IMG/VR virus record: IMGVR_UViG_3300017782_000007
Span: 22,836-86,835 of that record
Strand: one strand, 5' to 3'
DNA: 64,000 nt
Source of the DNA: a virus
In this document: positions 1 to 64,000 of the stretch, piece by piece
How positions within the stretch are numbered: the first letter of the stretch is position 1
Layout of the letters: the number at the start of each line of letters is the position of its first letter
Translations under genes and position numbers: made by a program
The notes under the pieces: generated by a model
What the model was told of the DNA's origin: nothing
Databases searched by the model: none
What the model saw: the letters and a program-made list of their open reading frames with translations, nothing else

Positions 1-679
1 TCCATCCAAATTGCATACCAGAGAGAAGGGCGTGCTTGAAGGAATCATTCATTTTGTCTCGTATAGATTGCTCGTGCATTAGATAGTTCAAGATTTTATT
101 CGCTAGAATTTCTCTGGCCTCTAAGTACGTAGTATTCATATACTTTTCAATCTCACCAGGGTCCATTACCTGGTCCATGATTTCTTGGATCTTCGCTTGA
201 AGTTCCTCTTCAGGCAGCCCTTCCTGTCCCTTAAATTGATTCTGTACACGCGTTAACTCAGCGTTGTACTGGGCATCAACATACTCTCTTATCAATTCAT
301 CCTTAGTACTAAGCTTAGATTTAATTCCTTCAGAATTAATTAGTAAGGCCTTAGCCGTAAAAGGTCTTTTAGATTCCTCTCCTAGTAATACCTGAATTTT
401 ATTGTAAGCTTTGTTGTATGGTTTAATATCGTCTATTCTCTGTCCGATATCAATACCTGCAGGATTAAATTCCTTCTGTAACTCCTCTTGAGTTACTACA
501 TTATTATATAACTCGTAGGAAGCCTTCATCCGTTTATAATCTTCAGAAGGTTGTGCACTCAAAGGAGTGTCAGACGAGGAATGAATAATAGAGTCTATGG
601 TGTCCTTAACATGTTGGTAATCATCCTTTACTCGCTCTGAGTAGCTGATTCTCTGTTTAGGATAAGTAGTTAAACTCAT
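1..679 (-). CDS. Portal protein, N-terminal part (runs off the window edge)
   Basis: Hand translation from ATG at 679: MSLTTYPKQRISYSERVKDDY...YNKIQVLLGEESKRPF, resembling crAss-like portal N-termini; lies directly downstream of terL. Confidence 0.8.
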   Translation of the reverse strand, partial: MSLTTYPKQRISYSERVKDDYQHVKDTIDSIIHSSSDTPLSAQPSEDYKRMKASYELYNNVVTQEELQKEFNPAGIDIGQRIDDIKPYNKAYNKIQVLLGEESKRPFTAKALLINSEGIKSKLSTKDELIREYVDAQYNAELTRVQNQFKGQEGLPEEELQAKIQEIMDQVMDPGEIEKYMNTTYLEAREILANKILNYLMHEQSIRDKMNDSFKHALLSGMQFGW

Positions 680-681
680 AT

Positions 682-2928
682 TTATATTGTGTTTAGTCTA
701 TTAAAAAGATGTTTATTATCGAGAAGGAATTTAAGAGGATCCTCTCGTTCTGTTTCTGTCATTCGGATATGGTTCTGGTTAGTTATCTCTTCGATACCAA
801 GTACACAGCCAATAAAGGCGGATACCCTATCAAAGTTACCGTCATGCTGATAGGCAATCAATTCTTGTAAGAATGCCCTATCCCATATCCTATCTAAATT
901 TCTATGGATTTTACCATTAGAATCTGTTCCTCTTTCTTCTAGTAGCCAGTCCCTAACATACTGTATAGACTCCTGTTTCATCTTCTTAGATGACATTGGG
1001 AATCCATAAATAGTAGGAGCCTTAGTATCCCACACAGCCTTCTTATTGAAGAGTGTCTGAGGTTCCTTGGCCAGTAAATGTAGTTTCTTTTTCTTCTCAA
1101 AATACTCCTTCACGTTACCTCGGACATTCTCAAAATAGACTTTGGCATTGCCATACATAAGAGAAAGCTTTAATAGATTCTCGTTGTAAACATGCCTACC
1201 ATCATGAGGTCTCCCAACGTATTGAGCAACTATCTCATTGTGCCCTATCTTGTTGAAGTATTTATTAGTTTTTAATATGTAGGTAGCAGCTAAAGATCCC
1301 CCTTCCGGGTCATCCGTAGCGTATGGATCGTGTCCTATAATATAAGCACCCTCAGGTACTTTTCCGTCAATTAGTTGTGGTAGCTCGTAGATAACAACAG
1401 CTCCTTCTCTTTGTCCTTCTGTCCAAGGAAATCGATTAATGTGTTGTAGTTTATCTCTCGTATCTACCTTATAGTTAACCCCGTTAAATGCTGACTTTTG
1501 GTCATAGAATAACTCTACTTTCTTCTCTACATATGTGTAGCTATCATTCTCCTCTAACTGGCGTAGCCTATTCTGTAAATCAGCAATAGGAAATATATTA
1601 CCAGTACGAGTTAAGAAGATCTCAGAAGGTATAACCGGTCTATTCTGTAGCTCCGCATCTAAAGCATCTGATCCTGACTTAGTTCCCCTAAGCTTATCCC
1701 TATGCTTGGCCAGGAATTGTTGAGCTCTCTCATTATCTGTCTTACCATATACACCAGGTCCTAATTCTTCCTTAAAGGCGTTTAAACCTAAGTAAGCAGG
1801 TACAAAGTATCCTATCTTACCTCTATGTTCCCACGTGTCATTATAAGCCAGTAGATCGTACTTCTCAGGGTCATAGAACATCAGAGAGGCATCTAAAGTA
1901 CCTCCACCATTCATATCACCCCCAGTACCTAAATACATGCAGGAACCGAACTTATAGTGCCCGTCTCGCATACACTCTACTGAGGCAGCCCTAGATTCCC
2001 TAAGGTTATCAAACATTCCTATCTCCTCCATCACCATTACCCCTGGTCTAGTACCATTGGCAGCAAATGGATTATCTTTGAATGTCCTGTGTTTTATATT
2101 AGATTGAGATCCCTTATTCTCCCAGTTACCTCCAATCTTTTCTTTGTAGGAAGCAACTACCTGAGAACCAGGCATCCATGAACCAGAATACTGCTGAGCA
2201 AAAGGAGAAGGGTATGATACCCCACCAAACTCACAAGCACCTGGTAGCCGCTCTACGGCTATCTTAGTCTTGTCTAAAATGTCTCTAGAGTACTTAGCAT
2301 CACCTGCCCCAACTAATATCTCAGCTGGCGTGGGATTAGCTCTAGACTCTTCAGTGTAATGTGTTGATCCATTGAATAGCCACTCATGAGCAACTATACC
2401 AACGCCAACAGAGTAGGACTTACCAAATCCCCTGGATCCCATCATCATGAAATCCTTAGCCTCATTCTCAAATAAGGGTCTCCCATAATTAGCATCATGG
2501 ACCTTCCGTAAGTATTCTCTAGCGGGTACAAATTCTTTTGGTGTACCGTCCAATTTAAACGCATGTGGTGCATACGTTCTCTTAAACTCTTCTGGGTAAT
2601 CTGGGTTATTAATTTCTCTATAGCAAGTATAATTCTCATCCTCAGCAAAGCCAGAGAAACCTCTAGCCTCAGCCCAGTTATAGAAAAATTCCCACTCTAA
2701 ATCACGTAAAAAAGGGCGCCCAAAGCTTTTCACTTTAGACCCCCTCTTGTTTAATTTAATGGTACCGAAGTTAATATAGAAATATAACTTTCCTGGCATC
2801 CATTTTCCAGATACCCAAAACCCTTCTATGCATCTTCTCTTTTGTTCTCTCCAGTACGTAGCATATGCTTGTGTCGCTGGATGGTACTCAGGAGGAGAAG
2901 GGATTTTGAATTCTGTAATATTAATCAT
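682..2928 (-). CDS. terL: Terminase large subunit
   Basis: 748 aa; Walker A GSRGFGKS, Walker B VMEEIG, GTGG coupling motif, RNase H-like nuclease motifs IIGHDPY and GNFDRVSA. Confidence 0.93.
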   Translation of the reverse strand: MINITEFKIPSPPEYHPATQAYATYWREQKRRCIEGFWVSGKWMPGKLYFYINFGTIKLNKRGSKVKSFGRPFLRDLEWEFFYNWAEARGFSGFAEDENYTCYREINNPDYPEEFKRTYAPHAFKLDGTPKEFVPAREYLRKVHDANYGRPLFENEAKDFMMMGSRGFGKSYSVGVGIVAHEWLFNGSTHYTEESRANPTPAEILVGAGDAKYSRDILDKTKIAVERLPGACEFGGVSYPSPFAQQYSGSWMPGSQVVASYKEKIGGNWENKGSQSNIKHRTFKDNPFAANGTRPGVMVMEEIGMFDNLRESRAASVECMRDGHYKFGSCMYLGTGGDMNGGGTLDASLMFYDPEKYDLLAYNDTWEHRGKIGYFVPAYLGLNAFKEELGPGVYGKTDNERAQQFLAKHRDKLRGTKSGSDALDAELQNRPVIPSEIFLTRTGNIFPIADLQNRLRQLEENDSYTYVEKKVELFYDQKSAFNGVNYKVDTRDKLQHINRFPWTEGQREGAVVIYELPQLIDGKVPEGAYIIGHDPYATDDPEGGSLAATYILKTNKYFNKIGHNEIVAQYVGRPHDGRHVYNENLLKLSLMYGNAKVYFENVRGNVKEYFEKKKKLHLLAKEPQTLFNKKAVWDTKAPTIYGFPMSSKKMKQESIQYVRDWLLEERGTDSNGKIHRNLDRIWDRAFLQELIAYQHDGNFDRVSAFIGCVLGIEEITNQNHIRMTETEREDPLKFLLDNKHLFNRLNTI

Positions 2929-2963
2929 TCTGTAGTGTTGGTAGTATCGGATTTGTTGTAATT

Positions 2964-4571
2964 CTAACCGAATGGATTAGCTTCATGTGCCTGTGTAGGC
3001 TCTTCTTCGTGAATAGTACATTCAGTCATGATTATCATAGAAGCAGCTGATACTGCATTCTCAATAGCAGAGGTAACTACTAATGTAGGATCAATAATCC
3101 CCATCTCTCGCATATCCCCAAACTTATCTGTATTGGCATTGTAACCAAAGTTAATGTTCTCGTTGTGGACTACGTTAGCCATGATAATTCCTGCATCTTT
3201 ACCCGCGTTATTAATGATCTCTCTGGCAGGGGCTGTTAAAGCCTCTAATAGGATCTTAGCTCCTAAGTTCTCCTCAGCAAAGCCAAATATAGGGGTTACG
3301 TTAGCAGAAGCATGTAATAAAGCTGTTCCTCCGCCAGGTAAAGTACCAAAGCGAATAGCAGCCTTTACTGCCTGTAAAGCATCGTCAATTCTGTGTTTCT
3401 TCTCTACCATTTCAGCATCAGTAGCAGCCCCTACGTGTAGGATGGCCAAGCCACCAATAAGGTTTGCCATTCTCTCAGAATACTTCTGTGCCATGTAATC
3501 AGATTCTAATGTAGGCATAGCAGCCTTAATCTCCTCCAATCTCTGGGCTACCTGATCCTTAGGTCCTTCCGGCCCTAATAAGGTAGTAGTATTTTGATCA
3601 ATGATAATCTTCTCGGCAGAACCGAAGTGAAATGATTGAATATCTTGTTGTGATATCCCTAGTTCCTTAGTGATTAAGGTAGCTCCGGTAGCGATAGCTA
3701 AGTCCTTCATGAACTCAGTTCTAATCTCACCGTAGTAAGGTGCCTTAACACAAACAACAGGAATACCTCTTAGTTTGTTAGTAATAGTAGATTCTAATGC
3801 CTGAGCCTCAACCTCAGTGCCGATAATAACTAATGGTCTCTTCTGGGCCATAGCCAGATTCATACAATTAACTGTTACCTTAGGATCTCTTACTTTGTCG
3901 TTGATTAAGACAATTAATGGATTATCATACTCTACTGAGTGCTCACCAGTGTTAACAAAATAAGGAGAGATAAATCCCTTCTCTAATTGCATACCTTCTG
4001 TGAACGTAGTATACGTATCATTTGTCTTAGATTCTTGTACTAGAATAACTCCATCCTTAGTTACCTTATCCATAGCCTCAGCTATTAGTTTCCCAATCTT
4101 AGCATCATTGTTAGCAGAGATAGTAGCAATAGCTTCTATACTCTCCTTAGACTCTGTTACGGGCTCAGATAACTTATTAATTTCTTCTAGTATGTGTGGA
4201 AGTATTTTCTCAATACCTCTCTTTAAATCGATTGGATTAGCTCCGGCAGCTATTAATTTCTCCGCTCTTTCTATGATGGCCTGGGCCAATATAGTAGAGG
4301 TAGTAGTACCGTCACCAGCAATCTTAGCTGTTTTAGCAGCAGCCTGTTTAATAACTTGAGCACCTAGGTTTTCAATGTAATCTTCTAGTATGATCTCAGA
4401 GGCTACTGTTACCCCGTCCTTAGTGACTACAGGGTTCGCGAATGGTTTGTTGATAATCACATTTCTTCCCTTAGGTCCTAATGTAATCTTCACTGCCTTA
4501 GCTAGTGTATCAACTCCTTTTTTTAATTTGGTTCTTGCTTCTTGGTTAAATGTTACTTTCTTAAAAGCCAT
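2964..4571 (-). CDS. groEL: Group I chaperonin GroEL
   Basis: TLGPKGRNV, TKDGVTVA, AGDGTTT, VKAPYYG, PGGGTALL, GIIDPT motifs; no GGM tail. Confidence 0.97.
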   Translation of the reverse strand: MAFKKVTFNQEARTKLKKGVDTLAKAVKITLGPKGRNVIINKPFANPVVTKDGVTVASEIILEDYIENLGAQVIKQAAAKTAKIAGDGTTTSTILAQAIIERAEKLIAAGANPIDLKRGIEKILPHILEEINKLSEPVTESKESIEAIATISANNDAKIGKLIAEAMDKVTKDGVILVQESKTNDTYTTFTEGMQLEKGFISPYFVNTGEHSVEYDNPLIVLINDKVRDPKVTVNCMNLAMAQKRPLVIIGTEVEAQALESTITNKLRGIPVVCVKAPYYGEIRTEFMKDLAIATGATLITKELGISQQDIQSFHFGSAEKIIIDQNTTTLLGPEGPKDQVAQRLEEIKAAMPTLESDYMAQKYSERMANLIGGLAILHVGAATDAEMVEKKHRIDDALQAVKAAIRFGTLPGGGTALLHASANVTPIFGFAEENLGAKILLEALTAPAREIINNAGKDAGIIMANVVHNENINFGYNANTDKFGDMREMGIIDPTLVVTSAIENAVSAASMIIMTECTIHEEEPTQAHEANPFG

Positions 4572-4595
4572 GTTTTTCTCTCTCTTAATTATATA

Positions 4596-4697
4596 TTATA
4601 ATATTCCTGTTACAGCGAATAATAAAATTGATATGATAGCTGTCAGGGCGCTTGCTAATAATGCTTTCGCAGTCTCAATAAAGTTAAATGTTTTCAT
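4596..4697 (-). CDS. Small single-TM peptide (33 aa)
   Basis: MKTFNFIETAKALLASALTAIISILLFAVTGIL; A-rich start context; below ORF-track cutoff. Confidence 0.45.
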   Translation of the reverse strand: MKTFNFIETAKALLASALTAIISILLFAVTGIL

Positions 4698-4738
4698 AAT
4701 TAAACTATTTTAAGCGCCCCTTAGGACGCCTGAATCTA

Positions 4739-5536
4739 TTACCAGATTCGGTATCCTAAAAATATACCAGCTGACCAGCCAGTAGTCACTGTTGTCTGTG
4801 GGTCTAAGTTCTGTCCGTACTTAATAGCCCCTTTCCTAAACTTCATTACTGATGGTCCAATGCCAGCAATAATCGCAATTCTCCTTGGTTTAGACTCAAT
4901 ATTATATGATTGAATTGATTGTTGACTCCAAGGGAAGTCAGATGTAGCAGTCACAGAGTGTTCCTGATTCCCAGTAAGGAATCTTGTTCTCGTACTATGT
5001 GTAAGAGTAGTCTCACTGTACGCATCAATATTAGTTAAGCTTAATGAGTCACTGTTAACGGACCAGTCAAAGCCTACGTTAGTACCGGAGAATAATCCTG
5101 AATAGGTAGGGTACACCATTACGTATACTGAATCTACCTGATGTAAGGTATCTACCTCAGTAATAAATAAAGAGTCTGGAAAGTAAATTGAATCAGTAGC
5201 AGCTGCAATAGAAGCATCATTCATTGATTGTTTCAATATACTAATCGTCCTTAAGTTCTTTCTGTCTTTCCTAGACAGCTTAGCTATCTTTTCTTCTTGC
5301 TCCTTAATGATAGCCTCTTTCTCTGCCTTAGAGACAGCTAAGGCCTCATTGCGTGAAGTTAGAGTACCATTCTCATTAAGTATAGTCTCAGAATTAGCTT
5401 CTACTAATTCCATCTTTTTCTGTATGTTCTCAACGTTCTCTACTTCCTTGGCCAGGGTATTCTTAGTGGTATTACACTGGTAAGTCGTGAATAAGAGTAC
5501 AGCGGTAATAGCCGCAATAATTACGTTCTTGATCAT
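4739..5536 (-). CDS. Membrane-anchored coiled-coil protein, spanin-like candidate
   Basis: N-terminal hydrophobic segment ending in Cys, long coiled coil, C-terminal amphipathic beta strand GWSAGIFLGYRIW. Confidence 0.45.
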   Translation of the reverse strand: MIKNVIIAAITAVLLFTTYQCNTTKNTLAKEVENVENIQKKMELVEANSETILNENGTLTSRNEALAVSKAEKEAIIKEQEEKIAKLSRKDRKNLRTISILKQSMNDASIAAATDSIYFPDSLFITEVDTLHQVDSVYVMVYPTYSGLFSGTNVGFDWSVNSDSLSLTNIDAYSETTLTHSTRTRFLTGNQEHSVTATSDFPWSQQSIQSYNIESKPRRIAIIAGIGPSVMKFRKGAIKYGQNLDPQTTVTTGWSAGIFLGYRIW

Positions 5537-5817
5537 GATTCTTTTGGTTGTGCTGTGAAATTAAACTCGTCACGATGCTCTCGCTTCTGTTCTTTCATAG
5601 CTTCATTATATAAATACTGGTCTATCTCTGCACCAGTCAATTCGGGATTAAGACGGCGTAGACGTTTTTTAGTCGTCTTATACGCCCTCTTCATCTCCTT
5701 CTGTAATTTCTTGTTTTGTTTCTTCAGCCACTGCTGCTTGTTAAATTCATAACGTTTTAGTTCAGCGAGTTTTTCCCTCTCTGGCCTAGCAGCAACTTGT
5801 TTTTCTCTTAGAGTCAT
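5533..5817 (-). CDS. Hypothetical basic protein
   Basis: ORF; stop overlaps start of next gene (ATGA). Confidence 0.6.
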   Translation of the reverse strand: MTLREKQVAARPEREKLAELKRYEFNKQQWLKKQNKKLQKEMKRAYKTTKKRLRRLNPELTGAEIDQYLYNEAMKEQKREHRDEFNFTAQPKES

Positions 5818-5823
5818 TCTTAG

Positions 5824-6339
5824 TTATATTGTTCCTTCCTCAGATGCTGACTTAACTGCTCCTCCCTTAGTCTGGGATTTAGCTGTCTCATCTTGAACAT
5901 CTTTCATACAAGTTCTTAATTGCTTCCATAATTTCTCAGTAGAAGCTAATAATTTTTCCTTAAACTCAATAAGGGTAAAATCTGTACTAATGTCATAGTC
6001 TATAGCTGATAGGAATGCTGCTCTTTTCTCTAACTCCATTTCCCAATTGTATAGAGTTCTTTGTGCCTTTGTCATTGTAAGATGTTGGAACTTTTCAATT
6101 TCTTCTTTGTAATCATCCCAATCTACTACTACTTTCTTTAAGTAATCTTCTTGCACTGTCTTGATTCTATATTCCAAGGAGGTGTTAGAAAACTTTGAGT
6201 CTGGGTGGAAAACTAAAGCCATTGCCCACATAATCTTGGAGGAGTTCCTCTTCTTGGCTATGCCAGAAAAAGCTACCTTTAACTGTGGATTAACTTCCCA
6301 GAAATCTGCATCTATACTAAAATTATTTAATATATTCAT
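5824..6339 (-). CDS. Hypothetical protein of packaging block (possible terminase small subunit)
   Basis: 171 aa helical protein upstream of terL; TerS call is positional only. Confidence 0.55.
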   Translation of the reverse strand: MNILNNFSIDADFWEVNPQLKVAFSGIAKKRNSSKIMWAMALVFHPDSKFSNTSLEYRIKTVQEDYLKKVVVDWDDYKEEIEKFQHLTMTKAQRTLYNWEMELEKRAAFLSAIDYDISTDFTLIEFKEKLLASTEKLWKQLRTCMKDVQDETAKSQTKGGAVKSASEEGTI

Positions 6340-6638
6340 CCTCTCAAATTTTCTAAATATCTTGCTATTCCTTTCAATGCTACTCCTACTATAGTTCTTC
6401 TCTCAAATATGCTTAAGGGGTTCTTAACGTTGTTAAAGAATCTTAAAGCAAAGAATCTACTAGAGTCTTCTTGATGTGGATACATATAATCTAAAGCAAC
6501 CTCATCATAAGAGTTGGATGTAGGAGACTCAGATAAATATTCAAAAGGTCTCACAATACCCTCGTTTTCCTCGACGGCGTTAACTATGGTATCATAATTT
6601 TCTTGGTGTTCTCTCTTGAAATATTTATACTTACTCAT
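6336..6638 (-). CDS. Hypothetical protein
   Basis: ORF with 4-nt overlaps on both sides. Confidence 0.6.
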   Translation of the reverse strand: MSKYKYFKREHQENYDTIVNAVEENEGIVRPFEYLSESPTSNSYDEVALDYMYPHQEDSSRFFALRFFNNVKNPLSIFERRTIVGVALKGIARYLENLRG

Positions 6639-7162
6639 ATTAATTCTAAATGTATGTGGTCTGCATTAATTCTAGGAATATGCTTTATTATGTTATTGTA
6701 TTTATTCTTTATTTTTTTATAGTGTCTACGAGACCTAATCTCTAAGACAGCTCTAAGGTTATTTTCCTTAAGGTAAGTTTGTCCTTCATCGGAGTTTAGA
6801 TACTCTGCTAATTCTATGCCAGTACCACACCAAGGTCTAAATCTGTAATCTAGAGCCTCACCGTTATAATGTTTAGAGTGTTTAGCATGACGAGAATCAT
6901 CTCCTGAAGTAACCATATGATCAAACCTAGCCAGAAAAGCATGGGCCTTAATCAGTGATGGGTGTAATCCTACTAGATTAACTCCTTCCTTAACTATGGT
7001 TGGACTAGCTAGTAATAGATTGATTGTGTTTTCTAACTCACATATTTTTAATTGTTCGTGAGTTTCGACGGGTTCAATTATTGTTAACACCTCATTTGAC
7101 ACTCCCGAAGAAATGCTGATGGGTGTAGCGAATATCATTAACGACATCAATATTGCTTTCAA
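6635..7162 (-). CDS. Peptidase M15-like (LAS) Zn endopeptidase, possible endolysin
   Basis: TSG...SKHYNGEALD...DHIHLE Zn motif; likely start TTG 7162 or ATG 7147 gives an N-terminal signal sequence (track start 7360 overlaps the upstream gene). Confidence 0.75.
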   Translation of the reverse strand: MKAILMSLMIFATPISISSGVSNEVLTIIEPVETHEQLKICELENTINLLLASPTIVKEGVNLVGLHPSLIKAHAFLARFDHMVTSGDDSRHAKHSKHYNGEALDYRFRPWCGTGIELAEYLNSDEGQTYLKENNLRAVLEIRSRRHYKKIKNKYNNIIKHIPRINADHIHLELI

Positions 7163-7430
7163 TGAATTTTTTAAACTCTTCCGAGTTATTTTCCCAGTCT
7201 GTTTGTGAGGACATTTCGTGCCATCTTCCATACGGGTCTTTTTTATTCGGTGCATAAAAGAGAGCTGGGGCATTGCACCCGCACTCAGAACACTTGCCAG
7301 CGTCGAGACAGCTTTTGCACAATACAGCTCTTTGTAGAGCTTGCTCTCTAATATGCTCATCCAGGAGTCCTAATTTTGCAAGAACTAGGTTTGTATACCC
7401 CTGTCTGATATCCTTAGTATTAATTTCCAC
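7092..7430 (-). CDS. Small Cys-rich Zn-binding protein
   Basis: RAVLCKSC...CSECGC...KDPYGRW pattern. Confidence 0.65.
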   Translation of the reverse strand: MEINTKDIRQGYTNLVLAKLGLLDEHIREQALQRAVLCKSCLDAGKCSECGCNAPALFYAPNKKDPYGRWHEMSSQTDWENNSEEFKKFIESNIDVVNDIRYTHQHFFGSVK

Positions 7431-7782
7431 TAGCCGCTTCTTGAGCTTCCTTAGCTTTACGTTGTTCTGTAGCTAAGTTAACTAATACCTGTAAGCGAGC
7501 TGTCACATTATTCCAACGTCGTGGAGTCCATGACCAACCAAACCATCTTAACTTAGGTCTAGCGTTCTCATCTAATTGGTTAATTAAGTCTCCTAGAAAA
7601 GCATCTAGGTTTCTTAAGTTCAATGTTAAGAACTCATTAGCTTCTTTTAGTTGCTTAACCTCATTCTCCAAATCCACCTTAGCAGATGCATTTACAGTCG
7701 ATGACGTAGGCTTAGTATTTTTAGTAGCTCTTTTGCTAGTAGTTTTCTTTGTTTTGTTGGTAACTTCTTTCTTAGTACTCAT
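7420..7782 (-). CDS. Hypothetical coiled-coil protein
   Basis: ORF with Lys/Thr-rich N-terminus and coiled coil. Confidence 0.65.
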   Translation of the reverse strand: MSTKKEVTNKTKKTTSKRATKNTKPTSSTVNASAKVDLENEVKQLKEANEFLTLNLRNLDAFLGDLINQLDENARPKLRWFGWSWTPRRWNNVTARLQVLVNLATEQRKAKEAQEAASGN

Positions 7783-7820
7783 TATTTGTGTTATTATTAT
7801 TTATAAATATTTATAATTAA

Positions 7821-8264
7821 TTACTTATTAACGATTCCGTCAATATACTCTTCTCTTACTTTTAAGTATCCTTCCCACTCTACGGTAGGTGTAGCTCTAT
7901 TATGTAAGAATGCATTTTTAGGTCTAACTAGTGACGGATTAATCCAGACAACATCTCCTACCTTATATGTAGGATCAGTTAATTGAGGAGAAACATGTGT
8001 CACTATTGCCTGTGAAGTAAATTCGAACTCATCTGGCCTAGCAGTACTTCGACCACTATCAGTAGTTCCTTCGATATATTTGATATCGTGTACGCCATAT
8101 TCAGACACAGTTTCGTTTTCAAATTTGAATAATCTTACTAAGTATTGTTGTCCCATAATTTGGAATCCCTCCATCTCAGATGGCATCTCAGTAATGTTCT
8201 TATTCCAGTCCGCTCTTAAAGCGTACTCCTTCTCAATTTTTTCTCTGATTTGTTCTTGAGTCAT
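7821..8264 (-). CDS. groES: GroES-like co-chaperonin (enlarged)
   Basis: FQIMGQQYLVR, AIVTHVS, YKVGDVVW and YLKVREEYIDGIV align by eye with GroES PLGDRVLV, GxVVAVG, VKVGDxV and YLIxxExDILAIV; GroEL nearby. Confidence 0.65.
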   Translation of the reverse strand: MTQEQIREKIEKEYALRADWNKNITEMPSEMEGFQIMGQQYLVRLFKFENETVSEYGVHDIKYIEGTTDSGRSTARPDEFEFTSQAIVTHVSPQLTDPTYKVGDVVWINPSLVRPKNAFLHNRATPTVEWEGYLKVREEYIDGIVNK

Positions 8265-8584
8265 TTCTTTCTCTTTTTTTGTTTATTATATTCTCTCAAT
8301 GAGTGTTGAATCTTCCTCCACTTCTTTAATTCAGTTCTAAGATATTCAGAGTCTTCTCTCCGAATCTTTTTAATAATATTTAACTGGTGATAGTGTAAGG
8401 GTCTTTCTCTGTAAGTTAATCTTCCAAGGCCAGGTATAAATAATTCTGGTGAAGGAGGATCAATTATATAATTCCTAATTTCTGTGAATGCGTGTTCAGC
8501 AACCTCATTAACTAGATTCTCCGGTTGGTTCGTTACCTGTGCCACCAGAGGGTACAGTGTCTTTATCGGTTTCTCCCACAACAT
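8261..8584 (-). CDS. HU/IHF-like DNA-binding protein
   Basis: Two N-terminal helices then LFIPGLGRLTYRER (HU/IHF IxGFGxF arm motif); IHF-like genes are typical of crAss structural blocks. Confidence 0.6.
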   Translation of the reverse strand: MLWEKPIKTLYPLVAQVTNQPENLVNEVAEHAFTEIRNYIIDPPSPELFIPGLGRLTYRERPLHYHQLNIIKKIRREDSEYLRTELKKWRKIQHSLREYNKQKKRKK

Positions 8585-8975
8585 TCTCTATAAATTTAAA
8601 GTTTAACATCCATGGTTTACCAGCTTCTAGAGCCTCTTCCACGTCATCTATAATTTTATTATAAGGTGATCCAAAGCCAAGTAAGCCATCTTCATCCCTA
8701 TCTAATATTCCCTTATCTACTAGTGAGTAGACTTTGTTATTGAAATTCTCAGGAGTAATATTCCATCCTCTAGCTTGAGCAGAGGCCCTAGCCTTTCTTT
8801 TAGCTAGTATTGAGAATCTCTGGAATCTAAATTTATAGGGTAATACAAGTACTTCTACTAACATATCAATCTCTGATTGAGAAATAATCTTTGTTGGCGA
8901 AGATTGCATAGCATTAATTACTCTAAATAATTTTTGATAAATATTTCGTTTGTCTAACTTATGCGTTATCGTCAT
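8508..8975 (-). CDS. Winged-helix-like DNA-binding protein
   Basis: WNITPENFNNKVYSLVDKGILDR resembles a wHTH recognition helix and wing. Confidence 0.5.
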   Translation of the reverse strand: MTITHKLDKRNIYQKLFRVINAMQSSPTKIISQSEIDMLVEVLVLPYKFRFQRFSILAKRKARASAQARGWNITPENFNNKVYSLVDKGILDRDEDGLLGFGSPYNKIIDDVEEALEAGKPWMLNFKFIENVVGETDKDTVPSGGTGNEPTGESS

Positions 8976-9216
8976 TCTCTTCTTGTTTATTTTCTGTTAC
9001 AAAAGGTATAGAAGTATCTGCCTGTAATCTTTCTATAGTGTGATCATCTAATGCTTCTTGTACGGAGGGAGCTAAGTTCCATCTCTTCTTCAGAGACTCT
9101 GATAACCTCTTGTGTTCATCGTTCATTCTCTGTCCTCCTAATAGTATGGATTGTATTCCAAACATTTCTTTTCTTGATATAGTCATCATCTTTGATGGGT
9201 TCTTTACTTTACTCAT
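8959..9216 (-). CDS. Hypothetical protein
   Basis: Likely start MSKVKNPS at 9216; the track extension to 9366 runs over a promoter and hairpin leader. Confidence 0.5.
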   Translation of the reverse strand: MSKVKNPSKMMTISRKEMFGIQSILLGGQRMNDEHKRLSESLKKRWNLAPSVQEALDDHTIERLQADTSIPFVTENKQEENDDNA

Positions 9217-9331
9217 GTTTTGAATTTGATGGGTCTCCGCCCGCACCAGTATGTGTTTGTCATTTGCATTTCCAAACCCAAACTCGTCGCGAGCTCCTCT
9301 CACCGTAGGTGACGTTAGCGTCGCTAAGTCA

Positions 9332-9383
9332 GTCGGTATCGCCCGACGACTCTCAATATACAACATTTTTTTAGCAATGTCAA
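9332..9383 (-). promoter_or_regulatory. Promoter TTGACA-N17-TATATT followed by GCGATA-loop hairpin
   Basis: Minus strand reads TTGACA ttgctaaaaaaatgttg TATATT gagagtc GTCGG-GCGATA-CCGAC. Confidence 0.65.
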
Positions 9384-9646
9384 ATATTCTTAGTCAAACG
9401 GACATGGAGTATAATTAATCTTGTTATAGTTTTAGCTAAATAAAATAGCAAATGAAGAATAAAGATAATACGGCTAGTAGTATTCCCAGGCCAGATAAAA
9501 GTACTAAACAGCCTTTCTTAATTAACGAATAGTCCATATTAGTATTATTTTGCAGTCGAGTAATATCTGGTATTTGTAGTAAAAAGACTTTTACGAGACT
9601 TCATTTTAATGAAATTAAAATTAATATTCTTCGTTTAGAAGAATCC

Positions 9647-9859
9647 TCACTGTACTTCTTTCTCTATTGGAGAGATACTGCACACAAGGCTATCTATAAT
9701 TTTTTCATCTTCTTCGTAATGAGTGGAAGTAATTCTATAAGTCTTTCCTGTACTAAATTTTATCTCACATACATTTTCTCTTGGATATGTAATATCTTCT
9801 ATATGTATATCCTTTCCTACAACATAGGGCTTTATTTTATCGGGGTTACAATTTTTCAT
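9647..9859 (-). CDS. Hypothetical protein
   Basis: 70 aa ORF on the coding strand. Confidence 0.5.
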   Translation of the reverse strand: MKNCNPDKIKPYVVGKDIHIEDITYPRENVCEIKFSTGKTYRITSTHYEEDEKIIDSLVCSISPIEKEVQ

Positions 9860-9953
9860 TTCTCAGTATTTAATAAAAAGACTTGTGAACAAATCTTCTT
9901 TCCTATCACAATATTAGCTACAATCACTTTCTTAATTTCCTTCTTCTTATACC

Positions 9954-10274
9954 TCATAATATAAACCATCTATTTTTAATCTTATAAAAATCTACTGCCT
10001 GATTAGTCATATGAAAAGGTTCTACTACAGAAGAATCCATATCTATAACTCTATCTGCTTTAATCATAGGAAACCTAGCTCTCTTCTTATCCGATCTGTA
10101 CCAAGACTTATACTTAATAGTTTCTGTCCAAGGCTTTAATACCTTTACAGATATCTTATCATATTTAGGGTCTAGCGTATATTCCTTAGCCCCCTTAAGT
10201 AATACTACTAAATGATCTTTACTAGCTTCGTGCTCTATAACTTTTCCCATTGGTTGTTGTCTTTTATATGTCAT
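9954..10274 (-). CDS. Hypothetical protein
   Basis: Likely start MTYKRQQ at 10274 after an A-rich leader. Confidence 0.6.
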   Translation of the reverse strand: MTYKRQQPMGKVIEHEASKDHLVVLLKGAKEYTLDPKYDKISVKVLKPWTETIKYKSWYRSDKKRARFPMIKADRVIDMDSSVVEPFHMTNQAVDFYKIKNRWFIL

Positions 10275-10409
10275 TATTTTAAGTTTAATCTTTTTCTTCT
10301 TATTTCTAGCGAAGTAACCCACGTTACTGGCTCGGTATTACATAATTGTGAGAAGCACTCTTCTCTATCTGCTCTATAATGTATATCCATCTCTATGTTT
10401 CTCATGGTA

Positions 10410-10460
10410 CAAAGATACAACATTAAATACCGTTTGTCAAGTTTTTAGCCAATTATTTTC
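10410..10460 (-). promoter_or_regulatory. Leftward promoter TTGACA-N17-TATCTTTG
   Basis: Matches Bacteroidota -7 consensus TAnnTTTG with TTG 20 nt upstream; upstream AAAATAATTGGCTAAAAAC is shared with the promoter at 44102. Confidence 0.7.
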
Positions 10461-10464
10461 AAAA

Positions 10465-10526
10465 AAAATTTTTTTATATATAGGGTGATTGAAAATTTTT
10501 TTATATATAGGGTGATTGAAAATTTT
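10465..10526. repeat. 27-bp tandem direct repeat, about 2.3 copies
   Basis: AAAATTTTTTTATATATAGGGTGATTG at 10465 and 10492, partial third copy at 10519. Confidence 0.9.
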
Positions 10527-10805
10527 ATGTATATTTGAGGGGGTATACCTCCCAAAGCTGTACCCCTTAATTGATTTTGGGTCGAAAGGTGGGGGTTGCT
10601 TCTCTTGTGAGTTGTGATTTTTGGCGATGGTAATTGTGTTTGGAATGTTAGTGCTTCTGTACTAAATACTATTTCGACAGCGGAACATCATCATCAACAT
10701 CAACACATACTTTCCATGTACAATAAGTTATGACACTAGTGCTTGAGTAGGAATACAACATGCGTCATGTACGTTAGCTGTTTTCTTAACTTAAATATTA
10801 ATATC

Positions 10806-11423
10806 ATGACTGAAGTACAAAAATTAAAGGAACAAGCTCAAGAAGTATTCGCACAAACATTTGCTGAATTCGCTAAACCTGAACACGCTAATAACACTAA
10901 AACGTATAGCGCAACAGGGAACAATAGTGGATTTGCGTCAGATGCGTGGGCTGAATACTGTATTGCTGGACAAGAGAAACCATTGCATACAACTATTGAT
11001 TTAGCTGCTTTACCATATAAGATGAAAGCACGAATCATTGGTTATAACTTTGCTACTACTACGGACTCTTCTGGAAAAGACGTGCCAGTATTGGACGCGC
11101 AAGGTAAGAAAATGCCTAAGGACTTCTTGAACTTAGTTGATTTGCCTATTACTGTTACTAAGAAGAACGGTAGTAGAGAATCTAAAGTTATTCAAGTTGC
11201 TCAGATTGTTGCAGCAATAGTATACAGAGATGTTATTACTAGTGTGATTCAAGAGGATTCAGAAATGTGTCTTAAACTTACAATCAACGAGAAAAGTCCA
11301 GCATATTGTAGAACTAGGTTGTATGAAGGCAAGGAATTCATGAAGGTCATTGGGGATACTGGTGAAAAGTATGAGGATGTTACGAGAGAGATTGATGAAA
11401 AGATTGCTGCAATAAATGCTTAA
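10806..11423 (+). CDS. Hypothetical protein (first rightward gene)
   Basis: Likely start MTEVQKLK at 10806; codon usage typical of strong genes. Confidence 0.75.
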   Translation: MTEVQKLKEQAQEVFAQTFAEFAKPEHANNTKTYSATGNNSGFASDAWAEYCIAGQEKPLHTTIDLAALPYKMKARIIGYNFATTTDSSGKDVPVLDAQGKKMPKDFLNLVDLPITVTKKNGSRESKVIQVAQIVAAIVYRDVITSVIQEDSEMCLKLTINEKSPAYCRTRLYEGKEFMKVIGDTGEKYEDVTREIDEKIAAINA

Positions 11424-11493
11424 TGCTAATAGCTTCCCCCACCTTAGACTCCATTTTAGTACTATCTCCCGCTTCTCATGCTTACGGTAGTGC

Positions 11494-11553
11494 TACTCAC
11501 AAGATATCCTTCTCACAAGATAGAATACTCACAAGATAGAATACTCACAAGAT
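11494..11553 (+). repeat. Four 16-nt-period repeats with core CTCACAAGAT
   Basis: Core at 11496, 11512, 11528 and 11544; consensus TACTCACAAGATAGAA. Confidence 0.9.
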
Positions 11554-11614
11554 TTAGTAACCGGGTTCGATACTTACATCTGAGCCGTAAACTCACATAG
11601 CACTAGAGTATAAA

Positions 11615-12280
11615 GTGCCTAATATCATGATGAATTCGTTCAATCCTACACAAGCATTAAAGATCCATGTAAATGATGACAGAATTGAGACTAAACAAGT
11701 CTTAGTATGTTCAAACGTTACATTAGAAAACAGTACAAAGTCTCATCGTGCTGTTATTACTGAAGCGATTAAGCAAAGATGGCAACATTGTGCTATCGAG
11801 ATGGGGAAATCGTTACACTACGCGTATATAGACGAGAAATACAATGATAACAACGACATGTTCCAAATTACGATGGAAGCATGTTCGGAGGGAATTACTG
11901 AGAATGTATTCAACCCTTACTCATTTGCATTAATGACTAAGTTTATTGAGAAACTTGATTTGTTAGCTACTTTCGAGGGACATGAGAGTATTGATGTTGA
12001 CTTTAGAACAATTGTTCAATTAGTTAAAGCATTGAAAGATTATTCTCCTCAATGTGGATTTGCTAGTGATAAGGAAAAAGCTACTAAGGTTGCTGATAAG
12101 TTATTTAATCAGTTATTGGAAATAGTAGTTGCTTATACTTATAGTCCTCCACAACCTACTCTTGAACCATTATCTCCTCTTGAGAAGAAGAAGAAAGCTA
12201 GATTAGCTAATATTTCAAAGCCAGAGAAGGAAGATAAAGCCTTTGAATTTGCTGCTGATGATGATCTATTAAAAGATTAA
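11615..12280 (+). CDS. Hypothetical protein
   Basis: 221 aa ORF (start may be ATG 11627). Confidence 0.7.
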   Translation: MPNIMMNSFNPTQALKIHVNDDRIETKQVLVCSNVTLENSTKSHRAVITEAIKQRWQHCAIEMGKSLHYAYIDEKYNDNNDMFQITMEACSEGITENVFNPYSFALMTKFIEKLDLLATFEGHESIDVDFRTIVQLVKALKDYSPQCGFASDKEKATKVADKLFNQLLEIVVAYTYSPPQPTLEPLSPLEKKKKARLANISKPEKEDKAFEFAADDDLLKD

Positions 12281-12323
12281 TCACATGGTTATAAAGATTG
12301 TTACATATAGATGAATCCCTTTG

Positions 12324-12357
12324 GAGAGTTGCTATTAATTTAGTAGCTCTCTTTTTT
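12324..12357 (+). terminator. Intrinsic terminator
   Basis: GAGAGTTGCTA/TAGTAGCTCTC stem then T6. Confidence 0.7.
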
Positions 12358-12380
12358 GTTTACCTTAAAATAACATTGTT

Positions 12381-12725
12381 ATGACAAATGAAGTAATAAA
12401 CAACTTATTGGAAATAGCTGAATTGAATCGTGAGACTCAAACTCTTGTACTATTAATTAAACATTCTCCTCAAGAGAATCTTAAAGAATATCGCAAGCAG
12501 CTCTTAATACGTAAGGAAGAAAAGTTATCTAAGTATGATACAAGAGAGATAGAAGCTGTAGATAATAAGATATATCTTACTATTACTCAAGCACATTCTT
12601 TAGCATACCACCTCAATAGACCATTTGAGGAGAATGAGGAATATGATGATGGCTACTGTAGTAGTGATCGTGAAGTATCTCCTCCTTGGGATGATAATGA
12701 AGCTGCTTATTGGAATATGGATTAG
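12381..12725 (+). CDS. Hypothetical protein with acidic C-terminus
   Basis: ORF with ACCTTAAAA-type start context. Confidence 0.65.
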   Translation: MTNEVINNLLEIAELNRETQTLVLLIKHSPQENLKEYRKQLLIRKEEKLSKYDTREIEAVDNKIYLTITQAHSLAYHLNRPFEENEEYDDGYCSSDREVSPPWDDNEAAYWNMD

Positions 12726-12775
12726 AATTATGAGGGTGAAACTCCCTCTATTTTTAACCTTAAAACAGTAATATT

Positions 12776-13084
12776 ATGATCAGTAAACATGTAATCGAAG
12801 AATTAGCAAAATTAAACAAAGAATTATCTAATACCCACAAAATAGATGCTTTCATCCTTGATGTGATTAATCAAATTAGGACTAACCAGTTAATTTTAAA
12901 CAAACGTGGATACTACGTTTGTAACATAGGTGGCCTTTTTACATCTTTATTCCACTTAAATGGACCTTTACCACTTAAAGCGTATGAAGAACTTAGCGAA
13001 GCATTTAAGGAAGCAGGATTTACTGTTAAACCTTTTGTAGGCACCGAACATTTGATTGATAAATTCTTTTTTAAACCTTCTTAA
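12776..13084 (+). CDS. Hypothetical protein
   Basis: ORF with ACCTTAAAA-type start context. Confidence 0.65.
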   Translation: MISKHVIEELAKLNKELSNTHKIDAFILDVINQIRTNQLILNKRGYYVCNIGGLFTSLFHLNGPLPLKAYEELSEAFKEAGFTVKPFVGTEHLIDKFFFKPS

Positions 13085-13323
13085 ACCCGTATGTTATGGC
13101 ATTAGCTACAGCTATTATCATTATTGGAATACTACTCGCATTAGCTGAGACTTCCAGATAAACCATAACATAACCATGATTACCTAAGCACAGACTCCTA
13201 ACAGAACGGAGTCCAGAGCACCTTAGTCGGATATGGTGCCAGAATATGACCGACTATTTCCCTTAACAGGGTGAGCATCCTATGTCACGGGCAATGCAAT
13301 ATAACCTAATAGACACATTTTAA

Positions 13324-13490
13324 GCCTGATCGTGATACCATCCTAAGTAACTGGAGTATCACCCTTATCTTGAGACGTTCAAAGAATTACTACTCAAGAG
13401 AATGGAAGCTGAAAGAGAGTCAGCAGCATAGTAACGGATTAATAGCGTGCTATGTCGAAATTAAAGGTGCGAATCCTTCATCAGGCACTA
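13324..13490 (+). ncRNA. Expanded tRNA-like RNA (acceptor + T-arm enclosing four hairpins)
   Basis: GCCTGAT/ATCAGGC 7-bp stem; AAAGG-TGCGAAT-CCTTC T-like arm; ends A-CTA. Confidence 0.5.
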
Positions 13491-13508
13491 TTCGTGAGAT
13501 AATTTGTT

Positions 13509-13538
13509 AAGGGGAGCATTAGTGCTCCCTTATTTTTT
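13509..13538 (+). terminator. Intrinsic terminator
   Basis: GGGGAGCA-ttag-TGCTCCCT then T-tract. Confidence 0.7.
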
Positions 13539-13556
13539 CAACCTAAAAAGATTAAT

Positions 13557-13715
13557 ATGAATATCATAAAACAATCTAAACTCTGGTGGAATAAACTTCC
13601 ATTAGAGGATAAACTCTATCAAATCTCAGGAACTACTATGACAGTAGCTAGTATAACTGAGACGCAAGTTAAGCAATTGTATTTGCTTGCGAGAGGACCA
13701 CAAGAAAGAAATTAA
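13557..13715 (+). CDS. Small hypothetical protein (52 aa)
   Basis: MNIIKQSKLWWNKLPLEDK...; below track cutoff; typical start context. Confidence 0.55.
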   Translation: MNIIKQSKLWWNKLPLEDKLYQISGTTMTVASITETQVKQLYLLARGPQERN

Positions 13716-13732
13716 TTTACTCAACCTTAAAA

Positions 13733-14179
13733 TTGACAAACGTGAGAGATTTAAAAAGATTAGCAATCATAGTATTCCCACTCTTATCTGTATTATTATA
13801 CTTGCTAGGCCAGAATGAAGCTGATAAGTATGATGAAGCATCCTATCAATTGATTGAGACTAAGAAAGAAGTTAGAGAACTTCAGAAGTCATTAGATATC
13901 AATGAGGAGATGCTTACTGAAGAAATAGAGAAAACAAGAGCTCATCAAATAGCTTTTGAACACATCAGACAACCAGAAGACCAACTATACTACATGACAT
14001 TCTTTAATACTTCGGACGAAGTAGAGATGTTTGTGGAAGGTACATTCTATAATCCTGCTGAAAAAGGATTAAAAACAATTGATATATCCCCAGATATGGA
14101 GGAAGAAATGAAAGTATACTCTAAGTTCTTCAAGGAATTAGAATACGAAATAACATATTCTCATACTCTTGGGGAATAA
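13733..14179 (+). CDS. Membrane-anchored coiled-coil protein
   Basis: N-terminal TM helix; TTG start. Confidence 0.65.
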   Translation: MTNVRDLKRLAIIVFPLLSVLLYLLGQNEADKYDEASYQLIETKKEVRELQKSLDINEEMLTEEIEKTRAHQIAFEHIRQPEDQLYYMTFFNTSDEVEMFVEGTFYNPAEKGLKTIDISPDMEEEMKVYSKFFKELEYEITYSHTLGE

Positions 14180-14352
14180 AATATGATGTTCGTTTAATTG
14201 GGGGAGCAGAACTAGTCTCCCCTTTTTACCTGTTCCCCCAACAGGTTCGACATGTACATCTGAATTGATTACAATTGGGTTTTATTGATATATGGTAGAA
14301 GGGGGAGTATTTATACTCTCCCTACTTTAAGTTAAGAAAAATGCGTCAGGAA

Positions 14353-14403
14353 TTCCCACAGGTTAAATAACTGTAACCTCATTTGCGTGAGGTGTGGGAA
14401 CTA
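14353..14403 (+). ncRNA. Three-way-junction motif, copy A
   Basis: TTCCCACA GGTT-AAAT-AACT GTAA CCTCA-TTTGCG-TGAGG TGTGGGAA CTA. Confidence 0.65.
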
Positions 14404-14421
14404 ATCAAAATACCTATTACA

Positions 14422-14661
14422 ATGAAAAAAAGAAATATTTTATCGGTACTCTTATATTTATGGTTATCTTTCTCTTGCTTGTACTTCTTTGCAGTACTTA
14501 AAAGAGCACATGATGACATTGATAAGAATTACCACATTAAACTTGAAGAACAAAGAGTTTTAAAAGACTCTATTAAATTATTAAAAAAAGAAATTTACGA
14601 TGAAACTAGAAGGAATAATTATCGGAATTCTCCTCCTATCCTTGATGGGAGCGGGGATTAA
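14422..14661 (+). CDS. Small TM and coiled-coil protein
   Basis: Likely start MKKRNIL; TM helix. Confidence 0.6.
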   Translation: MKKRNILSVLLYLWLSFSCLYFFAVLKRAHDDIDKNYHIKLEEQRVLKDSIKLLKKEIYDETRRNNYRNSPPILDGSGD

Positions 14662-15064
14662 TAGTATATATACTCAGTATGAAAACCATATCCCTGAGTA
14701 TACTTACACGTCTCCTGCTATTGAAGCAGATACAGTTGACCGACTAGCGGAATTGCGTAAGAGATTTGAACCTCTACATAATAATCGCTATGACTTCAAC
14801 ATGCGAATGTGGCTAAGGGATAACCCTAATACTACATATGAATTAGCAGAAGCTCATAGAGTGATGCTATGGAAGAAATACTCAGGCTATTCCAAGCCAA
14901 TGAAAGGATATTCTGGTACATATAATCAGGAAACTAAGAGATATGAACCAACAATACTTAGCGAACTTAGAAAAGAGCCTTCATTCATTGAAGAATATGC
15001 TCAACGTACAGCACCTATAGAAACCCCTGAAACTATTATTGAAATTAAAATCGTACACAGATGA
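14600..15064 (+). CDS. Membrane-anchored hypothetical protein
   Basis: N-terminal hydrophobic helix. Confidence 0.65.
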   Translation: MKLEGIIIGILLLSLMGAGINSIYTQYENHIPEYTYTSPAIEADTVDRLAELRKRFEPLHNNRYDFNMRMWLRDNPNTTYELAEAHRVMLWKKYSGYSKPMKGYSGTYNQETKRYEPTILSELRKEPSFIEEYAQRTAPIETPETIIEIKIVHR

Positions 15065-15228
15065 GAATTATTATAATTCTATGTATCTGGGTATACTTTG
15101 TGATAAGCTTCGGCTGTCCAAAGTCAACAACTCTCCCCTCAGCAGAGTTACAAGGAGCAATAGACATATCTTTGTCACTAATCCTAGTCGGATTATGTTT
15201 GCACGGGTATGCTAAAAAGAATATGTGA
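15061..15228 (+). CDS. Small two-TM protein (55 aa)
   Basis: MRIIIILCIWVYFVISFGC...LSLILVGLCLHGYAKKNM; ATGA overlap with upstream stop. Confidence 0.55.
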   Translation: MRIIIILCIWVYFVISFGCPKSTTLPSAELQGAIDISLSLILVGLCLHGYAKKNM

Positions 15229-15310
15229 TAGGTTGAACGATGGGAGGTACTCAAGTAATTGGGTGCTTCCCACTTTAACAAAGAACTTTTCATGCGTTTG
15301 TTTTAATCTG

Positions 15311-15342
15311 GTGAGACAGCTTAGCGGCTGTCTTACTTTTTT
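15311..15342 (+). terminator. Intrinsic terminator
   Basis: GTGAGACAGC-TTAGCG-GCTGTCTTAC then T6. Confidence 0.7.
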
Positions 15343-15377
15343 CCCTCGTCATTAGCGTGACACAAAATTGTTTTAAG

Positions 15378-16136
15378 ATGTTAGAATACTTAAAAAAAAT
15401 ACGACCTTTCCATGTAATCAACGTAGTGTTAGATTACTTGGTGGAATCTAAATACATTCAAATATATTCTGCAATGTGTTTATTGGTTGGAATGTATGTA
15501 ACCACTATGGTTGCATTTAATACAATCACTTATATAGCTGGCTTGGAAGTACTTCCTAAATTAGCCACTACTACTGAAACGACAACGATTATTGATTCTC
15601 CGAAGAAATTATCTTCTATGGCCAAGCCAGAAAGAGAATACGACAGCAACAAAGGAACAAAGAATGCTACACCTTATTACTTGAAAGAGATGTCAGAAGT
15701 GGCAATCAAGGAACAAGATAAATTTGGTATACCTGCTAGTATTACGTTAGCTCAATATCACCTTGAATCAGGTGTAAGGGCAGATAAACCACCTTCAGAC
15801 CTAGCAGTTGAAGATAATAACTGGTTTGGAATGAAATATACTGATAACTTCTATGCATTTCTTAAGAAAAGAGGAATAGTGATAAGTAGAGGAGAGAAAA
15901 GATGCAACAGAAGAGGTAAAGATTGTGCTAATTATGCTGTATTTGCTAGTAGATGGGAATGTTTTAGAGCTAAGTCTCTACTACTTACCAACTCAAACTA
16001 CAGTAGAATTAAAGGAGATACGTACATTGATTGGGCTAAGGGATTAAAGGAGTATGGCTATGCTACTGACCCCAATTATGATAAGAAGTTAATAAAAATA
16101 GTGGAAAAGTTTGGCTTAGCCAAATACGATTCATAA
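15378..16136 (+). CDS. GH73/FlgJ-type peptidoglycan glucosaminidase with TM anchor
   Basis: GIPASITLAQYHLESG, NNWFGMK, GYATDPNYDKKL motifs; TM helix near N-terminus. Confidence 0.88.
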   Translation: MLEYLKKIRPFHVINVVLDYLVESKYIQIYSAMCLLVGMYVTTMVAFNTITYIAGLEVLPKLATTTETTTIIDSPKKLSSMAKPEREYDSNKGTKNATPYYLKEMSEVAIKEQDKFGIPASITLAQYHLESGVRADKPPSDLAVEDNNWFGMKYTDNFYAFLKKRGIVISRGEKRCNRRGKDCANYAVFASRWECFRAKSLLLTNSNYSRIKGDTYIDWAKGLKEYGYATDPNYDKKLIKIVEKFGLAKYDS

Positions 16137-16165
16137 AGAAACGTTTGTTCATAGTAGAGAGGGTA

Positions 16166-16197
16166 TCCCTGGCCAGTAACATGGTCGGGGACTTTTT
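16166..16197 (+). terminator. Intrinsic terminator
   Basis: TCCCTGGCCA/TGGTCGGGGA stem then T5. Confidence 0.6.
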
Positions 16198-16214
16198 ACA
16201 CAATCACATAAATA

Positions 16215-16409
16215 ATGGCACAAAGAACAAGTAAAAAAGAAATATATAACCGAGCATGGAATGATGCTATCATATCTATACTCGAACACCTTCTTGAAGA
16301 GGGACAAGGAATAGATTTATCTCATTTCAACCGAAAGGAAGAGATTAGAGAGAAAAAATACAAAGAATTTGAAGAACTAGAGAAGGAATTAAGGCGTAGG
16401 CATACGTAA
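16215..16409 (+). CDS. Hypothetical protein
   Basis: 64 aa ORF. Confidence 0.6.
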   Translation: MAQRTSKKEIYNRAWNDAIISILEHLLEEGQGIDLSHFNRKEEIREKKYKEFEELEKELRRRHT

Positions 16410-16586
16410 CTGACCAGCTCTGTTCTTTAGGGTACAGAGCAAATCTACAGTCCACGGGCTGTAGAGTTAGGATCGTGCAACGCGTACGGCCAAGGCTACA
16501 ATGACTGAGATTTGATAATAACATCCGAGTACCAGGGAGAGTCTAGTTTAGGCTCTCCTTATTTAAAAACTTAAAAATAGTTATTT

Positions 16587-16940
16587 ATGATACATGCATC
16601 ATTAGATTATTCCCCGAAAAAGCTACAGAATGTTGATGAAGAAGAGATTATTAAGCTATTAAGATGCTTAATATTTGCAGACAGGGTATACTCTGCACGT
16701 ATATTAGTTATGACTATATATGGTGTTGATTATACTGAGTCAATCTTCATTGTCCAGCAGACAAAAACATTATTGGGGAGTAAAGCTCCTGATTTAAAAT
16801 ACAAGAAATTCATCTCTCCCAACAAGTTTAACGACTTATTAAAGGCGATAGATAACCCTAGGTTCTATGATTTCCCTAACCGAGACTCATTAGAATACAA
16901 GGAAAAAACTATTAAAGATATTACTGGCCATGGAAGATAG
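16587..16940 (+). CDS. Hypothetical protein
   Basis: 117 aa ORF. Confidence 0.65.
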   Translation: MIHASLDYSPKKLQNVDEEEIIKLLRCLIFADRVYSARILVMTIYGVDYTESIFIVQQTKTLLGSKAPDLKYKKFISPNKFNDLLKAIDNPRFYDFPNRDSLEYKEKTIKDITGHGR

Positions 16941-17100
16941 CAGTTTAGTATTCTTACCAGTATCTGTAATGTCCTATAGATTGAGAAGAGCTCTCTTTTC
17001 AAATAGGACATACGTATCCGGAGATCGTTACATCATTCCATTGGAGATGTTAATGATCAATGGTAGTGCCTACATGGAAGTATTAGTCTTAATGAAATAG
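16930..17100 (+). CDS. Small hypothetical protein (56 aa)
   Basis: MEDSSLVFLPVSVMSYRLRR...; fills the gap before the tRNA-like element. Confidence 0.5.
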   Translation: MEDSSLVFLPVSVMSYRLRRALFSNRTYVSGDRYIIPLEMLMINGSAYMEVLVLMK

Positions 17101-17105
17101 CCCTA

Positions 17106-17213
17106 GGTATAGCAGGTTTGCTATTGGTTGTATTGTTAATGTTGAGAGTTGGTTACTCTTCAACAACTTTACTAAATGCCAATAATTAGGTTCAATTCCT
17201 TTTTATACCGCTA
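17106..17213 (+). ncRNA. tRNA-like RNA with a long hairpin in place of the anticodon arm
   Basis: GGTATAG/TTATACC stem; AGG-TTCAATT-CCT T-arm; internal TATTGG..GTTGAGAGT/ACTCTTCAAC..CCAATA; ends G-CTA. Confidence 0.5.
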
Positions 17214-17230
17214 ACCAAACCATTGTTATC

Positions 17231-17719
17231 ATGAACAGACCACCGTTTCAGTATCTTTTCTTTGCCACTCTCTTAATGATGGCAGCTTTAGTCTTACATC
17301 TTAATGAAGATAAACCTGTATCAGTAGAGAAAGAGAACTTAGAAGTCCCTCAAGAATTAATAGATTGTAGATCAGCTCGTTTAGATGCTGAACAAGAATT
17401 AGTAAATGAGAGACTTAAGACTCAAACATTAAGAGAAGAATACGATGAGGCCGCTTTAGAACTACAAGTATTTGATAGTTCTCTAGTAACATTATTCAGT
17501 AGCTTTACGAGGCTTAAAGATGCTCAAAGGTATCTTAAAAAGCTAAATAAAGGATCAGATTACCTTATATATTTAATAGTACTCTATGAAGAGTATGAAT
17601 TAGATGTATACCCTAATCAAATAACTTCTGGCGGGAGAAAGTTAGAGAATCCTACAATTAAAGCAATTGATTATAAAGATGTTCAAATCCAAGGAATTGG
17701 TATTACGTATCCACATTAG
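17231..17719 (+). CDS. Membrane-anchored coiled-coil protein
   Basis: N-terminal TM; C-terminal part weakly SPOR-like (SFTRLKDAQRYLKKL). Confidence 0.65.
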   Translation: MNRPPFQYLFFATLLMMAALVLHLNEDKPVSVEKENLEVPQELIDCRSARLDAEQELVNERLKTQTLREEYDEAALELQVFDSSLVTLFSSFTRLKDAQRYLKKLNKGSDYLIYLIVLYEEYELDVYPNQITSGGRKLENPTIKAIDYKDVQIQGIGITYPH

Positions 17720-17930
17720 GTGGGTAGTAATTTTTATTATTGTTCAAATTATTATCTGCATCCTCGCCGGTGCAGGTATAGCACACTATGAGAAAAGCAG
17801 AAGCAATGATGGTGGTAGAAAGATCATTCCCAAAAGACCTAAGCTGGTTCAGGTACAATCAGTATTCGACAAAAGAACTCCTAGAGTTCTCAGCAAATCT
17901 TTTAGATCATCTATCATCAAGAGGAGTTAA
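17679..17930 (+). CDS. Small TM protein (overlaps next ORF)
   Basis: WVVIFIIVQIIICILAGAGIA TM helix. Confidence 0.45.
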   Translation: MFKSKELVLRIHIRWVVIFIIVQIIICILAGAGIAHYEKSRSNDGGRKIIPKRPKLVQVQSVFDKRTPRVLSKSFRSSIIKRS

Positions 17931-17979
17931 TATAACTGAGGTAGCAGATAGACTTGAGGGGGTCATATCTGCGCACTAA
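17788..17979 (+). CDS. Hypothetical protein
   Basis: 63 aa ORF ending at a C(TTCG)G hairpin. Confidence 0.5.
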   Translation: MRKAEAMMVVERSFPKDLSWFRYNQYSTKELLEFSANLLDHLSSRGVNITEVADRLEGVISAH

Positions 17980-18189
17980 GGCTTCGGCCTTGGTGTTCCT
18001 TAGTATATATTAAAATTAAATAAAAGTCGCTTAGAACGCCTTAAAATGGCTTATACGATATAACCACACTTACAAGACGACATTATATATCCCAAAAACT
18101 TATAGTTGTCTGTTTGCTGGTAAGGGGGACAGTTGTGAGATGCTGTCCTCCTCTTTAAGAAATTACTTAATCTTCTAAATAATACTCTC

Positions 18190-18783
18190 ATGAAGAATGT
18201 ACTATTAAAATTCAGTAACAATAAGGTATACTTTGTTACTAATGAAGGATCTACTTTTAAACTCGTATCCAATACCAAGGATCCACTATTGGCCACAGCC
18301 AAAAAAGGAAGAGGAAAGCCGTTCGCGGTAATACTCGATGTTCCTTTGCCAGAGTCTACAACAATGACTCCGGTATCTACTGGTCTTATACTCCCTATCA
18401 GTAATGTTAGGGAGAAAGAACATATTGAAGCTTATGCTGATGATGGTGTATACTATGCTAAACAAGGTATTCCAATAGGTATACTATTAGATTGCACAGT
18501 AGTACCATCAAGATCCAAGAACCGATTCAATGTTGTGGATTATAAGATTCATCAACATAAGATTGGATTTACTCATGGTAAGCTAGGAGCATTGATAACA
18601 TTAATTAATAATGTAATTAAACCTAGACTGACTGTGAATAAGAGAGATGATTACGATATAATTGTTGATTTGATGAATGCTAGAAAGTCTCCTTTTGGGA
18701 GGAAACTATCCAAAGCACAGACAAAGACGTTCAAAAAAATTTATTTAAGAAGAGTCAAGGAGTTTCTCACTCCTAAAGGTTAA
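18190..18783 (+). CDS. Hypothetical protein
   Basis: 197 aa ORF. Confidence 0.7.
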   Translation: MKNVLLKFSNNKVYFVTNEGSTFKLVSNTKDPLLATAKKGRGKPFAVILDVPLPESTTMTPVSTGLILPISNVREKEHIEAYADDGVYYAKQGIPIGILLDCTVVPSRSKNRFNVVDYKIHQHKIGFTHGKLGALITLINNVIKPRLTVNKRDDYDIIVDLMNARKSPFGRKLSKAQTKTFKKIYLRRVKEFLTPKG

Positions 18784-18817
18784 TGGTTATTTGGGGGTTC
18801 GATTCCCCCAAACCTTC
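18776..18817 (+). ncRNA. Anticodon-less mini-tRNA
   Basis: AAGGTT-A ATGGTTATTT GGGGG-TTCGATT-CCCCC A-AACCTT. Confidence 0.55.
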
Positions 18818-18826
18818 TAATCAAAA

Positions 18827-19144
18827 TTGAATGATATGAGAGGAATAGAAAAGAAAAAAAACTATGTATCAACCTGGTTAACTCCGAGAGTGAGAGCTAA
18901 ACTCAAAGAGAACCCACAAGTCGAGCAATTGCTACTTGCTGGGGATTACCTAGGTATAAACCAGTCAAGAGTATTTCAAGTGTTCCCTGTTGGAACACAA
19001 AGAGATACGATATTCTCAGAAGATGAAATGAGAATATACTTGGAGGAACTTAAATCCTTGGCTAGGGGATTAGTAGTAGAAGTATCCTCGCTTTCTAGAT
19101 GCGGTTTCTATACTACGTCCATGCTCAGGAGCCAACCCGTGTAA
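18827..19144 (+). CDS. Hypothetical protein
   Basis: 105 aa ORF (TTG start, or ATG 18836). Confidence 0.6.
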   Translation: MNDMRGIEKKKNYVSTWLTPRVRAKLKENPQVEQLLLAGDYLGINQSRVFQVFPVGTQRDTIFSEDEMRIYLEELKSLARGLVVEVSSLSRCGFYTTSMLRSQPV

Positions 19145-19209
19145 ACAAGACGTAACATGGGCTACACCAGTATTATTTTATTTTTTAATTTTAAAACTTT
19201 TAAAGACAA

Positions 19210-19863
19210 ATGGATTTTAGCAAAATTTCCTTTAAGAAGACTGTTGAGCCTACTCCAGTTTCTAAAAAAGGAACCGAGACAAACGGCTACCAGCCGCCTA
19301 GTGAGACTAATACTCTTACTGTACCAAAGAATGCCTTGGAGGATATCCCAGGTATTGAGCAATTTGAAGAGGATACAGGGAACCCTGTTCCAACGCCACC
19401 GGAAGAAGTTACTGAGACGAAGAAAGGAACGAAGAGAGGATTAGTTGTACCTGTTACGAATGTGAATGGAGAAGTATTTTCATACAATATTGTGACGAGA
19501 GAGAAAACATACTTACGAGTTGGAAAGACTGTATTACCTACTGCTACGAAAGCATTTGACGTGATTACCTTTGATGAAGATACGACGAAGAAGACTACAA
19601 GAGGAAGTGAAGTATTGATGAATATTGAAATTGAAGGACCTACGACTGCTGCTAACGTGTTGACTACTACTACTGCTGATTCTGCGAATTCGACTACATC
19701 TGTATTGCCAAGTTTGACTGTTGCTACTATTACTGATTTTGTATCTGATTTGATTTCTACTACTGGTTTGGATGCTGCTATTGCTACTTTGAATGCTGAT
19801 GCTGTTGATTTTACTACTGCTGATTTTAATGGATTAACTGTTGTTGTACGAGTGAATGGATAA
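19210..19863 (+). CDS. Thr-rich hypothetical protein
   Basis: 217 aa; strong ACT/GCT/GAT codon bias. Confidence 0.8.
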   Translation: MDFSKISFKKTVEPTPVSKKGTETNGYQPPSETNTLTVPKNALEDIPGIEQFEEDTGNPVPTPPEEVTETKKGTKRGLVVPVTNVNGEVFSYNIVTREKTYLRVGKTVLPTATKAFDVITFDEDTTKKTTRGSEVLMNIEIEGPTTAANVLTTTTADSANSTTSVLPSLTVATITDFVSDLISTTGLDAAIATLNADAVDFTTADFNGLTVVVRVNG

Positions 19864-20010
19864 TTGCCCTTGTGTTATTGTTTTATTATTACAGATTATT
19901 TTGATTTAGTAGACCTATCAAAGGTTTATACATTTTTGCATTATGATACGATTTATTGTTAACCAATTATCTTATTTTAATGTCGATCACATCTACCAAA
20001 ACATTTGTGA

Positions 20011-20092
20011 AAAGAGTCTAAATAATAGTGCTGAGGGTACAAGTTAACTGTCTATTACTTAAACCTAGGTTTTTGTTTAGACTCTTTTTTTT
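20011..20092 (+). terminator. Long hairpin with T-tract
   Basis: AAAAGAGTCTAAATAA/TTGTTTAGACTCTTTT then more T. Confidence 0.55.
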
Positions 20093-20109
20093 AATCAAAT
20101 GTTATATCA

Positions 20110-20772
20110 ATGAAAATACTAATATTAAGATTATTATCTAGCATATTTATGCTAGGAGGAACTTTGATGCTGTTATCATCTGCTTTGATGATTGGGACTG
20201 CTACTGAGGCTGCTATCTATAGAAATAGCGTGCATCAAGTCTTGGAGGTTTCGTCAATTGACTCGGTAAGTATGAAACCACAAACTGAGTTTGAATCTCT
20301 CTTACTGAAGTATCATGAGCGAGGTTTAAAAGCCCCGTTCGTCTGTTTGTCGCAGACATATGGTGAAACTGGCAAGTTATCTTCTAATATCTATAAGGAG
20401 AATAATAACTTGTTCGGGTTTAAGTGCTCCACTTCTCGCAGTTACTGTGTGAAAGTGAATAGAGGGCACGCTTATTATTTAAGTTACGATGATTCAATAG
20501 ACGATTACGTTGAATGGCAGAAGACGATGGTGTCAAATTATGAGGAGTACTTTAACCAACATGTATCCTCGGATACTACGTATCTTAATCTATTAGAGAA
20601 CGTAGTATTAAAGTCATCCACCCCGCCTTATAAGTATGCCGTATTACGGTATGCTACGGATCCCAAATATCGTGGAAAACTAAGGGACTGGGGCAATGAG
20701 ATGTTATCAAAATCCTTAGTTCGTGAGGACTTCCTGACTTCGTTAGGTTATGATGCGGATTGGTGTATGTAA
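20110..20772 (+). CDS. Second GH73-type glucosaminidase with signal anchor
   Basis: LSQTYGETG, NNNLFGFK, YATDPKY motifs; N-terminal hydrophobic helix. Confidence 0.8.
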   Translation: MKILILRLLSSIFMLGGTLMLLSSALMIGTATEAAIYRNSVHQVLEVSSIDSVSMKPQTEFESLLLKYHERGLKAPFVCLSQTYGETGKLSSNIYKENNNLFGFKCSTSRSYCVKVNRGHAYYLSYDDSIDDYVEWQKTMVSNYEEYFNQHVSSDTTYLNLLENVVLKSSTPPYKYAVLRYATDPKYRGKLRDWGNEMLSKSLVREDFLTSLGYDADWCM

Positions 20773-20945
20773 GGTATGCACCGGTGCCGCTCTTCACGGA
20801 GGTTTCTCAGGTCAATCTGGACGGTTCCTGGGTAATCATCTTTTCGTCAGAAGAGACATCCTCCTCTCTACTACCAACGCCTTGTCTGGCTTAGGAATAA
20901 TGGTAGAGAGGACAATTTGATTTTTTAATTAAACTTCATATATTT

Positions 20946-22415
20946 ATGGACACTTTATTAGTTGTAAGTGCGTTCGTGCTAGTCGCATGGCCTTACATTC
21001 TTTACCCGTGGTTTATCGGAAGAGCTGTTAATAAGCTTATCTTTAACAACGCCACAAATTACGAACATGATGATTTCGACAAACTAGTTGCAGAAGCTAG
21101 TAGTAAACTCAAAAACCAGACAGGTAAGAGTTTCAAGAAGACGTATCGAAATCGAGTACATTTAGCACAAGTACTTTCAGGACTCAGAAAAGAGTATAAA
21201 ATCGAAGCTATTGGTGGAGCAGAATTTAAAGCTTGGAAATCTTACCAAGTCTTATACAAATTAACCAAGAGACTTCCATGGTACTATTTCTTAGACAATA
21301 GTGGCCGAGTATCTTACTTAGTAGCCGATTACTCTCACATTAGAGTAGATGAATTGGAAAAAGATTCTAACTTCGATATCAAATTCGGAGGTAACTACAT
21401 TAAAGGTAAAGACGGATTTAATAAATTCTGTGTACCTGTATCAACTAGACTTCAATTCATTAGTGCTAATGAAGAAGAAGAGTATGCAGCAGGATTAATG
21501 GAAAAACACACAGTAATTTCAATTAAGAAAGAAGTTGATTACACTAAAGGTAAGCCATTTGTATTGGTGAAAGATCCAGTATTTAATAACTATATGTTCG
21601 AACAAAGAGATATAGCATTAGATACTTATCTAGATGACCTAGTAATTAACAAATCTTATGTTAACGTGCCAATTAAATCTGGTGAAAAGAAATACAATGT
21701 TCCTATGTCAGTTATTGCTAAAGAGTTTCTCTTTAAGATAATTGAAATGAAAGGTGATACTAATCATTTGTATGCCCATGGCCCTGTTGGTTCAGGAAAA
21801 TCTGGTATACTTAAGATAGCAGCTAGTCAAGCTGAGAAACACCTAGAGAATGGAACAGTTGTTATTTACATTAACGTAGCAGAATTGAAAAGCATTAGTG
21901 CTACCGTATTTAAGACAGCATTAGCTGATTTGATGTCGTCTACCAAAGCTGAGAATATTTTATTCTTGGTTGATGAAGCTGACTCGGTATTAACATCTAA
22001 GGATGTTGAAACTTCTTCATTTAGTGGATTCATCTTATCATTAATGAATGGTGTAGATCAAAACATGTTCAACGCTACTTTCTTATTTGCAGGTAAGAAG
22101 CCTTATGAGGACATTTCAGACGATTTTAAGAGACGAATAGGATTTCCTTTCTCTATCCCTTCTTTACCACGTAAAGAGGCCTTAGAACTCTTTAAATTGC
22201 TCGAGAAGTCTCCTATCAAGGAAGGACATGAGCCACAAGTATCAGAATTAAATGATATCTTATCTAAAGATACCACTTATTCTATCAAGGAGCATGCTTC
22301 TTTGTATGAGGTGTTTGTTTTATGTTTCTCAAGACTGGATAAAGATGCAGAAGATGCTATTGAAGAACTTCTCCAAGAACACCATGTTGAGACTAAAGCA
22401 GCAAGTACGGCTTAA
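20946..22415 (+). CDS. Membrane-anchored AAA+ ATPase
   Basis: N-terminal TM; Walker A GPVGSGKS, Walker B LFLVDEAD, Arg finger DFKRRI. Confidence 0.85.
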   Translation: MDTLLVVSAFVLVAWPYILYPWFIGRAVNKLIFNNATNYEHDDFDKLVAEASSKLKNQTGKSFKKTYRNRVHLAQVLSGLRKEYKIEAIGGAEFKAWKSYQVLYKLTKRLPWYYFLDNSGRVSYLVADYSHIRVDELEKDSNFDIKFGGNYIKGKDGFNKFCVPVSTRLQFISANEEEEYAAGLMEKHTVISIKKEVDYTKGKPFVLVKDPVFNNYMFEQRDIALDTYLDDLVINKSYVNVPIKSGEKKYNVPMSVIAKEFLFKIIEMKGDTNHLYAHGPVGSGKSGILKIAASQAEKHLENGTVVIYINVAELKSISATVFKTALADLMSSTKAENILFLVDEADSVLTSKDVETSSFSGFILSLMNGVDQNMFNATFLFAGKKPYEDISDDFKRRIGFPFSIPSLPRKEALELFKLLEKSPIKEGHEPQVSELNDILSKDTTYSIKEHASLYEVFVLCFSRLDKDAEDAIEELLQEHHVETKAASTA

Positions 22416-23022
22416 ATGGGAGACTTTCGTTGTCTTTGGAAAAGGTGATTTACACTCTGTAAATATACAGAACCCAGATTCTGATGAAAAAACTACAATC
22501 CCGATTATGTCTAAGCCTTTTATGAAACCTGAATACAGAGATGGTATGTATATTAATCCATTAATATGTGGATTACATAAACCCGTGCCAGAAGAGTATG
22601 ACGACTTAGGTAATAACCTATTTTACCACATAGAAGAAAACGGTATTAAATACTACGTCCTAACTAGTCATAAATTCAGTCAAACAGGTGTATATTACTT
22701 AGACGAGTCTGCTCATCCCATAGTGTCTAGAACACCAATGGATAAGCGGATAATTACCAAGATACGAGACGACCATTCACATATCCGTAAGTTAAGAAGA
22801 AGAGTAGCTGATTATAAGGAAGATACTATTCCTAATATCACTAAACTTCTATGGACTAGATTCAAGGCTAGTGACATTAATGGCACCGTAGTAAGAATAG
22901 TCTGTACTAAAAGCGGAAAATACTTAGAACATACCGATAATCCTGAAGATCTTATTGTTTTAACTCATGGTAACGAAGATGAAATCTCGTTACGTGCTAA
23001 ATTTTTAATTAATTATGAATAA
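22384..23022 (+). CDS. Hypothetical protein
   Basis: Probable start 22384 (track start overlaps the ATPase by more than 160 nt). Confidence 0.6.
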   Translation: MLRLKQQVRLKWETFVVFGKGDLHSVNIQNPDSDEKTTIPIMSKPFMKPEYRDGMYINPLICGLHKPVPEEYDDLGNNLFYHIEENGIKYYVLTSHKFSQTGVYYLDESAHPIVSRTPMDKRIITKIRDDHSHIRKLRRRVADYKEDTIPNITKLLWTRFKASDINGTVVRIVCTKSGKYLEHTDNPEDLIVLTHGNEDEISLRAKFLINYE

Positions 23023-23623
23023 GAAAATTTATCTGCCTGAACTAGACATTCAAGCACAAGATAACAAATTACATTGGAGAGAAATTGCCTCAAAAGGATC
23101 AGGATTCCCATCATCTATGTGGAAAACTGATAGCACCTTTGGTACAACTCCTGAAATTACATTTGGATTTGAAATGGGAGCTGACTACCCATTAATGTAT
23201 TTTCGTTCACCTTTAGTCAGAGATATTGCTTTTGAGAAACTAAGACATGCTAAGGAGTATAGCAAAGTGCGATTGGGGAGAGATGACTTTTTTAAGTCAG
23301 TCACTTCTCGTGATAAAAATGCTATGGTATCCTCAATGCAGAACTTAGACCTCAAAGATATCTTTCAAGAGCACATCAATAAACGTTTTGGAAGTCTTTC
23401 CGGGTTGAATAAAGAAGTTCATATGGACAAACCATTGACCAATGAGCTATTTAACTCAATTATCAAGGACAAGTTTGATGCTAGTCAAGGTATAAACAAA
23501 CGAGGACTAGTAGTCCAACTTTGTAATGCTTTGGAAAAGCCTAAATTCCCTGGCTCGGAGAAGATTCCTAGTGAAATGTTTTGGTGGTACTTTATTTCTA
23601 ACCTTAAAACAATTAAAGCATGA
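23015..23623 (+). CDS. Hypothetical protein
   Basis: 202 aa ORF overlapping both neighbours. Confidence 0.7.
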   Translation: MNKKIYLPELDIQAQDNKLHWREIASKGSGFPSSMWKTDSTFGTTPEITFGFEMGADYPLMYFRSPLVRDIAFEKLRHAKEYSKVRLGRDDFFKSVTSRDKNAMVSSMQNLDLKDIFQEHINKRFGSLSGLNKEVHMDKPLTNELFNSIIKDKFDASQGINKRGLVVQLCNALEKPKFPGSEKIPSEMFWWYFISNLKTIKA

Positions 23624-24342
23624 GATCATTGATTTTTGTATTAATTTTATTATTGTTTGGGTGTTCTGATACACCACCCCCAGGAGTTCCTGATACAGGT
23701 TCTCCGCCAGTTAAAGCACACAATCCACCAGTTATCAAACAAGTTACACCTGTTGTAACAAAACCAGTAGAAAAACCAAAGCCAGCTGTAAAAGCTAAGC
23801 CAACTAATCTAAATAGTGGTTTCTCGGCTGATTTCAACTGGAAGAAAACTGGTTACAATGAGTATGAAGAAGTAGACCTACAAGTAACTGTGAACTTTAA
23901 AAACAGTACCATTAACTTGTATACTGATATAGATGACATCTCAAACTCAAGCAATACTTTAGAAATTCAAGACGTTCACAGTAATTATGTAGAAATGAGT
24001 GGTGATAACTTTTATTCATCATTTTCTACCGTACTCAATCCTGACACCTGGGAAGAGAGAGGAGCTAAACAGTATGACTTCAATATGGAGGTCATAAATG
24101 GTAGCTTAAACTACATCTCTATTACTTCAGGGGGTGTTAAGAAAGAGTACTATATACAGATTCCTAAGGAATCAACTGCTGCACCAGCTCGCCAGGCTGT
24201 TGCTAAGCATATCGTAAAATCAGGAGAAACATTGTTGCATATCGCAGGAAAATATGGTGTTACAGTATCTAAGATTCGGTCTCAAAACCAACTACGAGGT
24301 AACACAATCTATCCTGGCCAGGTTCTAGATGTCTCGAAATAG
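23620..24342 (+). CDS. Lipoprotein with C-terminal LysM domain
   Basis: Lipobox LLFGC; Pro-rich linker; HIVKSGETLLHIAGKYGVTVSKIRSQNQL...IYPGQVL. Confidence 0.9.
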   Translation: MRSLIFVLILLLFGCSDTPPPGVPDTGSPPVKAHNPPVIKQVTPVVTKPVEKPKPAVKAKPTNLNSGFSADFNWKKTGYNEYEEVDLQVTVNFKNSTINLYTDIDDISNSSNTLEIQDVHSNYVEMSGDNFYSSFSTVLNPDTWEERGAKQYDFNMEVINGSLNYISITSGGVKKEYYIQIPKESTAAPARQAVAKHIVKSGETLLHIAGKYGVTVSKIRSQNQLRGNTIYPGQVLDVSK

Positions 24343-25018
24343 CAAGATAGGAGTCTTATTGCTAGACTCTTCGCATTTAGATGATATAAGAACTTTTGCT
24401 TCACAATTTGGTGATGTATTCGTAGTTATGCCTTATGAAGTTAGATTGGACTTAGATATTCTCTTTGTCCATTCTAAGTTACCTTCCACTTCACCGATAA
24501 CATCTAAAGATGTATCGTATTCTAAAGATCTAACCAACTTCTATTCTCTCTACTACCCAAAGTATAAGGATTCCGATATCCCTGTCTTTGCATTAGAGAA
24601 TGCTTGTATAGAAGCGTGGAAGATTTTAGGAGGAAGTTTAGTAGGTAACATAACAGGACATAACGGACTTCATGGAATCCTTAACAAGAAGGATAAGATA
24701 TATTTAAAGGTAGATTCTGATCATAGCATAGGGCTAGTGGATAATGCTGCTTTAGCTACGCCAATAGCACATGAATTTAGAGGCTCTAAAAACACCTTTG
24801 AAACATGTAAACCTATTGATTATGATAAGCATCTAGGATTTGTGGAAATATTTGAGTCTTCTTACCTCTCCGGATGTATGAATCCGACTCATATTAAGGA
24901 AAATAAATATTCATCCAAAGTCTACGAAGAAACCAAATGCATGTATGGTGATTTAATCACCTTACGACTTATTCTCAAGATTTTACGTAAACATGGCACC
25001 GCAGCTGTACCTGTATAG
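24329..25018 (+). CDS. Class I glutamine amidotransferase / peptidase C26-like fold, probably inactive
   Basis: IPVFALENACIEAWKILGGSL resembles PILGICRGxQxxNVxxGGTL and VDSDH resembles VNSxH, but the nucleophile Cys position is Glu. Confidence 0.5.
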   Translation: MSRNSKIGVLLLDSSHLDDIRTFASQFGDVFVVMPYEVRLDLDILFVHSKLPSTSPITSKDVSYSKDLTNFYSLYYPKYKDSDIPVFALENACIEAWKILGGSLVGNITGHNGLHGILNKKDKIYLKVDSDHSIGLVDNAALATPIAHEFRGSKNTFETCKPIDYDKHLGFVEIFESSYLSGCMNPTHIKENKYSSKVYEETKCMYGDLITLRLILKILRKHGTAAVPV

Positions 25019-25027
25019 TTGCTGGTA

Positions 25028-25080
25028 GACTCAGTCTAATGGATGGCGAAAGCCTGTAGGTTCGATTCCTACCTGAGTCA
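25028..25080 (+). ncRNA. Anticodon-less mini-tRNA
   Basis: GACTCAG TCTAATGGAT GGC-GAAA-GCC T GTAGG-TTCGATT-CCTAC CTGAGTC A. Confidence 0.7.
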
Positions 25081-25099
25081 CTCACTAAATCTTTAAATT

Positions 25100-25327
25100 A
25101 TGTTCGCAATAGCAACAAAAAAGAAGGTTTATATCACTCCAGAACACTATGAATTGTACGAAAAAGAATTCCAAGCCGGAACCTATGTACTTTATCATAA
25201 AACTGGTAAATATAGAACTTTCGTAGGGATTGTAGGGATCCCTCACACAGCTTGTCCCACTAAGACGGTGTTAGTATCGCCTTTAAGAGAAACATATTTC
25301 GTCACTTTAAATCATAAATATCAATGA
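25100..25327 (+). CDS. Hypothetical protein
   Basis: 75 aa ORF coupled to the MoxR gene. Confidence 0.65.
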   Translation: MFAIATKKKVYITPEHYELYEKEFQAGTYVLYHKTGKYRTFVGIVGIPHTACPTKTVLVSPLRETYFVTLNHKYQ

Positions 25328-26343
25328 CAAAAGAATTTTTAGACAAATTAAACAAGATTGATTTATCTCAAAGATTTATCAAGTCTGAACGATTTACCCG
25401 AGCCTTTGTATCAGCTCTCTCATTGGGAGAACATGCCATGTTTTATGGTAGAGGGGGACACGGTAAATCAGAGATGGCTATGGAAGCTTTTGCACAAGTT
25501 GGTATTGATCCATTTGTACTCTCCTTCCATGAAAATACTACAATTGAAGAATTATTTGGAGGGATTGATCCTGAAGAATGGAAGAAAACAGGAAAGATTA
25601 AATATCTTTTTGAGAACTCGATGTTTAACCACCAGTATGTAATTGCAGAAGAAGCATTTGATGCTCCTGGAATCGTATGGGCTTCTATTAAAGATGCTTT
25701 AACTTCAGGACATGTTAGATTTGGTAATGATACATTCGAAATCAAAACTAAGTCTATCTTATTCTTAACAAACAGATCTAAGGAAGAAGTAGTTGAGGAT
25801 AACTCTGTAGAAGCATTTATGCAAAGAATTGTATTCAATTTAAAAGTTGAATGGGATTCATACACACCTGAAGACTACTCTGATTTATTAGAGTGTGTCT
25901 TTAAAGATAGAAATGAACAATTTGCTACTATCATCTCAGATATGTCTGCTGTTTCAGAGGAAGATTTTATCTCTCCAAGAACATGTGTTAAGGCATATAA
26001 AGCATATATTACCTTAGGGATAGATTGCTTACAAGAGTTTGAAGGGTTTTCAGTTGATAAAGTTGAAAGAATGAAGGATAGACTAGTTAAATTAGAGCAA
26101 ATCAAAACTCAAAGAGAGAGATTAAATGCTTTTGGAGCTACTCTTCATGAAATTCGAAAAGGGAGTATCAAATTCAGTCAGGAAGCAACAATGAAAATCA
26201 GATTATTAAAAGAATTTCAATCTAAATTGAAAGCTTTGAAAATCTCTGATAGTTTATTTCCTGAGAAAAGTGAAATGATGAGAGATGTAGATGCATTGAG
26301 AAAGAAATTAGTTGAGTTATCAATAAATCTTCCTAAATCATGA
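25324..26343 (+). CDS. MoxR/RavA-family AAA+ ATPase
   Basis: GRGGHGKSE Walker A, TTIEELFGG, IAEEAFDA Walker B, LTN sensor; adjacent vWA gene. Confidence 0.85.
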   Translation: MTKEFLDKLNKIDLSQRFIKSERFTRAFVSALSLGEHAMFYGRGGHGKSEMAMEAFAQVGIDPFVLSFHENTTIEELFGGIDPEEWKKTGKIKYLFENSMFNHQYVIAEEAFDAPGIVWASIKDALTSGHVRFGNDTFEIKTKSILFLTNRSKEEVVEDNSVEAFMQRIVFNLKVEWDSYTPEDYSDLLECVFKDRNEQFATIISDMSAVSEEDFISPRTCVKAYKAYITLGIDCLQEFEGFSVDKVERMKDRLVKLEQIKTQRERLNAFGATLHEIRKGSIKFSQEATMKIRLLKEFQSKLKALKISDSLFPEKSEMMRDVDALRKKLVELSINLPKS

Positions 26344-27950
26344 GAGCAACAATACCTTTAAACGGATATATTCCACCTGATGAAGATGATATTAGATATT
26401 TTTGTAATCAAGAGAATTACAAACATAAGGTATCAACTGAATTAATACAAGAACTTTGTAATTTCTATGTTGGAGGCATGGCTAGCTATGTTCCTACTTC
26501 TACAGTAGATAAAGAAGATGTAAAATATGTATCTAATGTACATAGATTACTTGAGAATCTTCCTTCTAATACCTTTAAAGGTTCTCCCTTGGCTAAATCT
26601 GTTCAAACAGCAGTGGCTATTAATTCTCTAAACAACAGTATTCTTAAAAAGAAACAACGTAGAGCTGTTAGAATGGACAGAGAAATTGCAGAATTACAAA
26701 GGAGACAACAAGAGTATCAAGATTTGTCAGACTCTGGTGATTATAGCCCAGAGGAAAGTGATGATTTCAGATCTTCCAAGAGTGATATAAAAGAATATGA
26801 AGAGGACATAAGAGATAAGAAAAAGAAGTTAGATAAAGAGATAGAAAAACTTTTAAAACTTCTGGAATCTGAAGATAATCCTATGGAAGATTGTAATGAT
26901 CCTGAAGGTTTAGCTGATGCTATTAGCCAATTAGCCTCTGATTGCGATCTTCTTGAACAAGCAGAAAAAGAAAAGAAAGAGAAAAGTAAGAAGGGTGAAG
27001 ATGGCCAAGAAGGAGAGGGTGAAGGAGAGGGGGAAGGAGACGGTGAAGGAGAAGAAACAGAAGGTACTCCTATGAATTCTGATGAGAGATTACATGATAA
27101 ACATCCAGAAGACATCATGGTTAGTGCAGAGGCAATGGGAGTAAATATAATCAATAGTGATTTTAGTCCTATTAAATTCTCTGAAGTAACTACTGAAGAA
27201 GCTAACATCTTGAAGAAACTATCTGTAGTTAACTCTTTCAATGGTAGTATAGCTGGCGAAGCTAAGATTAAGAGGAAAAGAAAAGTCTCTTCTAAGAAAA
27301 GAGGTAAACTTAAAATGGAATCTTATAAGCAAGTTAACCAAGCCAGCTTCGTTGAACGTATGATGCCTGGATTCGATAAGAAGTTCATCCAAAAAGATGT
27401 ACTAATTAAAGATAAGTATGTATCTGAGGTTTGTAAGCAAACTTTAGTACTACTTATAGATGATTCAGGTAGTATGAATTCTGAGTGGAAGATTGGGTGG
27501 GTTAAGGCATTAGTATTAAATAGATTAACAGCTGTTATGAAAGGAGACGCTACTCTTTATATCTGTACTTTTGAAGAAGAATTAGATCCTAACTGGGTTA
27601 AGGTAGGTACTAAGGCCCAAGCCAAAGATTACTGGAAATTATTTGATAGACAAGTTGGATTCAATAGAGGTAATACTGATATTGAGAAGGCTGTCACACA
27701 TACAATAGAGCAAATAGACAATGGTAAGCTTATCGGAGTTGATTATGATGATACTGCTACTATTAGTCTGAAGAAAGAAAGGCCACAAATATGTGTTATA
27801 AATGATGGCCAAGATTACATTGATAAAGATTATTCTCCTAAGATAATAACTCATGGTTTTATTTTAGGCAGAGATAATATAGAGATGAAAATCATGTGTG
27901 AACGATCTGGAGGTATATACCATAGAATCGGTCACGTTGACATTTATTAA
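26340..27950 (+). CDS. vWA (MIDAS) domain protein, MoxR partner
   Basis: LLIDDSGSM, RGNTDI, VINDGQD; (GE)n acidic linker. Confidence 0.88.
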   Translation: MRATIPLNGYIPPDEDDIRYFCNQENYKHKVSTELIQELCNFYVGGMASYVPTSTVDKEDVKYVSNVHRLLENLPSNTFKGSPLAKSVQTAVAINSLNNSILKKKQRRAVRMDREIAELQRRQQEYQDLSDSGDYSPEESDDFRSSKSDIKEYEEDIRDKKKKLDKEIEKLLKLLESEDNPMEDCNDPEGLADAISQLASDCDLLEQAEKEKKEKSKKGEDGQEGEGEGEGEGDGEGEETEGTPMNSDERLHDKHPEDIMVSAEAMGVNIINSDFSPIKFSEVTTEEANILKKLSVVNSFNGSIAGEAKIKRKRKVSSKKRGKLKMESYKQVNQASFVERMMPGFDKKFIQKDVLIKDKYVSEVCKQTLVLLIDDSGSMNSEWKIGWVKALVLNRLTAVMKGDATLYICTFEEELDPNWVKVGTKAQAKDYWKLFDRQVGFNRGNTDIEKAVTHTIEQIDNGKLIGVDYDDTATISLKKERPQICVINDGQDYIDKDYSPKIITHGFILGRDNIEMKIMCERSGGIYHRIGHVDIY

Positions 27951-27966
27951 CCATAAAATATTAAAT

Positions 27967-28350
27967 ATGAACATGTTTAATAACGATCAATTATCCGTTG
28001 TAGAAACTATTTTTGGACGCAAGTCGCTTACAGAGAGAGTTCCTGGAACAACACTAGACTTAATGCTAGTGAGTATAGCATTAACTTCTAAAAAATTCTA
28101 TAATCTAAAAGTTATGTATGGCTTTGCTGAGGTATGTGGAAAATGTTTCGACAAACCAGCAGAGGAAGCTCATGCTATTTTACGTGATGCAGTAAGAACG
28201 AAGCATAAAGCTTCTTTCGAGAATCTTTCTATTATTGCAGAAGCTGTAACTCTTACAGGATTGCGTAAAACTTTTGACAGAACGAAAGAAGAAACAGATC
28301 ATTTTAATCGAATCTGTTCTTACTTCGATGTAATCGAAATTAACGATTAA
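27967..28350 (+). CDS. Hypothetical protein
   Basis: Likely start MNMFNN at 27967. Confidence 0.65.
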   Translation: MNMFNNDQLSVVETIFGRKSLTERVPGTTLDLMLVSIALTSKKFYNLKVMYGFAEVCGKCFDKPAEEAHAILRDAVRTKHKASFENLSIIAEAVTLTGLRKTFDRTKEETDHFNRICSYFDVIEIND

Positions 28351-28359
28351 CTACTCCCT

Positions 28360-28406
28360 AAACCCTGGAACTGAGTTCGTTATGTTGTTCGCGCAACACA
28401 GGGTTT
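28360..28406 (+). ncRNA. Three-way-junction motif, copy B
   Basis: AAACCCTG GAAC-TGA-GTTC GTTA TGTTG-TTCGCG-CAACA CAGGGTTT. Confidence 0.65.
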
Positions 28407-28429
28407 CTTTATTCACCAAATCTTCTTTT

Positions 28430-28666
28430 ATGAAAAATACTCAATTACCATCTACTATTGTATTAGTAGTAATTTCCTTAATATATGTAACAATAGGAAC
28501 ATATATCTTTATCCTCTCAATTAAAGAGACAAATATGATCTCTTTTTTAATTAGTGGAATATTTTGGACAGGATTTTACGAGTCTATGATAGAACTAAGA
28601 TACAGGCTCTATAGAGCTGTAAGAGATGGAAAATCAATGAATTTGATTGAAAGGAAATGGAAATAA
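28430..28666 (+). CDS. Small two-TM protein
   Basis: Likely start MKNTQL at 28430. Confidence 0.6.
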   Translation: MKNTQLPSTIVLVVISLIYVTIGTYIFILSIKETNMISFLISGIFWTGFYESMIELRYRLYRAVRDGKSMNLIERKWK

Positions 28667-28723
28667 CATAGTCGGGCACTTTTCGGAGTGACCCGCTATA
28701 TTTTTTAACTTTAAAATTTTATT

Positions 28724-29068
28724 ATGAAAAATTTATTATTATTAATCTGTATATTATTTTCATTTGTTGGTCAAGCTCAAAAAACACCATTTGAGAAAGA
28801 CATTGCTTATGACCAATACAAGTATGAAAAACATTTAAAAAAAGCAGACAATTCTTACGATACTGTAGTAGGTGGATTAATAATCACCACTTTAGGGGTA
28901 GTAGGACGTAGCGCTGTGAAATGGAATCCTAACTATCGATCAAAGGAAATCAAGGCACTATCTAATGGATTAACCTTAATTGGTTCTTCTATGGTGGTTA
29001 TAGGTACTTATAATTTTTTTGATAATAAGAGGAGTGCGAGGAAGATTGAGAAGAAATACAATTTTTAA
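28724..29068 (+). CDS. Exported or membrane protein
   Basis: Bacteroidota-type signal peptide MKNLLLLICILFSFVGQA-Q and two hydrophobic segments. Confidence 0.7.
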   Translation: MKNLLLLICILFSFVGQAQKTPFEKDIAYDQYKYEKHLKKADNSYDTVVGGLIITTLGVVGRSAVKWNPNYRSKEIKALSNGLTLIGSSMVVIGTYNFFDNKRSARKIEKKYNF

Positions 29069-29073
29069 AATTA

Positions 29074-29123
29074 TTCCGTGGACCAAATGGTCGTAACTTC
29101 CTTTGCGGGAAGCACGGAAACTA
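29074..29123 (+). ncRNA. Three-way-junction motif, copy C
   Basis: TTCCGTG GACC-AAAT-GGTC GTAA CTTCC-TTTGCG-GGAAG CACGGAA A-CTA. Confidence 0.65.
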
Positions 29124-29335
29124 TACACATCTATATTATTAGGACTGGATATCTCATTTTGTATTTGAGTATTACGCTAATAGATGCATTGTAAGCCACG
29201 AAATGTGGATTCTGGATAGATTGTCTCTCTAGTCCAGAAAGAGGGAGGAGAAGTCCTTAAAACGCCTTGTAGCAGGATTTTCAACCCTGTGTGACGGTGA
29301 TGACCTCAAAATGCTTTAATATTAAGCACACTAAA

Positions 29336-29415
29336 ACGTCAAAGAGTGTATGTGGGTTCGAATCCCATCTTCCGTGCTGGAAGTATGCCAATTGGAAGAG
29401 CAACTTATTATCCGT
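29336..29415 (+). ncRNA. Circularly permuted tRNA mimic (YrlA Y-RNA-like)
   Basis: T-arm GTGGG-TTCGAAT-CCCAT, closed acceptor hairpin CTTCC-GTGCT-GGAAG, TA, D-arm TGCC-AATTGGAA-GAGCA, closing GAGT/ACTT. Confidence 0.5.
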
Positions 29416-29688
29416 AATTATTCCGTATTGTTAAAGGTAACTATTGTAGAAACAGTCTCATTAGCTGTGGAACAAGATAGAGTTTAACATTAGAATATTA
29501 ATCGAGAGGGTAGAAAGCCCAGTAATAGAGTGACACCTAATCTATAGATAACGATTCAACCTTAGCGGGCTTGATGTTTTATCTTTAGCGCATCAAAACA
29601 AAACAGCTCACTGCTAGTAGCTAAGCGATTCTGATATAATCGTGAAACCTGTGCAATTCAGGAAGTGATATCAAAGACATTTTTTAAC

Positions 29689-29754
29689 GGGGGTCTATAG
29701 TAAGAGCTCGTTAGAGTACCGGACTTTTAATCCGGGGGAGACTATATATTCCCA
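29689..29754 (+). ncRNA. T-armless tRNA-Lys(UUU)-like element
   Basis: D-like GCTC-GTTA-GAGT; perfect anticodon arm CCGGA-CTTTTAA-TCCGG; closed by TATAGT/ACTATA and GGGGGT/ATTCCC; no T-loop. Confidence 0.55.
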
Positions 29755-29767
29755 TTACTTTAATTAC

Positions 29768-30205
29768 ATGAATTACACAAAAATTAGGAAACCAAGACGC
29801 AAAATGAAACTTGTAGAACCTTGGTTACAAAGTATTATTAAAGACAATGAATTCGTAGTATTACGTGATAAGCGCACTAAAAAAGCGTTACATGTAAGTT
29901 ATACGGAAGACGGTCTAAAGTGGGCCTTGGACCCACGGACATCCAAATCTCTTTATTTCAAAGATGCTTATCTTTCCCACGGCCGTGTTGGTGGTGAGGG
30001 CTGGAACGGTTTGTTCCGTAAAGAGAGAGATCCAAATACCATAGTCGAAAAGTTCATACCAATGAATCACGTAAGGACCCGCAAAGATGGTATCGAGTAT
30101 GTCGATACAGTCAACCAATCCTTAGAATTCAAAGCAGTGGATAGAGCTTTGCGAATGTTAACCAAATCTCAGACGAGATTACTTGATAATTTTTCTGATA
30201 ACTAA
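29768..30205 (+). CDS. Hypothetical protein
   Basis: 145 aa ORF inside the RNA cluster. Confidence 0.7.
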   Translation: MNYTKIRKPRRKMKLVEPWLQSIIKDNEFVVLRDKRTKKALHVSYTEDGLKWALDPRTSKSLYFKDAYLSHGRVGGEGWNGLFRKERDPNTIVEKFIPMNHVRTRKDGIEYVDTVNQSLEFKAVDRALRMLTKSQTRLLDNFSDN

Positions 30206-30214
30206 ATTTATACT

Positions 30215-30286
30215 CTTGTTAAGACGTAAGGTGCGGCAACATGTTTGAAACACATGTCTGTTCAGGTTCGATACCTGGTGCGAAGA
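30215..30286 (+). tRNA. Degenerate tRNA-Phe(GAA)-like
   Basis: Anticodon arm CATGT-TTGAAAC-ACATG; T-arm TCAGG-TTCGATA-CCTGG; acceptor only 5 of 7 paired; poor D-arm. Confidence 0.45.
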
Positions 30287-30293
30287 GTTAATA

Positions 30294-30347
30294 GTACTGG
30301 GAGTATAACTATTGTGACATAATAGTGAACTAGGGTTCGAATCCCTT
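30294..30347 (+). pseudogene. Acceptor-less tRNA-Val(GAC)-like remnant
   Basis: GTACT-GGG-AGTAT, CTATT-GTGACAT-AATAG, AGGG-TTCGAAT-CCCT; no acceptor stem found. Confidence 0.4.
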
Positions 30348-30497
30348 GCCGAAATAAATTTAGTTTGAAGTATCTTGAATGACGTATTTAATGCTTAGGG
30401 CTCAGCAGAGATAGACGAAGAATACCTTCTCTCCTAGATCTGGAGGACGTACCCTAGGTAGCCTATGGCTTCCTTTAAATAATTCAATTTTTTATTT

Positions 30498-30839
30498 GTG
30501 AATAGCTTAAACCTGAAGACGCGTTTTAGTCAACTGGATGTGAAGTAAAGAGTACGACACAAATTGGATTACCTACACCGAGCGGTAGAATTCATCCATA
30601 CCAGAGAAACTATACGTATAACGAGCGAGGAGCCTCTTCTAAAAATAGCACCTGTCCGTTTGACAGAAGAAATAACATCATAGGTTTTATATTGATGGCT
30701 AAGCCAACCAACTGGGTGTTGGAGCTTAGTTTATATAGATTATATTGTAGGTAGTGGTGGTAGGCGACTATACCCTCAAGCCAGGGGTGAAGTTGATACA
30801 ATATATTCTCACTATAAAGTCAATAATTTTGATGTTCAC
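30498..30839 (+). ncRNA. Long structured RNA (about 340 nt), unassigned
   Basis: No plus-strand ORF in track; terminal GTGAATA/TGTTCAC stem and at least six internal helices. Confidence 0.45.
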
Positions 30840-30891
30840 GTAGAAGATAATCAAGTCTGAGAGTTAGATTTTTATTACTGTAAATTAGTTT

Positions 30892-31485
30892 ATGAAACAA
30901 ATTATATTGAATTTTGTCTTATTAATAGCATTAGCAGCAACTAATGTTGGAGTTTGGCAGAATACTACTGTTATAGAATCAACTGATTCTGAATTACGAT
31001 CGAGTCTCACCTTGGTAACCCAAGAATTAGAATGTGTAGAAGAAGAACTGTCTTCGTTGAAAATGGATTACGAAGATTTCAAGTTAAAAGATACCACATT
31101 ACTAGAGACTTTTGGCCTAGAGGAGCTTTCATCGCCAGATGAGAAGAACTCTTGGAAGAAAATGGATGGAACTTTTGTCTCCCTGTTAAAGGAAGCGGAA
31201 GCGGTATCCGGATTTAGATGGCGAATCAACTCTGGTTATAGAACTTGTTCACACAACAAGAACTTAATTAAGAGAGGATACAAAGCCGCTAAAAATAGTT
31301 GGCATATGGACGGAAATGCCGTAGATATTTCTGCATCTACATCTGCCTATAGGAAACTTATTCTTAACTCATTAAAACATATTGGAATAGTGAAGGGTAT
31401 AAAGGTATACCCAGCACATATTCATGTTCAATGGAAAAACGATCATGATTTATGGAATCAAAAAGATTTAATTGCAATGAAATAG
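30892..31485 (+). CDS. Peptidase M15 (YcbK/MepK-like) Zn endopeptidase with signal anchor and coiled coil
   Basis: INSGYRT...NSWHMDGNAVD...AHIHVQ. Confidence 0.85.
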   Translation: MKQIILNFVLLIALAATNVGVWQNTTVIESTDSELRSSLTLVTQELECVEEELSSLKMDYEDFKLKDTTLLETFGLEELSSPDEKNSWKKMDGTFVSLLKEAEAVSGFRWRINSGYRTCSHNKNLIKRGYKAAKNSWHMDGNAVDISASTSAYRKLILNSLKHIGIVKGIKVYPAHIHVQWKNDHDLWNQKDLIAMK

Positions 31486-31920
31486 AAGGGACCTCAGGTC
31501 CTTTCATACCGCCTTAGTTATTGACTGTAAAAGTGTGATAACTAAGGGTGTGTCCCGCTTAAGAGCGAAAAAATAGTTATCGTATAACGGTAACGGTCAG
31601 TCCAAATAGTTATTAGTTTCTGTACACAATACGCTAATACTATTATTAGACTCTTGGATTCCTTAATCCCTGAGACAATTCTGAAGGTGACCACAAAGAT
31701 TGTGTAAGTGAATGATCCTCACTAAAAATATAGATCGTATTAAAATGAAAGATTCATTGGCTAGGCCAGTAAGTTATCTTAGTGTTACATTATACTTATG
31801 GAAGCAATTATCATACCCATAACGGGCCATTAAGTATTTTCCCTACATAACGAATACCACTGCTCTCGGTGCAGGATTGGTTAGGTACATAACAAGCTAC
31901 TAATTACTGAATCTGATTTT
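31486..31920 (+). ncRNA. Long structured RNA or leader upstream of polA, unassigned
   Basis: ORF-free about 430 nt; helices AAGGGACC/GGTCCTTT, CCTTAGTTATT/GATAACTAAGG, GTTATCGT/ACGGTAAC and others. Confidence 0.4.
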
Positions 31921-31934
31921 TTAACTATTAAAAT

Positions 31935-33980
31935 TTGAAATACCTTTTAAACAAAAACACCTACCAAGTAAGTGGATTTGAGTCAATCTCCTACAGTGAA
32001 ATGTTAGAGAAATTGAGTTCAATGGAGGTAATATGCGTCGATACGGAAACTAGACCCAAGAGCGAATTTATGTCAATCCCAATGGCAGGTCTAGATCCAC
32101 ACTTATCTGAAATTGTTATGTGTCAAATAGGAGATGAACACGATCAGTTCATCATAGATGTTAGACACGAAGACATCATGGGTCTTAAATCAATCTTAGA
32201 AGAGCCTAAGGTTGTTAAGATATTGCAAAACGCCAAGTTTGATTATAAAATGCTCTTAACCAATTTTGGTATAAGAGTTAATAACATCAGAGATACGATG
32301 ATTCAAGAGCGAGTGCTAACAACTGGTGATATTTCAGCCAGAGCTTCGTTAGAGGCCTTAGCCAAGAAATATGTCGGATTTGAATTTGCGAAAACCAATC
32401 AGTTAAACCTCTTTGAAAAGCCACCAGAGGTAGTCCTAACTAAGAGTGTGAGGACAGAATTTAAAAACGTGGGAAGTCGACCTTTTACTAAGCGACAGTG
32501 TGAATACGGTGTAATGGATATAATACTACCGATTCAGATAGACAGGGAACAACAATTAGACATCAAATCCCAAGATTTGACTAGGATTGCGAAACTCGAG
32601 AATGACTTTATTCATGTAATGGGTGAAATCGAAACAAATGGATTTTACTTAAATGTTCCTAAATGGAAAGAATTATATGAACAAAGACTAGAGGAGTATC
32701 AATTAGCTAGGAAAGATTTAGTTGATTACATTTTTGATAATAAGATGGAAGGATTATATAAATGGAAAAGTAGTTTATTCGAGAGCGACAAACTATTAAA
32801 CATTAATCTTTCCTCAAGCCACCAAGTTGTTGAGCTACTTAATGTCTTAGGTATAGATACTAAAATCTTAGATAAAAAGAAATCAAAAAAACAAGGACAC
32901 GACGTCTTCAAAGACAGTATCGAAGAACGTGTTCTCAAAAAGTACAAAAAGAGGTTTAAGATAGTACCTCTTTACCTGCACTTTAAGCAATTAGAGAAAG
33001 CAGTAACTACATATGGCATTGATTTTTTAAATCATGTCTCGCCCAGGACGGGGAGAGTTCACTCCTCATATCGACAAATCATTCGTAGTGGAAGAATGGC
33101 TTCTAGTAGGCCTAATCTTCAAAACCTGCCGAATGGATCAAAACTCCCTGGGTATCGGGAGTGTTTTACTAATTCAAAACCAGGCACCAAACTTATTGTA
33201 GCTGATTACTCTGGACAGGAGACAGCAATCTTAGCTGACAGAGCTCAAGAGACCGCCATGATTGATTTTTTGGTCAATCAAGGAGGAGATTTTCACTCAC
33301 ACACTGCTAAACGCATGTTTGGAGTCAATGTGAGTAAGACAGAAAATCCACATCTTAGGCAAATCGCTAAGTCGATAAGCTTCGGGTTAGCATATGGTAT
33401 GTCCGCACATAAATTAGCAACTGATTTCGAAATTACTATAGAGGAGGCTGAAGACTTTATCGATAAGTATTATGAAGCATACCCCGAATTAAATAAATAT
33501 TTCAAAGATCAACGGAGGAAGGCTCTTGAGAATGGCTTTATTCTCATTGACCCTGTAGTAGGACGCAAGTCTTTCCTTGTAGGCATTCATGACAAGTACC
33601 TTGATGCAAAGGCTGTTATAGATGAATATAGGGAAGCAGAGGCATTAAAGAAAGTTCCGAAGCAAGTCTGGTCAGATTTTTATTCGGCTAAAGGAAGGAT
33701 AGAGAGGTTGTCGCAAAATTTACCCATTCAGGGTACTGCGGCAAATATGACAAAGGTAGCCGCGATTCGGTTTCAGAAGTGGATAAAGGGGAGTAAATTG
33801 GAAGAATTTGTTAAGATTGTCAACATGGTTCACGATGAAATCGTTGTAGAATGCCATGATGATTATGTAAGTATGTGTAAGGATGAATTGGAAAAACAAA
33901 TGATACTAGCTGGCGGAATATTTTGTAAAACTGTTCCAATGAGAGTAGATGCTCAAGTTGGTCCTTTCTGGGATCACTAG
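31935..33980 (+). CDS. polA: Family A DNA polymerase with 3'-5' exonuclease
   Basis: ExoI VDTET, ExoII QNAKFD, SGRMASSRPNLQN, motif A ADYSGQE, motif B RQIAKSISFGLAYG, motif C VHDEIV. Confidence 0.97.
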   Translation: MKYLLNKNTYQVSGFESISYSEMLEKLSSMEVICVDTETRPKSEFMSIPMAGLDPHLSEIVMCQIGDEHDQFIIDVRHEDIMGLKSILEEPKVVKILQNAKFDYKMLLTNFGIRVNNIRDTMIQERVLTTGDISARASLEALAKKYVGFEFAKTNQLNLFEKPPEVVLTKSVRTEFKNVGSRPFTKRQCEYGVMDIILPIQIDREQQLDIKSQDLTRIAKLENDFIHVMGEIETNGFYLNVPKWKELYEQRLEEYQLARKDLVDYIFDNKMEGLYKWKSSLFESDKLLNINLSSSHQVVELLNVLGIDTKILDKKKSKKQGHDVFKDSIEERVLKKYKKRFKIVPLYLHFKQLEKAVTTYGIDFLNHVSPRTGRVHSSYRQIIRSGRMASSRPNLQNLPNGSKLPGYRECFTNSKPGTKLIVADYSGQETAILADRAQETAMIDFLVNQGGDFHSHTAKRMFGVNVSKTENPHLRQIAKSISFGLAYGMSAHKLATDFEITIEEAEDFIDKYYEAYPELNKYFKDQRRKALENGFILIDPVVGRKSFLVGIHDKYLDAKAVIDEYREAEALKKVPKQVWSDFYSAKGRIERLSQNLPIQGTAANMTKVAAIRFQKWIKGSKLEEFVKIVNMVHDEIVVECHDDYVSMCKDELEKQMILAGGIFCKTVPMRVDAQVGPFWDH

Positions 33981-34099
33981 TTACAGTTATGTTTAGAAGC
34001 TCTTACAGCGTATGTAAGATACCTTTACGCATTTAAACAAGATAATCTATGTATATTAAAATTACTTGGTGGGGCGAACTTCGGTTCGTTCCACTATAT

Positions 34100-34142
34100 T
34101 CTTGGTATGGTAGTAATTAAGGTTCGATTCCTTAGCCAAGAA
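34100..34142 (+). ncRNA. Anticodon-less mini-tRNA (43 nt)
   Basis: TCTTGGT ATGGTAGTAAT TAAGG-TTCGATT-CCTTA GCCAAGA A. Confidence 0.7.
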
Positions 34143-34169
34143 CATTACTTAACCAAAAATTTTTTAATT

Positions 34170-34682
34170 ATGAAAAATTTAATATTTTCTCTACTTATCT
34201 GTAGTGGATTTACTTCCTATGCTCAGAATCCTTTTCAAGGAGGACTAATTGCTAGACCAGAAGTAAGAGCCTTTGCCGTAGAAGAGAGACTCAGTAGATC
34301 TCCTACTGATTTACGTACACAAAAAGATATCCGATTAAAAGTCATAGGGTTCGCAGGAATCAGACTTGACTTCGAACTTGGAAAAAAAGGATTCTATCGT
34401 TCTGATATGTTAATATCAGTTACTAGCTTGCCTTTTGATTATGTAAGATTAAATGGTCTATTAGGCTATAATCCTACGCCAGTTATGGGGGTATTCTTAG
34501 GTGTTTCTGGTGATTACAACCACCTAATAGATGACCGAGTGAATATGTCTATAGTTGGAGGAGTAGAACATGTGCTCCATACAGGAAAACAACTTGATAT
34601 AAAAATAGATACTGGATTTTACTTTGAAGTTATAAATAAAGATCATTCGCTAGCGACTGGTCTATCGTTCATATTTAAATAA
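34170..34682 (+). CDS. Putative outer-membrane beta-barrel protein
   Basis: Signal peptide MKNLIFSLLICSGFTSYA-Q; alternating amphipathic strands; C-terminal ATGLSFIFK. Confidence 0.6.
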   Translation: MKNLIFSLLICSGFTSYAQNPFQGGLIARPEVRAFAVEERLSRSPTDLRTQKDIRLKVIGFAGIRLDFELGKKGFYRSDMLISVTSLPFDYVRLNGLLGYNPTPVMGVFLGVSGDYNHLIDDRVNMSIVGGVEHVLHTGKQLDIKIDTGFYFEVINKDHSLATGLSFIFK

Positions 34683-34687
34683 ATATC

Positions 34688-35863
34688 ATGAATCCAGACG
34701 GTATAAATAATCCGATGTTAGTTGGTGTTACATCTTTAGTAGTAGCATTTATCTTTTTGTCTATAGGAGCCTCTATTCGTAGAGCTTCTAAGAAAGCAGA
34801 AAGAGAAGGAGTTCCTTTTGATTCTCTTCAGTTATTAAATAACTTTATCAAGCATCAATTTGGACTCTTTGCCTTAATTACTTTTGGCTTAATGCTAGCC
34901 GAAACTGTAATATTAACTGACCTAGCCGCGGATGACAGAAATCCAGCCGGTGTATTCCTAATTCACGGAGGTATTAACATTGCTATGTTTGTTCTAGGAA
35001 TTAATTTTCCTAAGAATTCATTAGCTTTTGCCAAAGCCACCATAACTGGAATCAAACAAATGTACTTTTCTTCTAGATCGAAAGATAAGAAGTTTAAAGC
35101 TAAGCTTGATAAGATGCCCGAAAAGATCACTATGTCACAGTACCTAGCAATTACAGGATTTACATTTGCGTGTGTATACGCAGCTATCATTGCTCCAATG
35201 GAAATATTAGAGATGATGGCTAGGGGATACGGAGCGTACGATTACTTGGAACTCTATTATTATGAATGGAGAACTCCAAAAGAAGTTTATGAAGCTTACT
35301 ATGCTTCTGTAGCTTTCCAAAGCCACCCGTTGTATATTGAACATGGACAGTTTTCTACTGTTGATGAGATTATGCATGGAGGGTTAGATACTTCAATATT
35401 CTTAGTTCAATGGCACTTTCTATTAGCATTCCTTAAAGGATGTGCTGTAGTTGGCTATGGACAGAATACGTTATTAGATGATTTTGCTCAGCAATTAACT
35501 GGTGATCAAATCATTACACATAAGAAGAGTTTCAGCGATTTTGAGAAGGATCCTAACATCCGATCAGACTTTTTTGAATCTTTACTTAAGAAATGTGGAA
35601 TGGTTGAACCTGGTCTATCTACTCAGCTAGGACGTATAGTTAACTCTTATGACAAAATGACTAAAGGGAAGAATAGAGTTTATACTGCTCTTAAAGTCCA
35701 GCTAGAAGAGATTAAAACTATCGATAAAGCTTATAGTAAAGGAAAATTATCTAAATCTGATTATGAGAGTAAACTAAAAAATCATAAGCAAGAAGTGAAG
35801 AAGGTAATTGGTGCTTCATCAAAACACGGAAAAGGATTAGGGGTTTCCATAAGTATAAAATGA
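34688..35863 (+). CDS. Multi-pass inner-membrane protein
   Basis: About five TM segments then a soluble basic C-terminus. Confidence 0.75.
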   Translation: MNPDGINNPMLVGVTSLVVAFIFLSIGASIRRASKKAEREGVPFDSLQLLNNFIKHQFGLFALITFGLMLAETVILTDLAADDRNPAGVFLIHGGINIAMFVLGINFPKNSLAFAKATITGIKQMYFSSRSKDKKFKAKLDKMPEKITMSQYLAITGFTFACVYAAIIAPMEILEMMARGYGAYDYLELYYYEWRTPKEVYEAYYASVAFQSHPLYIEHGQFSTVDEIMHGGLDTSIFLVQWHFLLAFLKGCAVVGYGQNTLLDDFAQQLTGDQIITHKKSFSDFEKDPNIRSDFFESLLKKCGMVEPGLSTQLGRIVNSYDKMTKGKNRVYTALKVQLEEIKTIDKAYSKGKLSKSDYESKLKNHKQEVKKVIGASSKHGKGLGVSISIK

Positions 35864-36061
35864 ACCCCAGAACACAAATGCAAAGGATGTAAGCACAGAG
35901 TACATAAGACTTTCGAGTGGAAAGGAAAAGAGCTATGTCCAGATTGCATTAAAAAAATACCAGGAATTAGGATTTGTCCTGAGTGTTTGAAAGTAAAGAG
36001 GGTCAGTCCTAGATACTTTAAATCCACTAAAACTAGAGTATGTTTAGAGTGTGATCCTTAA
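35860..36061 (+). pseudogene. Zinc-finger ORF (four CxxC) with no in-frame start; frameshifted or reached by readthrough
   Basis: 35864-36061 encodes TPEHKCKGC..CPDC..CPEC..CLECDP; the ATG at 35860 is out of frame (ATG AAC CCC AGA). Confidence 0.6.
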
Positions 36062-36090
36062 TTGGATCACCTCTTCTCTACTCACAAAAT

Positions 36091-36119
36091 TTGACTTTCA
36101 TTAATTAAATCATTATATT
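36091..36119 (+). promoter_or_regulatory. Promoter TTGACT-N17-TATATT
   Basis: Same spacing as the promoters at 9383 and 44121. Confidence 0.5.
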
Positions 36120-36134
36120 AAAAAGCTTATTTTT

Positions 36135-36413
36135 ATGAGTACTAAAGAATTGGTATTAACTTATTTGGCTAACGTAGCCACAGCATCTGGAGTCGCAAAT
36201 GATAAACAAGAAGGTCATTTGGTTGCTGATCTCTTATTAGAGGAAGCTAAAAAAGATCCAGATCGGATGATGGATTTGACTGCTAAAGCTATTGATAGCG
36301 CAAAAGCATTCAGAGTATTTCGTTCAAAACAAGAAATGAAGTTGAAAGAGTTAGCGACTGCATCCGGTATGCACTCATTAGAGATTCTTAAAGACAGATT
36401 AAAAAATCCTTAA
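36135..36413 (+). CDS. Hypothetical protein
   Basis: 92 aa ORF. Confidence 0.7.
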   Translation: MSTKELVLTYLANVATASGVANDKQEGHLVADLLLEEAKKDPDRMMDLTAKAIDSAKAFRVFRSKQEMKLKELATASGMHSLEILKDRLKNP

Positions 36414-36423
36414 TCAAGAACCA

Positions 36424-36814
36424 AGGAGTATACAATGCCTAAGTTGCAGGGTACGAAGATAATCGTGGCTTAGGTGTTTAGAGAATATTAACTATATAAG
36501 ACATACAATTTACATGAAAACTTAGGAGGAATTAATTCTGTAGTGGAAGAAAAGTCTCCCTGAGCCAACAGGGCGACACCCTTAAGGCACTAAGCAAGTA
36601 TTGTGAATAGAAATATTTTGGCTATGGTATAAGAAAAGAACATACTCTGATTTACGTCAGCATGTCTTCGAGTATCTTAAGAACCTTTTCTATAGCGCTA
36701 GATACTAGTTCTTCGGAACACTATGAATCTGGACTACAAATCGAAATATTATATGTAGTGTATCTTAATACATTTTAGATTTACCACTAGAAGGTAAAAT
36801 ATTCTCGCTCTCCT
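36424..36814 (+). ncRNA. Long structured RNA (about 390 nt), unassigned
   Basis: ORF-free; long-range AGGAG/CTCCT and GAGAATATT/AATATTCTC pairings plus several internal helices. Confidence 0.5.
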
Positions 36815-36830
36815 GTTTAAAACAAGCAAT

Positions 36831-37991
36831 ATGAACTTAATGTTAAAAGAATTTATCACCTCTAACGGTAAATTCGTACCACCTGATGTAGAGTCTTATA
36901 TAAAAGGTGGTAGAAAACATGATTTCTGCGCTTTTTGTAATAAGAAACATCATAATTACGCAACCTATAACTTTAATAAAGAAGATAGGAAAAGTCATCA
37001 GGTATTATCCTCACACATGAGAATACCTAGGTATGATGACTGTTTTGTATGTGTGCGCTGTACTAAAGAAATCGAGGAAGAGGTGTATGGAGATCAAATA
37101 AAGCATCCTGTAGTACTACAGATCTTTAAAGATTCTAATATGTTTTTGAGGAAAAGAATAACCTCATATGTAGAGGATTTAACTTTTATTGATAACTCTA
37201 AGAGTTACCCTCCGCCAACAAGCTTCACCACAGGCAATTTAGACGATTCTAAGTGCATCTTCTGTAAAGATAACCTTCTATCCCAAGAAGGTAGAATAAC
37301 TCCCGTAGATGTCCCCATAGGGGTTAATAGGAAGGTTTATGGAAGAGCTTACTGCTGTGAGTATTGTGATAATGTAATGTCTACTCTGATTTCAGAGGAT
37401 GCTAAACGAGTAAATGGATCTCTTCACGGAGATTGGGATACTTGTGTAGAATGTTCATCACATTACCCTATCACCAGAAATGAAGCCAAAGCCAGAGAAG
37501 AATTTAATACTACTGGCAACCATTATTGTAGTGCTTGTATCGAGAATAAGTATGACTATGCTTTACATCAGGAAAGATTCCCAACATTAGATTGTACGGG
37601 AGGATGTGGAAAGCAATTAACTTATGATCTTACTATATGTTTAAGTGTACCTAAAGTTAAATACTGTACGAGTTGCTTAAATGAAACTTACAATGATGAG
37701 CAAACTAAGAAATTTAATTCTCCTGCTTATCCATCCAAGCAAGAGAAGTTTACTATAAAAACTTTTTACTCTTCGAAGGGCTTGGAGGAAAAGATAACTT
37801 TTATTCTTTTTAAGAATGGGTTAGATTTGCCTTATACCAGTCCTTATTATAATTACACTATGTTCCATGAAACACATGAAGGTTCTATAAAACTGAGAGA
37901 ATCCGATGATTTTCATTCAGCAGAAGAGGCCATCGACGATGGTGTAGAAGCTGCTTTCAGGGAATATGAGTATCTTATGAACCCTCCTTAG
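36831..37991 (+). CDS. Multi-zinc-finger protein
   Basis: About eight CxxC-type pairs (CAFC, CVRC, CIFC, CEYC, CVEC, CSAC, CTGGC, CTSC). Confidence 0.75.
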   Translation: MNLMLKEFITSNGKFVPPDVESYIKGGRKHDFCAFCNKKHHNYATYNFNKEDRKSHQVLSSHMRIPRYDDCFVCVRCTKEIEEEVYGDQIKHPVVLQIFKDSNMFLRKRITSYVEDLTFIDNSKSYPPPTSFTTGNLDDSKCIFCKDNLLSQEGRITPVDVPIGVNRKVYGRAYCCEYCDNVMSTLISEDAKRVNGSLHGDWDTCVECSSHYPITRNEAKAREEFNTTGNHYCSACIENKYDYALHQERFPTLDCTGGCGKQLTYDLTICLSVPKVKYCTSCLNETYNDEQTKKFNSPAYPSKQEKFTIKTFYSSKGLEEKITFILFKNGLDLPYTSPYYNYTMFHETHEGSIKLRESDDFHSAEEAIDDGVEAAFREYEYLMNPP

Positions 37992-37992
37992 T

Positions 37993-38562
37993 ATGGAGTT
38001 AACAAAAGAAAAATTACAACAACTTAACAAATTAGGTCTTAGATTAGAACATTATTTTGTGCTCTGGTCTAAGGCAGAATCATTAGCCCTATTACCCTAT
38101 TACAAGGTAGATAATAGTATTTACACAGATTTGATGAACAAAGGGTACCTTAGTTTATCTAAAAACATTACAAAAGATGGTATTAAACTTATTGCCCCAG
38201 TGGAGGAAACCCAAGAGTGGCGAGAACATTTTGAAAAATGGTGGAATTTATACCCATCTACCGACAAGATTGATCACCACCCAAGATCGAGAAGTCTTAG
38301 AGGTAACAAAGCTGCCGCGGAAAGATATTATAAAAGAATTTACGAAAGGAGTGATGACGGTATGCATAGAAAAATATATGCCGGGTTACAAAACCACATT
38401 CAATCCTTTACTTCACGTACGAAGCTCACTGGGGATAACGCTTTCAAGTACTTCCCATCTGCCTCAAAATGGCTCAACAACGAGCTATGGGATGTCTGGT
38501 ATGAGTCCGACTCGGGTAACTCAGATAGACCCCCTAAGAGCGGGAGAATTAAAATTTCATGA
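37993..38562 (+). CDS. Putative replication initiator / helicase loader
   Basis: FEKWWNLYP...YFPSASKWLN pattern of phage replisome-organizer C-domains; directly upstream of the helicase. Confidence 0.6.
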   Translation: MELTKEKLQQLNKLGLRLEHYFVLWSKAESLALLPYYKVDNSIYTDLMNKGYLSLSKNITKDGIKLIAPVEETQEWREHFEKWWNLYPSTDKIDHHPRSRSLRGNKAAAERYYKRIYERSDDGMHRKIYAGLQNHIQSFTSRTKLTGDNAFKYFPSASKWLNNELWDVWYESDSGNSDRPPKSGRIKIS

Positions 38563-38582
38563 GAATGTAGCGTCACAAGGAA

Positions 38583-39563
38583 ATGTCTGAAGTTAGGAGT
38601 TTAAGTTGGAAGTCTATTAATAAAGCTACTAAAGAAGCATTGGAGGAAATAAAAGGAAGAAAAGAAGGGACAATTAAGTCACTTCAGACTTCAATGCCTA
38701 AATTAGATAAAGCTTTATTTGATGGATTCCCCTGGGGTTCCATAATTTTAGCTGGTGGACTAAGTGGATCTGGAAAATCTATGTTCGTTGAACAATTAAA
38801 AAGAGATTTCGTAAACTATAATCCTAACGAGAAATTTGAGATATTGTCATTTGAATTTGAGATGTTGGGTAAGATGCAGGTACTAAGGAATCTATCAGGG
38901 AAACTAGGTACATCGGTGAGACACTTGCTGTCAGCTGATTCTAATACCTTATCTGATGGAGAATTAGATATGGCAAAGGGTAAACTTAATGAAATAAGTA
39001 GATACCCAATATCTTATGTGGATAATGCAGGAACTTCAGAAGAAATAGAAAAAACTATCTCCTCATTTATAGAAGTAAAAAAGTTAAAAGAAGATAAGAA
39101 AGGATTGATTATTACTATGGATCACGTTCTCTTGGCTAAGGAGAACCTAAACGAATCTGAAAGAATCATGTTGAGGAATATTTCCAATGCAATGATTCGA
39201 GTAAAAAAGAAATATTCAGATGAGTTTCCAGTAATGATTATTCTAGTAACACAGTTAAATAGGAATATAGAACAGAAAGAGAGGATATTGAATGAGAAGC
39301 TCCATATGCCTAATAAGACTGATATTCAGGGATCATCTAGCTTATTTCAAAGTTGTGATTTCTGCTTAGTGTTACATAACCCCTCTACGCTGAAAGGAAT
39401 AGGGGATACTTATTCTCATGAAAAACTACCTTTATACACTCCTGATGAGCAGAATGCCATGATTTATATCCATGTGTTGAAAGCTAGAACAGGAGAACAG
39501 TCTATACTGGCTATGAAGGAAAACTTTGCTAATTCTAGAATTGAAGAGTATAACGATTTATAA
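38583..39563 (+). CDS. dnaB: DnaB-like (SF4) replicative helicase
   Basis: GGLSGSGKS, SFEFEM, TMDHV, VTQLNR, DIQGSSSLFQSCD, LKARTGE. Confidence 0.9.
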   Translation: MSEVRSLSWKSINKATKEALEEIKGRKEGTIKSLQTSMPKLDKALFDGFPWGSIILAGGLSGSGKSMFVEQLKRDFVNYNPNEKFEILSFEFEMLGKMQVLRNLSGKLGTSVRHLLSADSNTLSDGELDMAKGKLNEISRYPISYVDNAGTSEEIEKTISSFIEVKKLKEDKKGLIITMDHVLLAKENLNESERIMLRNISNAMIRVKKKYSDEFPVMIILVTQLNRNIEQKERILNEKLHMPNKTDIQGSSSLFQSCDFCLVLHNPSTLKGIGDTYSHEKLPLYTPDEQNAMIYIHVLKARTGEQSILAMKENFANSRIEEYNDL

Positions 39564-39574
39564 ATTTAAATTAC

Positions 39575-39997
39575 ATGGAAATTACGAAACCAATCCCGTC
39601 CTTCAGGGACAGGAGCGAGTCAATTAAAAACTTAGCAGGGGCATTGATAAAATTTCAATCCCGGATGCCTGGAATCGCTAAAGATTCCACTAATCCTTTT
39701 TTTAAATCAAAGTACGTATCTCTTGGATCACTCCAAGAAGCAATAAAACCTGTCTTAGTAGAGGCAGGACTCTGTTACGTACAATTACTAGAGGGAACCA
39801 GAACGGTAACTACAATGTTAATTCATGCTGAATCAGGTGAATTTATACAGAGTAGTGTCTCTATGAAACCAGAGAAGGATACTCCTCAGGGAGTAGGTAG
39901 CGCTATCACTTATCAAAAGAGATATGCTCTAGCAGCCTTACTCGGAATTAACACCGATTATGATGATGACGGTAACTCCGCTTCATCTTCACGATAA
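39575..39997 (+). CDS. erf: ERF-family ssDNA annealing protein
   Basis: KDSTNPFFKSKY, HAESGEFI, QGVGSAITYQKRYAL, DDDGN. Confidence 0.93.
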   Translation: MEITKPIPSFRDRSESIKNLAGALIKFQSRMPGIAKDSTNPFFKSKYVSLGSLQEAIKPVLVEAGLCYVQLLEGTRTVTTMLIHAESGEFIQSSVSMKPEKDTPQGVGSAITYQKRYALAALLGINTDYDDDGNSASSSR

Positions 39998-40039
39998 AAT
40001 TACTTATATTACACATAAATTAGTTAAATTACTTTAGAC

Positions 40040-40645
40040 ATGTCAAATAAATCATTTACGGGACAATCACTTCTTGATAGAAGAAAACCAGCGTCCCAAA
40101 GACAACTTCCCATCGATATTAATACCAACATTATGTACACTTCTATGGATGTTGGCGAGTTATATAGCAGAGTAGTTTTCTCCAACGAGGAGGGACAGAA
40201 TGGGTTTAAGACTGTCTGGCATCCAAAGCCAGATGGAGAGCGTGCTTTTGGCTCAGACACCCCAGAACAAGCATACCGAAAGGTCTATGACAATAGAATC
40301 AATTGGTTTGTTGATGTATTAATTGCTATGGGCTTGGAGTCGCAAGTTGCACAAATGGACGTCTCCGGAATTAACGAATGGGATATGGATTCATACTTGA
40401 GATTCTCTAAAGATGTGAAAGCATTATTAGATGAAGCAGGTACCGAACCTAGAGTTAATCTGAAAGTTAGATACGATAATAAAGGAGAATGGCCTTTTAT
40501 TCCTGATTACAAGTTTATTGAGAAACATGTTCCAGGAAATCCACCTACTTTAGCGTATACTGATAATGAGATTGAGAAGTATCTCAAACCTGCATCAGTA
40601 GATGTAGAGGGCGACACAGTTGTCAATGAGCAAGAATTATATTAA
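40040..40645 (+). CDS. Putative ssDNA-binding protein
   Basis: Position between ERF and primase; acidic C-terminal tail ending in an aromatic residue. Confidence 0.45.
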   Translation: MSNKSFTGQSLLDRRKPASQRQLPIDINTNIMYTSMDVGELYSRVVFSNEEGQNGFKTVWHPKPDGERAFGSDTPEQAYRKVYDNRINWFVDVLIAMGLESQVAQMDVSGINEWDMDSYLRFSKDVKALLDEAGTEPRVNLKVRYDNKGEWPFIPDYKFIEKHVPGNPPTLAYTDNEIEKYLKPASVDVEGDTVVNEQELY

Positions 40646-40653
40646 ATAGTGTT

Positions 40654-40677
40654 CGAGGGGGTAGAAATACTCCCTCG
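40654..40677 (+). terminator. Stable hairpin (possible terminator or processing site)
   Basis: CGAGGGGGTA-GAAA-TACTCCCTCG; weak T-tract. Confidence 0.45.
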
Positions 40678-40694
40678 TACTAAACTTTACAGAC

Positions 40695-41699
40695 ATGACA
40701 GGGAATGACTTAATTAAAAAGTCGAAAGAGAGAAATAAAATTCATGTTACACGAGACCATATCTTAACTGAGTTAACGCAGTTTCAGATTATGGAATATT
40801 ATACAGGTCAACCTGTTATGATTAACTTCCCATTTAAATCACCTTTTCGAGAAGATACGAAAGCCGGATGTAAATTTATTATTCAGGCTGGTAAACTCTA
40901 CTTTAGAGATTATTCTCAAGAAATTATGTGGGATTGTTTTAGTGTAGTTATGAATAAATTTAATATAAGCTTCCCCGAAGCATTAGAACGAATACATTCA
41001 GATATGGGAGTTGGTAAGTTTAAACCAAATACTTACAAACCTATTGAAGAATACCCAGAAGAAAAATTAAAATACCAGATTAAGGCCGAAGGATGGGACG
41101 AAGAGTCCTTGGAATACTGGAAACAATTCGGCATTACTGAACCAACCTTAAAAAGATTTAAGGTGTTCAATACAAAAAGAGTTTATAAAAATGGAAAATT
41201 TTCAAGTAGAAGCACAAGAGCTAACCCTATCTATACGTATGTCCTCAAATCGGGTAATTGTAAAAATTACCGACCACTCGCTAAAGCTGGCAACAAGTGG
41301 TGGGGGAATACAAGTAAGTCAGACATCTTCGGGTATGATTTATTGCCTGACGAGGGGGAGGAGCTAATTATTACATCATCTCTAAAGGATGCTATGACAG
41401 CTTACGAGCTAGGCCATCACAATGTTATAGCGCCGCAATCGGAGATATCAAATTTTGATATAGATTTGATAGACGATTTAGAAAATAGGTTTAAAAGAAT
41501 AACAGTTATATATGATAATGACGCTACTGGAATAGCTAAGATGGAAGAGTGCTGCATGAAGTACGGGTGGAGGTACAAAATACCTCCTTTAAAAGATATC
41601 TCGGATACGTATAAGAGTTTAGGAAAGAAGGCAACACAGAATTTCTTAGGTGAAGATACGTATCAGATAGAGTGGGAACTATCTAATATCCCATTTTGA
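40695..41699 (+). CDS. dnaG: DnaG-type primase (Toprim)
   Basis: SPFRED N-domain, ITSSLKDAM, APQSE, YDNDATG, KDISD. Confidence 0.88.
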   Translation: MTGNDLIKKSKERNKIHVTRDHILTELTQFQIMEYYTGQPVMINFPFKSPFREDTKAGCKFIIQAGKLYFRDYSQEIMWDCFSVVMNKFNISFPEALERIHSDMGVGKFKPNTYKPIEEYPEEKLKYQIKAEGWDEESLEYWKQFGITEPTLKRFKVFNTKRVYKNGKFSSRSTRANPIYTYVLKSGNCKNYRPLAKAGNKWWGNTSKSDIFGYDLLPDEGEELIITSSLKDAMTAYELGHHNVIAPQSEISNFDIDLIDDLENRFKRITVIYDNDATGIAKMEECCMKYGWRYKIPPLKDISDTYKSLGKKATQNFLGEDTYQIEWELSNIPF

Positions 41700-41722
41700 T
41701 TTCTTAACCAAATCATTTATAT

Positions 41723-43210
41723 ATGAGTACTAAGTCGATCAAGGATTTTATTCTAGCGTATCCAGCGCGTGCTCCTAACGAAGGGGCAAAACACTTTGGT
41801 ATAGATATATCAGAGTATCAAAAACTTTACAGAGAAGTTATTAAAAAGTCTTACAAGCAATTTATGGCACAGCTTCCAAAGACTTCTGTAGTTCTAGTTA
41901 CAGGTGCTGTTAAAAATGGCGTAGAATCTTTTGAAAAGTATGTGATTAATTGGAAGACAAAAACTATTGTAACCTTTGTGTTAGCTGACACATTTACAAT
42001 GTCTTTCGATATGCATAATGCTATTCAGAGAGCCTACGTTCATCAAGGAGAAGGAATGACTGCAGCAGAAGTTGCAATGCATTTTGACTTCCCTAGTGAT
42101 AAATATATCCATGCTTATGCTAGGATACATGGATTCACCAAAGCCAGTCCTGTAACAACGGATTTACAGATCTTAATGGGAGCTTCTGTTGAGGAAGAGT
42201 CTAACAAGTCACTTCAAGCTTTCAAGCGAAAAGTATGGCAACAATCAGAGAAGAAAAAGTGGCAGGAGATTGAGAAAGGTTATAGGAAATGGGCAGACTT
42301 TAAGTCTGGTGTTCTTAAGCCTTTTGAAAACTATGTGGCTGATAAGTTACCATACTATAAACCTCCAATCTTAGGGAAGATAAAACTTCCTAATTATAAG
42401 TATAAATTTGGATGGGTGTTTGGGATGTGTGATACTCACTATATGCGTCTATGTTTCAGTCATACTGGGGCTGTTGTATACAATCGTAAGATTGCTAAAG
42501 ACAGAATTAGACGTCATGTAGTTCAGAGTATTAAAGAAGGTACTAGATTTGCTAACTTTGATAAGATAATGATTTGTGTAGGTAATGATAATATTCACGT
42601 AGATAATTCTGCGCATACTACTACTGCTGGTACTACTCAGGTAGGACAAACAGAAGGTAATTATGCATTAGATGTAGATACATATGTGGATATAACATTA
42701 GATTATATTGAGTCATTTGCTCAATTGGGGGTACCAGTTGAGGTTATCAATGTATGGGGAAATCATGATGAACAAACTTCTAAACTATTAGGAGTATTTT
42801 TAAGTAAATTCTATGCCAAGAGAAAAAATGTAACTGTTCGGAATGAATTTCATTCTCGAATATATACTTCTTATGGTAATACTGGTATGATGTTTAGTCA
42901 TTCTACTGGTTGGTCTCAAGCTAAACTCAGAAACAATCTTCATAAGATGGTTATGAGTGAGGCTAAGGGACGAGGATTATCTTTGGATAAGCTTCATCGA
43001 TGGGCTGCTTTCACATTCCATTTACATGCAGAGAATTTTGCAGATCTAAATGGGTTTATGAAGCACTATACAGCTCCTTCATTAAGTGCAAATGAGTGGT
43101 TTGATGATTCATGGCATACTGATAAAGGTTTTATCGGTAGAGAGCCGGAAACAGCTAATTACTTATTCCACAAGACAGAAGGCCGTAAGTATATCTTTTA
43201 TGTAAAGTAA
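41723..43210 (+). CDS. Calcineurin-like metallophosphoesterase with N-terminal extension
   Basis: CDTHY, GNDNIH, GNHD, FSH, FHLH motifs. Confidence 0.8.
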   Translation: MSTKSIKDFILAYPARAPNEGAKHFGIDISEYQKLYREVIKKSYKQFMAQLPKTSVVLVTGAVKNGVESFEKYVINWKTKTIVTFVLADTFTMSFDMHNAIQRAYVHQGEGMTAAEVAMHFDFPSDKYIHAYARIHGFTKASPVTTDLQILMGASVEEESNKSLQAFKRKVWQQSEKKKWQEIEKGYRKWADFKSGVLKPFENYVADKLPYYKPPILGKIKLPNYKYKFGWVFGMCDTHYMRLCFSHTGAVVYNRKIAKDRIRRHVVQSIKEGTRFANFDKIMICVGNDNIHVDNSAHTTTAGTTQVGQTEGNYALDVDTYVDITLDYIESFAQLGVPVEVINVWGNHDEQTSKLLGVFLSKFYAKRKNVTVRNEFHSRIYTSYGNTGMMFSHSTGWSQAKLRNNLHKMVMSEAKGRGLSLDKLHRWAAFTFHLHAENFADLNGFMKHYTAPSLSANEWFDDSWHTDKGFIGREPETANYLFHKTEGRKYIFYVK

Positions 43211-43215
43211 TTTTG

Positions 43216-43242
43216 TGAGGGGGCTTCGGTCCTCTCATTTTT
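43216..43242 (+). terminator. Intrinsic terminator
   Basis: TGAGGGGGC-TTCG-GTCCTCTCA then T5. Confidence 0.75.
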
Positions 43243-43401
43243 AAAATAAATTAGAAAAATTAGAAATGGAAGAACAATTGAGAAAAGTAAATAATAATTT
43301 GTCCATATTATGTGTCGTTTTGTGTGTTGATGTAATACTTCAATGTTTACTCACCGCAGAATCATTCATGCGTATGGTTTAACCTTATAAATAAATTTTA
43401 A

Positions 43402-44031
43402 ATGGAACTCAAGAGAAAAGATGATTTTAAAGTGTTTCTTGAAGTAGGAACAGAAATTGAAAAAGCACTTCATGACTTCGGACTTGTCCGTTATGGAGAC
43501 CTTCAAGCATCTTCTAGTAGGAAGATTGCAGCAATTATCGTAGAACGTAATGGAGCATTGTTAACAAAGAGTTTTAAAAATACTCTCGCTTCTGGAGATT
43601 TTCATTTCCAGGTAGAGTTAGCTTGCCAAGGCCAGATGAAAACATTAGAGAGTTGGGTTGAAGAAAGAGAGTATACTCCTGACCTAGGAATAGGAAGAGG
43701 GTTCTCTGGAGTAGATCTAACCGGCCCAGATATTGCTTGTGACGCAATGCAAGCCGTTCTAAGCGATGATTTCGATACTGGAATAGGAAATGTCCAGGAC
43801 AACAGTAAAACTCTTGAGATCTCCTGGAAAGACGCCTGGAACAATATTAAGCCAGAGATGAAGATTTACATCTTGATATCTCTGGAAGCAGGTGAGAACA
43901 AGAATGCCATGGAATTGGTAGGAAATGAATATCCAGATATGGCAAGAGAATATCGTGAAACATTATTGTTGATCGTTAGACATAAATTCATACCATTTTT
44001 GGAAAGAATAAATGCCTACATTACGGCATAA
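43402..44031 (+). CDS. Hypothetical protein
   Basis: 209 aa ORF. Confidence 0.7.
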   Translation: MELKRKDDFKVFLEVGTEIEKALHDFGLVRYGDLQASSSRKIAAIIVERNGALLTKSFKNTLASGDFHFQVELACQGQMKTLESWVEEREYTPDLGIGRGFSGVDLTGPDIACDAMQAVLSDDFDTGIGNVQDNSKTLEISWKDAWNNIKPEMKIYILISLEAGENKNAMELVGNEYPDMAREYRETLLLIVRHKFIPFLERINAYITA

Positions 44032-44101
44032 GAGTTAGGTTACTAGCTGTTTTTTGATGGGGGTTTGGAGCAATCTAAACCCCTACTTTAAAAATAATTT
44101 A

Positions 44102-44173
44102 AAAATAATTGCTAAAAAACTTGACAAATGATGTTTTAGACTGTATATTTAGAGTCTCTACGGCGATACGTAG
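44102..44173 (+). promoter_or_regulatory. Promoter TTGACA-N17-TATATT followed by GCGATA-loop hairpin
   Basis: AAAATAATTGCTAAAAAAC TTGACA N17 TATATT tagagtct CTACG-GCGATA-CGTAG. Confidence 0.7.
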
Positions 44174-44272
44174 TCGTAATACATTTACGAAACATCCTTA
44201 CTTAAATAATAAGTTAGTCCAAAGCCAGGTATAATTAGTACTGGCTAAGGATTATAGTAAACATAAAGAGCA

Positions 44273-44983
44273 ATGGATATAAAAACCAAAATGAGACCCC
44301 TGATCGGTACCGAATGGACTGATGCTGGGGTTTTTCCATTTAAGGAATTATCTACAGTAAACAAAGAAATCAAATCTATTCCTGGCAAAGGAAAGGTACT
44401 ACCTGATACTAAAGAAAAGATATGGAAAGCATTCAAAGAATGTCCTTATGACAAAGTTAGAGTTGTTGTAATTGGAATGGATCCTTATCATACCGTACTT
44501 AAGAATGGAGAGTGTGTAGCTACTGGATTATGTTTTCAAACGTCTACTGCTGACAAGATGCCTCCCTCGTTAAAGAGGATACTAAAAGAAATAGAGGACG
44601 ATTGTTATACAGGAGAGTTCGATCCTGAGCGACTAGAAATACCTGATAACGAATTATGGGGCCCCAGATTAGCAAATCAAGGGGTTCTCATGCTTAATAC
44701 CGCACTTACAGTCACTCAGGGCTCTCCTGGCGCTCATACGAAGGCCTGGAAGCCTTTTACAAGAAAATTAATACAAACACTCGACAAAGAAAAAAAGTCT
44801 CTTATATGGCTTCTAATGGGCAACCACGCGAAATCTTTTAAGGACTTAATTAAGAATGGAGAAATAGTAGAGAGCGGTCACCCCTCTCCACTAAATTCTA
44901 AAAAAACATTTTTAGGTTCAAAACCATTTAGTAGAGTGAATGAGAAACTTAATAATATTAATTCAACTAAAATAAATTGGTAA
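44273..44983 (+). CDS. ung: Uracil-DNA glycosylase, family 1
   Basis: VVIGMDPYH, ATGLCF, PPSLKRI, QGVLMLNTALTV, GHPSPLN. Confidence 0.95.
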   Translation: MDIKTKMRPLIGTEWTDAGVFPFKELSTVNKEIKSIPGKGKVLPDTKEKIWKAFKECPYDKVRVVVIGMDPYHTVLKNGECVATGLCFQTSTADKMPPSLKRILKEIEDDCYTGEFDPERLEIPDNELWGPRLANQGVLMLNTALTVTQGSPGAHTKAWKPFTRKLIQTLDKEKKSLIWLLMGNHAKSFKDLIKNGEIVESGHPSPLNSKKTFLGSKPFSRVNEKLNNINSTKINW

Positions 44984-45351
44984 TGTATTACAATGAAATA
45001 GTTGCCTTACAGATAGTAGTTACTTTCTTAGTAGCTCTATGGTTAGGTTGGAAATTACATATCATGTACGGTAAAACACCTAAACATGATTTTAGTCAAG
45101 ACTTTGAGTGGTCTAATAAATCACCCAATACGAATTCATTTGTATTATTTGATATGAGGAATAAAGTTTTTTATCCTACTGTTAAAATAATTAGAACAAG
45201 TGAGAAAGATCCTAAGAAATATCCTGTATCCAAAGATGCAATGCATAAAGCATCTTGGAGAAGAGGGGTTAAGAAAGATGTGTGGATCTCATTTTTGAAA
45301 GTTAAAGACTCTTACAAAGATGTATGGGACTTTATTTCAAAGACATTCTAA
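44977..45351 (+). CDS. TM-anchored hypothetical protein
   Basis: N-terminal TM. Confidence 0.6.
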   Translation: MVMYYNEIVALQIVVTFLVALWLGWKLHIMYGKTPKHDFSQDFEWSNKSPNTNSFVLFDMRNKVFYPTVKIIRTSEKDPKKYPVSKDAMHKASWRRGVKKDVWISFLKVKDSYKDVWDFISKTF

Positions 45352-45375
45352 GATTTTTTAATTAAATTTTTATAT

Positions 45376-45867
45376 ATGTCAAAATTAAATCAAGGACCTG
45401 CAAAAGGTCTGTTAGCAGTCAGTTTGGTAGTATTAGTTGTTGTATTCGCAGGAATATACAACATGTTGGAGAAACAACCTCCAAAGAGCCGAATTGAGTC
45501 ATTTTACGAAGGGATTGATTCCAGTTATGCTCATTACCAATTCTACGAAGTAGAGGTTGATGAGTGGGTAACTAACTCCACAGGTACTACCTATGGTAAA
45601 GGGAAGGCAATGCCTATATTACAACTTACTCCAACAGATATCTTAGAGATGTCTGACTCATTAGACTTTTGGGTAGCTGGATATCAAGGAGATACAACTT
45701 CTTATACTGGCTTGGCCCTAGTCTTAGAATGGCCTAATAAAGGACAGTTCTTAGATGAGATAGAATTTACTGTGGGAGATACTCTTACTATTAATTCAGT
45801 ACTCGTTAAACCTGGTATTGAATTACTTTCTAAAGGATTAATTCACGGGGAGGTACAGTATGAATAG
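45376..45867 (+). CDS. TM-anchored hypothetical protein
   Basis: N-terminal TM. Confidence 0.65.
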   Translation: MSKLNQGPAKGLLAVSLVVLVVVFAGIYNMLEKQPPKSRIESFYEGIDSSYAHYQFYEVEVDEWVTNSTGTTYGKGKAMPILQLTPTDILEMSDSLDFWVAGYQGDTTSYTGLALVLEWPNKGQFLDEIEFTVGDTLTINSVLVKPGIELLSKGLIHGEVQYE

Positions 45868-46414
45868 AGATAATCTTTTCGGAGTTCTATTAGATGACTT
45901 TAGAGCGGTAGATCCTAAGATTGATAAGAGAGATCTTTGGCAATCTTTCTCTCAGCATAGTCCTGATGTAGATGACTTTCTGTACTTTAGGGAAGAAACT
46001 TTAGAGAATATAGAAGATTTTAGAAAAACTCTTAAAGGTAAGGTATGGACTTTTGAAAATAAAAAGAAATTCTTACTTAATAAGGCTGAGATGAAACACG
46101 ATATTGAGCTTAGGAAGTGGGAACTACTGACTACATTATCAGAAGAGATATATACCCTTAAGATTAAAGAGCTCATTAAAGTTGTTACTGACAAACTTAG
46201 GAGGAAATATCTAAAAGCTAAAAATAGGCTCGACCAGTTAGTCGATCCTGAAGCAGATGCAGAGACTCAGAAGAAAATGCGTGCTAGAAATAAGGAAATC
46301 AATAGAAAGAGATCCTTAGAGGAAAGAAAGCTAGAGAGAGCAGCCAGAGCATTGATCTCTGAAAAAGTTAAAAAGGAGGAATGTAAATACAAAGAGCTAT
46401 TAGATAGTCTCTAA
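45860..46414 (+). CDS. Hypothetical coiled-coil protein
   Basis: 184 aa, highly charged. Confidence 0.65.
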   Translation: MNRDNLFGVLLDDFRAVDPKIDKRDLWQSFSQHSPDVDDFLYFREETLENIEDFRKTLKGKVWTFENKKKFLLNKAEMKHDIELRKWELLTTLSEEIYTLKIKELIKVVTDKLRRKYLKAKNRLDQLVDPEADAETQKKMRARNKEINRKRSLEERKLERAARALISEKVKKEECKYKELLDSL

Positions 46415-46476
46415 ATTAGGAAGGAGAATGACTACCAAGTTGTTCTCCTTATTTTATATAGCATGTTAATAAGACC

Positions 46477-46884
46477 ATGACAAATAAATATAAAAATACT
46501 CCTGTATTGGGGTATAGATCTAAGAAAGAACAAAGATTTGCTGAACTTCTCGTAGAAGCTGGTATACCTTATGGGTATGAGACTGAGAAGTTTATATTAC
46601 AAAATAAGTTTAAACAACCTCATTACGCCAGATTTGGTAAGAGGTTTAAACTATTGGAATCAGTTAGAGCAATCACATTTACTCCTGACTTCATTATCCA
46701 CAAAAACGGTGTAAAATATATTGTAGAGATTAAGGGTTTCAAAACTGGACCTTATGCAATAAAGAAGAAATTGTTTCTTTATTGGCTACACACGCACCAC
46801 CCGGAGCATATGTTTATAGAATTAAACAGTGTCGGGGAGATGAAAACTTTTATTCAATTACTAAATAATAATTACGATGGTTGA
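46477..46884 (+). CDS. PD-(D/E)xK endonuclease (T7 endo I / DUF1064-like)
   Basis: YRSKKE, YETEKF, FTPDF, VEIKG. Confidence 0.85.
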   Translation: MTNKYKNTPVLGYRSKKEQRFAELLVEAGIPYGYETEKFILQNKFKQPHYARFGKRFKLLESVRAITFTPDFIIHKNGVKYIVEIKGFKTGPYAIKKKLFLYWLHTHHPEHMFIELNSVGEMKTFIQLLNNNYDG

Positions 46885-47293
46885 TACTAACCAAGAATTA
46901 GATCTTTCTCACTTGGATTTCGGAACCGAAATTGAACAAGTGAAAGAGAGAGAAAGAAACTTTACGAAATACTCTAAGCTAAGAGATGAAAAAACTTGGA
47001 CTTCGAAGGATGGAAAGGAGTACAAGATTTCTGAGTTAGGTGATATGCATTTATCAAATATATACACTTTCTTAGAGAGAATTGCAGACGGCTTAGCAAG
47101 AGAAAAAGAAGCAACTAAGTCATTACAAGATCTTATGGCTAGGGAACTAGAATATAGGATAGTGAATGATATTAGATTAGGAGAATCTGTAACTACTTCT
47201 GAAGATAAAGATAGTGTTAGTCCTACTAACCATCTTACGGCAGAAGAATCAGAATCTATTATAGAAAAAATTAAAAATAAATTAAATGTTTAA
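46877..47293 (+). CDS. Hypothetical protein
   Basis: Contains WTSKDGKEYKISELGDMHLSN. Confidence 0.65.
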   Translation: MVDTNQELDLSHLDFGTEIEQVKERERNFTKYSKLRDEKTWTSKDGKEYKISELGDMHLSNIYTFLERIADGLAREKEATKSLQDLMARELEYRIVNDIRLGESVTTSEDKDSVSPTNHLTAEESESIIEKIKNKLNV

Positions 47294-47747
47294 TACACTA
47301 AGACAAGGGCATGCTGATACTCGAGAGACGTATTTGCATACAGATAACGACGGAAGAACACAATTGCTAGAGAAAATTTCTAATGACAGTCTACTAGATA
47401 GACTACAAGAGACGGGAGGTGAGCTTGGCCAGTTAATGGCTGAAACTAACTTTGATAGTAAAGGTTACCCTATTCTATCAAGACAAGAAGCTGCTCATCA
47501 TGCGGGTAAGATTAGAGAGTTTGAAACTCTGGTCGGAGAATTTAAATTTAGATTACTTCACAACATTTCGGTAGGGGATGAAGATGTTCCTGAGCCAGAT
47601 ATAGAGGGAAATGATTTTGACGATGGTGATATGACTGAAGTAGGAAGTATTGACGAATTAGTTAACTTATTAAATAAAATTAAGAATGAAAAAACTCAAT
47701 CAATTGGAACTCAAGAATTTTGTAACTGTAGTGGTTGCGGAAACTAA
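47286..47747 (+). CDS. Hypothetical acidic protein
   Basis: 153 aa ORF. Confidence 0.65.
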   Translation: MFNTLRQGHADTRETYLHTDNDGRTQLLEKISNDSLLDRLQETGGELGQLMAETNFDSKGYPILSRQEAAHHAGKIREFETLVGEFKFRLLHNISVGDEDVPEPDIEGNDFDDGDMTEVGSIDELVNLLNKIKNEKTQSIGTQEFCNCSGCGN

Positions 47748-48147
47748 TCAATTAATTGATGATTACAATAAGAAGTTACCTAGAACTAAGGAATATTTAG
47801 ACGGAGAAGAAGCAATTCTATCTGGCCCTGGATTCCTTAAGTGTAAGGAGACTCTAACAGAGTTAAAAACTTTATTAAAAACTGATGAACTAGGGGGTAG
47901 TATCTCTAATAGCTTACAGTGTTACATGAAAGATTTCGAGAGAAATTTTGTATCTCAGAAATTGACAGAGATGTTTCCTTTAAAAAGGAGCTATGGAAGA
48001 AAGGGAGATTGGGGTAGTAGATATAGTGTGGGTGAAGGCTACGTTGTAGTCGCGAATTCTAACGTAGATGAAGCCAAGAAACTTCCTTATGCGGATGTTG
48101 AAGAATTTAAACAAGCTATGGTTCAAAAGTTATTTAATGAAGCTTAA
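47686..48147 (+). CDS. Hypothetical protein
   Basis: 153 aa ORF. Confidence 0.65.
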   Translation: MKKLNQLELKNFVTVVVAETNQLIDDYNKKLPRTKEYLDGEEAILSGPGFLKCKETLTELKTLLKTDELGGSISNSLQCYMKDFERNFVSQKLTEMFPLKRSYGRKGDWGSRYSVGEGYVVVANSNVDEAKKLPYADVEEFKQAMVQKLFNEA

Positions 48148-48176
48148 GAGATTTATTAATTAAATCTTTATATATT

Positions 48177-48371
48177 ATGAGTAGAATAACAAAATTATTC
48201 TTAGGGTTACTATTAAGTATATTCGTATTAAACTTATTTTTAGCAGACTGCACGGAAACTATAAGTATTGAGTCAAAACTACCCTCTGCAAATGTAGAGT
48301 ATGGAAGACTAACAGATCAGAAAATAGACGGTGATAGTTTACGACGGAAGCCTTTTCGAGAGGACGAGTAG
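48177..48371 (+). CDS. Small signal/TM protein
   Basis: N-terminal hydrophobic helix. Confidence 0.5.
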   Translation: MSRITKLFLGLLLSIFVLNLFLADCTETISIESKLPSANVEYGRLTDQKIDGDSLRRKPFREDE

Positions 48372-48573
48372 TATGTGGTTTAAACTTCTAGTATCATTGA
48401 ATCCAACAGGTTCTGGTAATCGGTTAATTGTATTATATTTTTATAATAAGTTAATTAGAAGTCCGTCAAGATTTTTGGGGACACGGTATCAAGAAGGAAT
48501 CCTGCTTAAGTTTAATTAGAGTATGGTTGATAGTAACCTACTCTTTTACTATGTTTTATTAAAAATTACATGA

Positions 48574-49587
48574 ATGAATCCTGTAAAGGAATATTTCGCA
48601 TCACCGAGGCTTAATGCCTCCAGATTAAAAGAATTACATAATCCCAAGTGGATTAAATACAAAATGGATAATCCTGATGACGAAGATGAAGAGAAGAGAC
48701 ATTTTAGGGTAGGATCTGCATTAGATTGTATGATGACTACTCCAGAGGAATTTGATAATGAGTTCGTCACTATTAATGCAATGAGACCATCAGGCAAGAT
48801 GGGTTTCTTTGTAGATAATTTACCATTAGGATTAACAGAAGAATCATCCAAAGAAGATTACGTAGATACTTACAACGCCGCAGGTTATAAGGCAAAGCTT
48901 GAAACAGTAATAAAGAATTTGTGGAATACTCCCAAGTACAAAAGGTATTACTTGGAAAGGGTAGATGCAAAGGGAAAGACCGTCTTATCATTAGATGAGA
49001 TGTTTGAAGTAAAGAATTGTAAAAACCTGTTATATGACAATCCCCATGTTAGAGAAATCTGGTTAAACTCCCCTACTAGTAATTACTTTCAATTACCAAT
49101 TTACTTTGAGTATAAGGAAACTGAATGTAAAGGTATGTTGGATATATTAAGAGTAGATAAGGTGAACAAGATTATACAACCTGTTGATTTAAAAACAACA
49201 GCTAGATCTGTTCTAGGGTTTGCGGGTGCATTCTTAACATTTGGATATAATATCCAAGCAGCTATGTATGATGCTGCATTAAGATCAGATGCATTTGCTC
49301 CTCAGTTTAAAGAGATGACCGGGGATGATATAAAAGAATATGAAATAAAACCAATGAAGTTTTTGGTGGTAGAAAAGAAGGGGTCCAATCCTTCTCGATA
49401 CTTTAATTGTACTGAGAATGATATGAAGGCATGTTATGAGGGAGGTACAACTAAGAATGGAAGAGTCTATCCAGGACTCAACGATTTGATAGATGACTTC
49501 AATTGGCACGTAGAACATAATTACTGGGCATTGCCCCGAGACTTAGTCGATGATGGTTCAGTAGATTTAAACTTATTTGAGAAATGA
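48574..49587 (+). CDS. PD-(D/E)xK exonuclease (RecE/DUF3799-like)
   Basis: LNASRLK, GSALDC, KGMLD...VDLKTT, YNIQAAMY. Confidence 0.85.
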   Translation: MNPVKEYFASPRLNASRLKELHNPKWIKYKMDNPDDEDEEKRHFRVGSALDCMMTTPEEFDNEFVTINAMRPSGKMGFFVDNLPLGLTEESSKEDYVDTYNAAGYKAKLETVIKNLWNTPKYKRYYLERVDAKGKTVLSLDEMFEVKNCKNLLYDNPHVREIWLNSPTSNYFQLPIYFEYKETECKGMLDILRVDKVNKIIQPVDLKTTARSVLGFAGAFLTFGYNIQAAMYDAALRSDAFAPQFKEMTGDDIKEYEIKPMKFLVVEKKGSNPSRYFNCTENDMKACYEGGTTKNGRVYPGLNDLIDDFNWHVEHNYWALPRDLVDDGSVDLNLFEK

Positions 49588-50072
49588 CACAGGACCAAAC
49601 AAAAACATCAACATTTATCTTACCTATTATAAACCTACAGCTGAGATCGGAACTAATCGACTCTTACCTAGGTGTAGATTCTTCGCCAGAAGATTTTGGT
49701 AAATCCATTTATATTGAAGTAGCTAATTTAAGTGAAGAATTAGTTCGGCCGGATATAGATGAGATCATAGATTTAGGAGGTACATATTTGTTAAAATATA
49801 CTTTTACCGAGAAAGAATATCAAACATTTGTTTATCCCTTTATACATGGAAAATACTCCAAGATGAATAAAGAATACACAAGGACATTTTTTCCTTTGTA
49901 TGAATTCTTTGATGGAGCGGCTCACCCATCTTTGTTTCAAAAGATATTTGATAGATGTTCTACTTTGAAAGAACATTGGGAAAAGAGGCTAGGAGTTACA
50001 CTAAACTCTAAAGCAGAGGTATGGACAAAGATGCTGGAATTGGAAAACACTTTTTACTTTAACCAGAAATAG
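49584..50072 (+). CDS. Hypothetical protein
   Basis: TSTFILP...FIHGKYSK...WEKRLG; coupled to the nuclease gene. Confidence 0.7.
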   Translation: MTQDQTKTSTFILPIINLQLRSELIDSYLGVDSSPEDFGKSIYIEVANLSEELVRPDIDEIIDLGGTYLLKYTFTEKEYQTFVYPFIHGKYSKMNKEYTRTFFPLYEFFDGAAHPSLFQKIFDRCSTLKEHWEKRLGVTLNSKAEVWTKMLELENTFYFNQK

Positions 50073-50080
50073 AAAATATT

Positions 50081-50605
50081 ATGTTTAGTAGTTTTAAGAA
50101 ACTCGGGAAGACATGCGTTGGTTATGGAAAAACGATTTGGGGAGATATGACTGAGGAAGTTATTGAGGACACGGATTGGGATACCAAAGCATCAGATGCA
50201 ATGCGGACACTACAACTTAATCACAATGATCTTAAATTAGTTAATCAATTTAAGGGTAAGAATAAACAGGAGGTGGCATGTGAATTATTGAACTTGTCTC
50301 CAAAGGAAGCTAAGGTTGTAATAAACTTTAGCTCTCTTTCGGTAGCCGAGAAGATAAAGAAAATAGCGGATACTCCTGAACATTTTGGTAAGTTTTTCAA
50401 CTTGGCTCATGCCCATTATTTGGCAAAGTCCAAGAGCAATAGAAATTCATGGAAGAAAAAACCATGGAAAGAACATGCTGGAAAAGCTTTAGCTATTCTT
50501 GATCGAATAGTTAAAGAAGATGAATTCAAACTTACTGACCTTTATGAAGTAACCGTAAGGTTATACTACCTAGCAAAATTCAAATTGATGGGTAACATGA
50601 ATTAA
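50081..50605 (+). CDS. Hypothetical protein
   Basis: 174 aa ORF. Confidence 0.7.
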   Translation: MFSSFKKLGKTCVGYGKTIWGDMTEEVIEDTDWDTKASDAMRTLQLNHNDLKLVNQFKGKNKQEVACELLNLSPKEAKVVINFSSLSVAEKIKKIADTPEHFGKFFNLAHAHYLAKSKSNRNSWKKKPWKEHAGKALAILDRIVKEDEFKLTDLYEVTVRLYYLAKFKLMGNMN

Positions 50606-50626
50606 TATTTAAGTTTTGGCATAGAA

Positions 50627-50669
50627 AAGGGTCCGGCGGTCATTACGACTACTGGACCCTTACTATTTT
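50627..50669. terminator. Strong hairpin near the convergence point (possibly bidirectional terminator)
   Basis: AAGGGTCCGGCGGTC/GACTACTGGACCCTT flanked by A and T tracts. Confidence 0.6.
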
Positions 50670-50691
50670 CTATTAATTAAAAAATTATTTA

Positions 50692-50868
50692 ATGCTAATA
50701 TTATCAGCAGTTTTAATATATGGAGTGTATAAATTATGGACTTGGAAATTTACTTGTCCTTATTGTAGTAGTCAAAATACATTCTACGAACCTCCATACG
50801 ATGATGCTTACTTTTCATTAGATGAAATGTTTCATTGTTATGATTGTGCCAAAAAAGAATTACCTTAA
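50692..50868 (+). CDS. Small TM plus Zn-ribbon protein (58 aa)
   Basis: MLILSAVLIYGVYKLW...CPYC...CYDC; below track cutoff. Confidence 0.55.
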   Translation: MLILSAVLIYGVYKLWTWKFTCPYCSSQNTFYEPPYDDAYFSLDEMFHCYDCAKKELP

Positions 50869-53800
50869 GACATCGAGGAAATCAGTTTCCTCATCATTAT
50901 ACTCATCAAAAATCATTTGAGTTTGTCTTAAACCAGATAACACAGGGAGTGAGTTGATTAAAGCTTTTTTACCTTTAACAGCTCCTTCTCTTGTTATCTC
51001 TCCATTCCATATACCTTCTGTTAACCAACTAGATACTGCAGTTAAGAACTTTAAGGCCTTGCCAGCAGCAGGGATTGGTTTCTCTATGAACCTAAATAAA
51101 TCAATAGGATTAGCTCCCTGAGTAATATCCTCATACATTAAACGATTCCATCTCTTAGCATAATACTTATCCTCATCATCCTCAGGTATCGCATGACTCA
51201 TTACATACAATAATACAGCCATTGCTGTTGTAGCTAACATGTGAGAGAATTGAGCTTTCTCTTCCTGACTAAGGTTTTCCCAGAGATAAACATCACTACG
51301 ATACCCTTCTCTAAACCTATCTGAATTCCTACCTAAGTAAGCTCCAGCTACATTAGCCATCAATAAGAATCTACCTTGTTGAACTCTCTCCTGCCAAGTA
51401 TAAACATCCATACCTTCATTCTGTTCTATGTTACCATCCTTATCTAATTGAGGAACCCAGTCCCCCAATGACTCAGATAACGATCGTTTCATCCATAGAT
51501 TATTAATCATCTCTGGTAAGAACTTCTTAAACTGAACTACAAACTGTCCCCAGATTTCTAATTCGATAGCCATCTTTTCTTCAGATCTATATGAACCGTG
51601 AATACGTTCATGAATCTTTTTCATATGTGCTATCTCTCTAGGTTCAAAGCCAAGAAGATCTCTATAAGTTCCATCAGGATCTTGTATTCTTCCTCTTGAT
51701 GGCCCTGTATATTCATACTCACCATTCTGTTCATTTAACTTATATGCATCCCACATATTAGTATCCCCTACTTTCCTAGCTTTCATTTGCATGTACATAG
51801 TCATAAGAGAGCCATAGTTCTCAAACATAGTATGGAGCATATATAAATGACCTGAATCAACTAAAGGGTTTCTAGCCCCTAGTAGCTCTGAACTGTTAAC
51901 CTTATAATCAAAATTATCAGCGATATAATTAATTTGTTTGGCCATGCCCCACATCTTATTTGAATCAGCCTTACCAGACCATACAGCAGGTAAATAAGAA
52001 GAGAAGTATGCAGCATTAAATGCTAACATGTCTTTCATTCTTAAATCTACTTTAGACTCATCTCCACCTGCTATCAATACCATCTCATTCTTAACTGCTT
52101 CAAGTGCGTTTAATGATATAATCAAAGCACCGTTCGCTGCACCAGCTCCTGCTTTAAGCATCATAGCTGTCATAGTGGTCCATGCTTTCATCATGTAAAC
52201 TGCCTTAGTATAGTTAACCTCATTAATACCTGGATTCAGTATTCCATGCTTAACCCACCAAGAATCCTCATCAACATTAAACTCAATCTTTCTTTTAAGA
52301 TCATCTTCTCTGAATCGTTGATCTAATACTTGTAACATTACTTGATCATCAAAGAACTGAACTGTATTCTTATACATAAGACTACCTTTAGTATCTGTCT
52401 TTGCCTGAAGATAACCTTTAATACCTTTAGATAAAGAGTATAATTCATCCATCTCTTGTTTACGAATCATGTTATTCATAAACTCTAAATATCCATGTTG
52501 CATATTTAATGAATGATTACCACTAGTTATGATAGAAGAATCATCCTCAATCAAATACTTAGTTCTTACTCCACCTTCAAAGGTATCTAGCTTCTGAAAG
52601 TTCTGTTCAAAGAAAGTAGTAAAATACTTATAGAACATATGTCTAGCAGTAGCCTTAATAGGTAACCAATCTGATTCCTGAATATCACCTAAAGTTTGTG
52701 GCATTCTAGGAGCAAAATCTTCATTTAAGTTAGAAGGTTTCTTTAAATAACTATACATAGGTATCTGATCTCCATTCTCTGTAGTAACAGTAGTATTAGC
52801 GACAGTAGCATATTCTATATGCATATTCTTTCTAATATGATCTCTGTATAATATCTGGGCAGTAGACATATGTCTAGTGGATTTAGATATAGGGTCATAA
52901 TAAGTATTAGCAAGATTCATAAACTGACCTTCCTTATTAGGATTAGTAGCCCATAAGAATGCATATAGCTCCTTAGTCTTAAGGCCCATGCCAAGAACAT
53001 TATTAATACCTACGTTAGGTATTCCTTTGCGCTTTAAATACTCATCTAGTACAGGCTTAAACATCTTATCATTCTCATGTCTAACTGCTCTCATTCTTTT
53101 CTCCATGATATCTTTCTTATTACGCCAAAGCTTAACGAAAGTTTTAATCAGAGGGTTCTTAACCTTAGAGAAGTTATCTGTAAGCCTCTCATACATAGTC
53201 ATATCTGAATCAGCTCTTAACTCATGCCCAACTTCTAACTGCATACCTGTCTCTTTGTTTAATTCCAAAGCCAGCTTAGCTAGTTGCTGAGATTGTTTCT
53301 TAAGTGCAGCCATCTTAGGCTTATTCAAATCCTCATCAGAGTATTTAGAATGAATAGCAGATAATCTAGCATGAACCCATACATTTTTCTGGCTAAGGTC
53401 CATACCTCTTAATTGATCTTGAAACTGATTAACAACTGTATCTTGCCCAACATAACTGTTAGGATTAAGTAAACCACGTTGTCTGATCTCTTTCATTTCT
53501 TCAGGAGTCTTAACTGACTCTAAGTACTTACCTAATGTACCTAAATAAGCATTGACATCGACATTATAAATATTGATACCATTGTTATTATTTATATAAG
53601 GTACTGCTATTCTCTCAAACTTAGCATCAGGTAGATTCTCTCTAACCATGAATGCTTTAATCATCATCTCTAACTTGGCTCTGGATATCTTTGAATCTGT
53701 TAAACCCCAGTTAGCACCAAATCTTAAGATTCTAGTAGAATCTAAGCCTTTCATAGTATTAGATGTCTTAAAATCTAATAGAGTTAATTCTCCTACTCTG

Positions 53801-55353
53801 TTCTGAAGTATACCCTCAAAGTGAGAACCTATTCCAAACACGTCTGATTTAAGAACAACATCTTCTTTAATTCTATGTTCAGTTCCTTCTTTATAAGGAT
53901 TATCTTCAGCTACAGCTCCTATATATTTCTGAATACCTAATTCAGTCATAGCTTCCGGTAAAGCTTTTCTAAGATCCTCAAATACTTGTTTTCTTATATC
54001 TCTACCTGTTAATCTTCTATACTTATCGTGTAGTCTATTAAACTTAGATTGAAATGTAGTTAAGCCCAGATTATCCTTAGCATTAACATTCATCTCTGCC
54101 ATGATCCACATATTAATCATCTTATTATAAAGAGTTGTCGCTTCTAATAGTTGTCTATGTTTATCTACTGCTTGGTCAAAATTTATCTCTGTACCTTGAG
54201 CAGCATCAAATATAGTACCAGTTTCGGGATCTACATTACCAAACTCTTTTAAAGCTGCATACTCAGCAGGAGAATAATCCTCCCCTTGATATCTTACCTT
54301 AAAATTATCTTTTCTAAAATCCCCTATAGAGGGAACTATATTATCTGCAAATGTTATAGTATCATCAGAGCTATCATATACTCCTCCTTGTTCAGTACTT
54401 ATATCTTCTAATTTTACTAGATGATCAGGTACTGTTTCTTGATTAAATTCTAATCCAGTTAAGGTATTGGTATCTATAAATACTGACTTATTACCTAACA
54501 TTATATCAGATAAATCTTCTAGAGTCATAAACCCTAGAGAATCAGGTCTTAGATAGGTCTGTGAGCCTCTTAGAGCCGATATAAGAGCATTTAACGTGCT
54601 CTGAATATATTCTATTAACTTTTTCATAAAAGTCGCTCTACCAAGCTTAAAAGCCGTTATACGGCCTAAGTCATCTACGATCTGCTCTTCAATCAGATCT
54701 TCTTCGGAGAGGTGCGGGTTCCTCTCTCTTACATCTGAGCTGACCTCAGTAGTTTTAACTAGCCCTTCGTATACCTTGGGGTTCTCTACTTTAATAGCTC
54801 TTATAAATGGATGCCCGAATTCATGGAACGCAGTCTCCTTGTTAGCCCTAGCCAGATTAATATAGACGGTATCGTCCTTGGCCCAGCCAGCCTTAGTGTT
54901 ATTTGGTTGATTAACTATCTCTAGATTGATGTCAGGGAATACAGTTCGAAGATGACCTAAAACAGTTTTTAAACTGGCTAAGGCATTATCGTTTGATACT
55001 TGTATCCGTCTCTTTCTATTAGCTAATTCCGATTTAGGATTATATAATAGTGGGAACTCTTGACCATTGTTCTTCTTGAATACCCATTGGTTATTAGATT
55101 TATATAGCTGAGGTTCTCCATGTGAGTTTAGTTTACCTACACGTACCTTAGCACCACCTATCTTAGCTACCCAATCACCAAACCAGTTCTTAAAAGGCTC
55201 AGTGAATATAGTGCCCCACATTAATAAAGCATTCTCTTTATTGGAGTCTATATTGTTTTTTATTTTAGTATATAGAGGCGAGGGTGTCCCCCGGCCAATA
55301 GAATTGACCGAGGTGATTTCACCACCAGCGTCTCTGTTTATTAAACACGCCAT
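50860..55353 (-). CDS. Giant virion cargo protein with zincin-like and PD-(D/E)xK-like domains
   Basis: 1497 aa; MACLINRD start, FHEFGH (HExxH), LLDFKTS, late TM-like segment; adjacent to the vRNAP gene. Confidence 0.7.
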   Translation of the reverse strand: MACLINRDAGGEITSVNSIGRGTPSPLYTKIKNNIDSNKENALLMWGTIFTEPFKNWFGDWVAKIGGAKVRVGKLNSHGEPQLYKSNNQWVFKKNNGQEFPLLYNPKSELANRKRRIQVSNDNALASLKTVLGHLRTVFPDINLEIVNQPNNTKAGWAKDDTVYINLARANKETAFHEFGHPFIRAIKVENPKVYEGLVKTTEVSSDVRERNPHLSEEDLIEEQIVDDLGRITAFKLGRATFMKKLIEYIQSTLNALISALRGSQTYLRPDSLGFMTLEDLSDIMLGNKSVFIDTNTLTGLEFNQETVPDHLVKLEDISTEQGGVYDSSDDTITFADNIVPSIGDFRKDNFKVRYQGEDYSPAEYAALKEFGNVDPETGTIFDAAQGTEINFDQAVDKHRQLLEATTLYNKMINMWIMAEMNVNAKDNLGLTTFQSKFNRLHDKYRRLTGRDIRKQVFEDLRKALPEAMTELGIQKYIGAVAEDNPYKEGTEHRIKEDVVLKSDVFGIGSHFEGILQNRVGELTLLDFKTSNTMKGLDSTRILRFGANWGLTDSKISRAKLEMMIKAFMVRENLPDAKFERIAVPYINNNNGINIYNVDVNAYLGTLGKYLESVKTPEEMKEIRQRGLLNPNSYVGQDTVVNQFQDQLRGMDLSQKNVWVHARLSAIHSKYSDEDLNKPKMAALKKQSQQLAKLALELNKETGMQLEVGHELRADSDMTMYERLTDNFSKVKNPLIKTFVKLWRNKKDIMEKRMRAVRHENDKMFKPVLDEYLKRKGIPNVGINNVLGMGLKTKELYAFLWATNPNKEGQFMNLANTYYDPISKSTRHMSTAQILYRDHIRKNMHIEYATVANTTVTTENGDQIPMYSYLKKPSNLNEDFAPRMPQTLGDIQESDWLPIKATARHMFYKYFTTFFEQNFQKLDTFEGGVRTKYLIEDDSSIITSGNHSLNMQHGYLEFMNNMIRKQEMDELYSLSKGIKGYLQAKTDTKGSLMYKNTVQFFDDQVMLQVLDQRFREDDLKRKIEFNVDEDSWWVKHGILNPGINEVNYTKAVYMMKAWTTMTAMMLKAGAGAANGALIISLNALEAVKNEMVLIAGGDESKVDLRMKDMLAFNAAYFSSYLPAVWSGKADSNKMWGMAKQINYIADNFDYKVNSSELLGARNPLVDSGHLYMLHTMFENYGSLMTMYMQMKARKVGDTNMWDAYKLNEQNGEYEYTGPSRGRIQDPDGTYRDLLGFEPREIAHMKKIHERIHGSYRSEEKMAIELEIWGQFVVQFKKFLPEMINNLWMKRSLSESLGDWVPQLDKDGNIEQNEGMDVYTWQERVQQGRFLLMANVAGAYLGRNSDRFREGYRSDVYLWENLSQEEKAQFSHMLATTAMAVLLYVMSHAIPEDDEDKYYAKRWNRLMYEDITQGANPIDLFRFIEKPIPAAGKALKFLTAVSSWLTEGIWNGEITREGAVKGKKALINSLPVLSGLRQTQMIFDEYNDEETDFLDVLR

Positions 55354-58300
55354 TATTTACAGTTTTCGTATTGATGTAAAGCAGCTTTAACAGTGCTTTC
55401 TAATACAGTCATATTTAAAGATTTATTTATTTCTTCTCCACGCATCATATTGATAGGAGCTCCTCCAGGAACAGCAGTAGCCTTCTCTCCTATTAGAGTC
55501 TCAATAGTTGCAGCTAGTCTACCCTCATTAGATAATACTAGAACCTTCTCTCCCCTAATGTTATCTAGGTGAGCGAATCTTTCTTTAATCAAAGAAGGCT
55601 TAACAGGGTTAAGAATCTTACGAAGATCATACCCTCTATTAGTAACCAGATGGTCTAAGTCTAGCTTATATCCTTCCGTATTATTAACAGATAATAATCT
55701 ACGATATAAAGGAGTTTTAACTATACTAGGGTTATCTGATTGATAAGGTACATCATCTAATCTAAAGTATATATAGCCGCCCTTCTTAACTATCTTAGGC
55801 GCAGTATAGTATACCTTAGGAGACATAGTAGCATCATGATAAACTTCTCCTTTTTCTAGCTTAGCTATCTTATTCGTAGTAGGCTCAACCTTTAAGAATT
55901 TATTAGCTGGTATCATAGAGAAGTTATTGTTTAAGAATTGAACAGTAAAGTCATTCTTAACCATCTTAGCTACATCACTAAGCTCTAAAGCATTATTAGT
56001 ATTCTCAAATATAGCTTCTAGTTTATCCTGCATAGTAGTAACCACAGCAGCAAATAACTCCTCTGGTATTACTCTGGCATAGGATCTACGGCTAAACGAC
56101 ATACCCTCTTTTAATATAGAATACTTAAGCAAATCTTTCTGCAAGTCAGACCAAGTTCCATCCTCATTCTTTAAAGACTTAAATGCATTCTTATACATTA
56201 CAGCTTCTAAAGGATCTGCTGTTTTATCAGCAGTAAAGACTAAGCTTATCTCACCTGTGTTACTAGATTCAACTGAAAGGTTATCTAAGAATAGATTACT
56301 CTCATCAGCTCGTTCAGATTTAGCTTTGAATAAAGCATCGGCTAATCTTTCTTCGAATGCTTGTCTACCTGTATAAGTAAAGAATTCTGTTTCATATGGC
56401 TCAGTATTATCAGTAGATAAGTCTAACTGTTCTCCATCTAACATAATAGAGAGATCCGTCATCATATACTTAATAAACTCTGCTCTAATGTGCTCCTCAA
56501 TTTCCTCATCTTTCTTAAGATTATTACTTCTTAAATCAGAATCTACATCAGTAAGTCCTAAATCCTTCACAATCTCATCAGACATTAGTTGTAACTGAGC
56601 TGAGTTTCTCATTGTTATCTGAGATAACACTCGCTCTAAGTTTAACATAACTCTATAAGATTCATAGATATTTGGAATAGATAATAAATTAGAGTTCTGG
56701 AACATAAACTTCTCAGATACCTCGGTATCTAATTGTTGTTTAGCTCCTAGTGTAGAATTCTCTATACTTCGGTTAACTAGTCTAGTAGAATAGTCTTGCT
56801 TAAGCAACATCTTAGCTGCTGTTTGCTTAACCTTATACTTCTTAACTGGATCTTGTATCTCTTGTATAGAAGGAACCTTATCTAGAATTGCTTCTAAGTT
56901 GTCTTCTACTCTATCTATAGTACCACTGAATGAAGATTTCTTTGGCCCAGCCACCTTAGTTAATAGGTGATTTAACCATGCTCTAACTCCGCTATACGTA
57001 GGTGGTATATCTTTAACAGGAGCAGCTACTGTTGCAGCACTCTGTATAGAAGTACCAGCAAAGATCAATCCTCGAATTGTCTTTAATGCTTTATATTGAG
57101 TAATTAAGTCAGTGTGAGAATTTACTTCTCTATGCTTTAATTTCTCTTGATCCCAGTAGTAAGAGTATACACTAGATAATTCTTTAGCATTTACATCTCC
57201 TTCTAGATCAAGTCGTACATTCTCATGTATCTCTTTACTAAACTTACTAATAGCTTCTTTATGAGCTTCCATAAAGGTGTCTCTTGGCATAGCCAATAAC
57301 TCATCTGTTATAGATACTATACCTCTTACAGCTAGTACTTGTAAAGCTTCTTTGTAAATTAATTCTTTTTGAATCTCACTCATAGACTCTGTTACAGTGT
57401 CAACAGTTAAACTCTCAAATCTCTCATTAGTAATTTCTAATACCTTAGGTTGATTGAATAGTAAAGTAATCGTATGAATAGGAATCCCTAATGCTACAGC
57501 AGCTAAGAATGAATCAGCATTTCTATTGGATAAGTTAGTTACAGCTAATATCTGCTCCTTAACATTATCAATAGCAGCATTAATAAGGCTATCTAATGTC
57601 TCCCATACAGAAGTGACCTTTTGCCCTTCCTCGACAGTACTCATTACTCTCTTACCGTCTACTATAGAATCGTACTCGTTCTCAACAATAGAATCATATT
57701 TAACTCCGCCTATACTAATATCATCTAAATGAGATTGGATAATCTCATTATCAGAACTTAACTTAGGTTCTTCTCGCTCAATAGGCATTAAGTCTCCTAT
57801 TGGTTGTTTATGAATTAAATTGCCCTCATCGTCCTTTTCTCGTAAAGCCAATCGCTCTTCTTCAGTATATACCTTACCGCCTACAGCTTCCCATTTAGTT
57901 GGCTTAGCTCCCATTACTACGTGAGCAGCTCCCTTAGAGAATGTAGCAGCAATACCTGTCATAGTATTACCAGAGAAAGTATTAAAGTGAATACGTTGTT
58001 GATGTAGTACTCTTTCTAAGTTAATATCTCCAAACAAATATTCATTTCTATTCCCCTCAGTAAACCCTCTTAGCCTAGCCAACATATCAAATACTGTCTC
58101 TTCTCCGTTCTCCTCAGTCTTTCCGTTAAGTCTGTCCATGGATACTAAGTTCAACATTAAGTGTCTGTTCGCTAAGTCCTGAGCCATCTGTATATAGATG
58201 TCTACCATATGATTACGATTAGCCATTTGATAGTACTTGATTAAAGTCTTTTCTATCTTATCTAATCTCTCGAATGATGTCAATCTATTATCGTCATTTC

Positions 58301-61300
58301 TAGCTTCTTTAATAAGGTTGAATGCTTTCTCAAACATAGGAATAGCATCTATTAAGTCTGAGCCTTCTTCTAATATATAACCATCTTTGAAAGCTACAGG
58401 ATCAATATCCATAAGTATATTAGAGATATCTAATCCCTTGCCATCAGGAGATGTAAAGAACTCTTTATAAATAGAGTGCATAACATCAATATCATAATCC
58501 GCTCCGTGGAACTTAGTTACTTCCGATGGTAATATAATAAGATTTGAATTCTTACCTTCTCCCTCAAAGAAACCTTTAATCTCTACTGGAGCAGAAGAGT
58601 GAATACCTGTAGACGGTAAGCGGAATCCATAGATTACATCTCCTTCTTTATACCCTAACTCTTTAAACTTCAAAGGAACTAATGCCTCAGCATTACCTTT
58701 TTCATTTCTCCATTTCAATTTAGATACACGCTTATCGTATGTGAATGCCTCAGACATCAATACTAAATCTGCCCCTCTTAATCTAAACTTAACAGTATTA
58801 GACTTAAACTGAGAGTTAATGGCAGATATAATCTTGTTAGTCACAGTAGGAATATCAATTACATTCTTTCCTTTCAATGCTGATAATAACTCTGCCTCTA
58901 ATTCAGAACCAGCCGTCTTACCAAATGTATTAATAAGGTCTTGTATAATCTTATTCTTAGTGTGCTTCTTATCTATATTACCTTTATCCGTTAACCTTAA
59001 GTCAATAGACATCTTTCTTCTTCCCGCAGCTACAATATTTGCTACTGCTCTATTCAACATAGACGAAGATCTAGTAGTCTCTTTCCATACCCCAGTGAAG
59101 TATAACAACTGAGAAGGGTTAGCTAATCTAGTTTGTACATCATGTGATGGATTTAACTGTAGTCTAAAGTTATTCATATCTATGCTTATGGAGTCTTTTA
59201 AGGCTCCCTGAGCGTCTTTTTCCCCTAAGGTAGACATTCTATCGCCAGCATCATTTAAGTTCTCTCCAGGGGCCTCAAATTGAGCCTGAAGGTCTCTCCT
59301 AGGAGCTCCTACCTTAGCTCCTGAATCAAATACTAACATTTGTTGATTACCGTCTTTCATTATCTGATTCAACTCCTTAAGCTTAGCGAATCTAGGATTA
59401 GCTAATAGCTTATCATTAAGTACTACTAAAGATAGTTTCAATGCCACCGGAGTACCATTCTCATCTATACCAAAGTATACAGGTTTAAGAGTATCATCCA
59501 ATTCACTATCAATACCGTAACCAGCTTTTAACTGTTCGTAAGCTTGCTTAGTTATATACCCCTGAGCATCAGTTACCTCAACGTCAGATCCAATAATATC
59601 CTTAGCCACCTTCTCTAGGTTACCAAGTTTATGTTGTAGATCATTGGCTATGATCACATTCATCTTAGGAGGAGTACCTATATCATGATGTACGAAAGCT
59701 TTCATTCCCGGACCAAACGATATAGAAGTACGTTTAATAATATCTAATGCATTCTTAAAGTGAGCTTGATCTCCAAATACAATCTGATTTAATTGATGAG
59801 ATTGGATATAGTGATTATATAAGAATGTTCTTACAACAGACTTATATGCTTCTCTATATTGTCTCTTATTCTCAGCAATAGCATCTGCATACTCTTGAGT
59901 TTCTAAGAACTGTTTAAAGCTCTCTTCAAATACAGGATCACTTTGAGGTATAGACTTCAACCCTATTTGTCTAGCGTATATTTGTTTAGCAATAGACTTA
60001 GTTAATTTAGTAGGTATTTTTACTTTATCTCCGTGTAATACACCTGAAGTGATTAACGAAGAATAAGTGCCTTCTAAATCAAAACTATAATGTCCTTTCT
60101 CTTGCATAAGCAAATCAGTCATCTCATCTATATCCTTCTCAAGGACATCTTTTATTTCTTGTACAGTTTGTCCAACAAGATATGATCTATTCTTATAAGT
60201 CTTTAATCTATCCTTTTCAGGTCTGTCTTTTTCTTGATCAATAAGAGATTGGAAACCTTGATCGGTTAACTCCTCACTCATAATATCAACAACAGCTCCT
60301 GACATAGTAGGCTTATTAGAGATAGTCCAGAAGTTTTGTATATACTTACCTGCATTAAACTTAGTGAAGGTAGAGAATTGTGCAGTGAAGGTTCTTTCTA
60401 ACCACTGTTTAGGTGATTCATTGGCATACATTACTGCTGATTTCTGAGAGTTCTCTCTTTGCTGAACACCATCATGATCTATAATCTCATATATACGGCT
60501 AAGCCCAGGAGTACCCTTAGTCTCATTTCTTTGATAGATGTTATGCTGCATGAACTTAGAATCAAGGTGAGCGGGTTTAATCTTAGATTTCTGTGCCCCA
60601 TTCTCGTTCACAAACCAGTCCATAGTTTGATGAGCATAGTTTGATCTCACCCATCTATATACTACCTTTCCGTCAGCTCTAATCGAATTAGAAGGTCTAG
60701 CAGATTTATTATACCCAGCTAGGGCCTTAGACATTGTATTGAACATTGTAGCATAAGTACTAGATAATGTATCTAATTCTATGTCTGGTGTAGCTCTACT
60801 ATAAGTTTCAGTAAACCTCATCAATCTATCTCGTATAAGAGCTGCGTCACTTTTACTAAGATTAATAAATAAGTCTCCAGGAAGTAATCCCCAGTGTCTT
60901 AATACTTTAGTGGTTACTTCTGCTACTTTATTCTTGTTACCAGATTTCTTTAATCCTCTTATCTCTGCATCTAACTCTTCTGTTAGTAATGCAGCCTTAT
61001 TAGTATTACGTAATTTATTTAATAGAGTAGCTTGTAAGTTAGTTCGTATGATATTCTGTACTGAACTACCTTTAGTCCTAAAGTAATTGAAACTACTGTT
61101 TCCATCTTTATCAACAGACTTAACTCCTGAGAATAATTTACGTTCTCTTAAAGATCCAATAGTAACCATCATAGCTGAGAATAATTGCTTAGCCTCGTAC
61201 TGTTTAAATGCGTTTACTATTTCATCTCTAGTTAAATCTGATTGCTGTTCTATCTTAGATAAGAATTCCTCAGTAGTTGAATTAGGATCTCTAGTAATTT

Positions 61301-64000
61301 CAGCAGTTATACCTATGCTTTGATGGGCATTCTCCCCAATAACGAATGTATCATTATCAGAGAAGGTATGTTTAGCGTTATATTGATTCACCTTCTCAAT
61401 CAGTTCTCCCATAAATATGGCAGTTGCTTGAGCTTGAGGAGATAAACTATCACTAACTATTCTAGATTTAACATGTTCAGCAGCTTGTACTAAATCTCTA
61501 GTATCTACTCCCTGTAAGCTGTAAGTTATTAAGTTAAATGCTTGTCCAAAAGGAATAAACTCTATTGACTTCTTTCCATTTACTTCTTTAGTAATACTAA
61601 TACTTACCAATGCTTCTTTTACGATAGAGACTAGTTTAGTTCTGTGGTCTACAGTAGATTGATCAGTACTGAAGTAAGCCATGAATTTAGATACTTCATC
61701 TTCTTCAGCTAACTCACCGTCTAGTTGTAGTGCTCCCATATCACCATCGTCTAAGTCCTTACGTTCCAAGCCAGGATAGATATGATTCAAGAAATCTAAT
61801 TGTCCAGGAGAGTTGTTCTTAACTAGTTGTTTAAACCCTAGCCAGAAATCAAACTCTGCTTGATTGAGTTCTCTAGCAGCTACTACTGTACCATCTGATG
61901 TAGTATAGCCTTTTCTAATATTATCTATGTAGTTCCATCTATTCTTAAGTACATCAATTGTATAGCCTACTGCCTCTTCTTGAGTCATTACACCATACTT
62001 CTTAGTATCTCTTCTTACTGCTTGTAAGTTAAGTAAGAATAGATTCCTAGCCTTCTTAAACAAATCATACCTGCCTTGGTAATCCTCATTGATCTTAACC
62101 ATGGTTTCTAATGTACCAGTAGCCTCTCTTCTAGGAACTCCCCCATATACTCCGTCACCGATGTTCTCAAATAGAGAATCAATAGAGTCAAAGTGTCTTG
62201 AAGCAAATCCTAAGAATTGTAATATCTTTCTGAATATACGTTCTAGTATACTAGGTACTTGTGTACCAGTCTTCCATTCTTGGAATAACTCGGCTAATTG
62301 CTCTTCTATCTGCTTAGGAGATCCTCTAAAGCCTTCTTGCCTAGCCACCTGAATCATTTGATCATACTCTCTCTTAGTTAAATAAGAATTGGCTATGTGG
62401 TGAAATGTCTCGTGCTTAACAATATTCTCATAAGTATTTCCTCTGGCATTGGCCTCAAAGTATCTTACTCCATCTTTATATAATCCCCATACTTCTTTAC
62501 CTGCCATCTTAGTGATAGCTAAAGCATCTACCATTCTCATAGCGTTACGTACAGAAGGAGTCTTCTTACCTATCAATCTAAATATAATAGATTTTAATGT
62601 AGAAGGATTGTACTTGTTTATTAATTTCTGAGCTGCCTCAGGTGTTACTTCTTTACCAATTCTTGATGCATCTATTCTTTCTTTTGAAGCCGCCATAGCG
62701 TCCATATCAAATAAGAAGTCACTGTCGTCTCCTGGTTTGTTATCGTTACGAGGAGGATTCTCTTCTTTGATATCATCAGATAGCTTCTCCTCTGAAGTAG
62801 GAGTAGCGGGTGTAGCTGGAGGTAATGGCCCATTAGCTTCTGGATCAATAATAGAGATCTGTGTCTGAGCAATACTATCGAACCTAGAAGTTAAATTACC
62901 TAGTAGTGCATTCGATTTCTTAGTATTACTATTAAGCTTAATAGGAGTAACACTTATCTTTCCATCTTCATCCTTATCAAAGCTTTTAGTAGAGTTTAAA
63001 GTAATAGGAACTCTAAGTCCTTCTCCAGCTTTATTAGTTGAGTTACCCTCGCCATCGAAATTATCTTCTGCAAATACCTCGACTAATTCTGTGAAAGTTA
63101 TTACCTCTGTGTATTCATTGATTAACTTAGGGTCTATCTTAACAGCAGCTCCGTCATTTTTTTCGTTATAAGACTCGTATGCTTTCTGTACTGACTCCTC
63201 AAGTCTTCCCTTATTGAGAGCAGGTCTCTTCTCTTGTGGGTGAAGTAATCGTCTACCATAAATAGTTTCTGAGAATCCAGTTCCCTCTCGTACTTCTCTT
63301 AGGATAACTCCTGAGAAAGCACTCTCTTCTTGAGTTATATGTTTATTACCTATTAGATTAGCTCTAGCTATTCTATCTAAAGCTTTCTGTGCTTTACCCT
63401 GAAAGTTTCTCTTTGAGTAAGTTCTCTCAGAAGGTATGAATAACTTATCAAAAGCTGTCTCTAGTTCTTCTCCTGCTAATAAAGCAAAAGCTTTATCATC
63501 TTTCTGTAATTTTTCTAATTCTTTCTTACGTCTAGCAAGCTCTGATTTGGTTAAGGCTTTACGTCTTTCTTCCCACGTACCATGGACTGCTTCATCTATT
63601 TTTGTAGCATAGTTCATTACAGTGTTTAACTTACCACTTTGCATAGCAGCCTCTATTCTTGCTGATAGATGTCCTTCTGCTTCTCCTATAAGAGGAATAG
63701 CATTAAGTATGTCGAATTTCTTTATGAAATCACTATCCCAAGTTGCTTCATTAAATCTATTTGCAATTTCAGATAAAGCATAGACCAGTTCAGATAAAGC
63801 TCTACTACCATGAGCCATGCTCGCGTCAGTGTTTAAAGCCTTAAGTTCTTCTGAGAATAAATATACATCATTACCAAAAGTAGTAATAGGTTCAATCAGA
63901 TGCTTATCCAGAGTCTTATTCATCCTACGTGCTTCTAATGGAATATACTGTGGTCTCTGAGAAGTCTTTCCTCTGCCAGAAGGAGTCTTAGCTCTCATCT
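55353..64000 (-). CDS. Virion RNA polymerase (crAss gp66-like), N-terminus probably outside the window
   Basis: At least 2881 aa; VTDAQGY, LKPVYFG, RLPSTG, catalytic GADYDID, AAIDNVKE; also a KHETFHH zincin motif. Confidence 0.88.
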   Translation of the reverse strand, partial: MRAKTPSGRGKTSQRPQYIPLEARRMNKTLDKHLIEPITTFGNDVYLFSEELKALNTDASMAHGSRALSELVYALSEIANRFNEATWDSDFIKKFDILNAIPLIGEAEGHLSARIEAAMQSGKLNTVMNYATKIDEAVHGTWEERRKALTKSELARRKKELEKLQKDDKAFALLAGEELETAFDKLFIPSERTYSKRNFQGKAQKALDRIARANLIGNKHITQEESAFSGVILREVREGTGFSETIYGRRLLHPQEKRPALNKGRLEESVQKAYESYNEKNDGAAVKIDPKLINEYTEVITFTELVEVFAEDNFDGEGNSTNKAGEGLRVPITLNSTKSFDKDEDGKISVTPIKLNSNTKKSNALLGNLTSRFDSIAQTQISIIDPEANGPLPPATPATPTSEEKLSDDIKEENPPRNDNKPGDDSDFLFDMDAMAASKERIDASRIGKEVTPEAAQKLINKYNPSTLKSIIFRLIGKKTPSVRNAMRMVDALAITKMAGKEVWGLYKDGVRYFEANARGNTYENIVKHETFHHIANSYLTKREYDQMIQVARQEGFRGSPKQIEEQLAELFQEWKTGTQVPSILERIFRKILQFLGFASRHFDSIDSLFENIGDGVYGGVPRREATGTLETMVKINEDYQGRYDLFKKARNLFLLNLQAVRRDTKKYGVMTQEEAVGYTIDVLKNRWNYIDNIRKGYTTSDGTVVAARELNQAEFDFWLGFKQLVKNNSPGQLDFLNHIYPGLERKDLDDGDMGALQLDGELAEEDEVSKFMAYFSTDQSTVDHRTKLVSIVKEALVSISITKEVNGKKSIEFIPFGQAFNLITYSLQGVDTRDLVQAAEHVKSRIVSDSLSPQAQATAIFMGELIEKVNQYNAKHTFSDNDTFVIGENAHQSIGITAEITRDPNSTTEEFLSKIEQQSDLTRDEIVNAFKQYEAKQLFSAMMVTIGSLRERKLFSGVKSVDKDGNSSFNYFRTKGSSVQNIIRTNLQATLLNKLRNTNKAALLTEELDAEIRGLKKSGNKNKVAEVTTKVLRHWGLLPGDLFINLSKSDAALIRDRLMRFTETYSRATPDIELDTLSSTYATMFNTMSKALAGYNKSARPSNSIRADGKVVYRWVRSNYAHQTMDWFVNENGAQKSKIKPAHLDSKFMQHNIYQRNETKGTPGLSRIYEIIDHDGVQQRENSQKSAVMYANESPKQWLERTFTAQFSTFTKFNAGKYIQNFWTISNKPTMSGAVVDIMSEELTDQGFQSLIDQEKDRPEKDRLKTYKNRSYLVGQTVQEIKDVLEKDIDEMTDLLMQEKGHYSFDLEGTYSSLITSGVLHGDKVKIPTKLTKSIAKQIYARQIGLKSIPQSDPVFEESFKQFLETQEYADAIAENKRQYREAYKSVVRTFLYNHYIQSHQLNQIVFGDQAHFKNALDIIKRTSISFGPGMKAFVHHDIGTPPKMNVIIANDLQHKLGNLEKVAKDIIGSDVEVTDAQGYITKQAYEQLKAGYGIDSELDDTLKPVYFGIDENGTPVALKLSLVVLNDKLLANPRFAKLKELNQIMKDGNQQMLVFDSGAKVGAPRRDLQAQFEAPGENLNDAGDRMSTLGEKDAQGALKDSISIDMNNFRLQLNPSHDVQTRLANPSQLLYFTGVWKETTRSSSMLNRAVANIVAAGRRKMSIDLRLTDKGNIDKKHTKNKIIQDLINTFGKTAGSELEAELLSALKGKNVIDIPTVTNKIISAINSQFKSNTVKFRLRGADLVLMSEAFTYDKRVSKLKWRNEKGNAEALVPLKFKELGYKEGDVIYGFRLPSTGIHSSAPVEIKGFFEGEGKNSNLIILPSEVTKFHGADYDIDVMHSIYKEFFTSPDGKGLDISNILMDIDPVAFKDGYILEEGSDLIDAIPMFEKAFNLIKEARNDDNRLTSFERLDKIEKTLIKYYQMANRNHMVDIYIQMAQDLANRHLMLNLVSMDRLNGKTEENGEETVFDMLARLRGFTEGNRNEYLFGDINLERVLHQQRIHFNTFSGNTMTGIAATFSKGAAHVVMGAKPTKWEAVGGKVYTEEERLALREKDDEGNLIHKQPIGDLMPIEREEPKLSSDNEIIQSHLDDISIGGVKYDSIVENEYDSIVDGKRVMSTVEEGQKVTSVWETLDSLINAAIDNVKEQILAVTNLSNRNADSFLAAVALGIPIHTITLLFNQPKVLEITNERFESLTVDTVTESMSEIQKELIYKEALQVLAVRGIVSITDELLAMPRDTFMEAHKEAISKFSKEIHENVRLDLEGDVNAKELSSVYSYYWDQEKLKHREVNSHTDLITQYKALKTIRGLIFAGTSIQSAATVAAPVKDIPPTYSGVRAWLNHLLTKVAGPKKSSFSGTIDRVEDNLEAILDKVPSIQEIQDPVKKYKVKQTAAKMLLKQDYSTRLVNRSIENSTLGAKQQLDTEVSEKFMFQNSNLLSIPNIYESYRVMLNLERVLSQITMRNSAQLQLMSDEIVKDLGLTDVDSDLRSNNLKKDEEIEEHIRAEFIKYMMTDLSIMLDGEQLDLSTDNTEPYETEFFTYTGRQAFEERLADALFKAKSERADESNLFLDNLSVESSNTGEISLVFTADKTADPLEAVMYKNAFKSLKNEDGTWSDLQKDLLKYSILKEGMSFSRRSYARVIPEELFAAVVTTMQDKLEAIFENTNNALELSDVAKMVKNDFTVQFLNNNFSMIPANKFLKVEPTTNKIAKLEKGEVYHDATMSPKVYYTAPKIVKKGGYIYFRLDDVPYQSDNPSIVKTPLYRRLLSVNNTEGYKLDLDHLVTNRGYDLRKILNPVKPSLIKERFAHLDNIRGEKVLVLSNEGRLAATIETLIGEKATAVPGGAPINMMRGEEINKSLNMTVLESTVKAALHQYENCK

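Follow-up and report, generated by a model that had tools for sequence, protein, structure and literature searches.

An AGAGTC block and GCGATA-loop hairpin at the predicted transcript starts of two divergent operons in a crAss-like phage: a candidate RNA operator

Results

The DNA derives from an uncultured, marine, crAss-like phage with a genome of 86.8 kb and a G+C content of 36%; all coordinates refer to the analysed stretch of 64,000 nucleotides, termed the window. The phage is crAss-like and syntenic with Cellulophaga phage phi14:2; it is not N4-like. The genome layout is that of phi14:2, with the first of the two sites described here, site 1, near the head of the equivalent leftward block. 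The site 1 operon points leftward; small genes come first, and GroEL, the large terminase (TerL) and the portal follow. The site 2 operon runs rightward from a uracil-DNA glycosylase (UDG; closest homologues at 49% and 42%) to a resolvase-like gene and a PDDEXK exonuclease.

An earlier note on this DNA had read two strings at the heads of these operons, each consisting of TTGACA-N17-TATATT, AGAGTC and a hairpin with a GCGATA loop, and both were confirmed letter for letter, with their coordinates and strands. As read directly at both sites, the hexaloop is identical and the 5-bp stems differ yet pair fully. The features of the two sites are:

9355–9383, minus strand: site 1 host-type promoter, with TTGACA (9383–9378), a 17-nt spacer and TATATT (9360–9355), of the same class as the phi14:2 middle promoters
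9348–9353, minus strand: site 1 AGAGTC block, separated by a G from the -10 hexamer and spanning the predicted transcription start
9347–9332, minus strand: site 1 hairpin core, with GTCGG (9347–9343), GCGATA (9342–9337) and CCGAC (9336–9332)
9327–9352, minus strand: site 1 extended hairpin, in which AGUC/GACU lengthens the stem to 9 bp with one bulged U
9217–9353, minus strand: site 1 leader, with two adjacent predicted hairpins and an 18-codon upstream ORF (uORF)
44060–44083, plus strand: terminator-like hairpin GGGGTTT...AAACCCC, read from the sequence, marking the end of the preceding unit directly ahead of the site 2 promoter
44111–44149, plus strand: site 2 host-type promoter, with the A-tract GCTAAAAAAC, TTGACA (44121–44126), a 17-nt spacer and TATATT (44144–44149)
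44151–44156, plus strand: site 2 AGAGTC block, separated by a T from the -10 hexamer
44158–44173, plus strand: site 2 hairpin, following a T, with CTACG (44158–44162), GCGATA (44163–44168) and CGTAG (44169–44173)
44151–44272, plus strand: 122-nt leader of site 2, predicted to fold into four hairpins and reaching up to the UDG ATG (44273)

The single model for gene expression in crAss-like phages is phi14:2, in which the virion polymerase transcribes the early genes and the host polymerase the rest; its middle promoters, composed of an A-tract, a -35-like and a -10-like block, are read by host RNAP and used by E. coli sigma-70 RNAP as well (10.1101/2020.03.07.982082). Compared with the mapped phi14:2 promoters P070, P075 and P108, both promoters described here are of this crAss-like host-RNAP middle/late type, having an A-rich block and a -35-like TTGAC/TTGCA about 17–19 bp from a -10-like TAnnTT(TG), with the A-tract of site 1 located inside the spacer and not upstream. 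The likeness to P070, P075, P108 and P110 extends to the A-tract, TTGAC(A/T), 17 bp and TATnTT, P070 reading AAAAAAAC-TTGACT-N17-TATATTTG and site 2 GCTAAAAAAC-TTGACA-N17-TATATTTA. In contrast to our sites, the start codon of these four phi14:2 promoters follows 4–22 nt after the -10-like block without a long structured leader, and none of them carries AGAGTC or a leader hairpin. The phi14:2 UDG gene likewise differs in its setting, as it overlaps its upstream gene and belongs to the early, virion-polymerase class. Two sister promoters of the class were found in the phage itself:

10412–10440, minus strand: sister promoter (P10440) without the AGAGTC-hairpin, GCTAAAAAC-TTGACA-N17-TATCTTTG, leaderless with an ATG 6 nt later
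36091–36119, plus strand: sister promoter without the AGAGTC-hairpin, TTGACT-N17-TATATT, with a 15-nt leader

As these sister promoters lack it, the AGAGTC-hairpin is an addition to the promoter class, placed where two long, structured leaders are predicted to start. Of the four promoters in this class, those at sites 1 and 2 alone have long leaders, and both fold far better than shuffled sequences (z of -2.7 and -3.3, respectively). In both predicted folds a second hairpin abuts the first, and only the first is common to the two. The extended hairpin of site 1 has an energy of -13.8 kcal/mol (z -4.0), and that of site 2 reaches -5.8 kcal/mol as RNA, alone no better than shuffles. The G+C content of the site 1 leader up to the uORF is 56%, and the uORF (9269–9213; 18 codons) ends in a TGA overlapping the ATG of the first gene (9216). 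The distance from the hairpin to the uORF ATG is 81 nt at site 1, and at site 2 the hairpin lies 100 nt upstream of the nearest start codon, which argues against direct translational repression.

The location of the element at the transcript 5' end is a prediction from promoter geometry, for site 1 from that of the leaderless promoters P070 of phi14:2 and P10440 of this genome. A contig from an RNA library (metatranscriptome) has its first base at 44158, where the site 2 stem starts, and hints weakly at the transcription start; being an end of assembled contigs at a depth of 2.5, it cannot show a true 5' end. The other contig ends, at 44089–44124, are loose, short AT-rich matches. Sequencing runs with a small share (X6 to X11) gave no evidence of habitat or relatives.

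We assessed the common element for chance similarity. In the whole 86.8-kb genome, TTGACA-N17-TATATT promoters occur at sites 1 and 2 only, TTGACA-N16–18-TATAWT is found in the window at these two sites against 0.24 expected and nowhere else in the genome, and the register from TATATT to AGAGTC is 1 nt at both sites. The genome contains one pair of hairpins (5-bp stem, 6-nt loop) sharing the loop and the upstream 6-mer, compared with a mean of 0.01 in 200 Markov-simulated genomes, a figure that leaves out the condition of an equal register behind the only two such promoters. A chance origin of the paired sites is excluded. The promoter spacers agree at 3 of 17 positions and are thus unrelated, while the -35, the -10, AGAGTC and G-GCGATA-C are identical, and therefore the pair is not a recent duplication. 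That there is no separate function, the likeness being chance or the relic of a duplicated promoter, is scarcely credible: this would suit an element with two copies that relatives lack, but the simulation, in which no promoter was required, yields 0.01 such pairs per genome, and four blocks are identical and the stem paired between spacers of random identity. Both partners differ between the sites in stem pairs 1, 3 and 4 (G-C to C-G, C-G to A-T and G-C to C-G), and the stems contain no G-U pairs that could prove structure at the RNA level. As for a complement of the loop, the only other GGCGATAC, at 25274–25281, is within chance expectation.

No third copy of the AGAGTC-hairpin is present in the genome. 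Stem-GCGATA-stem near TTGACA promoters of relatives, a check proposed in the earlier note, was found in none of 160 related loci searched by regular expression plus pairing; neither the 80 viral loci of UDG relatives nor the 80 of TerL relatives (36–60% identity) held a related hairpin or AGAGTC promoter, and the nearest relatives (TerL 48–60% identical) carry no copy of the element. Of the three nearest relatives, two (L205, L206) have at the orthologous spot a leaderless promoter of the TAnnTTT(G/A) type and no hairpin, and a third (L208) has no recognisable promoter and no hairpin. Five TerL-related viral contigs (whole records, four of them of 80–96 kb) showed no excess of TTGAC-type promoters. 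DNA similarity searches with both regions against 50,697 phage records returned no match, nor did Rfam yield anything relevant with gathering or permissive thresholds; exact-pattern scans of IMG/VR and JGI metagenomes gave unrelated matches only, none with the hairpin joined to the promoter. A loose pattern gave 111 matches in IMG/VR, 11 of which had stems of at least 4 bp, compared with 3 for a shifted control; once repeats and homologues were merged, about 7 remained versus 3, which we counted as noise. Conservation of the element is therefore that of two paralogous copies within one uncultured genome.

The earlier note had also considered a hairpin promoter element for the virion RNAP, as in N4; such a hairpin would be extruded from DNA and used by the injected enzyme. 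N4 vRNAP promoters have a 5–7-bp stem and a 3-nt loop, are centred at -11 and lack sigma-type hexamers (PMC4496689). The present element resembles them in being a small hairpin whose loop and closing pair are conserved and whose stem bases vary; the genome also contains a giant virion-polymerase-like ORF, and site 2 lies within a module that is early in phi14:2. The giant virion protein has weak similarity, around a DYDID motif, to phi14:2 gp66, which transcribes denatured DNA from promoters that are unknown; the giant ORF gave no match to PDB sequences. However, gp66 represents a polymerase class different from the T7-like N4 enzyme, for which the hairpins act as template-strand DNA upstream of early genes, whereas the leftward block of site 1 is read by host polymerase in phi14:2. 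The loop here has 6 nt instead of 3, a perfect host-type promoter stands upstream in fixed register, and the early module has its own signal, AAC[CT]TTAAAA, repeated behind terminator hairpins at at least 10 genes, and no GCGATA hairpin. The site 2 hairpin, moreover, is too weak to be easily extruded from duplex DNA. An N4-style promoter is thus highly improbable, and what stands of the earlier interpretation is a structure-plus-loop element, probably selected, at two predicted transcript starts, with a nut/put-like or protein-binding RNA site as the leading candidate.

Several other candidates were likewise examined. No U-run follows the hairpins, as would mark an intrinsic terminator or attenuator, the subsequent letters being UGACUUAGCG and UCGUAAUACA. 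A CRISPR-repeat mimic and a dimeric operator were ruled out, as the two stems differ, and for a methylation switch at GANTC/GAGTC, such sites were neither avoided nor enriched.

Discussion

Between the two copies, loop and 5' flank do not vary, and of the stem only the pairing is preserved; we therefore take the element to act as RNA, as a transcribed operator with the loop as its recognition site, and to be read in a sequence-specific manner. We consider it probable that it is a selected leader element, specifically recognised at the RNA level. Its activity at the level of DNA, with AGAGTC and GGCGATAC contacting a DNA-binding regulator, the host sigma or core, or forming a sigma-dependent promoter-proximal pause, is by comparison unlikely. 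Such an element could switch both promoters on or off together, with a regulator candidate in the winged-helix-like product of 8508–8975, a gene that comes second in the site 1 operon and is a lead only. The spacing of exactly 1 nt from TATATT to AGAGTC, seen at either site, would fit, as would (T/G)AGAGT, which forms a second -10-like hexamer abutting the first, and the departure of both -10 regions from the TAnnTTTG form of P10440. Nevertheless, a duplex operator would not explain why the stem still pairs after three double changes; the conserved centre lacks symmetry, and the half-sites that a dimeric winged-helix protein would need are not conserved.

Hairpins at the 5' terminus can stabilise transcripts, for instance in the ompA 5' UTR, and act through structure alone. 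A hairpin 0–4 nt from the 5' end might similarly shield the two transcripts, taken to be highly expressed, from decay that starts at the 5' end, or mark the site of a specific RNase or end-binding protein controlling their lifetime. With the predicted start inside AGAGTC the stem would begin at about +1 to +5, at site 1 it takes in GUC and leaves almost no 5' overhang, and both leaders are long and strongly structured. An element dependent on the RNA end would also need the fixed register to the -10 hexamer, and the contig start at 44158 is compatible. The likeness to ompA-type stabilisers thus lies in a hairpin a few nucleotides from the 5' end of a highly expressed transcript, but generic stabilisers require a stable stem only, whereas here loop and flank are invariant, the site 2 stem is weak and the unpaired 5' tail of site 2 would measure 3–7 nt. 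We regard stabilisation as a doubtful reading that ranks close behind antitermination.

Our leading mechanism, processive antitermination or anti-pausing by analogy with lambda nut and HK022 put, is a tentative assignment. In its most novel form, to which we assign a probability of roughly 0.3, AGAGUC and the GCGAUA-loop hairpin would be an RNA operator of a novel processive antitermination or polymerase-modifying system of a Bacteroidota phage, a crAss-like functional counterpart of nut and put. The cassette would combine a strong crAss-like middle promoter for host RNAP (A-tract, TTGACA, 17 bp, TATATT) with an initially transcribed AGAGUC and 5-bp hairpin with an invariant G-GCGAUA-C top, placing both within about the first 25 nt of the transcript, as counted from the inferred start. 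The reader of this element would be either a trans-acting factor or the transcribing polymerase, and two operons facing outward would be marked for joint post-initiation control. The modified polymerase would then pass internal hairpin terminators, such as the one listed below, and both host-RNAP operons would be switched from promoter-proximal arrest or termination to full read-through.

46421–46450, plus strand: strong hairpin resembling an intrinsic terminator, internal to the site 2 unit and 27 nt from the next gene

It is the one convincing intergenic terminator of the site 2 unit; the site 1 unit has none, its terminator-like matches lying within coding sequence. The description of both operons as full of intrinsic terminators was in this respect overstated. 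Among the downstream genes, Pfam and PHROG recognised no N-like, Q-like or RNA-binding protein, an absence that leaves room for a novel binder.

The boxA consensus is CGCUCUUA-like (PMC3177189, PMC2800207) and is absent upstream of both hairpins, where the flank is AGAGUC. Like lambda nut, the sites combine a short single-stranded motif with a small hairpin behind it; its loop is conserved and its stem may covary between the left and right copies, and both kinds of site head a pair of outward operons with terminators inside. In contrast, the boxB loop is a 5-nt GNRA-like one compared with 6-nt GCGAUA here, and an N-like arginine-rich protein was not found in this phage. Furthermore, nut sites have no fixed promoter register; the 1-nt spacing, which a nut-type site does not need, hints at a role of AGAGTC in initiation or at the DNA level, or at the importance of a precise 5' end.

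The put RNAs of HK022 are two-stem elements of about 70 nt, two per genome, with putL just downstream of PL, whose two elaborate stems bind the beta' zinc-binding domain and which act on RNAP without protein factors (PMC9378689). Common to putL/putR and the present sites are two copies per genome behind two divergent promoters, a place directly behind the promoter in the case of putL, adjacent stem-loops in the transcript, here predicted, and a similarity between copies that is kept through structure. The sites differ from put in that the common part here is the first hairpin of 16–26 nt only, the second hairpins being unrelated; there is no sequence similarity, the host belongs to another phylum, and the function proposed here is inferred.

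In the crAss-like phage literature searched, no report of post-initiation control was found, and if our reading is true, the element would be the first point of access to such control in this highly abundant order. Seen twice in a single uncultured genome and missing from known relatives, it may also be a lineage-specific curiosity. The cassette would put the UDG and recombination genes of this lineage under host-polymerase control, and the element is short, precisely defined and suited to reporter tests.

Two promoters carry the same leader hairpin

Rereading both sites from the window confirmed the sequences described in the earlier note letter for letter. Each comprises a TTGACA-N17-TATATT promoter followed by AGAGTC and a 5-bp hairpin with a GCGATA loop, hereafter referred to as the cassette.

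Cassette elements
9383-9355, minus strand: site 1 promoter, TTGACA 9383-9378, N17, TATATT 9360-9355, then G
9353-9332, minus strand: site 1 AGAGTC 9353-9348 and hairpin, GTCGG, GCGATA 9342-9337, CCGAC to 9332
44121-44149, plus strand: site 2 promoter, TTGACA from 44121, N17, TATATT to 44149, then T
44151-44173, plus strand: site 2 AGAGTC 44151-44156, T, and hairpin, CTACG, GCGATA 44163-44168, CGTAG to 44173

The pattern TTGACA-N16-18-TATAWT occurs only at these two sites in the window (0.24 expected) as well as in the whole record of 86,835 bases, of which the window represents bases 22836-86835. Both sites are identical in the -35, the -10, AGAGTC and G-GCGATA-C; their 17-nt spacers agree at 3 positions, and stem pairs 1, 3 and 4 differ on both strands of the stem with pairing kept. 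Sites 1 and 2 form the only pair of 5-bp hairpins in the genome with a common 6-nt loop and a common upstream 6-mer; in 200 simulated genomes such pairs arose 0.01 times per genome. The two-site pattern is real and under selection.

We found no third copy in the genome when as many as two mismatches in the loop and one in AGAGTC were tolerated, and none was present in 80 large terminase (TerL) loci or 80 uracil-DNA glycosylase (UDG) loci of relatives; the nearest relatives available show a TerL identity of 56–60%. Exact-pattern scans of the IMG/VR and JGI metagenomes likewise yielded no copy, and no Rfam family matched. As these searches gave no further copy, the evidence for conservation consists of the two paralogous copies only.

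The promoter half is of a known host-type class

TerL matches and gene order identified the genome as crAss-like and not N4-like. Its TerL and that of Cellulophaga phage phi14:2 share 34% identity, with further matches in Flavobacterium and Bacteroides crAss-like phages, and the gene order agrees with phi14:2, comprising a leftward block (small genes, then GroEL, TerL and portal), a long rightward replication block and leftward giant virion proteins. Metagenomes of seawater and of viruses make up the DNA runs containing nearly the whole stretch.

The rightward replication module of phi14:2 is early and transcribed by the injected virion polymerase gp66, for which a common promoter motif was sought and none found; host RNAP transcribes the leftward genes of the middle and late classes, using a tripartite motif that includes a -35-like and a -10-like block, and E. 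coli sigma-70 holoenzyme reproduces the in vivo 5′ ends on these promoters (bioRxiv 10.1101/2020.03.07.982082). The phi14:2 promoter P070, read from the phi14:2 record, is AAAAAAAC-TTGACT-N17-TATATTTG, with the ATG 5 nt past the TATATTTG block, corresponding to 7 nt past the TATATT hexamer. This genome contains four promoters of the middle/late class.

Promoters of the phi14:2 middle/late class
10440, minus strand: GCTAAAAAC-TTGACA-N17-TATCTTTG, ATG 6 nt downstream, leaderless
36091, plus strand: TTGACT-N17-TATATT, 15-nt leader
Site 1, minus strand: TTGACA-N17-TATATT, long structured leader
Site 2, plus strand: GCTAAAAAAC-TTGACA..., long structured leader

The homologue of gene 8508-8975 (minus strand), second in the site 1 operon, is preceded by a leaderless TAnnTTT(G/A) promoter without hairpin in two of the three nearest relatives and by no recognisable promoter in the third. 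Because the same class occurs without the hairpin in phi14:2, in this genome and in relatives, the promoters of sites 1 and 2 are ordinary for this phage group and their promoter half is of a known kind, the AGAGTC-hairpin being an addition at these two promoters only.

Just 5′ of the leaderless promoter 10440, the divergent region harbors a perfect 27-nt tandem duplication (10465-10518), and the next intergenic gap contains three to four 16-nt TACTCACAAGATAGAA repeats (11494-11553). Both could be iteron-like or regulator sites.

Structured leaders

Judging from the geometry of the leaderless promoters, transcription would start within AGAGTC, 4–8 nt past TATATT, so that the hairpin would begin within about five nt of the predicted 5′ end. 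The extended site 1 hairpin has 9 bp (−13.8 kcal/mol) and the site 2 hairpin 5 bp (−5.8 kcal/mol). In each leader a second hairpin adjoins the first, these second hairpins being unrelated between the sites. The leaders, measuring 81 nt to a uORF and 134 nt to the first gene for site 1 and 122 nt for site 2, fold much more stably than shuffled sequences (z of −2.7 and −3.3, respectively). As far as the uORF, the site 1 leader has a G+C content of 56% (genome 36%) and is non-coding, since translation would need rare NCG codons. No U-run follows the first hairpin of either leader, so neither is a terminator.

One contig of a poly(A)-primed metatranscriptome run covers 44158-44348, starting at the first stem base of site 2; by chance, a contig end would fall 7 nt or less from the predicted start with a probability of about 0.04 (about 30 ends in 12 kb). 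As contigs cannot prove an RNA end, the start at 44158 is a weak hint of an RNA 5′ end.

The uORF (9213-9269, minus strand; 18 codons, MQMTNTYWCGRRPIKFKT) encodes a basic, arginine-containing peptide and overlaps the start codon of the first gene with its TGA stop (ATGA); the sequence suggests that the two are translationally coupled. The final hairpin in the site 2 leader (44212-44251, plus strand) shares about 80% identity over some 45 nt with 8412-8456 on the plus strand, within the minus-strand ORF 8261-8584. Leader 2 RNA would therefore be complementary to mRNA from the site 1 operon, a match that is statistically borderline. GGCGATAC occurs elsewhere in the genome only at 25274-25281 (plus strand GTATCGCC), in the intergenic region 25019-25323; on a plus transcript, GTATCGCC exactly complements all 8 nt of the hairpin loop and closing pair, an occurrence no more than chance predicts (about 2.6 per genome).

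Possible roles of the hairpin

Because pairing survives three double changes and the loop is invariant, the element would act as a folded single strand recognised sequence-specifically. We estimate a chance of about one in three that it is a loop-recognised RNA operator conferring antitermination or anti-pausing. The cassette layout is closest to lambda nut and HK022 put, with two copies behind two divergent promoters; in HK022, putL directly follows PL and put forms a two-stem RNA (PMC9378689). The cassettes point outward from the early module, site 1 heading a morphogenesis-side operon. Upstream of site 2 lies a terminator (44060-44083); downstream, site 2 heads the genes for UDG, a resolvase-like protein and a PDDEXK exonuclease, which are of the early, virion-polymerase class in phi14:2 (bioRxiv 10.1101/2020.03.07.982082). 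The interior of the site 2 unit contains a strong terminator-like hairpin (46421-46450), with the next gene 27 nt on. Counting against antitermination, no binder of the hairpin was identified among the genes examined, boxA is absent, terminators are few in the site 1 unit, and the 1-nt register to the -10 is strict.

So strict a register would better suit an element that relies on the exact 5′ end or is active at initiation. The former, a 5′-end stabiliser or processing site, is a tentative alternative, and a DNA-level initiation or operator element appears unlikely. As a lead only for the latter, the product of gene 8508-8975 looks winged-helix-like, its structural neighbours in the ESM Atlas resembling winged-helix regulators, and the gene is kept in the three nearest relatives (35–39% identity). 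A duplex operator for a dimer does not fit, as the half-sites differ. Direct translational control is disfavoured, the hairpins lying 81 nt (site 1, uORF ATG) and 100 nt (site 2) before the nearest start codon. The leader hairpin is, among promoter-proximal regulatory RNA elements, a new variant confined to one lineage, its mechanism being proposed only.

The early module carries a separate signal

The earlier note also considered a hairpin promoter for an N4-style virion polymerase. In N4, the promoter is a hairpin centred at −11 with a 3-nt loop, which a T7-like enzyme uses as template-strand DNA (PMC4496689), whereas the loops of sites 1 and 2 have 6 nt. Such a role is disfavoured and highly improbable: a host-type promoter lies upstream in register, site 1 heads the leftward block, which is host-polymerase-transcribed in phi14:2, the weakness of the site 2 stem speaks against hairpin extrusion from DNA, and the early module carries a different repeated signal of its own. 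This signal, distinct from the GCGATA hairpin, consists of a terminator-like hairpin, a T-run and AAC[CT]TTAAAA (or AATTAAAC) with an ATG about 10 nt on, and precedes at least 10 genes of the rightward module.

Early-module signal
12351-12384, plus strand
12746-12779, plus strand
13530-13563, plus strand
16550-16586, plus strand
19180-19209, plus strand
20915-20945, plus strand
23590-23623, plus strand
28690-28723, plus strand
31905-31934, plus strand
43375-43401, plus strand

It may be a virion-polymerase promoter or act as a signal in translation. The giant ORF 55353-63998 (minus strand, 2881 aa), beginning 2 nt from the contig end, is a candidate for a very divergent virion polymerase; it has a DYDID motif at residue 1834 that aligns weakly with the phi14:2 g066 catalytic region (E = 0.003), and no Pfam or PDB sequence match. 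The rightward block (10441-50605, plus strand) contains about 7.3 kb of intergenic sequence, holding tRNA-like fragments (e.g. 25020-25080) uncalled by ARAGORN.

Follow-up and report, generated by a model that had tools for sequence, protein, structure and literature searches.

Why does a phage that carries no recognisable tRNA gene keep pieces of the tRNA fold in the spacers between its genes? ARAGORN calls no tRNA or tmRNA in the window (the whole 64,000-nucleotide stretch analysed) or in the entire 86.8-kb contig, as had been predicted for elements of this kind, and in an Rfam scan zero families reach the gathering score. The label "crAss-like", given to this DNA in a preliminary description made from its letters, is supported at a distance: the TerL of this marine crAss-like phage shares 34% identity with the TerL of Cellulophaga phage phi14:2, which belongs to the Crassvirales. 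Close relatives are lacking, with the best MoxR homologue only 40% identical among 5.8 billion proteins, and consequently the covariation reported below is between paralogues, not orthologues. The same description listed at least 12 partial tRNA folds on the transcribed strand. About a dozen are confirmed, the weakest four of which (a permuted module, a tRNA-Lys fragment and two degenerate units) qualify by resemblance only.

Part-tRNA folds in the intergenic spacers

The T-arm consensus GGTTCGAATCC, with at most one mismatch, has six sites (13466, 18796, 25059, 29355, 30334 and 34121), all on the + strand and all confined to 13.4-34.2 kb, compared with 0.40 in shuffles, of which 0/100 reach six. 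A seventh T-arm lies at 30262. In a comparison of eight T-arms, the letters that never vary (GG-T-C-A-CC) coincide with the T-arm positions conserved in all tRNAs, and pairing holds in 90% of stem cells. In the 6.3 kb of intergenic DNA, a 5-bp hairpin stacked on a 7-bp stem, with no more than 30 nt inserted, has 7 occurrences on the + strand versus 0.70 ± 0.79 in 200 dinucleotide shuffles, none of which reaches 7, and the - strand intergenic count is 1. The observation thus survives comparison with shuffled intergenic sequence. Genome-wide, coding DNA included, the bare 7+5 fold is not enriched (24 versus 18.8). A possible extra 7+5-bp stacked element with the loop AGATAA (36438-36474, + strand, z = -2.1, unconfirmed) lies in the 36414-36830 gap, outside the range that the preliminary description covered (13324-34142).

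The three minimal units of acceptor and T-arm described earlier were recovered at 18776, 25028 and 34100, all of them without an anticodon arm (class I mini-tRNAs). In I-a (18776-18816, +) the acceptor is weak, with 6 bp, and overlaps the upstream stop; a 10-nt insert containing ATGGT leads to the T-arm GGGGG-TTCGATT-CCCCC, after which come CTAATCAAAAT and an in-frame ATG at 18836. I-b (25028-25080, +) starts 9 nt past the upstream stop and combines a perfect 7-bp acceptor and a perfect T-arm (loop TTCGATT) with a 21-nt insert made of ATGG and a GGC-GAAA-GCC hairpin; A-CTC follows, and the element ends 20 nt ahead of the ATG at 25100. Its MFE structure is the proposed fold (z = -2.6), and the 31 letters of its acceptor and T-arm recur identically in two unrelated phages. 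In I-c (34100-34142, +), for which the MFE structure is also the proposed fold, a 7-bp acceptor with one G-U pair is joined to an 11-nt insert with ATGGTA and the T-arm TAAGG-TTCGATT-CCTTA, then A-CAT and, 28 nt downstream, the ATG at 34170.

Two expanded versions, likewise as described, lie at 13324 and 17106. In the first (13324-13486, +), a perfect 7-bp acceptor (GCCTGAT/ATCAGGC) encloses inner hairpins that span about 125 nt, and a T-arm-like hairpin with the loop TGCGAAT stacks on its 3' strand; the discriminator A is followed by CTA. For the non-coding region around the element, 13085-13556, the folding z is -3.1. An intrinsic terminator (13510-13537, +), consisting of a 9-bp GC-rich hairpin and a T run, follows 25 nt past the element and therefore suggests a stand-alone small RNA gene. 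The second (17106-17210, +; z = -2.4) starts 5 nt past the upstream stop; its 7-bp acceptor (GGTATAG/TTATACC) encloses inner hairpins and a T-arm that is weak (loop TTCAATT, 3 good pairs). G-CTA comes next and, 21 nt past the end of the element, the ATG at 17231.

The three junctions of 7+5 bp proved to be paralogues at 14353, 28360 and 29074 (class II). Their pairs are kept at 17/17 positions, at 13 of which both sides have changed in a compensatory manner, a level reached in 0/500 shuffles. The class II model scores 58-63 bits on the + strand versus 10-16 on the - strand, and the positions of G-U pairs can pair on the + strand only. The loops are not T-loops. II-a (14353-14400, +; 63 bits, z = -3.6) comprises an 8-bp P1, a 4-bp P2 hairpin, the linker GTAA and a 5-bp P3 hairpin (loop TTTGCG) stacked on P1, then A-CTA and, 21 nt downstream, the ATG at 14422. 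II-b (28360-28406, +; 58 bits; loop TTCGCG, linker GTTA) begins 9 nt past the upstream stop, and the gene after it likely starts with the ATG at 28430, 23 nt further on. II-c (29074-29120, +; 62 bits, z = -3.7; loop TTTGCG, linker GTAA) begins 5 nt past the upstream stop, is followed by A-CTA and opens a 650-nt non-coding stretch.

The weakest four elements sit in long non-coding gaps that are not structured overall (29122-29767, z = -0.46; the other long gap, z = -0.2). The reported anticodon element without a T-arm is indeed present, as the D-arm and anticodon arm of a tRNA-Lys(UUU) (29689-29753, +; loop CTTTTAA), closed by a 6+6-bp helix and ending 14 nt ahead of the ATG at 29768. Its 32-nt core (29705-29736) has 94% identity to tRNA-Lys of T4-like phages; the tRNA model gives 20.2 bits, under 29, with an MFE frequency of 0.65 and z = -2.0. 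The permuted tRNA (29336-29415, +) consists of a closing stem, the T-arm GTGGG-TTCGAAT-CCCAT, the stacked hairpin CTTCC-GTGCT-GGAAG, TA and a D-arm-like AATTGG. This claim held in part: the order of the parts matches the YrlA tRNA-like module, but the score is 19.5 bits versus a gathering score of 69 and shuffles fold equally well (z = +0.2). Many real phage tRNAs contain the T-arm/acceptor 21-mer of this module. For the two degenerate tRNAs (Phe-like and Val-like; 30239-30356, +), the T-arms and anticodon-type hairpins stand, the first unit joining a hairpin with loop TTGAAAC to the T-arm at 30262 and the second carrying, beside its T-arm at 30331, a D-like hairpin and one whose loop is GTGACAT, but there is no acceptor stem and the fold is not significant (z about 0).

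Placement between genes and hints from RNA libraries

Six elements end 19-28 nt ahead of the next ATG, in agreement with the 10-30 nt first described. The 17106 element, I-b, II-b and II-c start 5-9 nt past the upstream stop, I-a overlaps it, and II-a and I-c come after upstream hairpins; II-c and the 13324 element have no gene directly after them. The N-CTA/CTC trailers said to occupy the CCA position were also found: in all eight acceptor-type elements the base at +2 is C (N-C), mostly followed by T, and none encodes CCA. The base at -1 is not conserved. A T-run is missing from classes I and II but present in the true terminators nearby. The genes have no Shine-Dalgarno sequence, and initiation therefore probably needs an unstructured leader. 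The leaders are A/T-rich, and a motif, TAACCTTAAAA, is present ahead of start codons; it could be a promoter rather than a translation signal, in which case the elements would lie at the 3' ends of transcripts.

The same layout of element, AC-T/A trailer and ATG 20-27 nt on is seen in other phages (loci L067, L072, L098 and L122). Across 80 loci, all 22 non-ARAGORN matches (two of them nested at a single site) lie on the gene strand, and 21 have a trailer that starts with AC. No publication on such elements in phages was found in the literature searched, within which the claim that no such multi-class set has been described holds.

The sole RNA hints of processing are contig ends. Two studies each supply an RNA-type run with a contig whose start falls exactly at 29122, one base on from the II-c discriminator; these runs were available as assembled contigs, for two runs the RNA nature is a guess, and one contig of the pair has, at this end, 30 letters that are unexplained. 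Among metatranscriptome contigs, one has its end at 17212, which is 3 nt beyond the 17106 element, and one covers 30287-30481, overlapping the degenerate units. The non-coding stretch 29122-29767 (+) is over-represented in RNA-type libraries, with a depth of 12-19 versus 2.5-6 for most other pieces listed (up to 19).

Possible functions of the elements

The 12-bp acceptor/T stack of a tRNA serves as the ruler for RNase P, RNase Z and the CCA-adding enzyme. The explanation that we favour, tentatively and with slightly less than even confidence, is that most of the elements are cis-acting punctuation signals in polycistronic + strand phage transcripts. It takes in all of classes I and II together with the 17106 element; the one at 13324 would be a terminator-ended small-RNA version. 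Each presents a 12-13-bp coaxial stack, formed by a 7-8-bp "acceptor" under a 5-bp hairpin, and in class I the canonical T-loop and the D-loop-like ATGG would form an elbow. Host RNase P would cut at the 5' foot of the stem and RNase Z at the discriminator or one base after, a cut that the N-C-T/A trailer replacing CCA would permit. The upstream message would be released and the downstream message would begin with a leader of about 20 nt, A/T-rich, and then the ATG, with possible effects on stability and translation. The original proposal that host tRNA enzymes use these cassettes is partly supported: the sense-strand spacers, the 12-13-bp stack, the ATGG of class I, the N-C trailers, the ATG about 20 nt on and the contig starts at 29122 fit it, but covariation does not extend beyond paralogues. 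Also counted against punctuation were the class II loops, the weak I-a acceptor, the unconserved -1 base, the two elements not followed by a gene and the overall lack of structure in the long gaps.

It is unlikely that the elements are never cut and act as structural insulators or stabilisers of the mRNA, keeping the initiation region free of upstream pairing, blocking 5'/3' exonucleases or aiding ribosome loading, with the tRNA likeness an accident of descent. The fixed distance to start codons, the probable demand for an unstructured leader in genes without Shine-Dalgarno sequences and the absence of a T-loop from class II are consistent with such a role, but it leaves unexplained that class I keeps every universal T-loop letter and an ATGG D-loop mimic, that the stack has tRNA length in both classes, and that the trailer is conserved here and in other phages.

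That the elements are decaying tRNA genes, presently functionless, is similarly improbable for the set as a whole. Three of them keep perfect 7+5-bp stacks and intact T-loops while lacking precisely the D and anticodon arms; neutral loss is not expected to yield three junctions that covary and share a loop unlike that of tRNA; the distances from stop and start codons are fixed; and the fold is tenfold above shuffles. Decay is better matched by the identity of the Lys element to a phage tRNA, by the Phe-like and Val-like units, with anticodon-type hairpins and T-arms but no acceptor, by the overall lack of structure in the gaps that hold the relic candidates, and by the tRNA arrays that related phages carry. 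The four long-gap elements may be tRNA relics, as the units at 30239-30356 probably are, and more likely represent the remains of a former tRNA cluster, which would now lie within abundant non-coding transcripts.

More doubtful still is a role as decoys or sponges for tRNA-targeting nucleases (PrrC, RloC, PARIS AriB, retron effectors), tRNA-modifying enzymes or SmpB, by which the elements, free or within mRNA, would shield the tRNAs of the host or interfere with its functions. For mycobacteriophage DS6A, titration of SmpB by a TLD-only tmRNA has been proposed (PMC4131195), and 29122-29768 is abundant in RNA-type libraries; support from the elements themselves is limited to the Lys element, whose well-defined fold retains a canonical anticodon stem-loop of tRNA-Lys(UUU). 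Most elements have no anticodon arm, the target of known anticodon nucleases, an intercistronic layout is unnecessary for a decoy, and none has a G3-U70 pair, so that they are not alanine- or tmRNA-like.

The notion that the elements are Y-RNA-like small RNAs of a ribonucleoprotein with a Ro60-type partner, for which a VWA protein (26340-27950, 536 aa) and a nearby MoxR ATPase were candidates, is very improbable and largely refuted: the YrlA model aligns 29327-29435 with T-arm, acceptor hairpin and D-arm in the right order, and the protein matches Ro60 in length and carries its VWA domain at the C-terminus, but the YrlA score is far below threshold, no TROVE domain is present on the contig or in any of 23 homologues of the VWA protein (all CoxE-type VWA proteins), its AlphaFold model (pLDDT 77) shows long N-terminal helices, and the best 50 Foldseek matches are VWA/MIDAS-type over about 180-335 columns, with no Ro60 among them. 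An attP reading of the elements was rejected.

Comparison with known systems

YrlA, a bacterial Y RNA, shares with 29336-29415 the order of T-arm, looped acceptor and D-arm; the phage module differs in its far sub-threshold score, in the absence of the Ro-binding stem and in having no Ro60/TROVE gene on the contig. The tRNA-like domain of tmRNA, and the TLD-only tmRNA of DS6A (PMC4131195), resemble the phage elements in their acceptor stem, T-arm, reduced D-loop and missing anticodon arm, whereas the phage elements have no G3-U70, no tag reading frame and no ARAGORN tmRNA call, and occur in many intergenic copies. In phi14:2, the closest cultured relative by TerL, two long early-strand intergenic regions (g004-g005 and g005-g006) give rise to stable RNA at levels higher than those of most genes (Drobysheva et al., bioRxiv 10.1101/2020.03.07.982082). 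ARAGORN calls a tmRNA there at 4031-4500, between g004 and g006, and a further tRNA-like element, uncalled by ARAGORN, lies at about 1760-1850 in a separate gap upstream of g003. The early non-coding regions of phi14:2 have no sequence similarity to the long gaps here, and in its first 50 kb class I or II punctuation elements were not found.

Species 1 and 2 of T-even phages and the M3 and C4 RNAs are phage non-tRNA RNAs with tRNA-like ends, processed by host tRNA enzymes. The 162-nt, terminator-ended 13324 element is the one here most like these RNAs, which differ in belonging to a tRNA cluster or having an antisense role rather than occupying intercistronic spacers. RNase P cuts operon mRNAs as well as phage M3 and C4 RNAs (PMC11143913), a source that cites the catalogue of Moen, Seidman and McClain (1978) for the T-even species 1 and 2 stable RNAs.

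In plant mitochondria, t-elements came out of the same GGTTCRANYCC screen that was applied here, and mRNA ends are made by RNase Z and RNase P cuts, with RNase Z cutting at or one base after the discriminator and non-encoded C/CA being added; simple acceptor-like stem-loops also serve in punctuation there (Forner et al. 2007, PMC1920247). Both sets are non-canonical tRNA-like folds with the GGTTCRANYCC pseudouridine arm in transcribed spacers by mRNA ends. The t-elements are organellar, few and experimentally mapped, whereas the phage elements, predicted from sequence, fall into several classes, one of them without a T-loop, and have a conserved N-C-T/A trailer and a fixed distance, about 20 nt, to the start codon.

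T-arm elements and class II junctions

The phage carries parts of tRNAs in place of real ones. The absence of real tRNAs, claimed in the preliminary description, is borne out by ARAGORN, which calls no tRNA and no tmRNA gene across the whole contig and returns only noise at relaxed settings, and by Rfam, in which no family reaches its gathering score. A canonical tRNA was rejected, the top Rfam tRNA score being 20.2 bits (29697-29762) against a threshold of 29 bits. When up to one mismatch is allowed, the T-arm consensus GGTTCGAATCC has six sites, all of them on the + strand and between 13466 and 34131; the expectation in shuffles is 0.40, and no shuffle reaches six. A seventh T-arm lies at position 30262. 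Across eight T-arm-like hairpins, 90% of the stem cells are paired and the conserved tRNA letters G53, T54, (T55), C56, A58 and C61 are invariant, except for T55 of the copy at 13463. All 12 of the partial tRNA mimics previously described were located in the window.

Class I consists of mini-tRNAs at 18776 (I-a), 25028 (I-b) and 34100 (I-c), in which an acceptor stem of 6-7 bp is combined with a T-arm and there is no anticodon arm. The T-arm, a 5-bp stem with the loop TTCGATT, is stacked directly upon the 3' strand of the acceptor, and the insert of 10-21 nt contains ATGG in every copy, a mimic of the D-loop GG. Their stems were said to differ in sequence while keeping their pairing, and the class I copies indeed pair perfectly despite different stems; in I-b and I-c, exactly this acceptor + T-arm fold has the lowest energy. 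Class II comprises three paralogous three-way junctions at 14353 (II-a), 28360 (II-b) and 29074 (II-c). In each, an outer stem of 7-8 bp encloses a 4-bp hairpin, and after a GTWA linker a second hairpin, of 5 bp and with the loop TTYGCG, is stacked on the outer stem. Their pairing is complete (50/50 cells), with changes on both sides in 13 of 17 pairs, a result matched by none of 500 shuffles. A class II covariance model gives 58-63 bits for the three copies, 10-16 bits for their reverse complements and at most 11.2 bits in the rest of the genome. Class II is a real structured RNA, read off the + strand. Run against 24 loci of relatives, the model gave no match, and a degenerate pattern scan of IMG/VR yielded only two chance matches, with broken pairing.

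The bare 7+5-bp stacked fold occurs 24 times genome-wide, versus 18.8 in shuffles. When the insert is restricted to at most 30 nt, the 6.3 kb of + strand intergenic DNA contains seven such folds versus 0.70 +/- 0.79 in 200 shuffles, and the - strand contains one. An equal frequency in shuffled intergenic DNA, which was to count against the elements, is therefore not what is seen, and the refutation by shuffling fails. A further candidate, a stacked fold of 7+5 bp whose insert is 7 nt long and whose loop is AGATAA, lies at 36438-36474, inside the 417-nt gap 5' of the gene at 36831.

Most of the elements occupy spacers between genes. The expanded element at 17106 as well as I-b, II-b and II-c begin 5-9 nt past the stop codon on their 5' side; I-a overlaps its stop codon, and II-a and I-c come after upstream hairpins. 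The proposed placement 10-30 nt before a start codon agrees with the distances found, which are 19-28 nt from element end to ATG in six elements (ATGs at 14422, 17231, 18836, 25100, 28430 and 34170, two of which replace longer ORF calls starting inside an element) and 14 nt from the end of the tRNA-Lys-derived element to the ATG at 29768. No protein family was found for the genes 3' of the elements. In all eight acceptor-type elements the second base past the stem is C, followed by T in seven of them; the trailers are A-CTA (three times), G-CTA, CTA, A-CTC, T-CTT and A-CAT, and CCA follows the stem in none. Several of the eight thus have the N-CTA/CTC trailer that had been reported in place of CCA, and I-a and II-a share an 11-letter trailer, CTAATCAAAAT. 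Intrinsic terminators were rejected as an identity for these folds: the class I and II trailers (CTAATC, ACTCAC, ACATTA, CTTTAT, ACTATA) have no T run, unlike the genuine terminators near the elements.

Expanded elements, gap elements and RNA libraries

In the expanded element at 13324-13485, a perfect 7-bp acceptor encloses ~125 nt of inner hairpins, and a T-arm-like hairpin is stacked on it; an intrinsic terminator lies 3' of the element at 13510, and the surrounding 472-nt non-coding region has a folding z of -3.1. The second expanded element, at 17106-17209, combines a 7-bp acceptor with a weak T-arm (z = -2.4). Four further elements lie in gaps. At 29689-29753, the D-arm and anticodon arm of a tRNA-Lys(UUU) are held within a 6+6-bp closing helix (MFE frequency 0.65), and the core of this element shares 94% identity with tRNA-Lys from T4-like phages. 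The permuted element at 29336-29415 has its parts in the order of the YrlA tRNA-like module, and its fold is not better than shuffles. Two degenerate units at 30239-30356 have anticodon-type hairpins and T-arms without an acceptor. Structure in the gaps 29120-29767 and 30206-30891 is not above shuffles, and neither Rfam nor blastn gives a match there except for the Lys core. The four gap elements are likely tRNA relics. Elsewhere, the non-coding stretches 31486-31934 (z = -2.5) and 13085-13323 (z = -3.1 for the larger region) fold significantly better than shuffles and contain several perfect hairpins; the tRNA-like signature is absent from both.

The RNA-type runs consist of assembled contigs, which give no reading of transcript ends, strand or level and in which uncovered parts carry no meaning. 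Such contigs cover several of the element-bearing spacers. In two RNA-type libraries from two studies, one contig each starts exactly at 29122, one base beyond the discriminator of II-c, and one of the two carries 30 letters there that are unexplained. RNase Z has been reported to cut one base past the discriminator (PMC1920247). The stretch 29122-29768 has the top depth in both RNA-type runs (12-19). A contig from a true metatranscriptome ends at 17212, 3 nt beyond the 17106 element, and another spans 30287-30481. The ends at 29122 and 17212 are faint hints of RNA ends rather than mapped ends. A depth peak at 27009-27052 was rejected as phage signal, being made of unrelated reads on an acidic repeat.

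The phage and similar elements in other phages

The window spans bases 22836-86835 of an 86.8-kb IMG/VR virus record that is rated as 85% complete, and the phage is found in seawater and marine viral metagenomes. Its TerL shares 34% identity, across 99% of its length, with the terminase of Cellulophaga phage phi14:2 (Crassvirales, Steigviridae) and 26-28% with those of gut crAss-like phages, which backs the earlier “crAss-like” label distantly. Two giant proteins of 1497 and 2881 aa on the - strand match the layout of phi14:2, in which the RNA-polymerase genes g065/g066 are on the minus strand. Besides small unknown genes and endolysins, the + strand block at 10.7-50.6 kb includes a MoxR ATPase and its VWA partner as well as a primase, a helicase and a family A DNA polymerase. 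The genes for the MoxR-type AAA+ ATPase and a 536-aa CoxE/NorD-like VWA protein follow one another at 25324-27950, and the latter protein contains a disordered acidic G/E/D repeat (DNA 26992-27051); a GroEL-type chaperonin gene (phrog_5725, E = 3e-142) lies at 2964-4571 on the - strand.

No Shine-Dalgarno sequence precedes the start codons examined. In its place, 13-18 nt 5' of start codons (6 nt in one case), stands a leader rich in A/T, often TAACC(T)TAAAA, a pattern that fits a Bacteroidota host. The leader motif recurs before at least 11 start codons, including sites at 12746-12775, 13530-13556, 23590-23619, 28700-28723, 34145-34169, 41700-41722, 43375-43401 and 50055-50080, and may serve either in translation or as a phage promoter; once it takes the form TTAACTTTAAA, which resembles the T7 gene 10 epsilon enhancer.

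The phage stands alone, as a singleton: none of the homologues of the proteins tested exceeds 40% identity, the top MoxR homologue among 5.8 billion proteins being 40% identical, and IMG/VR holds no close DNA polymerase relatives for covariation (best ≤34% identity). A second contig carries an identical MoxR protein, and a metagenome scan with MoxR found no close relatives of the phage.

Similar elements nevertheless occur in other phages. The 24-letter T-arm and acceptor 3' strand of I-b, together with its 5' strand, has exact copies in two unrelated, higher-GC phages of ~120-128 kb, which carry three tandem tRNA-like units in a single spacer (locus L028:3330-3880, - strand; also loci L027 and L029). 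Two of the three L028 units have the exact I-b acceptor and T-arm letters, with differing interiors of 45-46 nt; two are preceded by the repeat GACTCAATGACAGAATGGTTTCTG, which the middle unit shares partly, and the middle unit ends with a T run. None of the three is called a tRNA by ARAGORN or Rfam, and a MAFFT alignment of class I with these units misplaces the 5' strands. Among 80 phage loci obtained through MoxR homologues, there are 22 acceptor + T-arm matches that ARAGORN does not call (two of them nested at one site). All 22 lie on the gene strand, AC starts the trailer in 21, and many have a tRNA-Leu-type D-arm and no anticodon arm; at four loci (L067, L072, L098 and L122), the layout is the same, and the ATG of an ORF at least 40 codons long lies 20-27 nt 3' of the element. 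An exact 3' half of I-c or of the Lys element has no match in IMG/VR. The 21-mer of the permuted element is present in many ordinary phage tRNAs of differing identity and is therefore uninformative on origin.

Other loci hold further acceptor + T-arm examples. The MoxR-phage loci L067-L130 share a family of anticodon-less tRNA-Leu look-alikes (for example, L111:6462-6567, L115:6491-6593 and L098:6596-6703) with acceptors AGTCAGG or GATTGAG, D-arm TGGCGGAATTGGTAGACGC, T-arm ACAGGTTCGAATCCTGT and interiors of 37-98 nt; all are on the gene strand with AC-initial trailers, and many lie 2.5-4.5 kb 3' of the MoxR start. In a DNA polymerase relative, L010:5202-5298 is an acceptor + T-arm element with a 66-nt interior, likewise uncalled by ARAGORN.

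Possible roles and known systems

The elements are tRNA-like, non-canonical folds that carry GGTTCRANYCC in a transcribed spacer, as is required of t-elements, and we tentatively favor the notion that they may well be tRNA-type punctuation signals in phage messages. The 12-13-bp stack, together with the elbow in class I, would recruit host RNase P and RNase Z, the trailer without CCA would permit RNase Z, and the cut would release the message on the 3' side, headed by a short leader. Genes for a CCA-adding enzyme, RtcB or a tyrosine integrase are absent from the contig, and a search for Rnl1 was uninformative, with no match in the contig or in control genomes; host enzymes would therefore have to act.

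It is unlikely that the elements are instead uncut folds that stabilize or insulate the messages. That they are plain tRNA relics seems improbable for the set overall, the gap elements being set apart in this respect. A role as decoys against tRNA-targeting defence is doubtful. Equally speculative is a toolkit in which N-C-U-A-tailed 12-bp minihelices with two unrelated types of loop would be cut by host RNase P/Z as message punctuation, the freed mini-tRNAs and tRNA-Lys fragment would sponge up tRNA-targeting defence nucleases or tRNA-binding factors in trans, and class II would be a new T-loop-less family entering tRNA enzymes. A Ro60/Y-RNA particle is very improbable and largely refuted: the permuted element scores 19.5 bits with YrlA (RF02553) versus a gathering score of 69, the VWA protein belongs among the CoxE/NorD-type partners of MoxR and lacks a TROVE domain, and no TROVE occurs in the contig or among the homologues of that protein. 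A tmRNA was rejected, as ARAGORN -m finds none, RF00023 gives only 15-nt T-arm matches, and the acceptors have C3-G70 or T3-A70 rather than G3-U70. So was an attP core, given the lack of a tyrosine integrase and the absence of the I-b 24-mer from 185,579 cellular species genomes; the presence of many copies, all of which have a paired 5' strand of their own, also speaks against it.

If the elements are punctuation signals, a Bacteroidota phage would segment its operons by tRNA enzymes, mitochondria-style. T7 segments its messages at RNase III sites. Many unannotated intergenic “tRNA-like” matches in phage genomes would then be explained, a new type of feature would become available to annotation pipelines, and the covarying class II junctions, which have no T-loop, would define the minimal shape that tRNA enzymes accept in vivo. 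Our literature search found no paper on intercistronic mini-tRNAs in phages, in line with the preliminary description, which knew of none. In phi14:2 (locus L137), a tRNA-like element left uncalled by ARAGORN lies at 1760-1850, in the gap 5' of g003, with a 6/7 acceptor and the T-arm GAAGG-TTCGAAT-CCTTC, and a tmRNA that is unannotated in the record lies at 4031-4500, between g004 and g006. The g004-g006 stretch is reported to be highly transcribed, and the early non-coding RNAs of this phage are abundant and unexplained (bioRxiv 10.1101/2020.03.07.982082). These RNAs are among the closest known systems, and since this relative is in culture and RNA-seq of its infection has been published (GEO GSE133609), the wider question is testable there.

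What the first reader, a model, noticed from the sequence alone, without database searches (positions are those of the whole stretch)
29689..29754. Isolated tRNA-Lys(UUU) anticodon arm in a T-armless scaffold
Seen: a textbook Lys arm CCGGA-CTTTTAA-TCCGG with a short D-like hairpin, closed by an extended stem ending CCCA, and no T-loop. Known: tRNA-Lys(UUU) is the target of the PrrC anticodon nuclease and of PARIS AriB. Inference: a decoy substrate for anticodon nucleases or modifying enzymes, or an armless tRNA. It complements the class I elements, which have a T-arm but no anticodon.
Basis: partly seen in the sequence, partly recalled or inferred. Interest (0 to 1): 0.7.

Follow-up and report, generated by a model that had tools for sequence, protein, structure and literature searches.

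The report
Elbow-less lysine-tRNA mimic in phage
A marine phage carries a 66-base stretch that copies the decoding half of a lysine tRNA but lacks the part needed for protein synthesis. Big unrelated phages carry the same design, so it may be bait for enzymes that read or cut that tRNA, but it could still be a broken gene.

Summary
Observation confirmed. Window 29689-29754 holds a perfect tRNA-Lys(UUU) anticodon arm (29719-29735), a 4-bp D-like hairpin with a 4-nt loop (29706-29717) and a 12-bp closing helix ending CCCA. There is no T loop.

It is more than chance:
- Rfam tRNA scores 20.2 bits (E 0.005 in the genome).
- A 24-nt run is identical to true phage tRNA-Lys genes.
- Simulated genomes rarely give such a helix (3/500) or loop (2/500).
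- An independent virome assembly carries it letter for letter, so it is not a misassembly.

No standard finder calls it a tRNA. The same design recurs in jumbo phages as one payload of a covarying, multi-copy "handle" RNA family that Rfam does not list; at least one of those arrays also holds a true tRNA-Lys(UUU). My copy shares the payload, not the handle.

- **Best reading (0.4):** a tRNA-Lys-derived, elbow-less, non-chargeable mimic that offers the Lys anticodon domain to proteins that read it. No binding or cleavage is shown.
- **Rivals:** relic of a decaying tRNA cluster (0.3; neighbours are degenerate Phe- and Val-like tRNAs); processing or 5'-UTR element (0.17).

No relative was close enough to test conservation. 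Earlier notes of this scan report Lys-arm mimics in other phages.

The parts
29689..29701 (+). 5' strand of the 12-bp closing helix (GGGGGT-C-TATAGT). Its first bases resemble a tRNA-Lys acceptor start plus U8-A9.
   Evidence: Minimum-free-energy fold; pair probabilities 0.92-0.96 in isolation. A helix of 12 or more pairs appeared in 3/500 simulated genomes.
29702..29705 (+). 4-nt linker AAGA between the closing helix and the D-like hairpin.
29706..29717 (+). D-like hairpin GCTC-GTTA-GAGT: 4 bp with a 4-nt loop that lacks G18 G19.
   Evidence: Aligned as the D arm by Rfam tRNA and by model R1.
29718..29718 (+). Single A, equivalent to tRNA position 26.
29719..29735 (+). tRNA-Lys(UUU) anticodon arm CCGGA-CTTTTAA-TCCGG.
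   Evidence: Pair probability 0.997, and kept in every context folded. The same 17-mer is the anticodon arm of ARAGORN-called tRNA-Lys(UUU) genes in four viral contigs and occurs in at least 120 prokaryote genome loci; the ones I aligned have full tRNA-Lys context.
29736..29740 (+). Linker GGGAG at the variable-loop position. GGG is shared with true phage tRNA-Lys genes.
29741..29753 (+). 3' strand of the closing helix (ACTATA-T-ATTCCC). It occupies the place of the T arm and has no TTCRANY loop.
29754..29754 (+). Unpaired A after CCC, in a discriminator-like position (A73 of tRNA-Lys).
   Evidence: The assignment is an inference.
29697..29762 (+). Alternative cloverleaf-like reading. Acceptor-like stem 29697-29703 with 29755-29761 (6 of 7 pairs) and a T-position hairpin 29736-29753 (5 bp, 8-nt loop).
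   Evidence: Rfam tRNA alignment. It is 5-7 kcal/mol weaker than the closing-helix fold. ARAGORN's mitochondrial mode calls a TV-loop tRNA-Lys at 29697-29756, but makes 21 such calls in the window.
29768..30205 (+). Downstream ORF of 145 aa with no known family. Its ATG lies 14 nt after the element.

Best explanation
The stretch derives from a tRNA-Lys(UUU) gene. It kept the D stem, the whole anticodon arm and the GGG.../...CCC-A ends. It lost both elbow partners: the D loop is cut to 4 nt and the T arm is replaced. It gained a 6-bp extension that turns the acceptor into a 12-bp closing helix.

Such an RNA cannot be a normal substrate for EF-Tu, the ribosome or the CCA enzyme, but it still shows the tRNA-Lys anticodon domain. 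I read it as a non-chargeable mimic, made from the plus-strand transcript just upstream of ORF 29768. It would offer that domain to proteins that recognise it and so compete with host tRNA-Lys. The likeliest targets are host anticodon nucleases of the PrrC, RloC, AriB or Cas13 kind. Less likely targets are anticodon-modifying enzymes or LysRS.

- **Shown:** the sequence and fold, the tRNA-Lys kinship, the absence of tRNA elbow features, its presence in an independent sample, and the recurrence of the design in other phages.
- **Inferred:** that it is transcribed, cut out or stable, and everything about binding or baiting.
For: 1. **tRNA-Lys kinship.** Rfam tRNA 20.2 bits. 24 nt are identical to true phage tRNA-Lys genes. 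The canonical loop CUUUUAA is intact.
2. **Joint loss of both elbow partners**, with the stems kept.
3. **The closing helix is built from changes on both strands** and is rare by chance, 3/500.
4. **The same architecture occurs in four other viral contigs.** It has a closing helix, a GCUC-N4-GAGY hairpin, one purine, a Lys arm and no T arm.
   - L155 and L158 lie inside ARAGORN-called tRNA arrays; the L155 array also holds a true tRNA-Lys(UUU) gene.
   - L208 and L214 lie in ORF-free gaps with no tRNA array beside them.
   - The L155/L158 type belongs to a handle family with 3-4 or more copies per genome.
   - Its anticodon-like stem covaries at all 5 pairs.
   - Its handle is 98.7% paired, with two-sided changes at 5 of 8 pairs in 20 sequences.
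5. **A model of that family finds only this spot in the window**.
6. **AriB is reported to recognise the anticodon stem-loop of tRNA-Lys** (PMC11464382), so an arm-only bait is conceivable.
7. **The sequence is identical in an independent virome**.
Against: - There is no conservation or covariation for this copy. The closest relatives found share about 30% DNA polymerase identity and carry nothing like it. Homologues of the downstream gene have no such element upstream.
- It shares the payload but not the handle of the jumbo-phage family.
- It lies among other degenerate tRNA-like pieces, which also fits decay.
- The closing helix is not robust to flanking sequence.
- There is no evidence of a discrete RNA.
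- The stem CCGGA/UCCGG was found in only 2 of 301 sampled genomes of the phylum of L079, presumably Bacteroidota. If the host belongs there, the stem may not match the host tRNA.
- No anticodon nuclease or host is known for this phage.
Confidence: 0.4

Rival explanations
1. Relic. A tRNA-Lys(UUU) gene of a former phage tRNA cluster lost its T arm and D loop and is decaying without function.
For: - The genome has no canonical tRNA.
- The 1.8-kb block around it holds Phe(GAA)-like and Val(GAC)-like pieces with good anticodon and T arms but broken acceptors.
- Rfam aligns the element end to end to tRNA, with 6 of 7 acceptor pairs.
- No conservation could be shown.
Against: - The D stem and anticodon arm are flawless while the T arm is unrecognisable, which is not even decay.
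- The 12-bp helix needs matching changes on both strands and is rare by chance.
- The same elbow-less design is conserved and covaries in other phages; at least one of them (L155) also has a working tRNA-Lys(UUU) gene.
Confidence: 0.3
2. Cis element of the message. It would be a tRNA-like punctuation or 5'-UTR structure that directs cutting by RNase P, Z or E, protects the 5' end, or controls translation of ORF 29768. This is the role proposed for the other tRNA-like modules between plus-strand genes in this phage.
For: - It ends 14 nt before the ATG, on the coding strand, in a long run of co-oriented genes.
- The genome holds several other intergenic tRNA-part look-alikes.
- The 12-bp helix has the length of the acceptor plus T stack that RNase P and RNase Z measure (textbook knowledge; PMC4919913 was listed but not read).
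- The closing helix and the local hairpin 29736-29753 exclude each other.
Against: - It lacks the T loop and elbow that RNase P and Z use.
- A perfect Lys anticodon loop is not needed for such a role.
- Homologues of the downstream gene have no such leader.
- The U tract after the hairpin is weak.
Confidence: 0.17
3. A working, T-armless tRNA-Lys that is charged and used in translation.
For: - The anticodon loop, A at the discriminator-like position and a paired stem are present.
- ARAGORN in mitochondrial mode calls a TV-loop tRNA-Lys.
Against: - That mode makes 21 calls in 64 kb, so it is noise-level.
- Standard ARAGORN and the Rfam gathering score both fail.
- T-armless tRNAs need a dedicated EF-Tu, known only from some animal mitochondria (textbook knowledge).
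- AAA is only 53% of Lys codons, so there is no special demand.
Confidence: 0.04
4. Chance hairpin, assembly artefact, or a phage attachment site copied from a host tRNA-Lys gene.
For: Generic modules of a 4-bp hairpin plus an anticodon-like arm arise about 1.5 times per random genome.
Against: - The exact loop and the 12-bp helix are each under 1% in simulations.
- There is a 24-nt identity to tRNA-Lys genes.
- An identical independent contig exists.
- No tyrosine integrase was found in the record.
- Attachment sites normally carry the 3' part of the tRNA, which is the part missing here.
Confidence: 0.03

Closest known systems
Jumbo-phage 'handle' RNAs (AGCC-N-R-U-R-CUUAUUUC ... AG-Y-N-N-GGC), defined here from IMG/VR contigs L155, L158, L240, L252, L279 and others; Rfam does not list them
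   Same: - Several members carry exactly this payload: a GCUC-N4-GAGC hairpin, one purine, a 5-bp arm with loop CUUUUAA, and no T arm, all closed by a long helix with a pyrimidine bulge.
- Rfam sees only tRNA positions 10-42 in them.
- Their other payloads (T arms, a permuted tRNA) mirror the other tRNA-part look-alikes of this window.
   Different: - My element lacks the conserved handle sequence. Model R1 aligns only positions 19-50.
- It is single-copy.
- It lies between protein genes, not inside an array of true tRNAs.
- Kinship versus convergence is open.
Bacterial and phage Y RNAs of the YrlA type with Ro60/Rsr (Rfam RF02553; Chen et al. 2014, PMC4201824)
   Same: - Small RNAs built from tRNA parts on a long stem formed by the two ends.
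- A weak YrlA-like match lies 260 nt upstream, at 29327-29435.
   Different: - No TROVE or DUF2828 gene in the record (DUF2828 did not appear for the 536-aa protein).
- No GNCGAAN0-1G motif in the element.
- YrlA mimics the acceptor, T and D parts and lacks an anticodon arm. This element is the reverse.
Phage tRNAs that defeat tRNA-cutting defences: T5 tRNA-Lys against PARIS AriB (PMC11464382); anticodon-loop variants (PMC10264068); T5 tRNA-Tyr against retron PtuAB (PMC11555353)
   Same: A phage-encoded Lys-type anticodon domain. AriB reads the anticodon stem-loop.
   Different: - Those are complete, chargeable tRNAs that replace the cut host tRNA and carry escape changes in the stem-loop.
- This one cannot be used in translation and keeps the canonical loop, so it could only act as bait or competitor.
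T-armless (TV-loop) mitochondrial tRNAs of nematodes and other animals
   Same: An acceptor-like stem, a D arm and an anticodon arm, with a short strand in place of the T arm. ARAGORN's mitochondrial mode calls it so.
   Different: - Those have 7-bp acceptors and work with a special EF-Tu.
- Here the helix is 12 bp and the D loop is 4 nt.
- No such factor is known in bacteria or phages (textbook knowledge).
Truncated tRNA genes (pseudogenes) in phage tRNA clusters
   Same: Clear tRNA-Lys ancestry, missing parts, and neighbours that are also defective.
   Different: The retained parts are flawless and a new long helix has been added. The design recurs under selection elsewhere.
Anticodon-arm mimics in mRNA leaders, such as the E. 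coli thrS operator that binds ThrRS (textbook knowledge)
   Same: An anticodon-arm copy placed just upstream of a start codon.
   Different: The downstream gene is not a synthetase and has no known family. No ribosome-site overlap is evident.

Membership tests
Canonical tRNA (Rfam RF00005) | Score at or above the gathering score (29 bits); called by ARAGORN | tested here: not met
   20.2 bits. No match at the gathering threshold. ARAGORN finds 0 genes in the window.
Canonical tRNA (Rfam RF00005) | Anticodon arm: 5 bp and a 7-nt loop with U33 and purine 37 | tested here: met
   CCGGA-CUUUUAA-UCCGG at 29719-29735.
Canonical tRNA (Rfam RF00005) | T arm with a TTCRANY loop, and a D loop with G18 G19 (the elbow) | tested here: not met
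   The T position is ACTATATATTCCC and the D loop is GTTA.
Canonical tRNA (Rfam RF00005) | 7-bp acceptor stem followed by a discriminator | tested here: inconclusive
   6 of 7 pairs at 29697-29703/29755-29761. This stem has pair probability below 0.001 against the 12-bp helix.
T-armless mitochondrial-type tRNA | TV replacement loop with a 7-bp acceptor, found above background by a dedicated finder | tested here: inconclusive
   ARAGORN -mt calls a TV-loop tRNA-Lys at 29697-29756, but gives 21 calls in 64 kb.
T-armless mitochondrial-type tRNA | A matching elongation factor that accepts T-armless tRNA | not testable with these tools
   No such factor is known in bacteria or phages. No EF-Tu search was run.
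Jumbo-phage handle RNAs (model R1) | Handle: closing helix GCCNR-U-RCU / AGY-NNGGC followed by CUUAUUUC | tested here: not met
   R1 aligns only model positions 19-50 to 29706-29737. The only CTTATTT-like hit in the window is at E 1.2, at 62344-62394 on the minus strand, which lies inside the 2881-aa ORF listed.
Jumbo-phage handle RNAs (model R1) | Payload: short D-like hairpin, one purine, anticodon-like arm, no T arm | tested here: met
   21.2 bits, E 0.004, posterior probabilities near 1. Compare the members.
YrlA / Y RNA with Ro60 | Ro60 (TROVE) gene within about 4 kb on the same strand | tested here: not met
   No TROVE match in the record. The nearby 536-aa protein has only a weak vWA match, and its homologues cover only that half.
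YrlA / Y RNA with Ro60 | Match to RF02553 and the GNCGAAN0-1G motif near the 5' end | tested here: not met
   The only RF02553 match is a neighbouring element at 29327-29435, 19.5 against 69 bits. No such motif occurs in 29689-29754.
'CNGCAA handle' RNAs reported in earlier notes of this scan | 7-bp closing stem, about 3 nt, then CNGCAA | tested here: not met
   No CNGCAA in or beside the element.
tRNA pseudogene | Descent from a tRNA gene plus loss of parts needed for function | tested here: met
tRNA pseudogene | No selective constraint (free decay in relatives) | not testable with these tools
Phage attachment site in a tRNA gene | An integrase in the phage, and the 3' part of the tRNA carried by the phage | tested here: not met
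   No Phage_integrase match. The element keeps the 5' and middle parts and lacks the T arm.

The most novel reading that the evidence does not exclude
Unrelated phages (this marine phage and several jumbo phages) have independently turned tRNA-Lys genes into elbow-less RNAs. These RNAs show only the anticodon domain and act as decoys or inhibitors of host enzymes that cut or read tRNA-Lys. That would be an RNA-based counter-defence distinct from the known 'replacement tRNA' strategy. In this phage it would be one member of a whole kit of separate tRNA-part mimics: top half, elbow, permuted tRNA and bottom half.
Probability: 0.2. Interest if true: 0.8.

Novelty: new variant of a known kind. Interest (0 to 1): 0.5.

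Why it matters
Phages are known to answer tRNA-cutting defences with complete replacement tRNAs. An RNA that keeps only the part such nucleases recognise, and drops every part translation needs, would be a different tactic: bait instead of spare part.

The design now has several independent examples, one of them a covarying family, so it can be tested directly with a 66-nt transcript. It also shows that standard tRNA finders and Rfam miss a layer of tRNA-derived RNAs in phage genomes.

If it proves to be a relic, it still records how a phage tRNA cluster decays.

Tried and rejected
- **Standard finders.** ARAGORN and Rfam at gathering score find nothing in the window.
- **Relatives.**
  - The downstream ORF gave no viral loci. 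It gave two short metagenome contigs at about 40% identity, which have a 45-nt gap and no element.
  - DNA polymerase gave 21 loci at 24-34% identity, without tRNAs or the arm.
  - An exact scaffold pattern gave nothing.
  - No match in the phage record collection.
A 38-kb contig encoding a 99%-identical neighbour protein (P0005) therefore could not be fetched.
- **Reads.**
  - All runs are contigs, so they show no RNA ends or levels.
  - X4 is only guessed to be RNA. It has a 189-nt contig at 29621-29809, identical to the window, which is not evidence of transcription.
  - X8 and X5 did not cover the element.
  - No variants were seen, so no population covariation is available.
- **Ro60 idea.** No TROVE match. 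The 536-aa protein next to a MoxR ATPase has a weak vWA match only. Its single-sequence AlphaFold model is poor (pLDDT 39). Its homologues cover only the C-terminal half.
- **L214 protein.** The 691-aa protein beside the L214 element has no Pfam match and no relative in this phage.
- **CNGCAA handle.** Absent.
- **Promoter.** TGATATAAT at 29632-29640 is one of only 4 such sites in the genome. That is below my rough composition estimate of about 10, so there is no support.
- **Terminator-like hairpin 29736-29753.** Weak U tract.
- **Host inference from the arm.** The 17-mer occurs in scattered phyla. It is in 2 of 301 sampled genomes of the phylum of L079. The 26-mer is in no prokaryote genome searched.
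- **Attachment site.** No integrase.
- **Literature.** No paper on T-armless or anticodon-arm-only phage RNAs was found.

Full report
**What is there.** The window is bases 22836-86835 of an 86.8-kb IMG/VR phage record, estimated 85% complete.
- The record encodes a large terminase, a GroEL-like chaperonin, a replication module and two giant ORFs.
- Earlier notes of this scan call it a marine crAss-like phage. I did not verify that label.
- The finding lies in a 700-nt ORF-free gap (29069-29767) on the coding strand of a long run of plus-strand genes. It ends 14 nt before the ATG of a 145-aa ORF of no known family.

**Check of the observation.**
- 5' strand of the closing helix: GGGGGT-C-TATAGT (29689-29701).
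- Linker: AAGA.
- D-like hairpin: GCTC-GTTA-GAGT (29706-29717), then one A.
- Anticodon arm: CCGGA-CTTTTAA-TCCGG (29719-29735).
- Linker: GGGAG.
- 3' strand of the helix: ACTATA-T-ATTCCC (29741-29753), then A.

RNAfold gives exactly this three-way junction: -23.1 kcal/mol, z -2.3. No T loop motif is present. ARAGORN and Rfam at gathering score call nothing in the whole window.

**Is it more than chance?** Yes.
- The Rfam tRNA model scores 20.2 bits, E 0.005 in the genome.
- The 24-mer 29714-29737 is identical in genuine tRNA-Lys(UUU) genes of four other viral contigs. Against L009, the D stem GCTC also matches, as does the run from the last D-loop A through the first three Gs of the variable region.
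- In 500 simulated genomes of the same dinucleotide make-up, a short hairpin + 1 nt + anticodon-like arm module was common, about 1.5 per genome.
- A closing helix of 12 or more pairs occurred in only 3 of those genomes, and the exact loop in 2.

**Is it real DNA?** Yes. A 5.6-kb contig from an independent viral metagenome of 2019 covers 29250-31200 without a single difference. That disposes of misassembly. It shows no variation, so it gives no population evidence for constraint.

**Which fold?** Two closures compete.
- Rfam aligns the whole tRNA model. That gives an acceptor-like stem 29697-29703/29755-29761 (6 of 7 pairs, mostly A-U) and a T-position hairpin GGGAG/TTCCC with an 8-nt AT loop.
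- That fold is 5-7 kcal/mol weaker than the 12-bp helix. Its pairs have probability below 0.001 in the isolated 74-mer.
- With longer flanks other folds of equal energy appear, and only the anticodon arm survives in all of them.
- The closing helix is therefore likely only if the RNA is cut out or folds locally. This is unproven.

**Ancestry.** The 5' end GGGTCTATA resembles a bacterial tRNA-Lys start (GGGYCNUUA, acceptor plus U8-A9; compare the true genes aligned). The 3' end CCC-A resembles its acceptor end with discriminator A.
- Relative to a true tRNA-Lys, 6 nt are inserted after position 9.
- The D loop is cut from 8-9 nt to 4 nt.
- The 17-nt T arm is replaced by about 8 nt.
- The inserted bases pair with the replacement to make the extra 6 bp.
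- Both elbow partners (G18 G19 and the T loop) went together, while the D stem and anticodon arm stayed perfect.

This pattern is easier to explain by selection for an elbow-less anticodon domain than by even decay. That is an inference.

**Relatives of the design.** No close relative of the phage was reachable (look-up of encoding contigs closed). I therefore searched IMG/VR for the module itself, GCTC-N4-GAGY-A-N5-CTTTTAA.
- Among 68 loci, four had a paired arm plus a closing helix and no T arm: L155, L158, L208 and L214.
- L155 and L158 lie inside large arrays of true tRNAs in jumbo phages. The L155 array includes tRNA-Lys(UUU) and Lys(CUU); the part of the L158 array that was fetched shows only Lys(CUU).
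- L155 and L158 share a handle, GAGCCTATGCTTATTTC ... AGCTAGGCC.
- Searching that handle and a covariance model built from five members (R1) showed a family with 3-4 or more copies per genome in five phage records.
- Its anticodon-like stem changes on both sides at all five pairs.
- Its handle helix is 98.7% paired, with two-sided changes at 5 of 8 pairs across 20 sequences. The caveat is that this alignment was fitted to the model.
- Payloads are interchangeable: the D hairpin plus Lys arm (one with A33), a UGU-loop arm, bare T arms, and a circularly permuted tRNA.
- Rfam does not list the family. It sees only tRNA positions 10-42 in the L155 member.
- No TROVE or DUF2828 gene was found in those genomes. 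The DUF2828 control rang nowhere, so that negative is weak.

**Relation to my element.** R1, built without my sequence, finds one significant site in the 64-kb window. It is 29706-29737, at 21.2 bits and E 0.004, covering the payload only.
- The element therefore shares the payload design but not the handle.
- L208 and L214 have yet other closing helices and sit in ORF-free gaps on the gene strand.
- I count the element as one of at least four scaffolds carrying the same elbow-less Lys module. Whether they are homologous or convergent is open.
- The payload types of the jumbo-phage family mirror the separate tRNA-part look-alikes that earlier notes list in this window.

**Context that weakens 'isolated'.** 450-600 nt downstream lie two more pieces.
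- A Phe(GAA)-like piece at 30212-30288 has a 6-bp anticodon stem, loop TTGAAAC and a good T arm at 30262-30278, but a mispaired acceptor.
- A Val(GAC)-like piece lies at 30287-30354.
- A weak YrlA-like match lies at 29327-29435.
- This block could be a decaying tRNA cluster.

**Mechanism.** My best reading (0.4) is a non-chargeable mimic of the tRNA-Lys anticodon domain that competes for proteins reading that domain.
- The published fact that AriB of PARIS recognises the anticodon stem-loop of tRNA-Lys and cuts between positions 40 and 41 (PMC11464382) makes an arm-only bait conceivable.
- Known phage answers to such nucleases are complete replacement tRNAs with escape changes (PMC10264068, PMC11464382, PMC11555353).
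- This element keeps the canonical loop and cannot be translated with, which fits bait and not replacement.
- Nothing about binding, cleavage or expression is shown.

The rivals are:
- a relic (0.3);
- a processing or leader element (0.17);
- a working armless tRNA (0.04);
- chance, artefact or an attachment site (0.03; no integrase).

**Other leads closed.**
- No Ro60-like partner. TROVE is absent. The neighbouring 536-aa protein follows a MoxR ATPase and has only a weak vWA match. Its model is poor, and its homologues cover only the vWA half.
- No CNGCAA handle.
- The extended -10 box at 29632-29640 is not part of a recurrent promoter type.
- The arm sequence does not point to a host.
- AAA is 53% of Lys codons, so there is no special demand for this tRNA.
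- I found no paper describing T-armless or arm-only tRNA mimics in phages.
- Earlier notes of this scan report Lys-arm mimics on other handles in other phages. I used them as leads only.

**Verdict.** It is tRNA-Lys-derived and not a working tRNA. The function is unproven. It is a new variant of the tRNA-mimic kind, of moderate interest, and can be tested with a 66-nt transcript.

Noticed in passing
L155:2898-2965 (-), L158:8989-9055 (-), L252:1661-1725 (+), L240:12442-12501 (+), L279:1993-2051 (-), L283-L300: A multi-copy RNA family in jumbo phages, not listed in Rfam. It has a covarying closing helix followed by CUUAUUUC and carries interchangeable tRNA parts: Lys arm, UGU-loop arm, T arm, permuted tRNA, and UUGGG loops. 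There are 3-4 or more copies per genome. No TROVE gene was found.
   Followed up: partly
window 30212-30354: Phe(GAA)-like and Val(GAC)-like tRNA look-alikes. They have good anticodon arms and TTCGA T loops but mispaired acceptors. Only ARAGORN's noisy mitochondrial mode calls them.
   Followed up: partly
window 29327-29435: Weak match to the YrlA Y-RNA model (19.5 bits, E 0.0066 in the genome) with a GGGTTCGAATCCC T arm. No Ro60 gene is in the record.
   Followed up: partly
window 25324-27950: A MoxR-type AAA ATPase gene followed by a 536-aa protein with a weak C-terminal vWA match. Homologues share only the vWA half, and the N-terminal half looks like long helices in a low-confidence model.
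   Followed up: partly
window 2964-4571 (-): A phage-encoded GroEL-like chaperonin (PHROG 5725, E 3e-142) next to the large terminase gene.
   Followed up: no
window 50860-63998 (-): Two giant ORFs of 1497 and 2881 aa with no PHROG match at E 1e-5.
   Followed up: no
L214:5082-5142 (-) and L214:5454-7529 (-): Another elbow-less Lys-arm module in a 310-kb phage contig. It lies just downstream of a 691-aa ORF with no Pfam match, and a tmRNA gene lies 3.4 kb away.
   Followed up: partly
window 30287-30481: A contig from a true metatranscriptome run (X8) covers the Val-like element and its downstream flank without differences. Contigs cannot show RNA ends or prove transcription.
   Followed up: no
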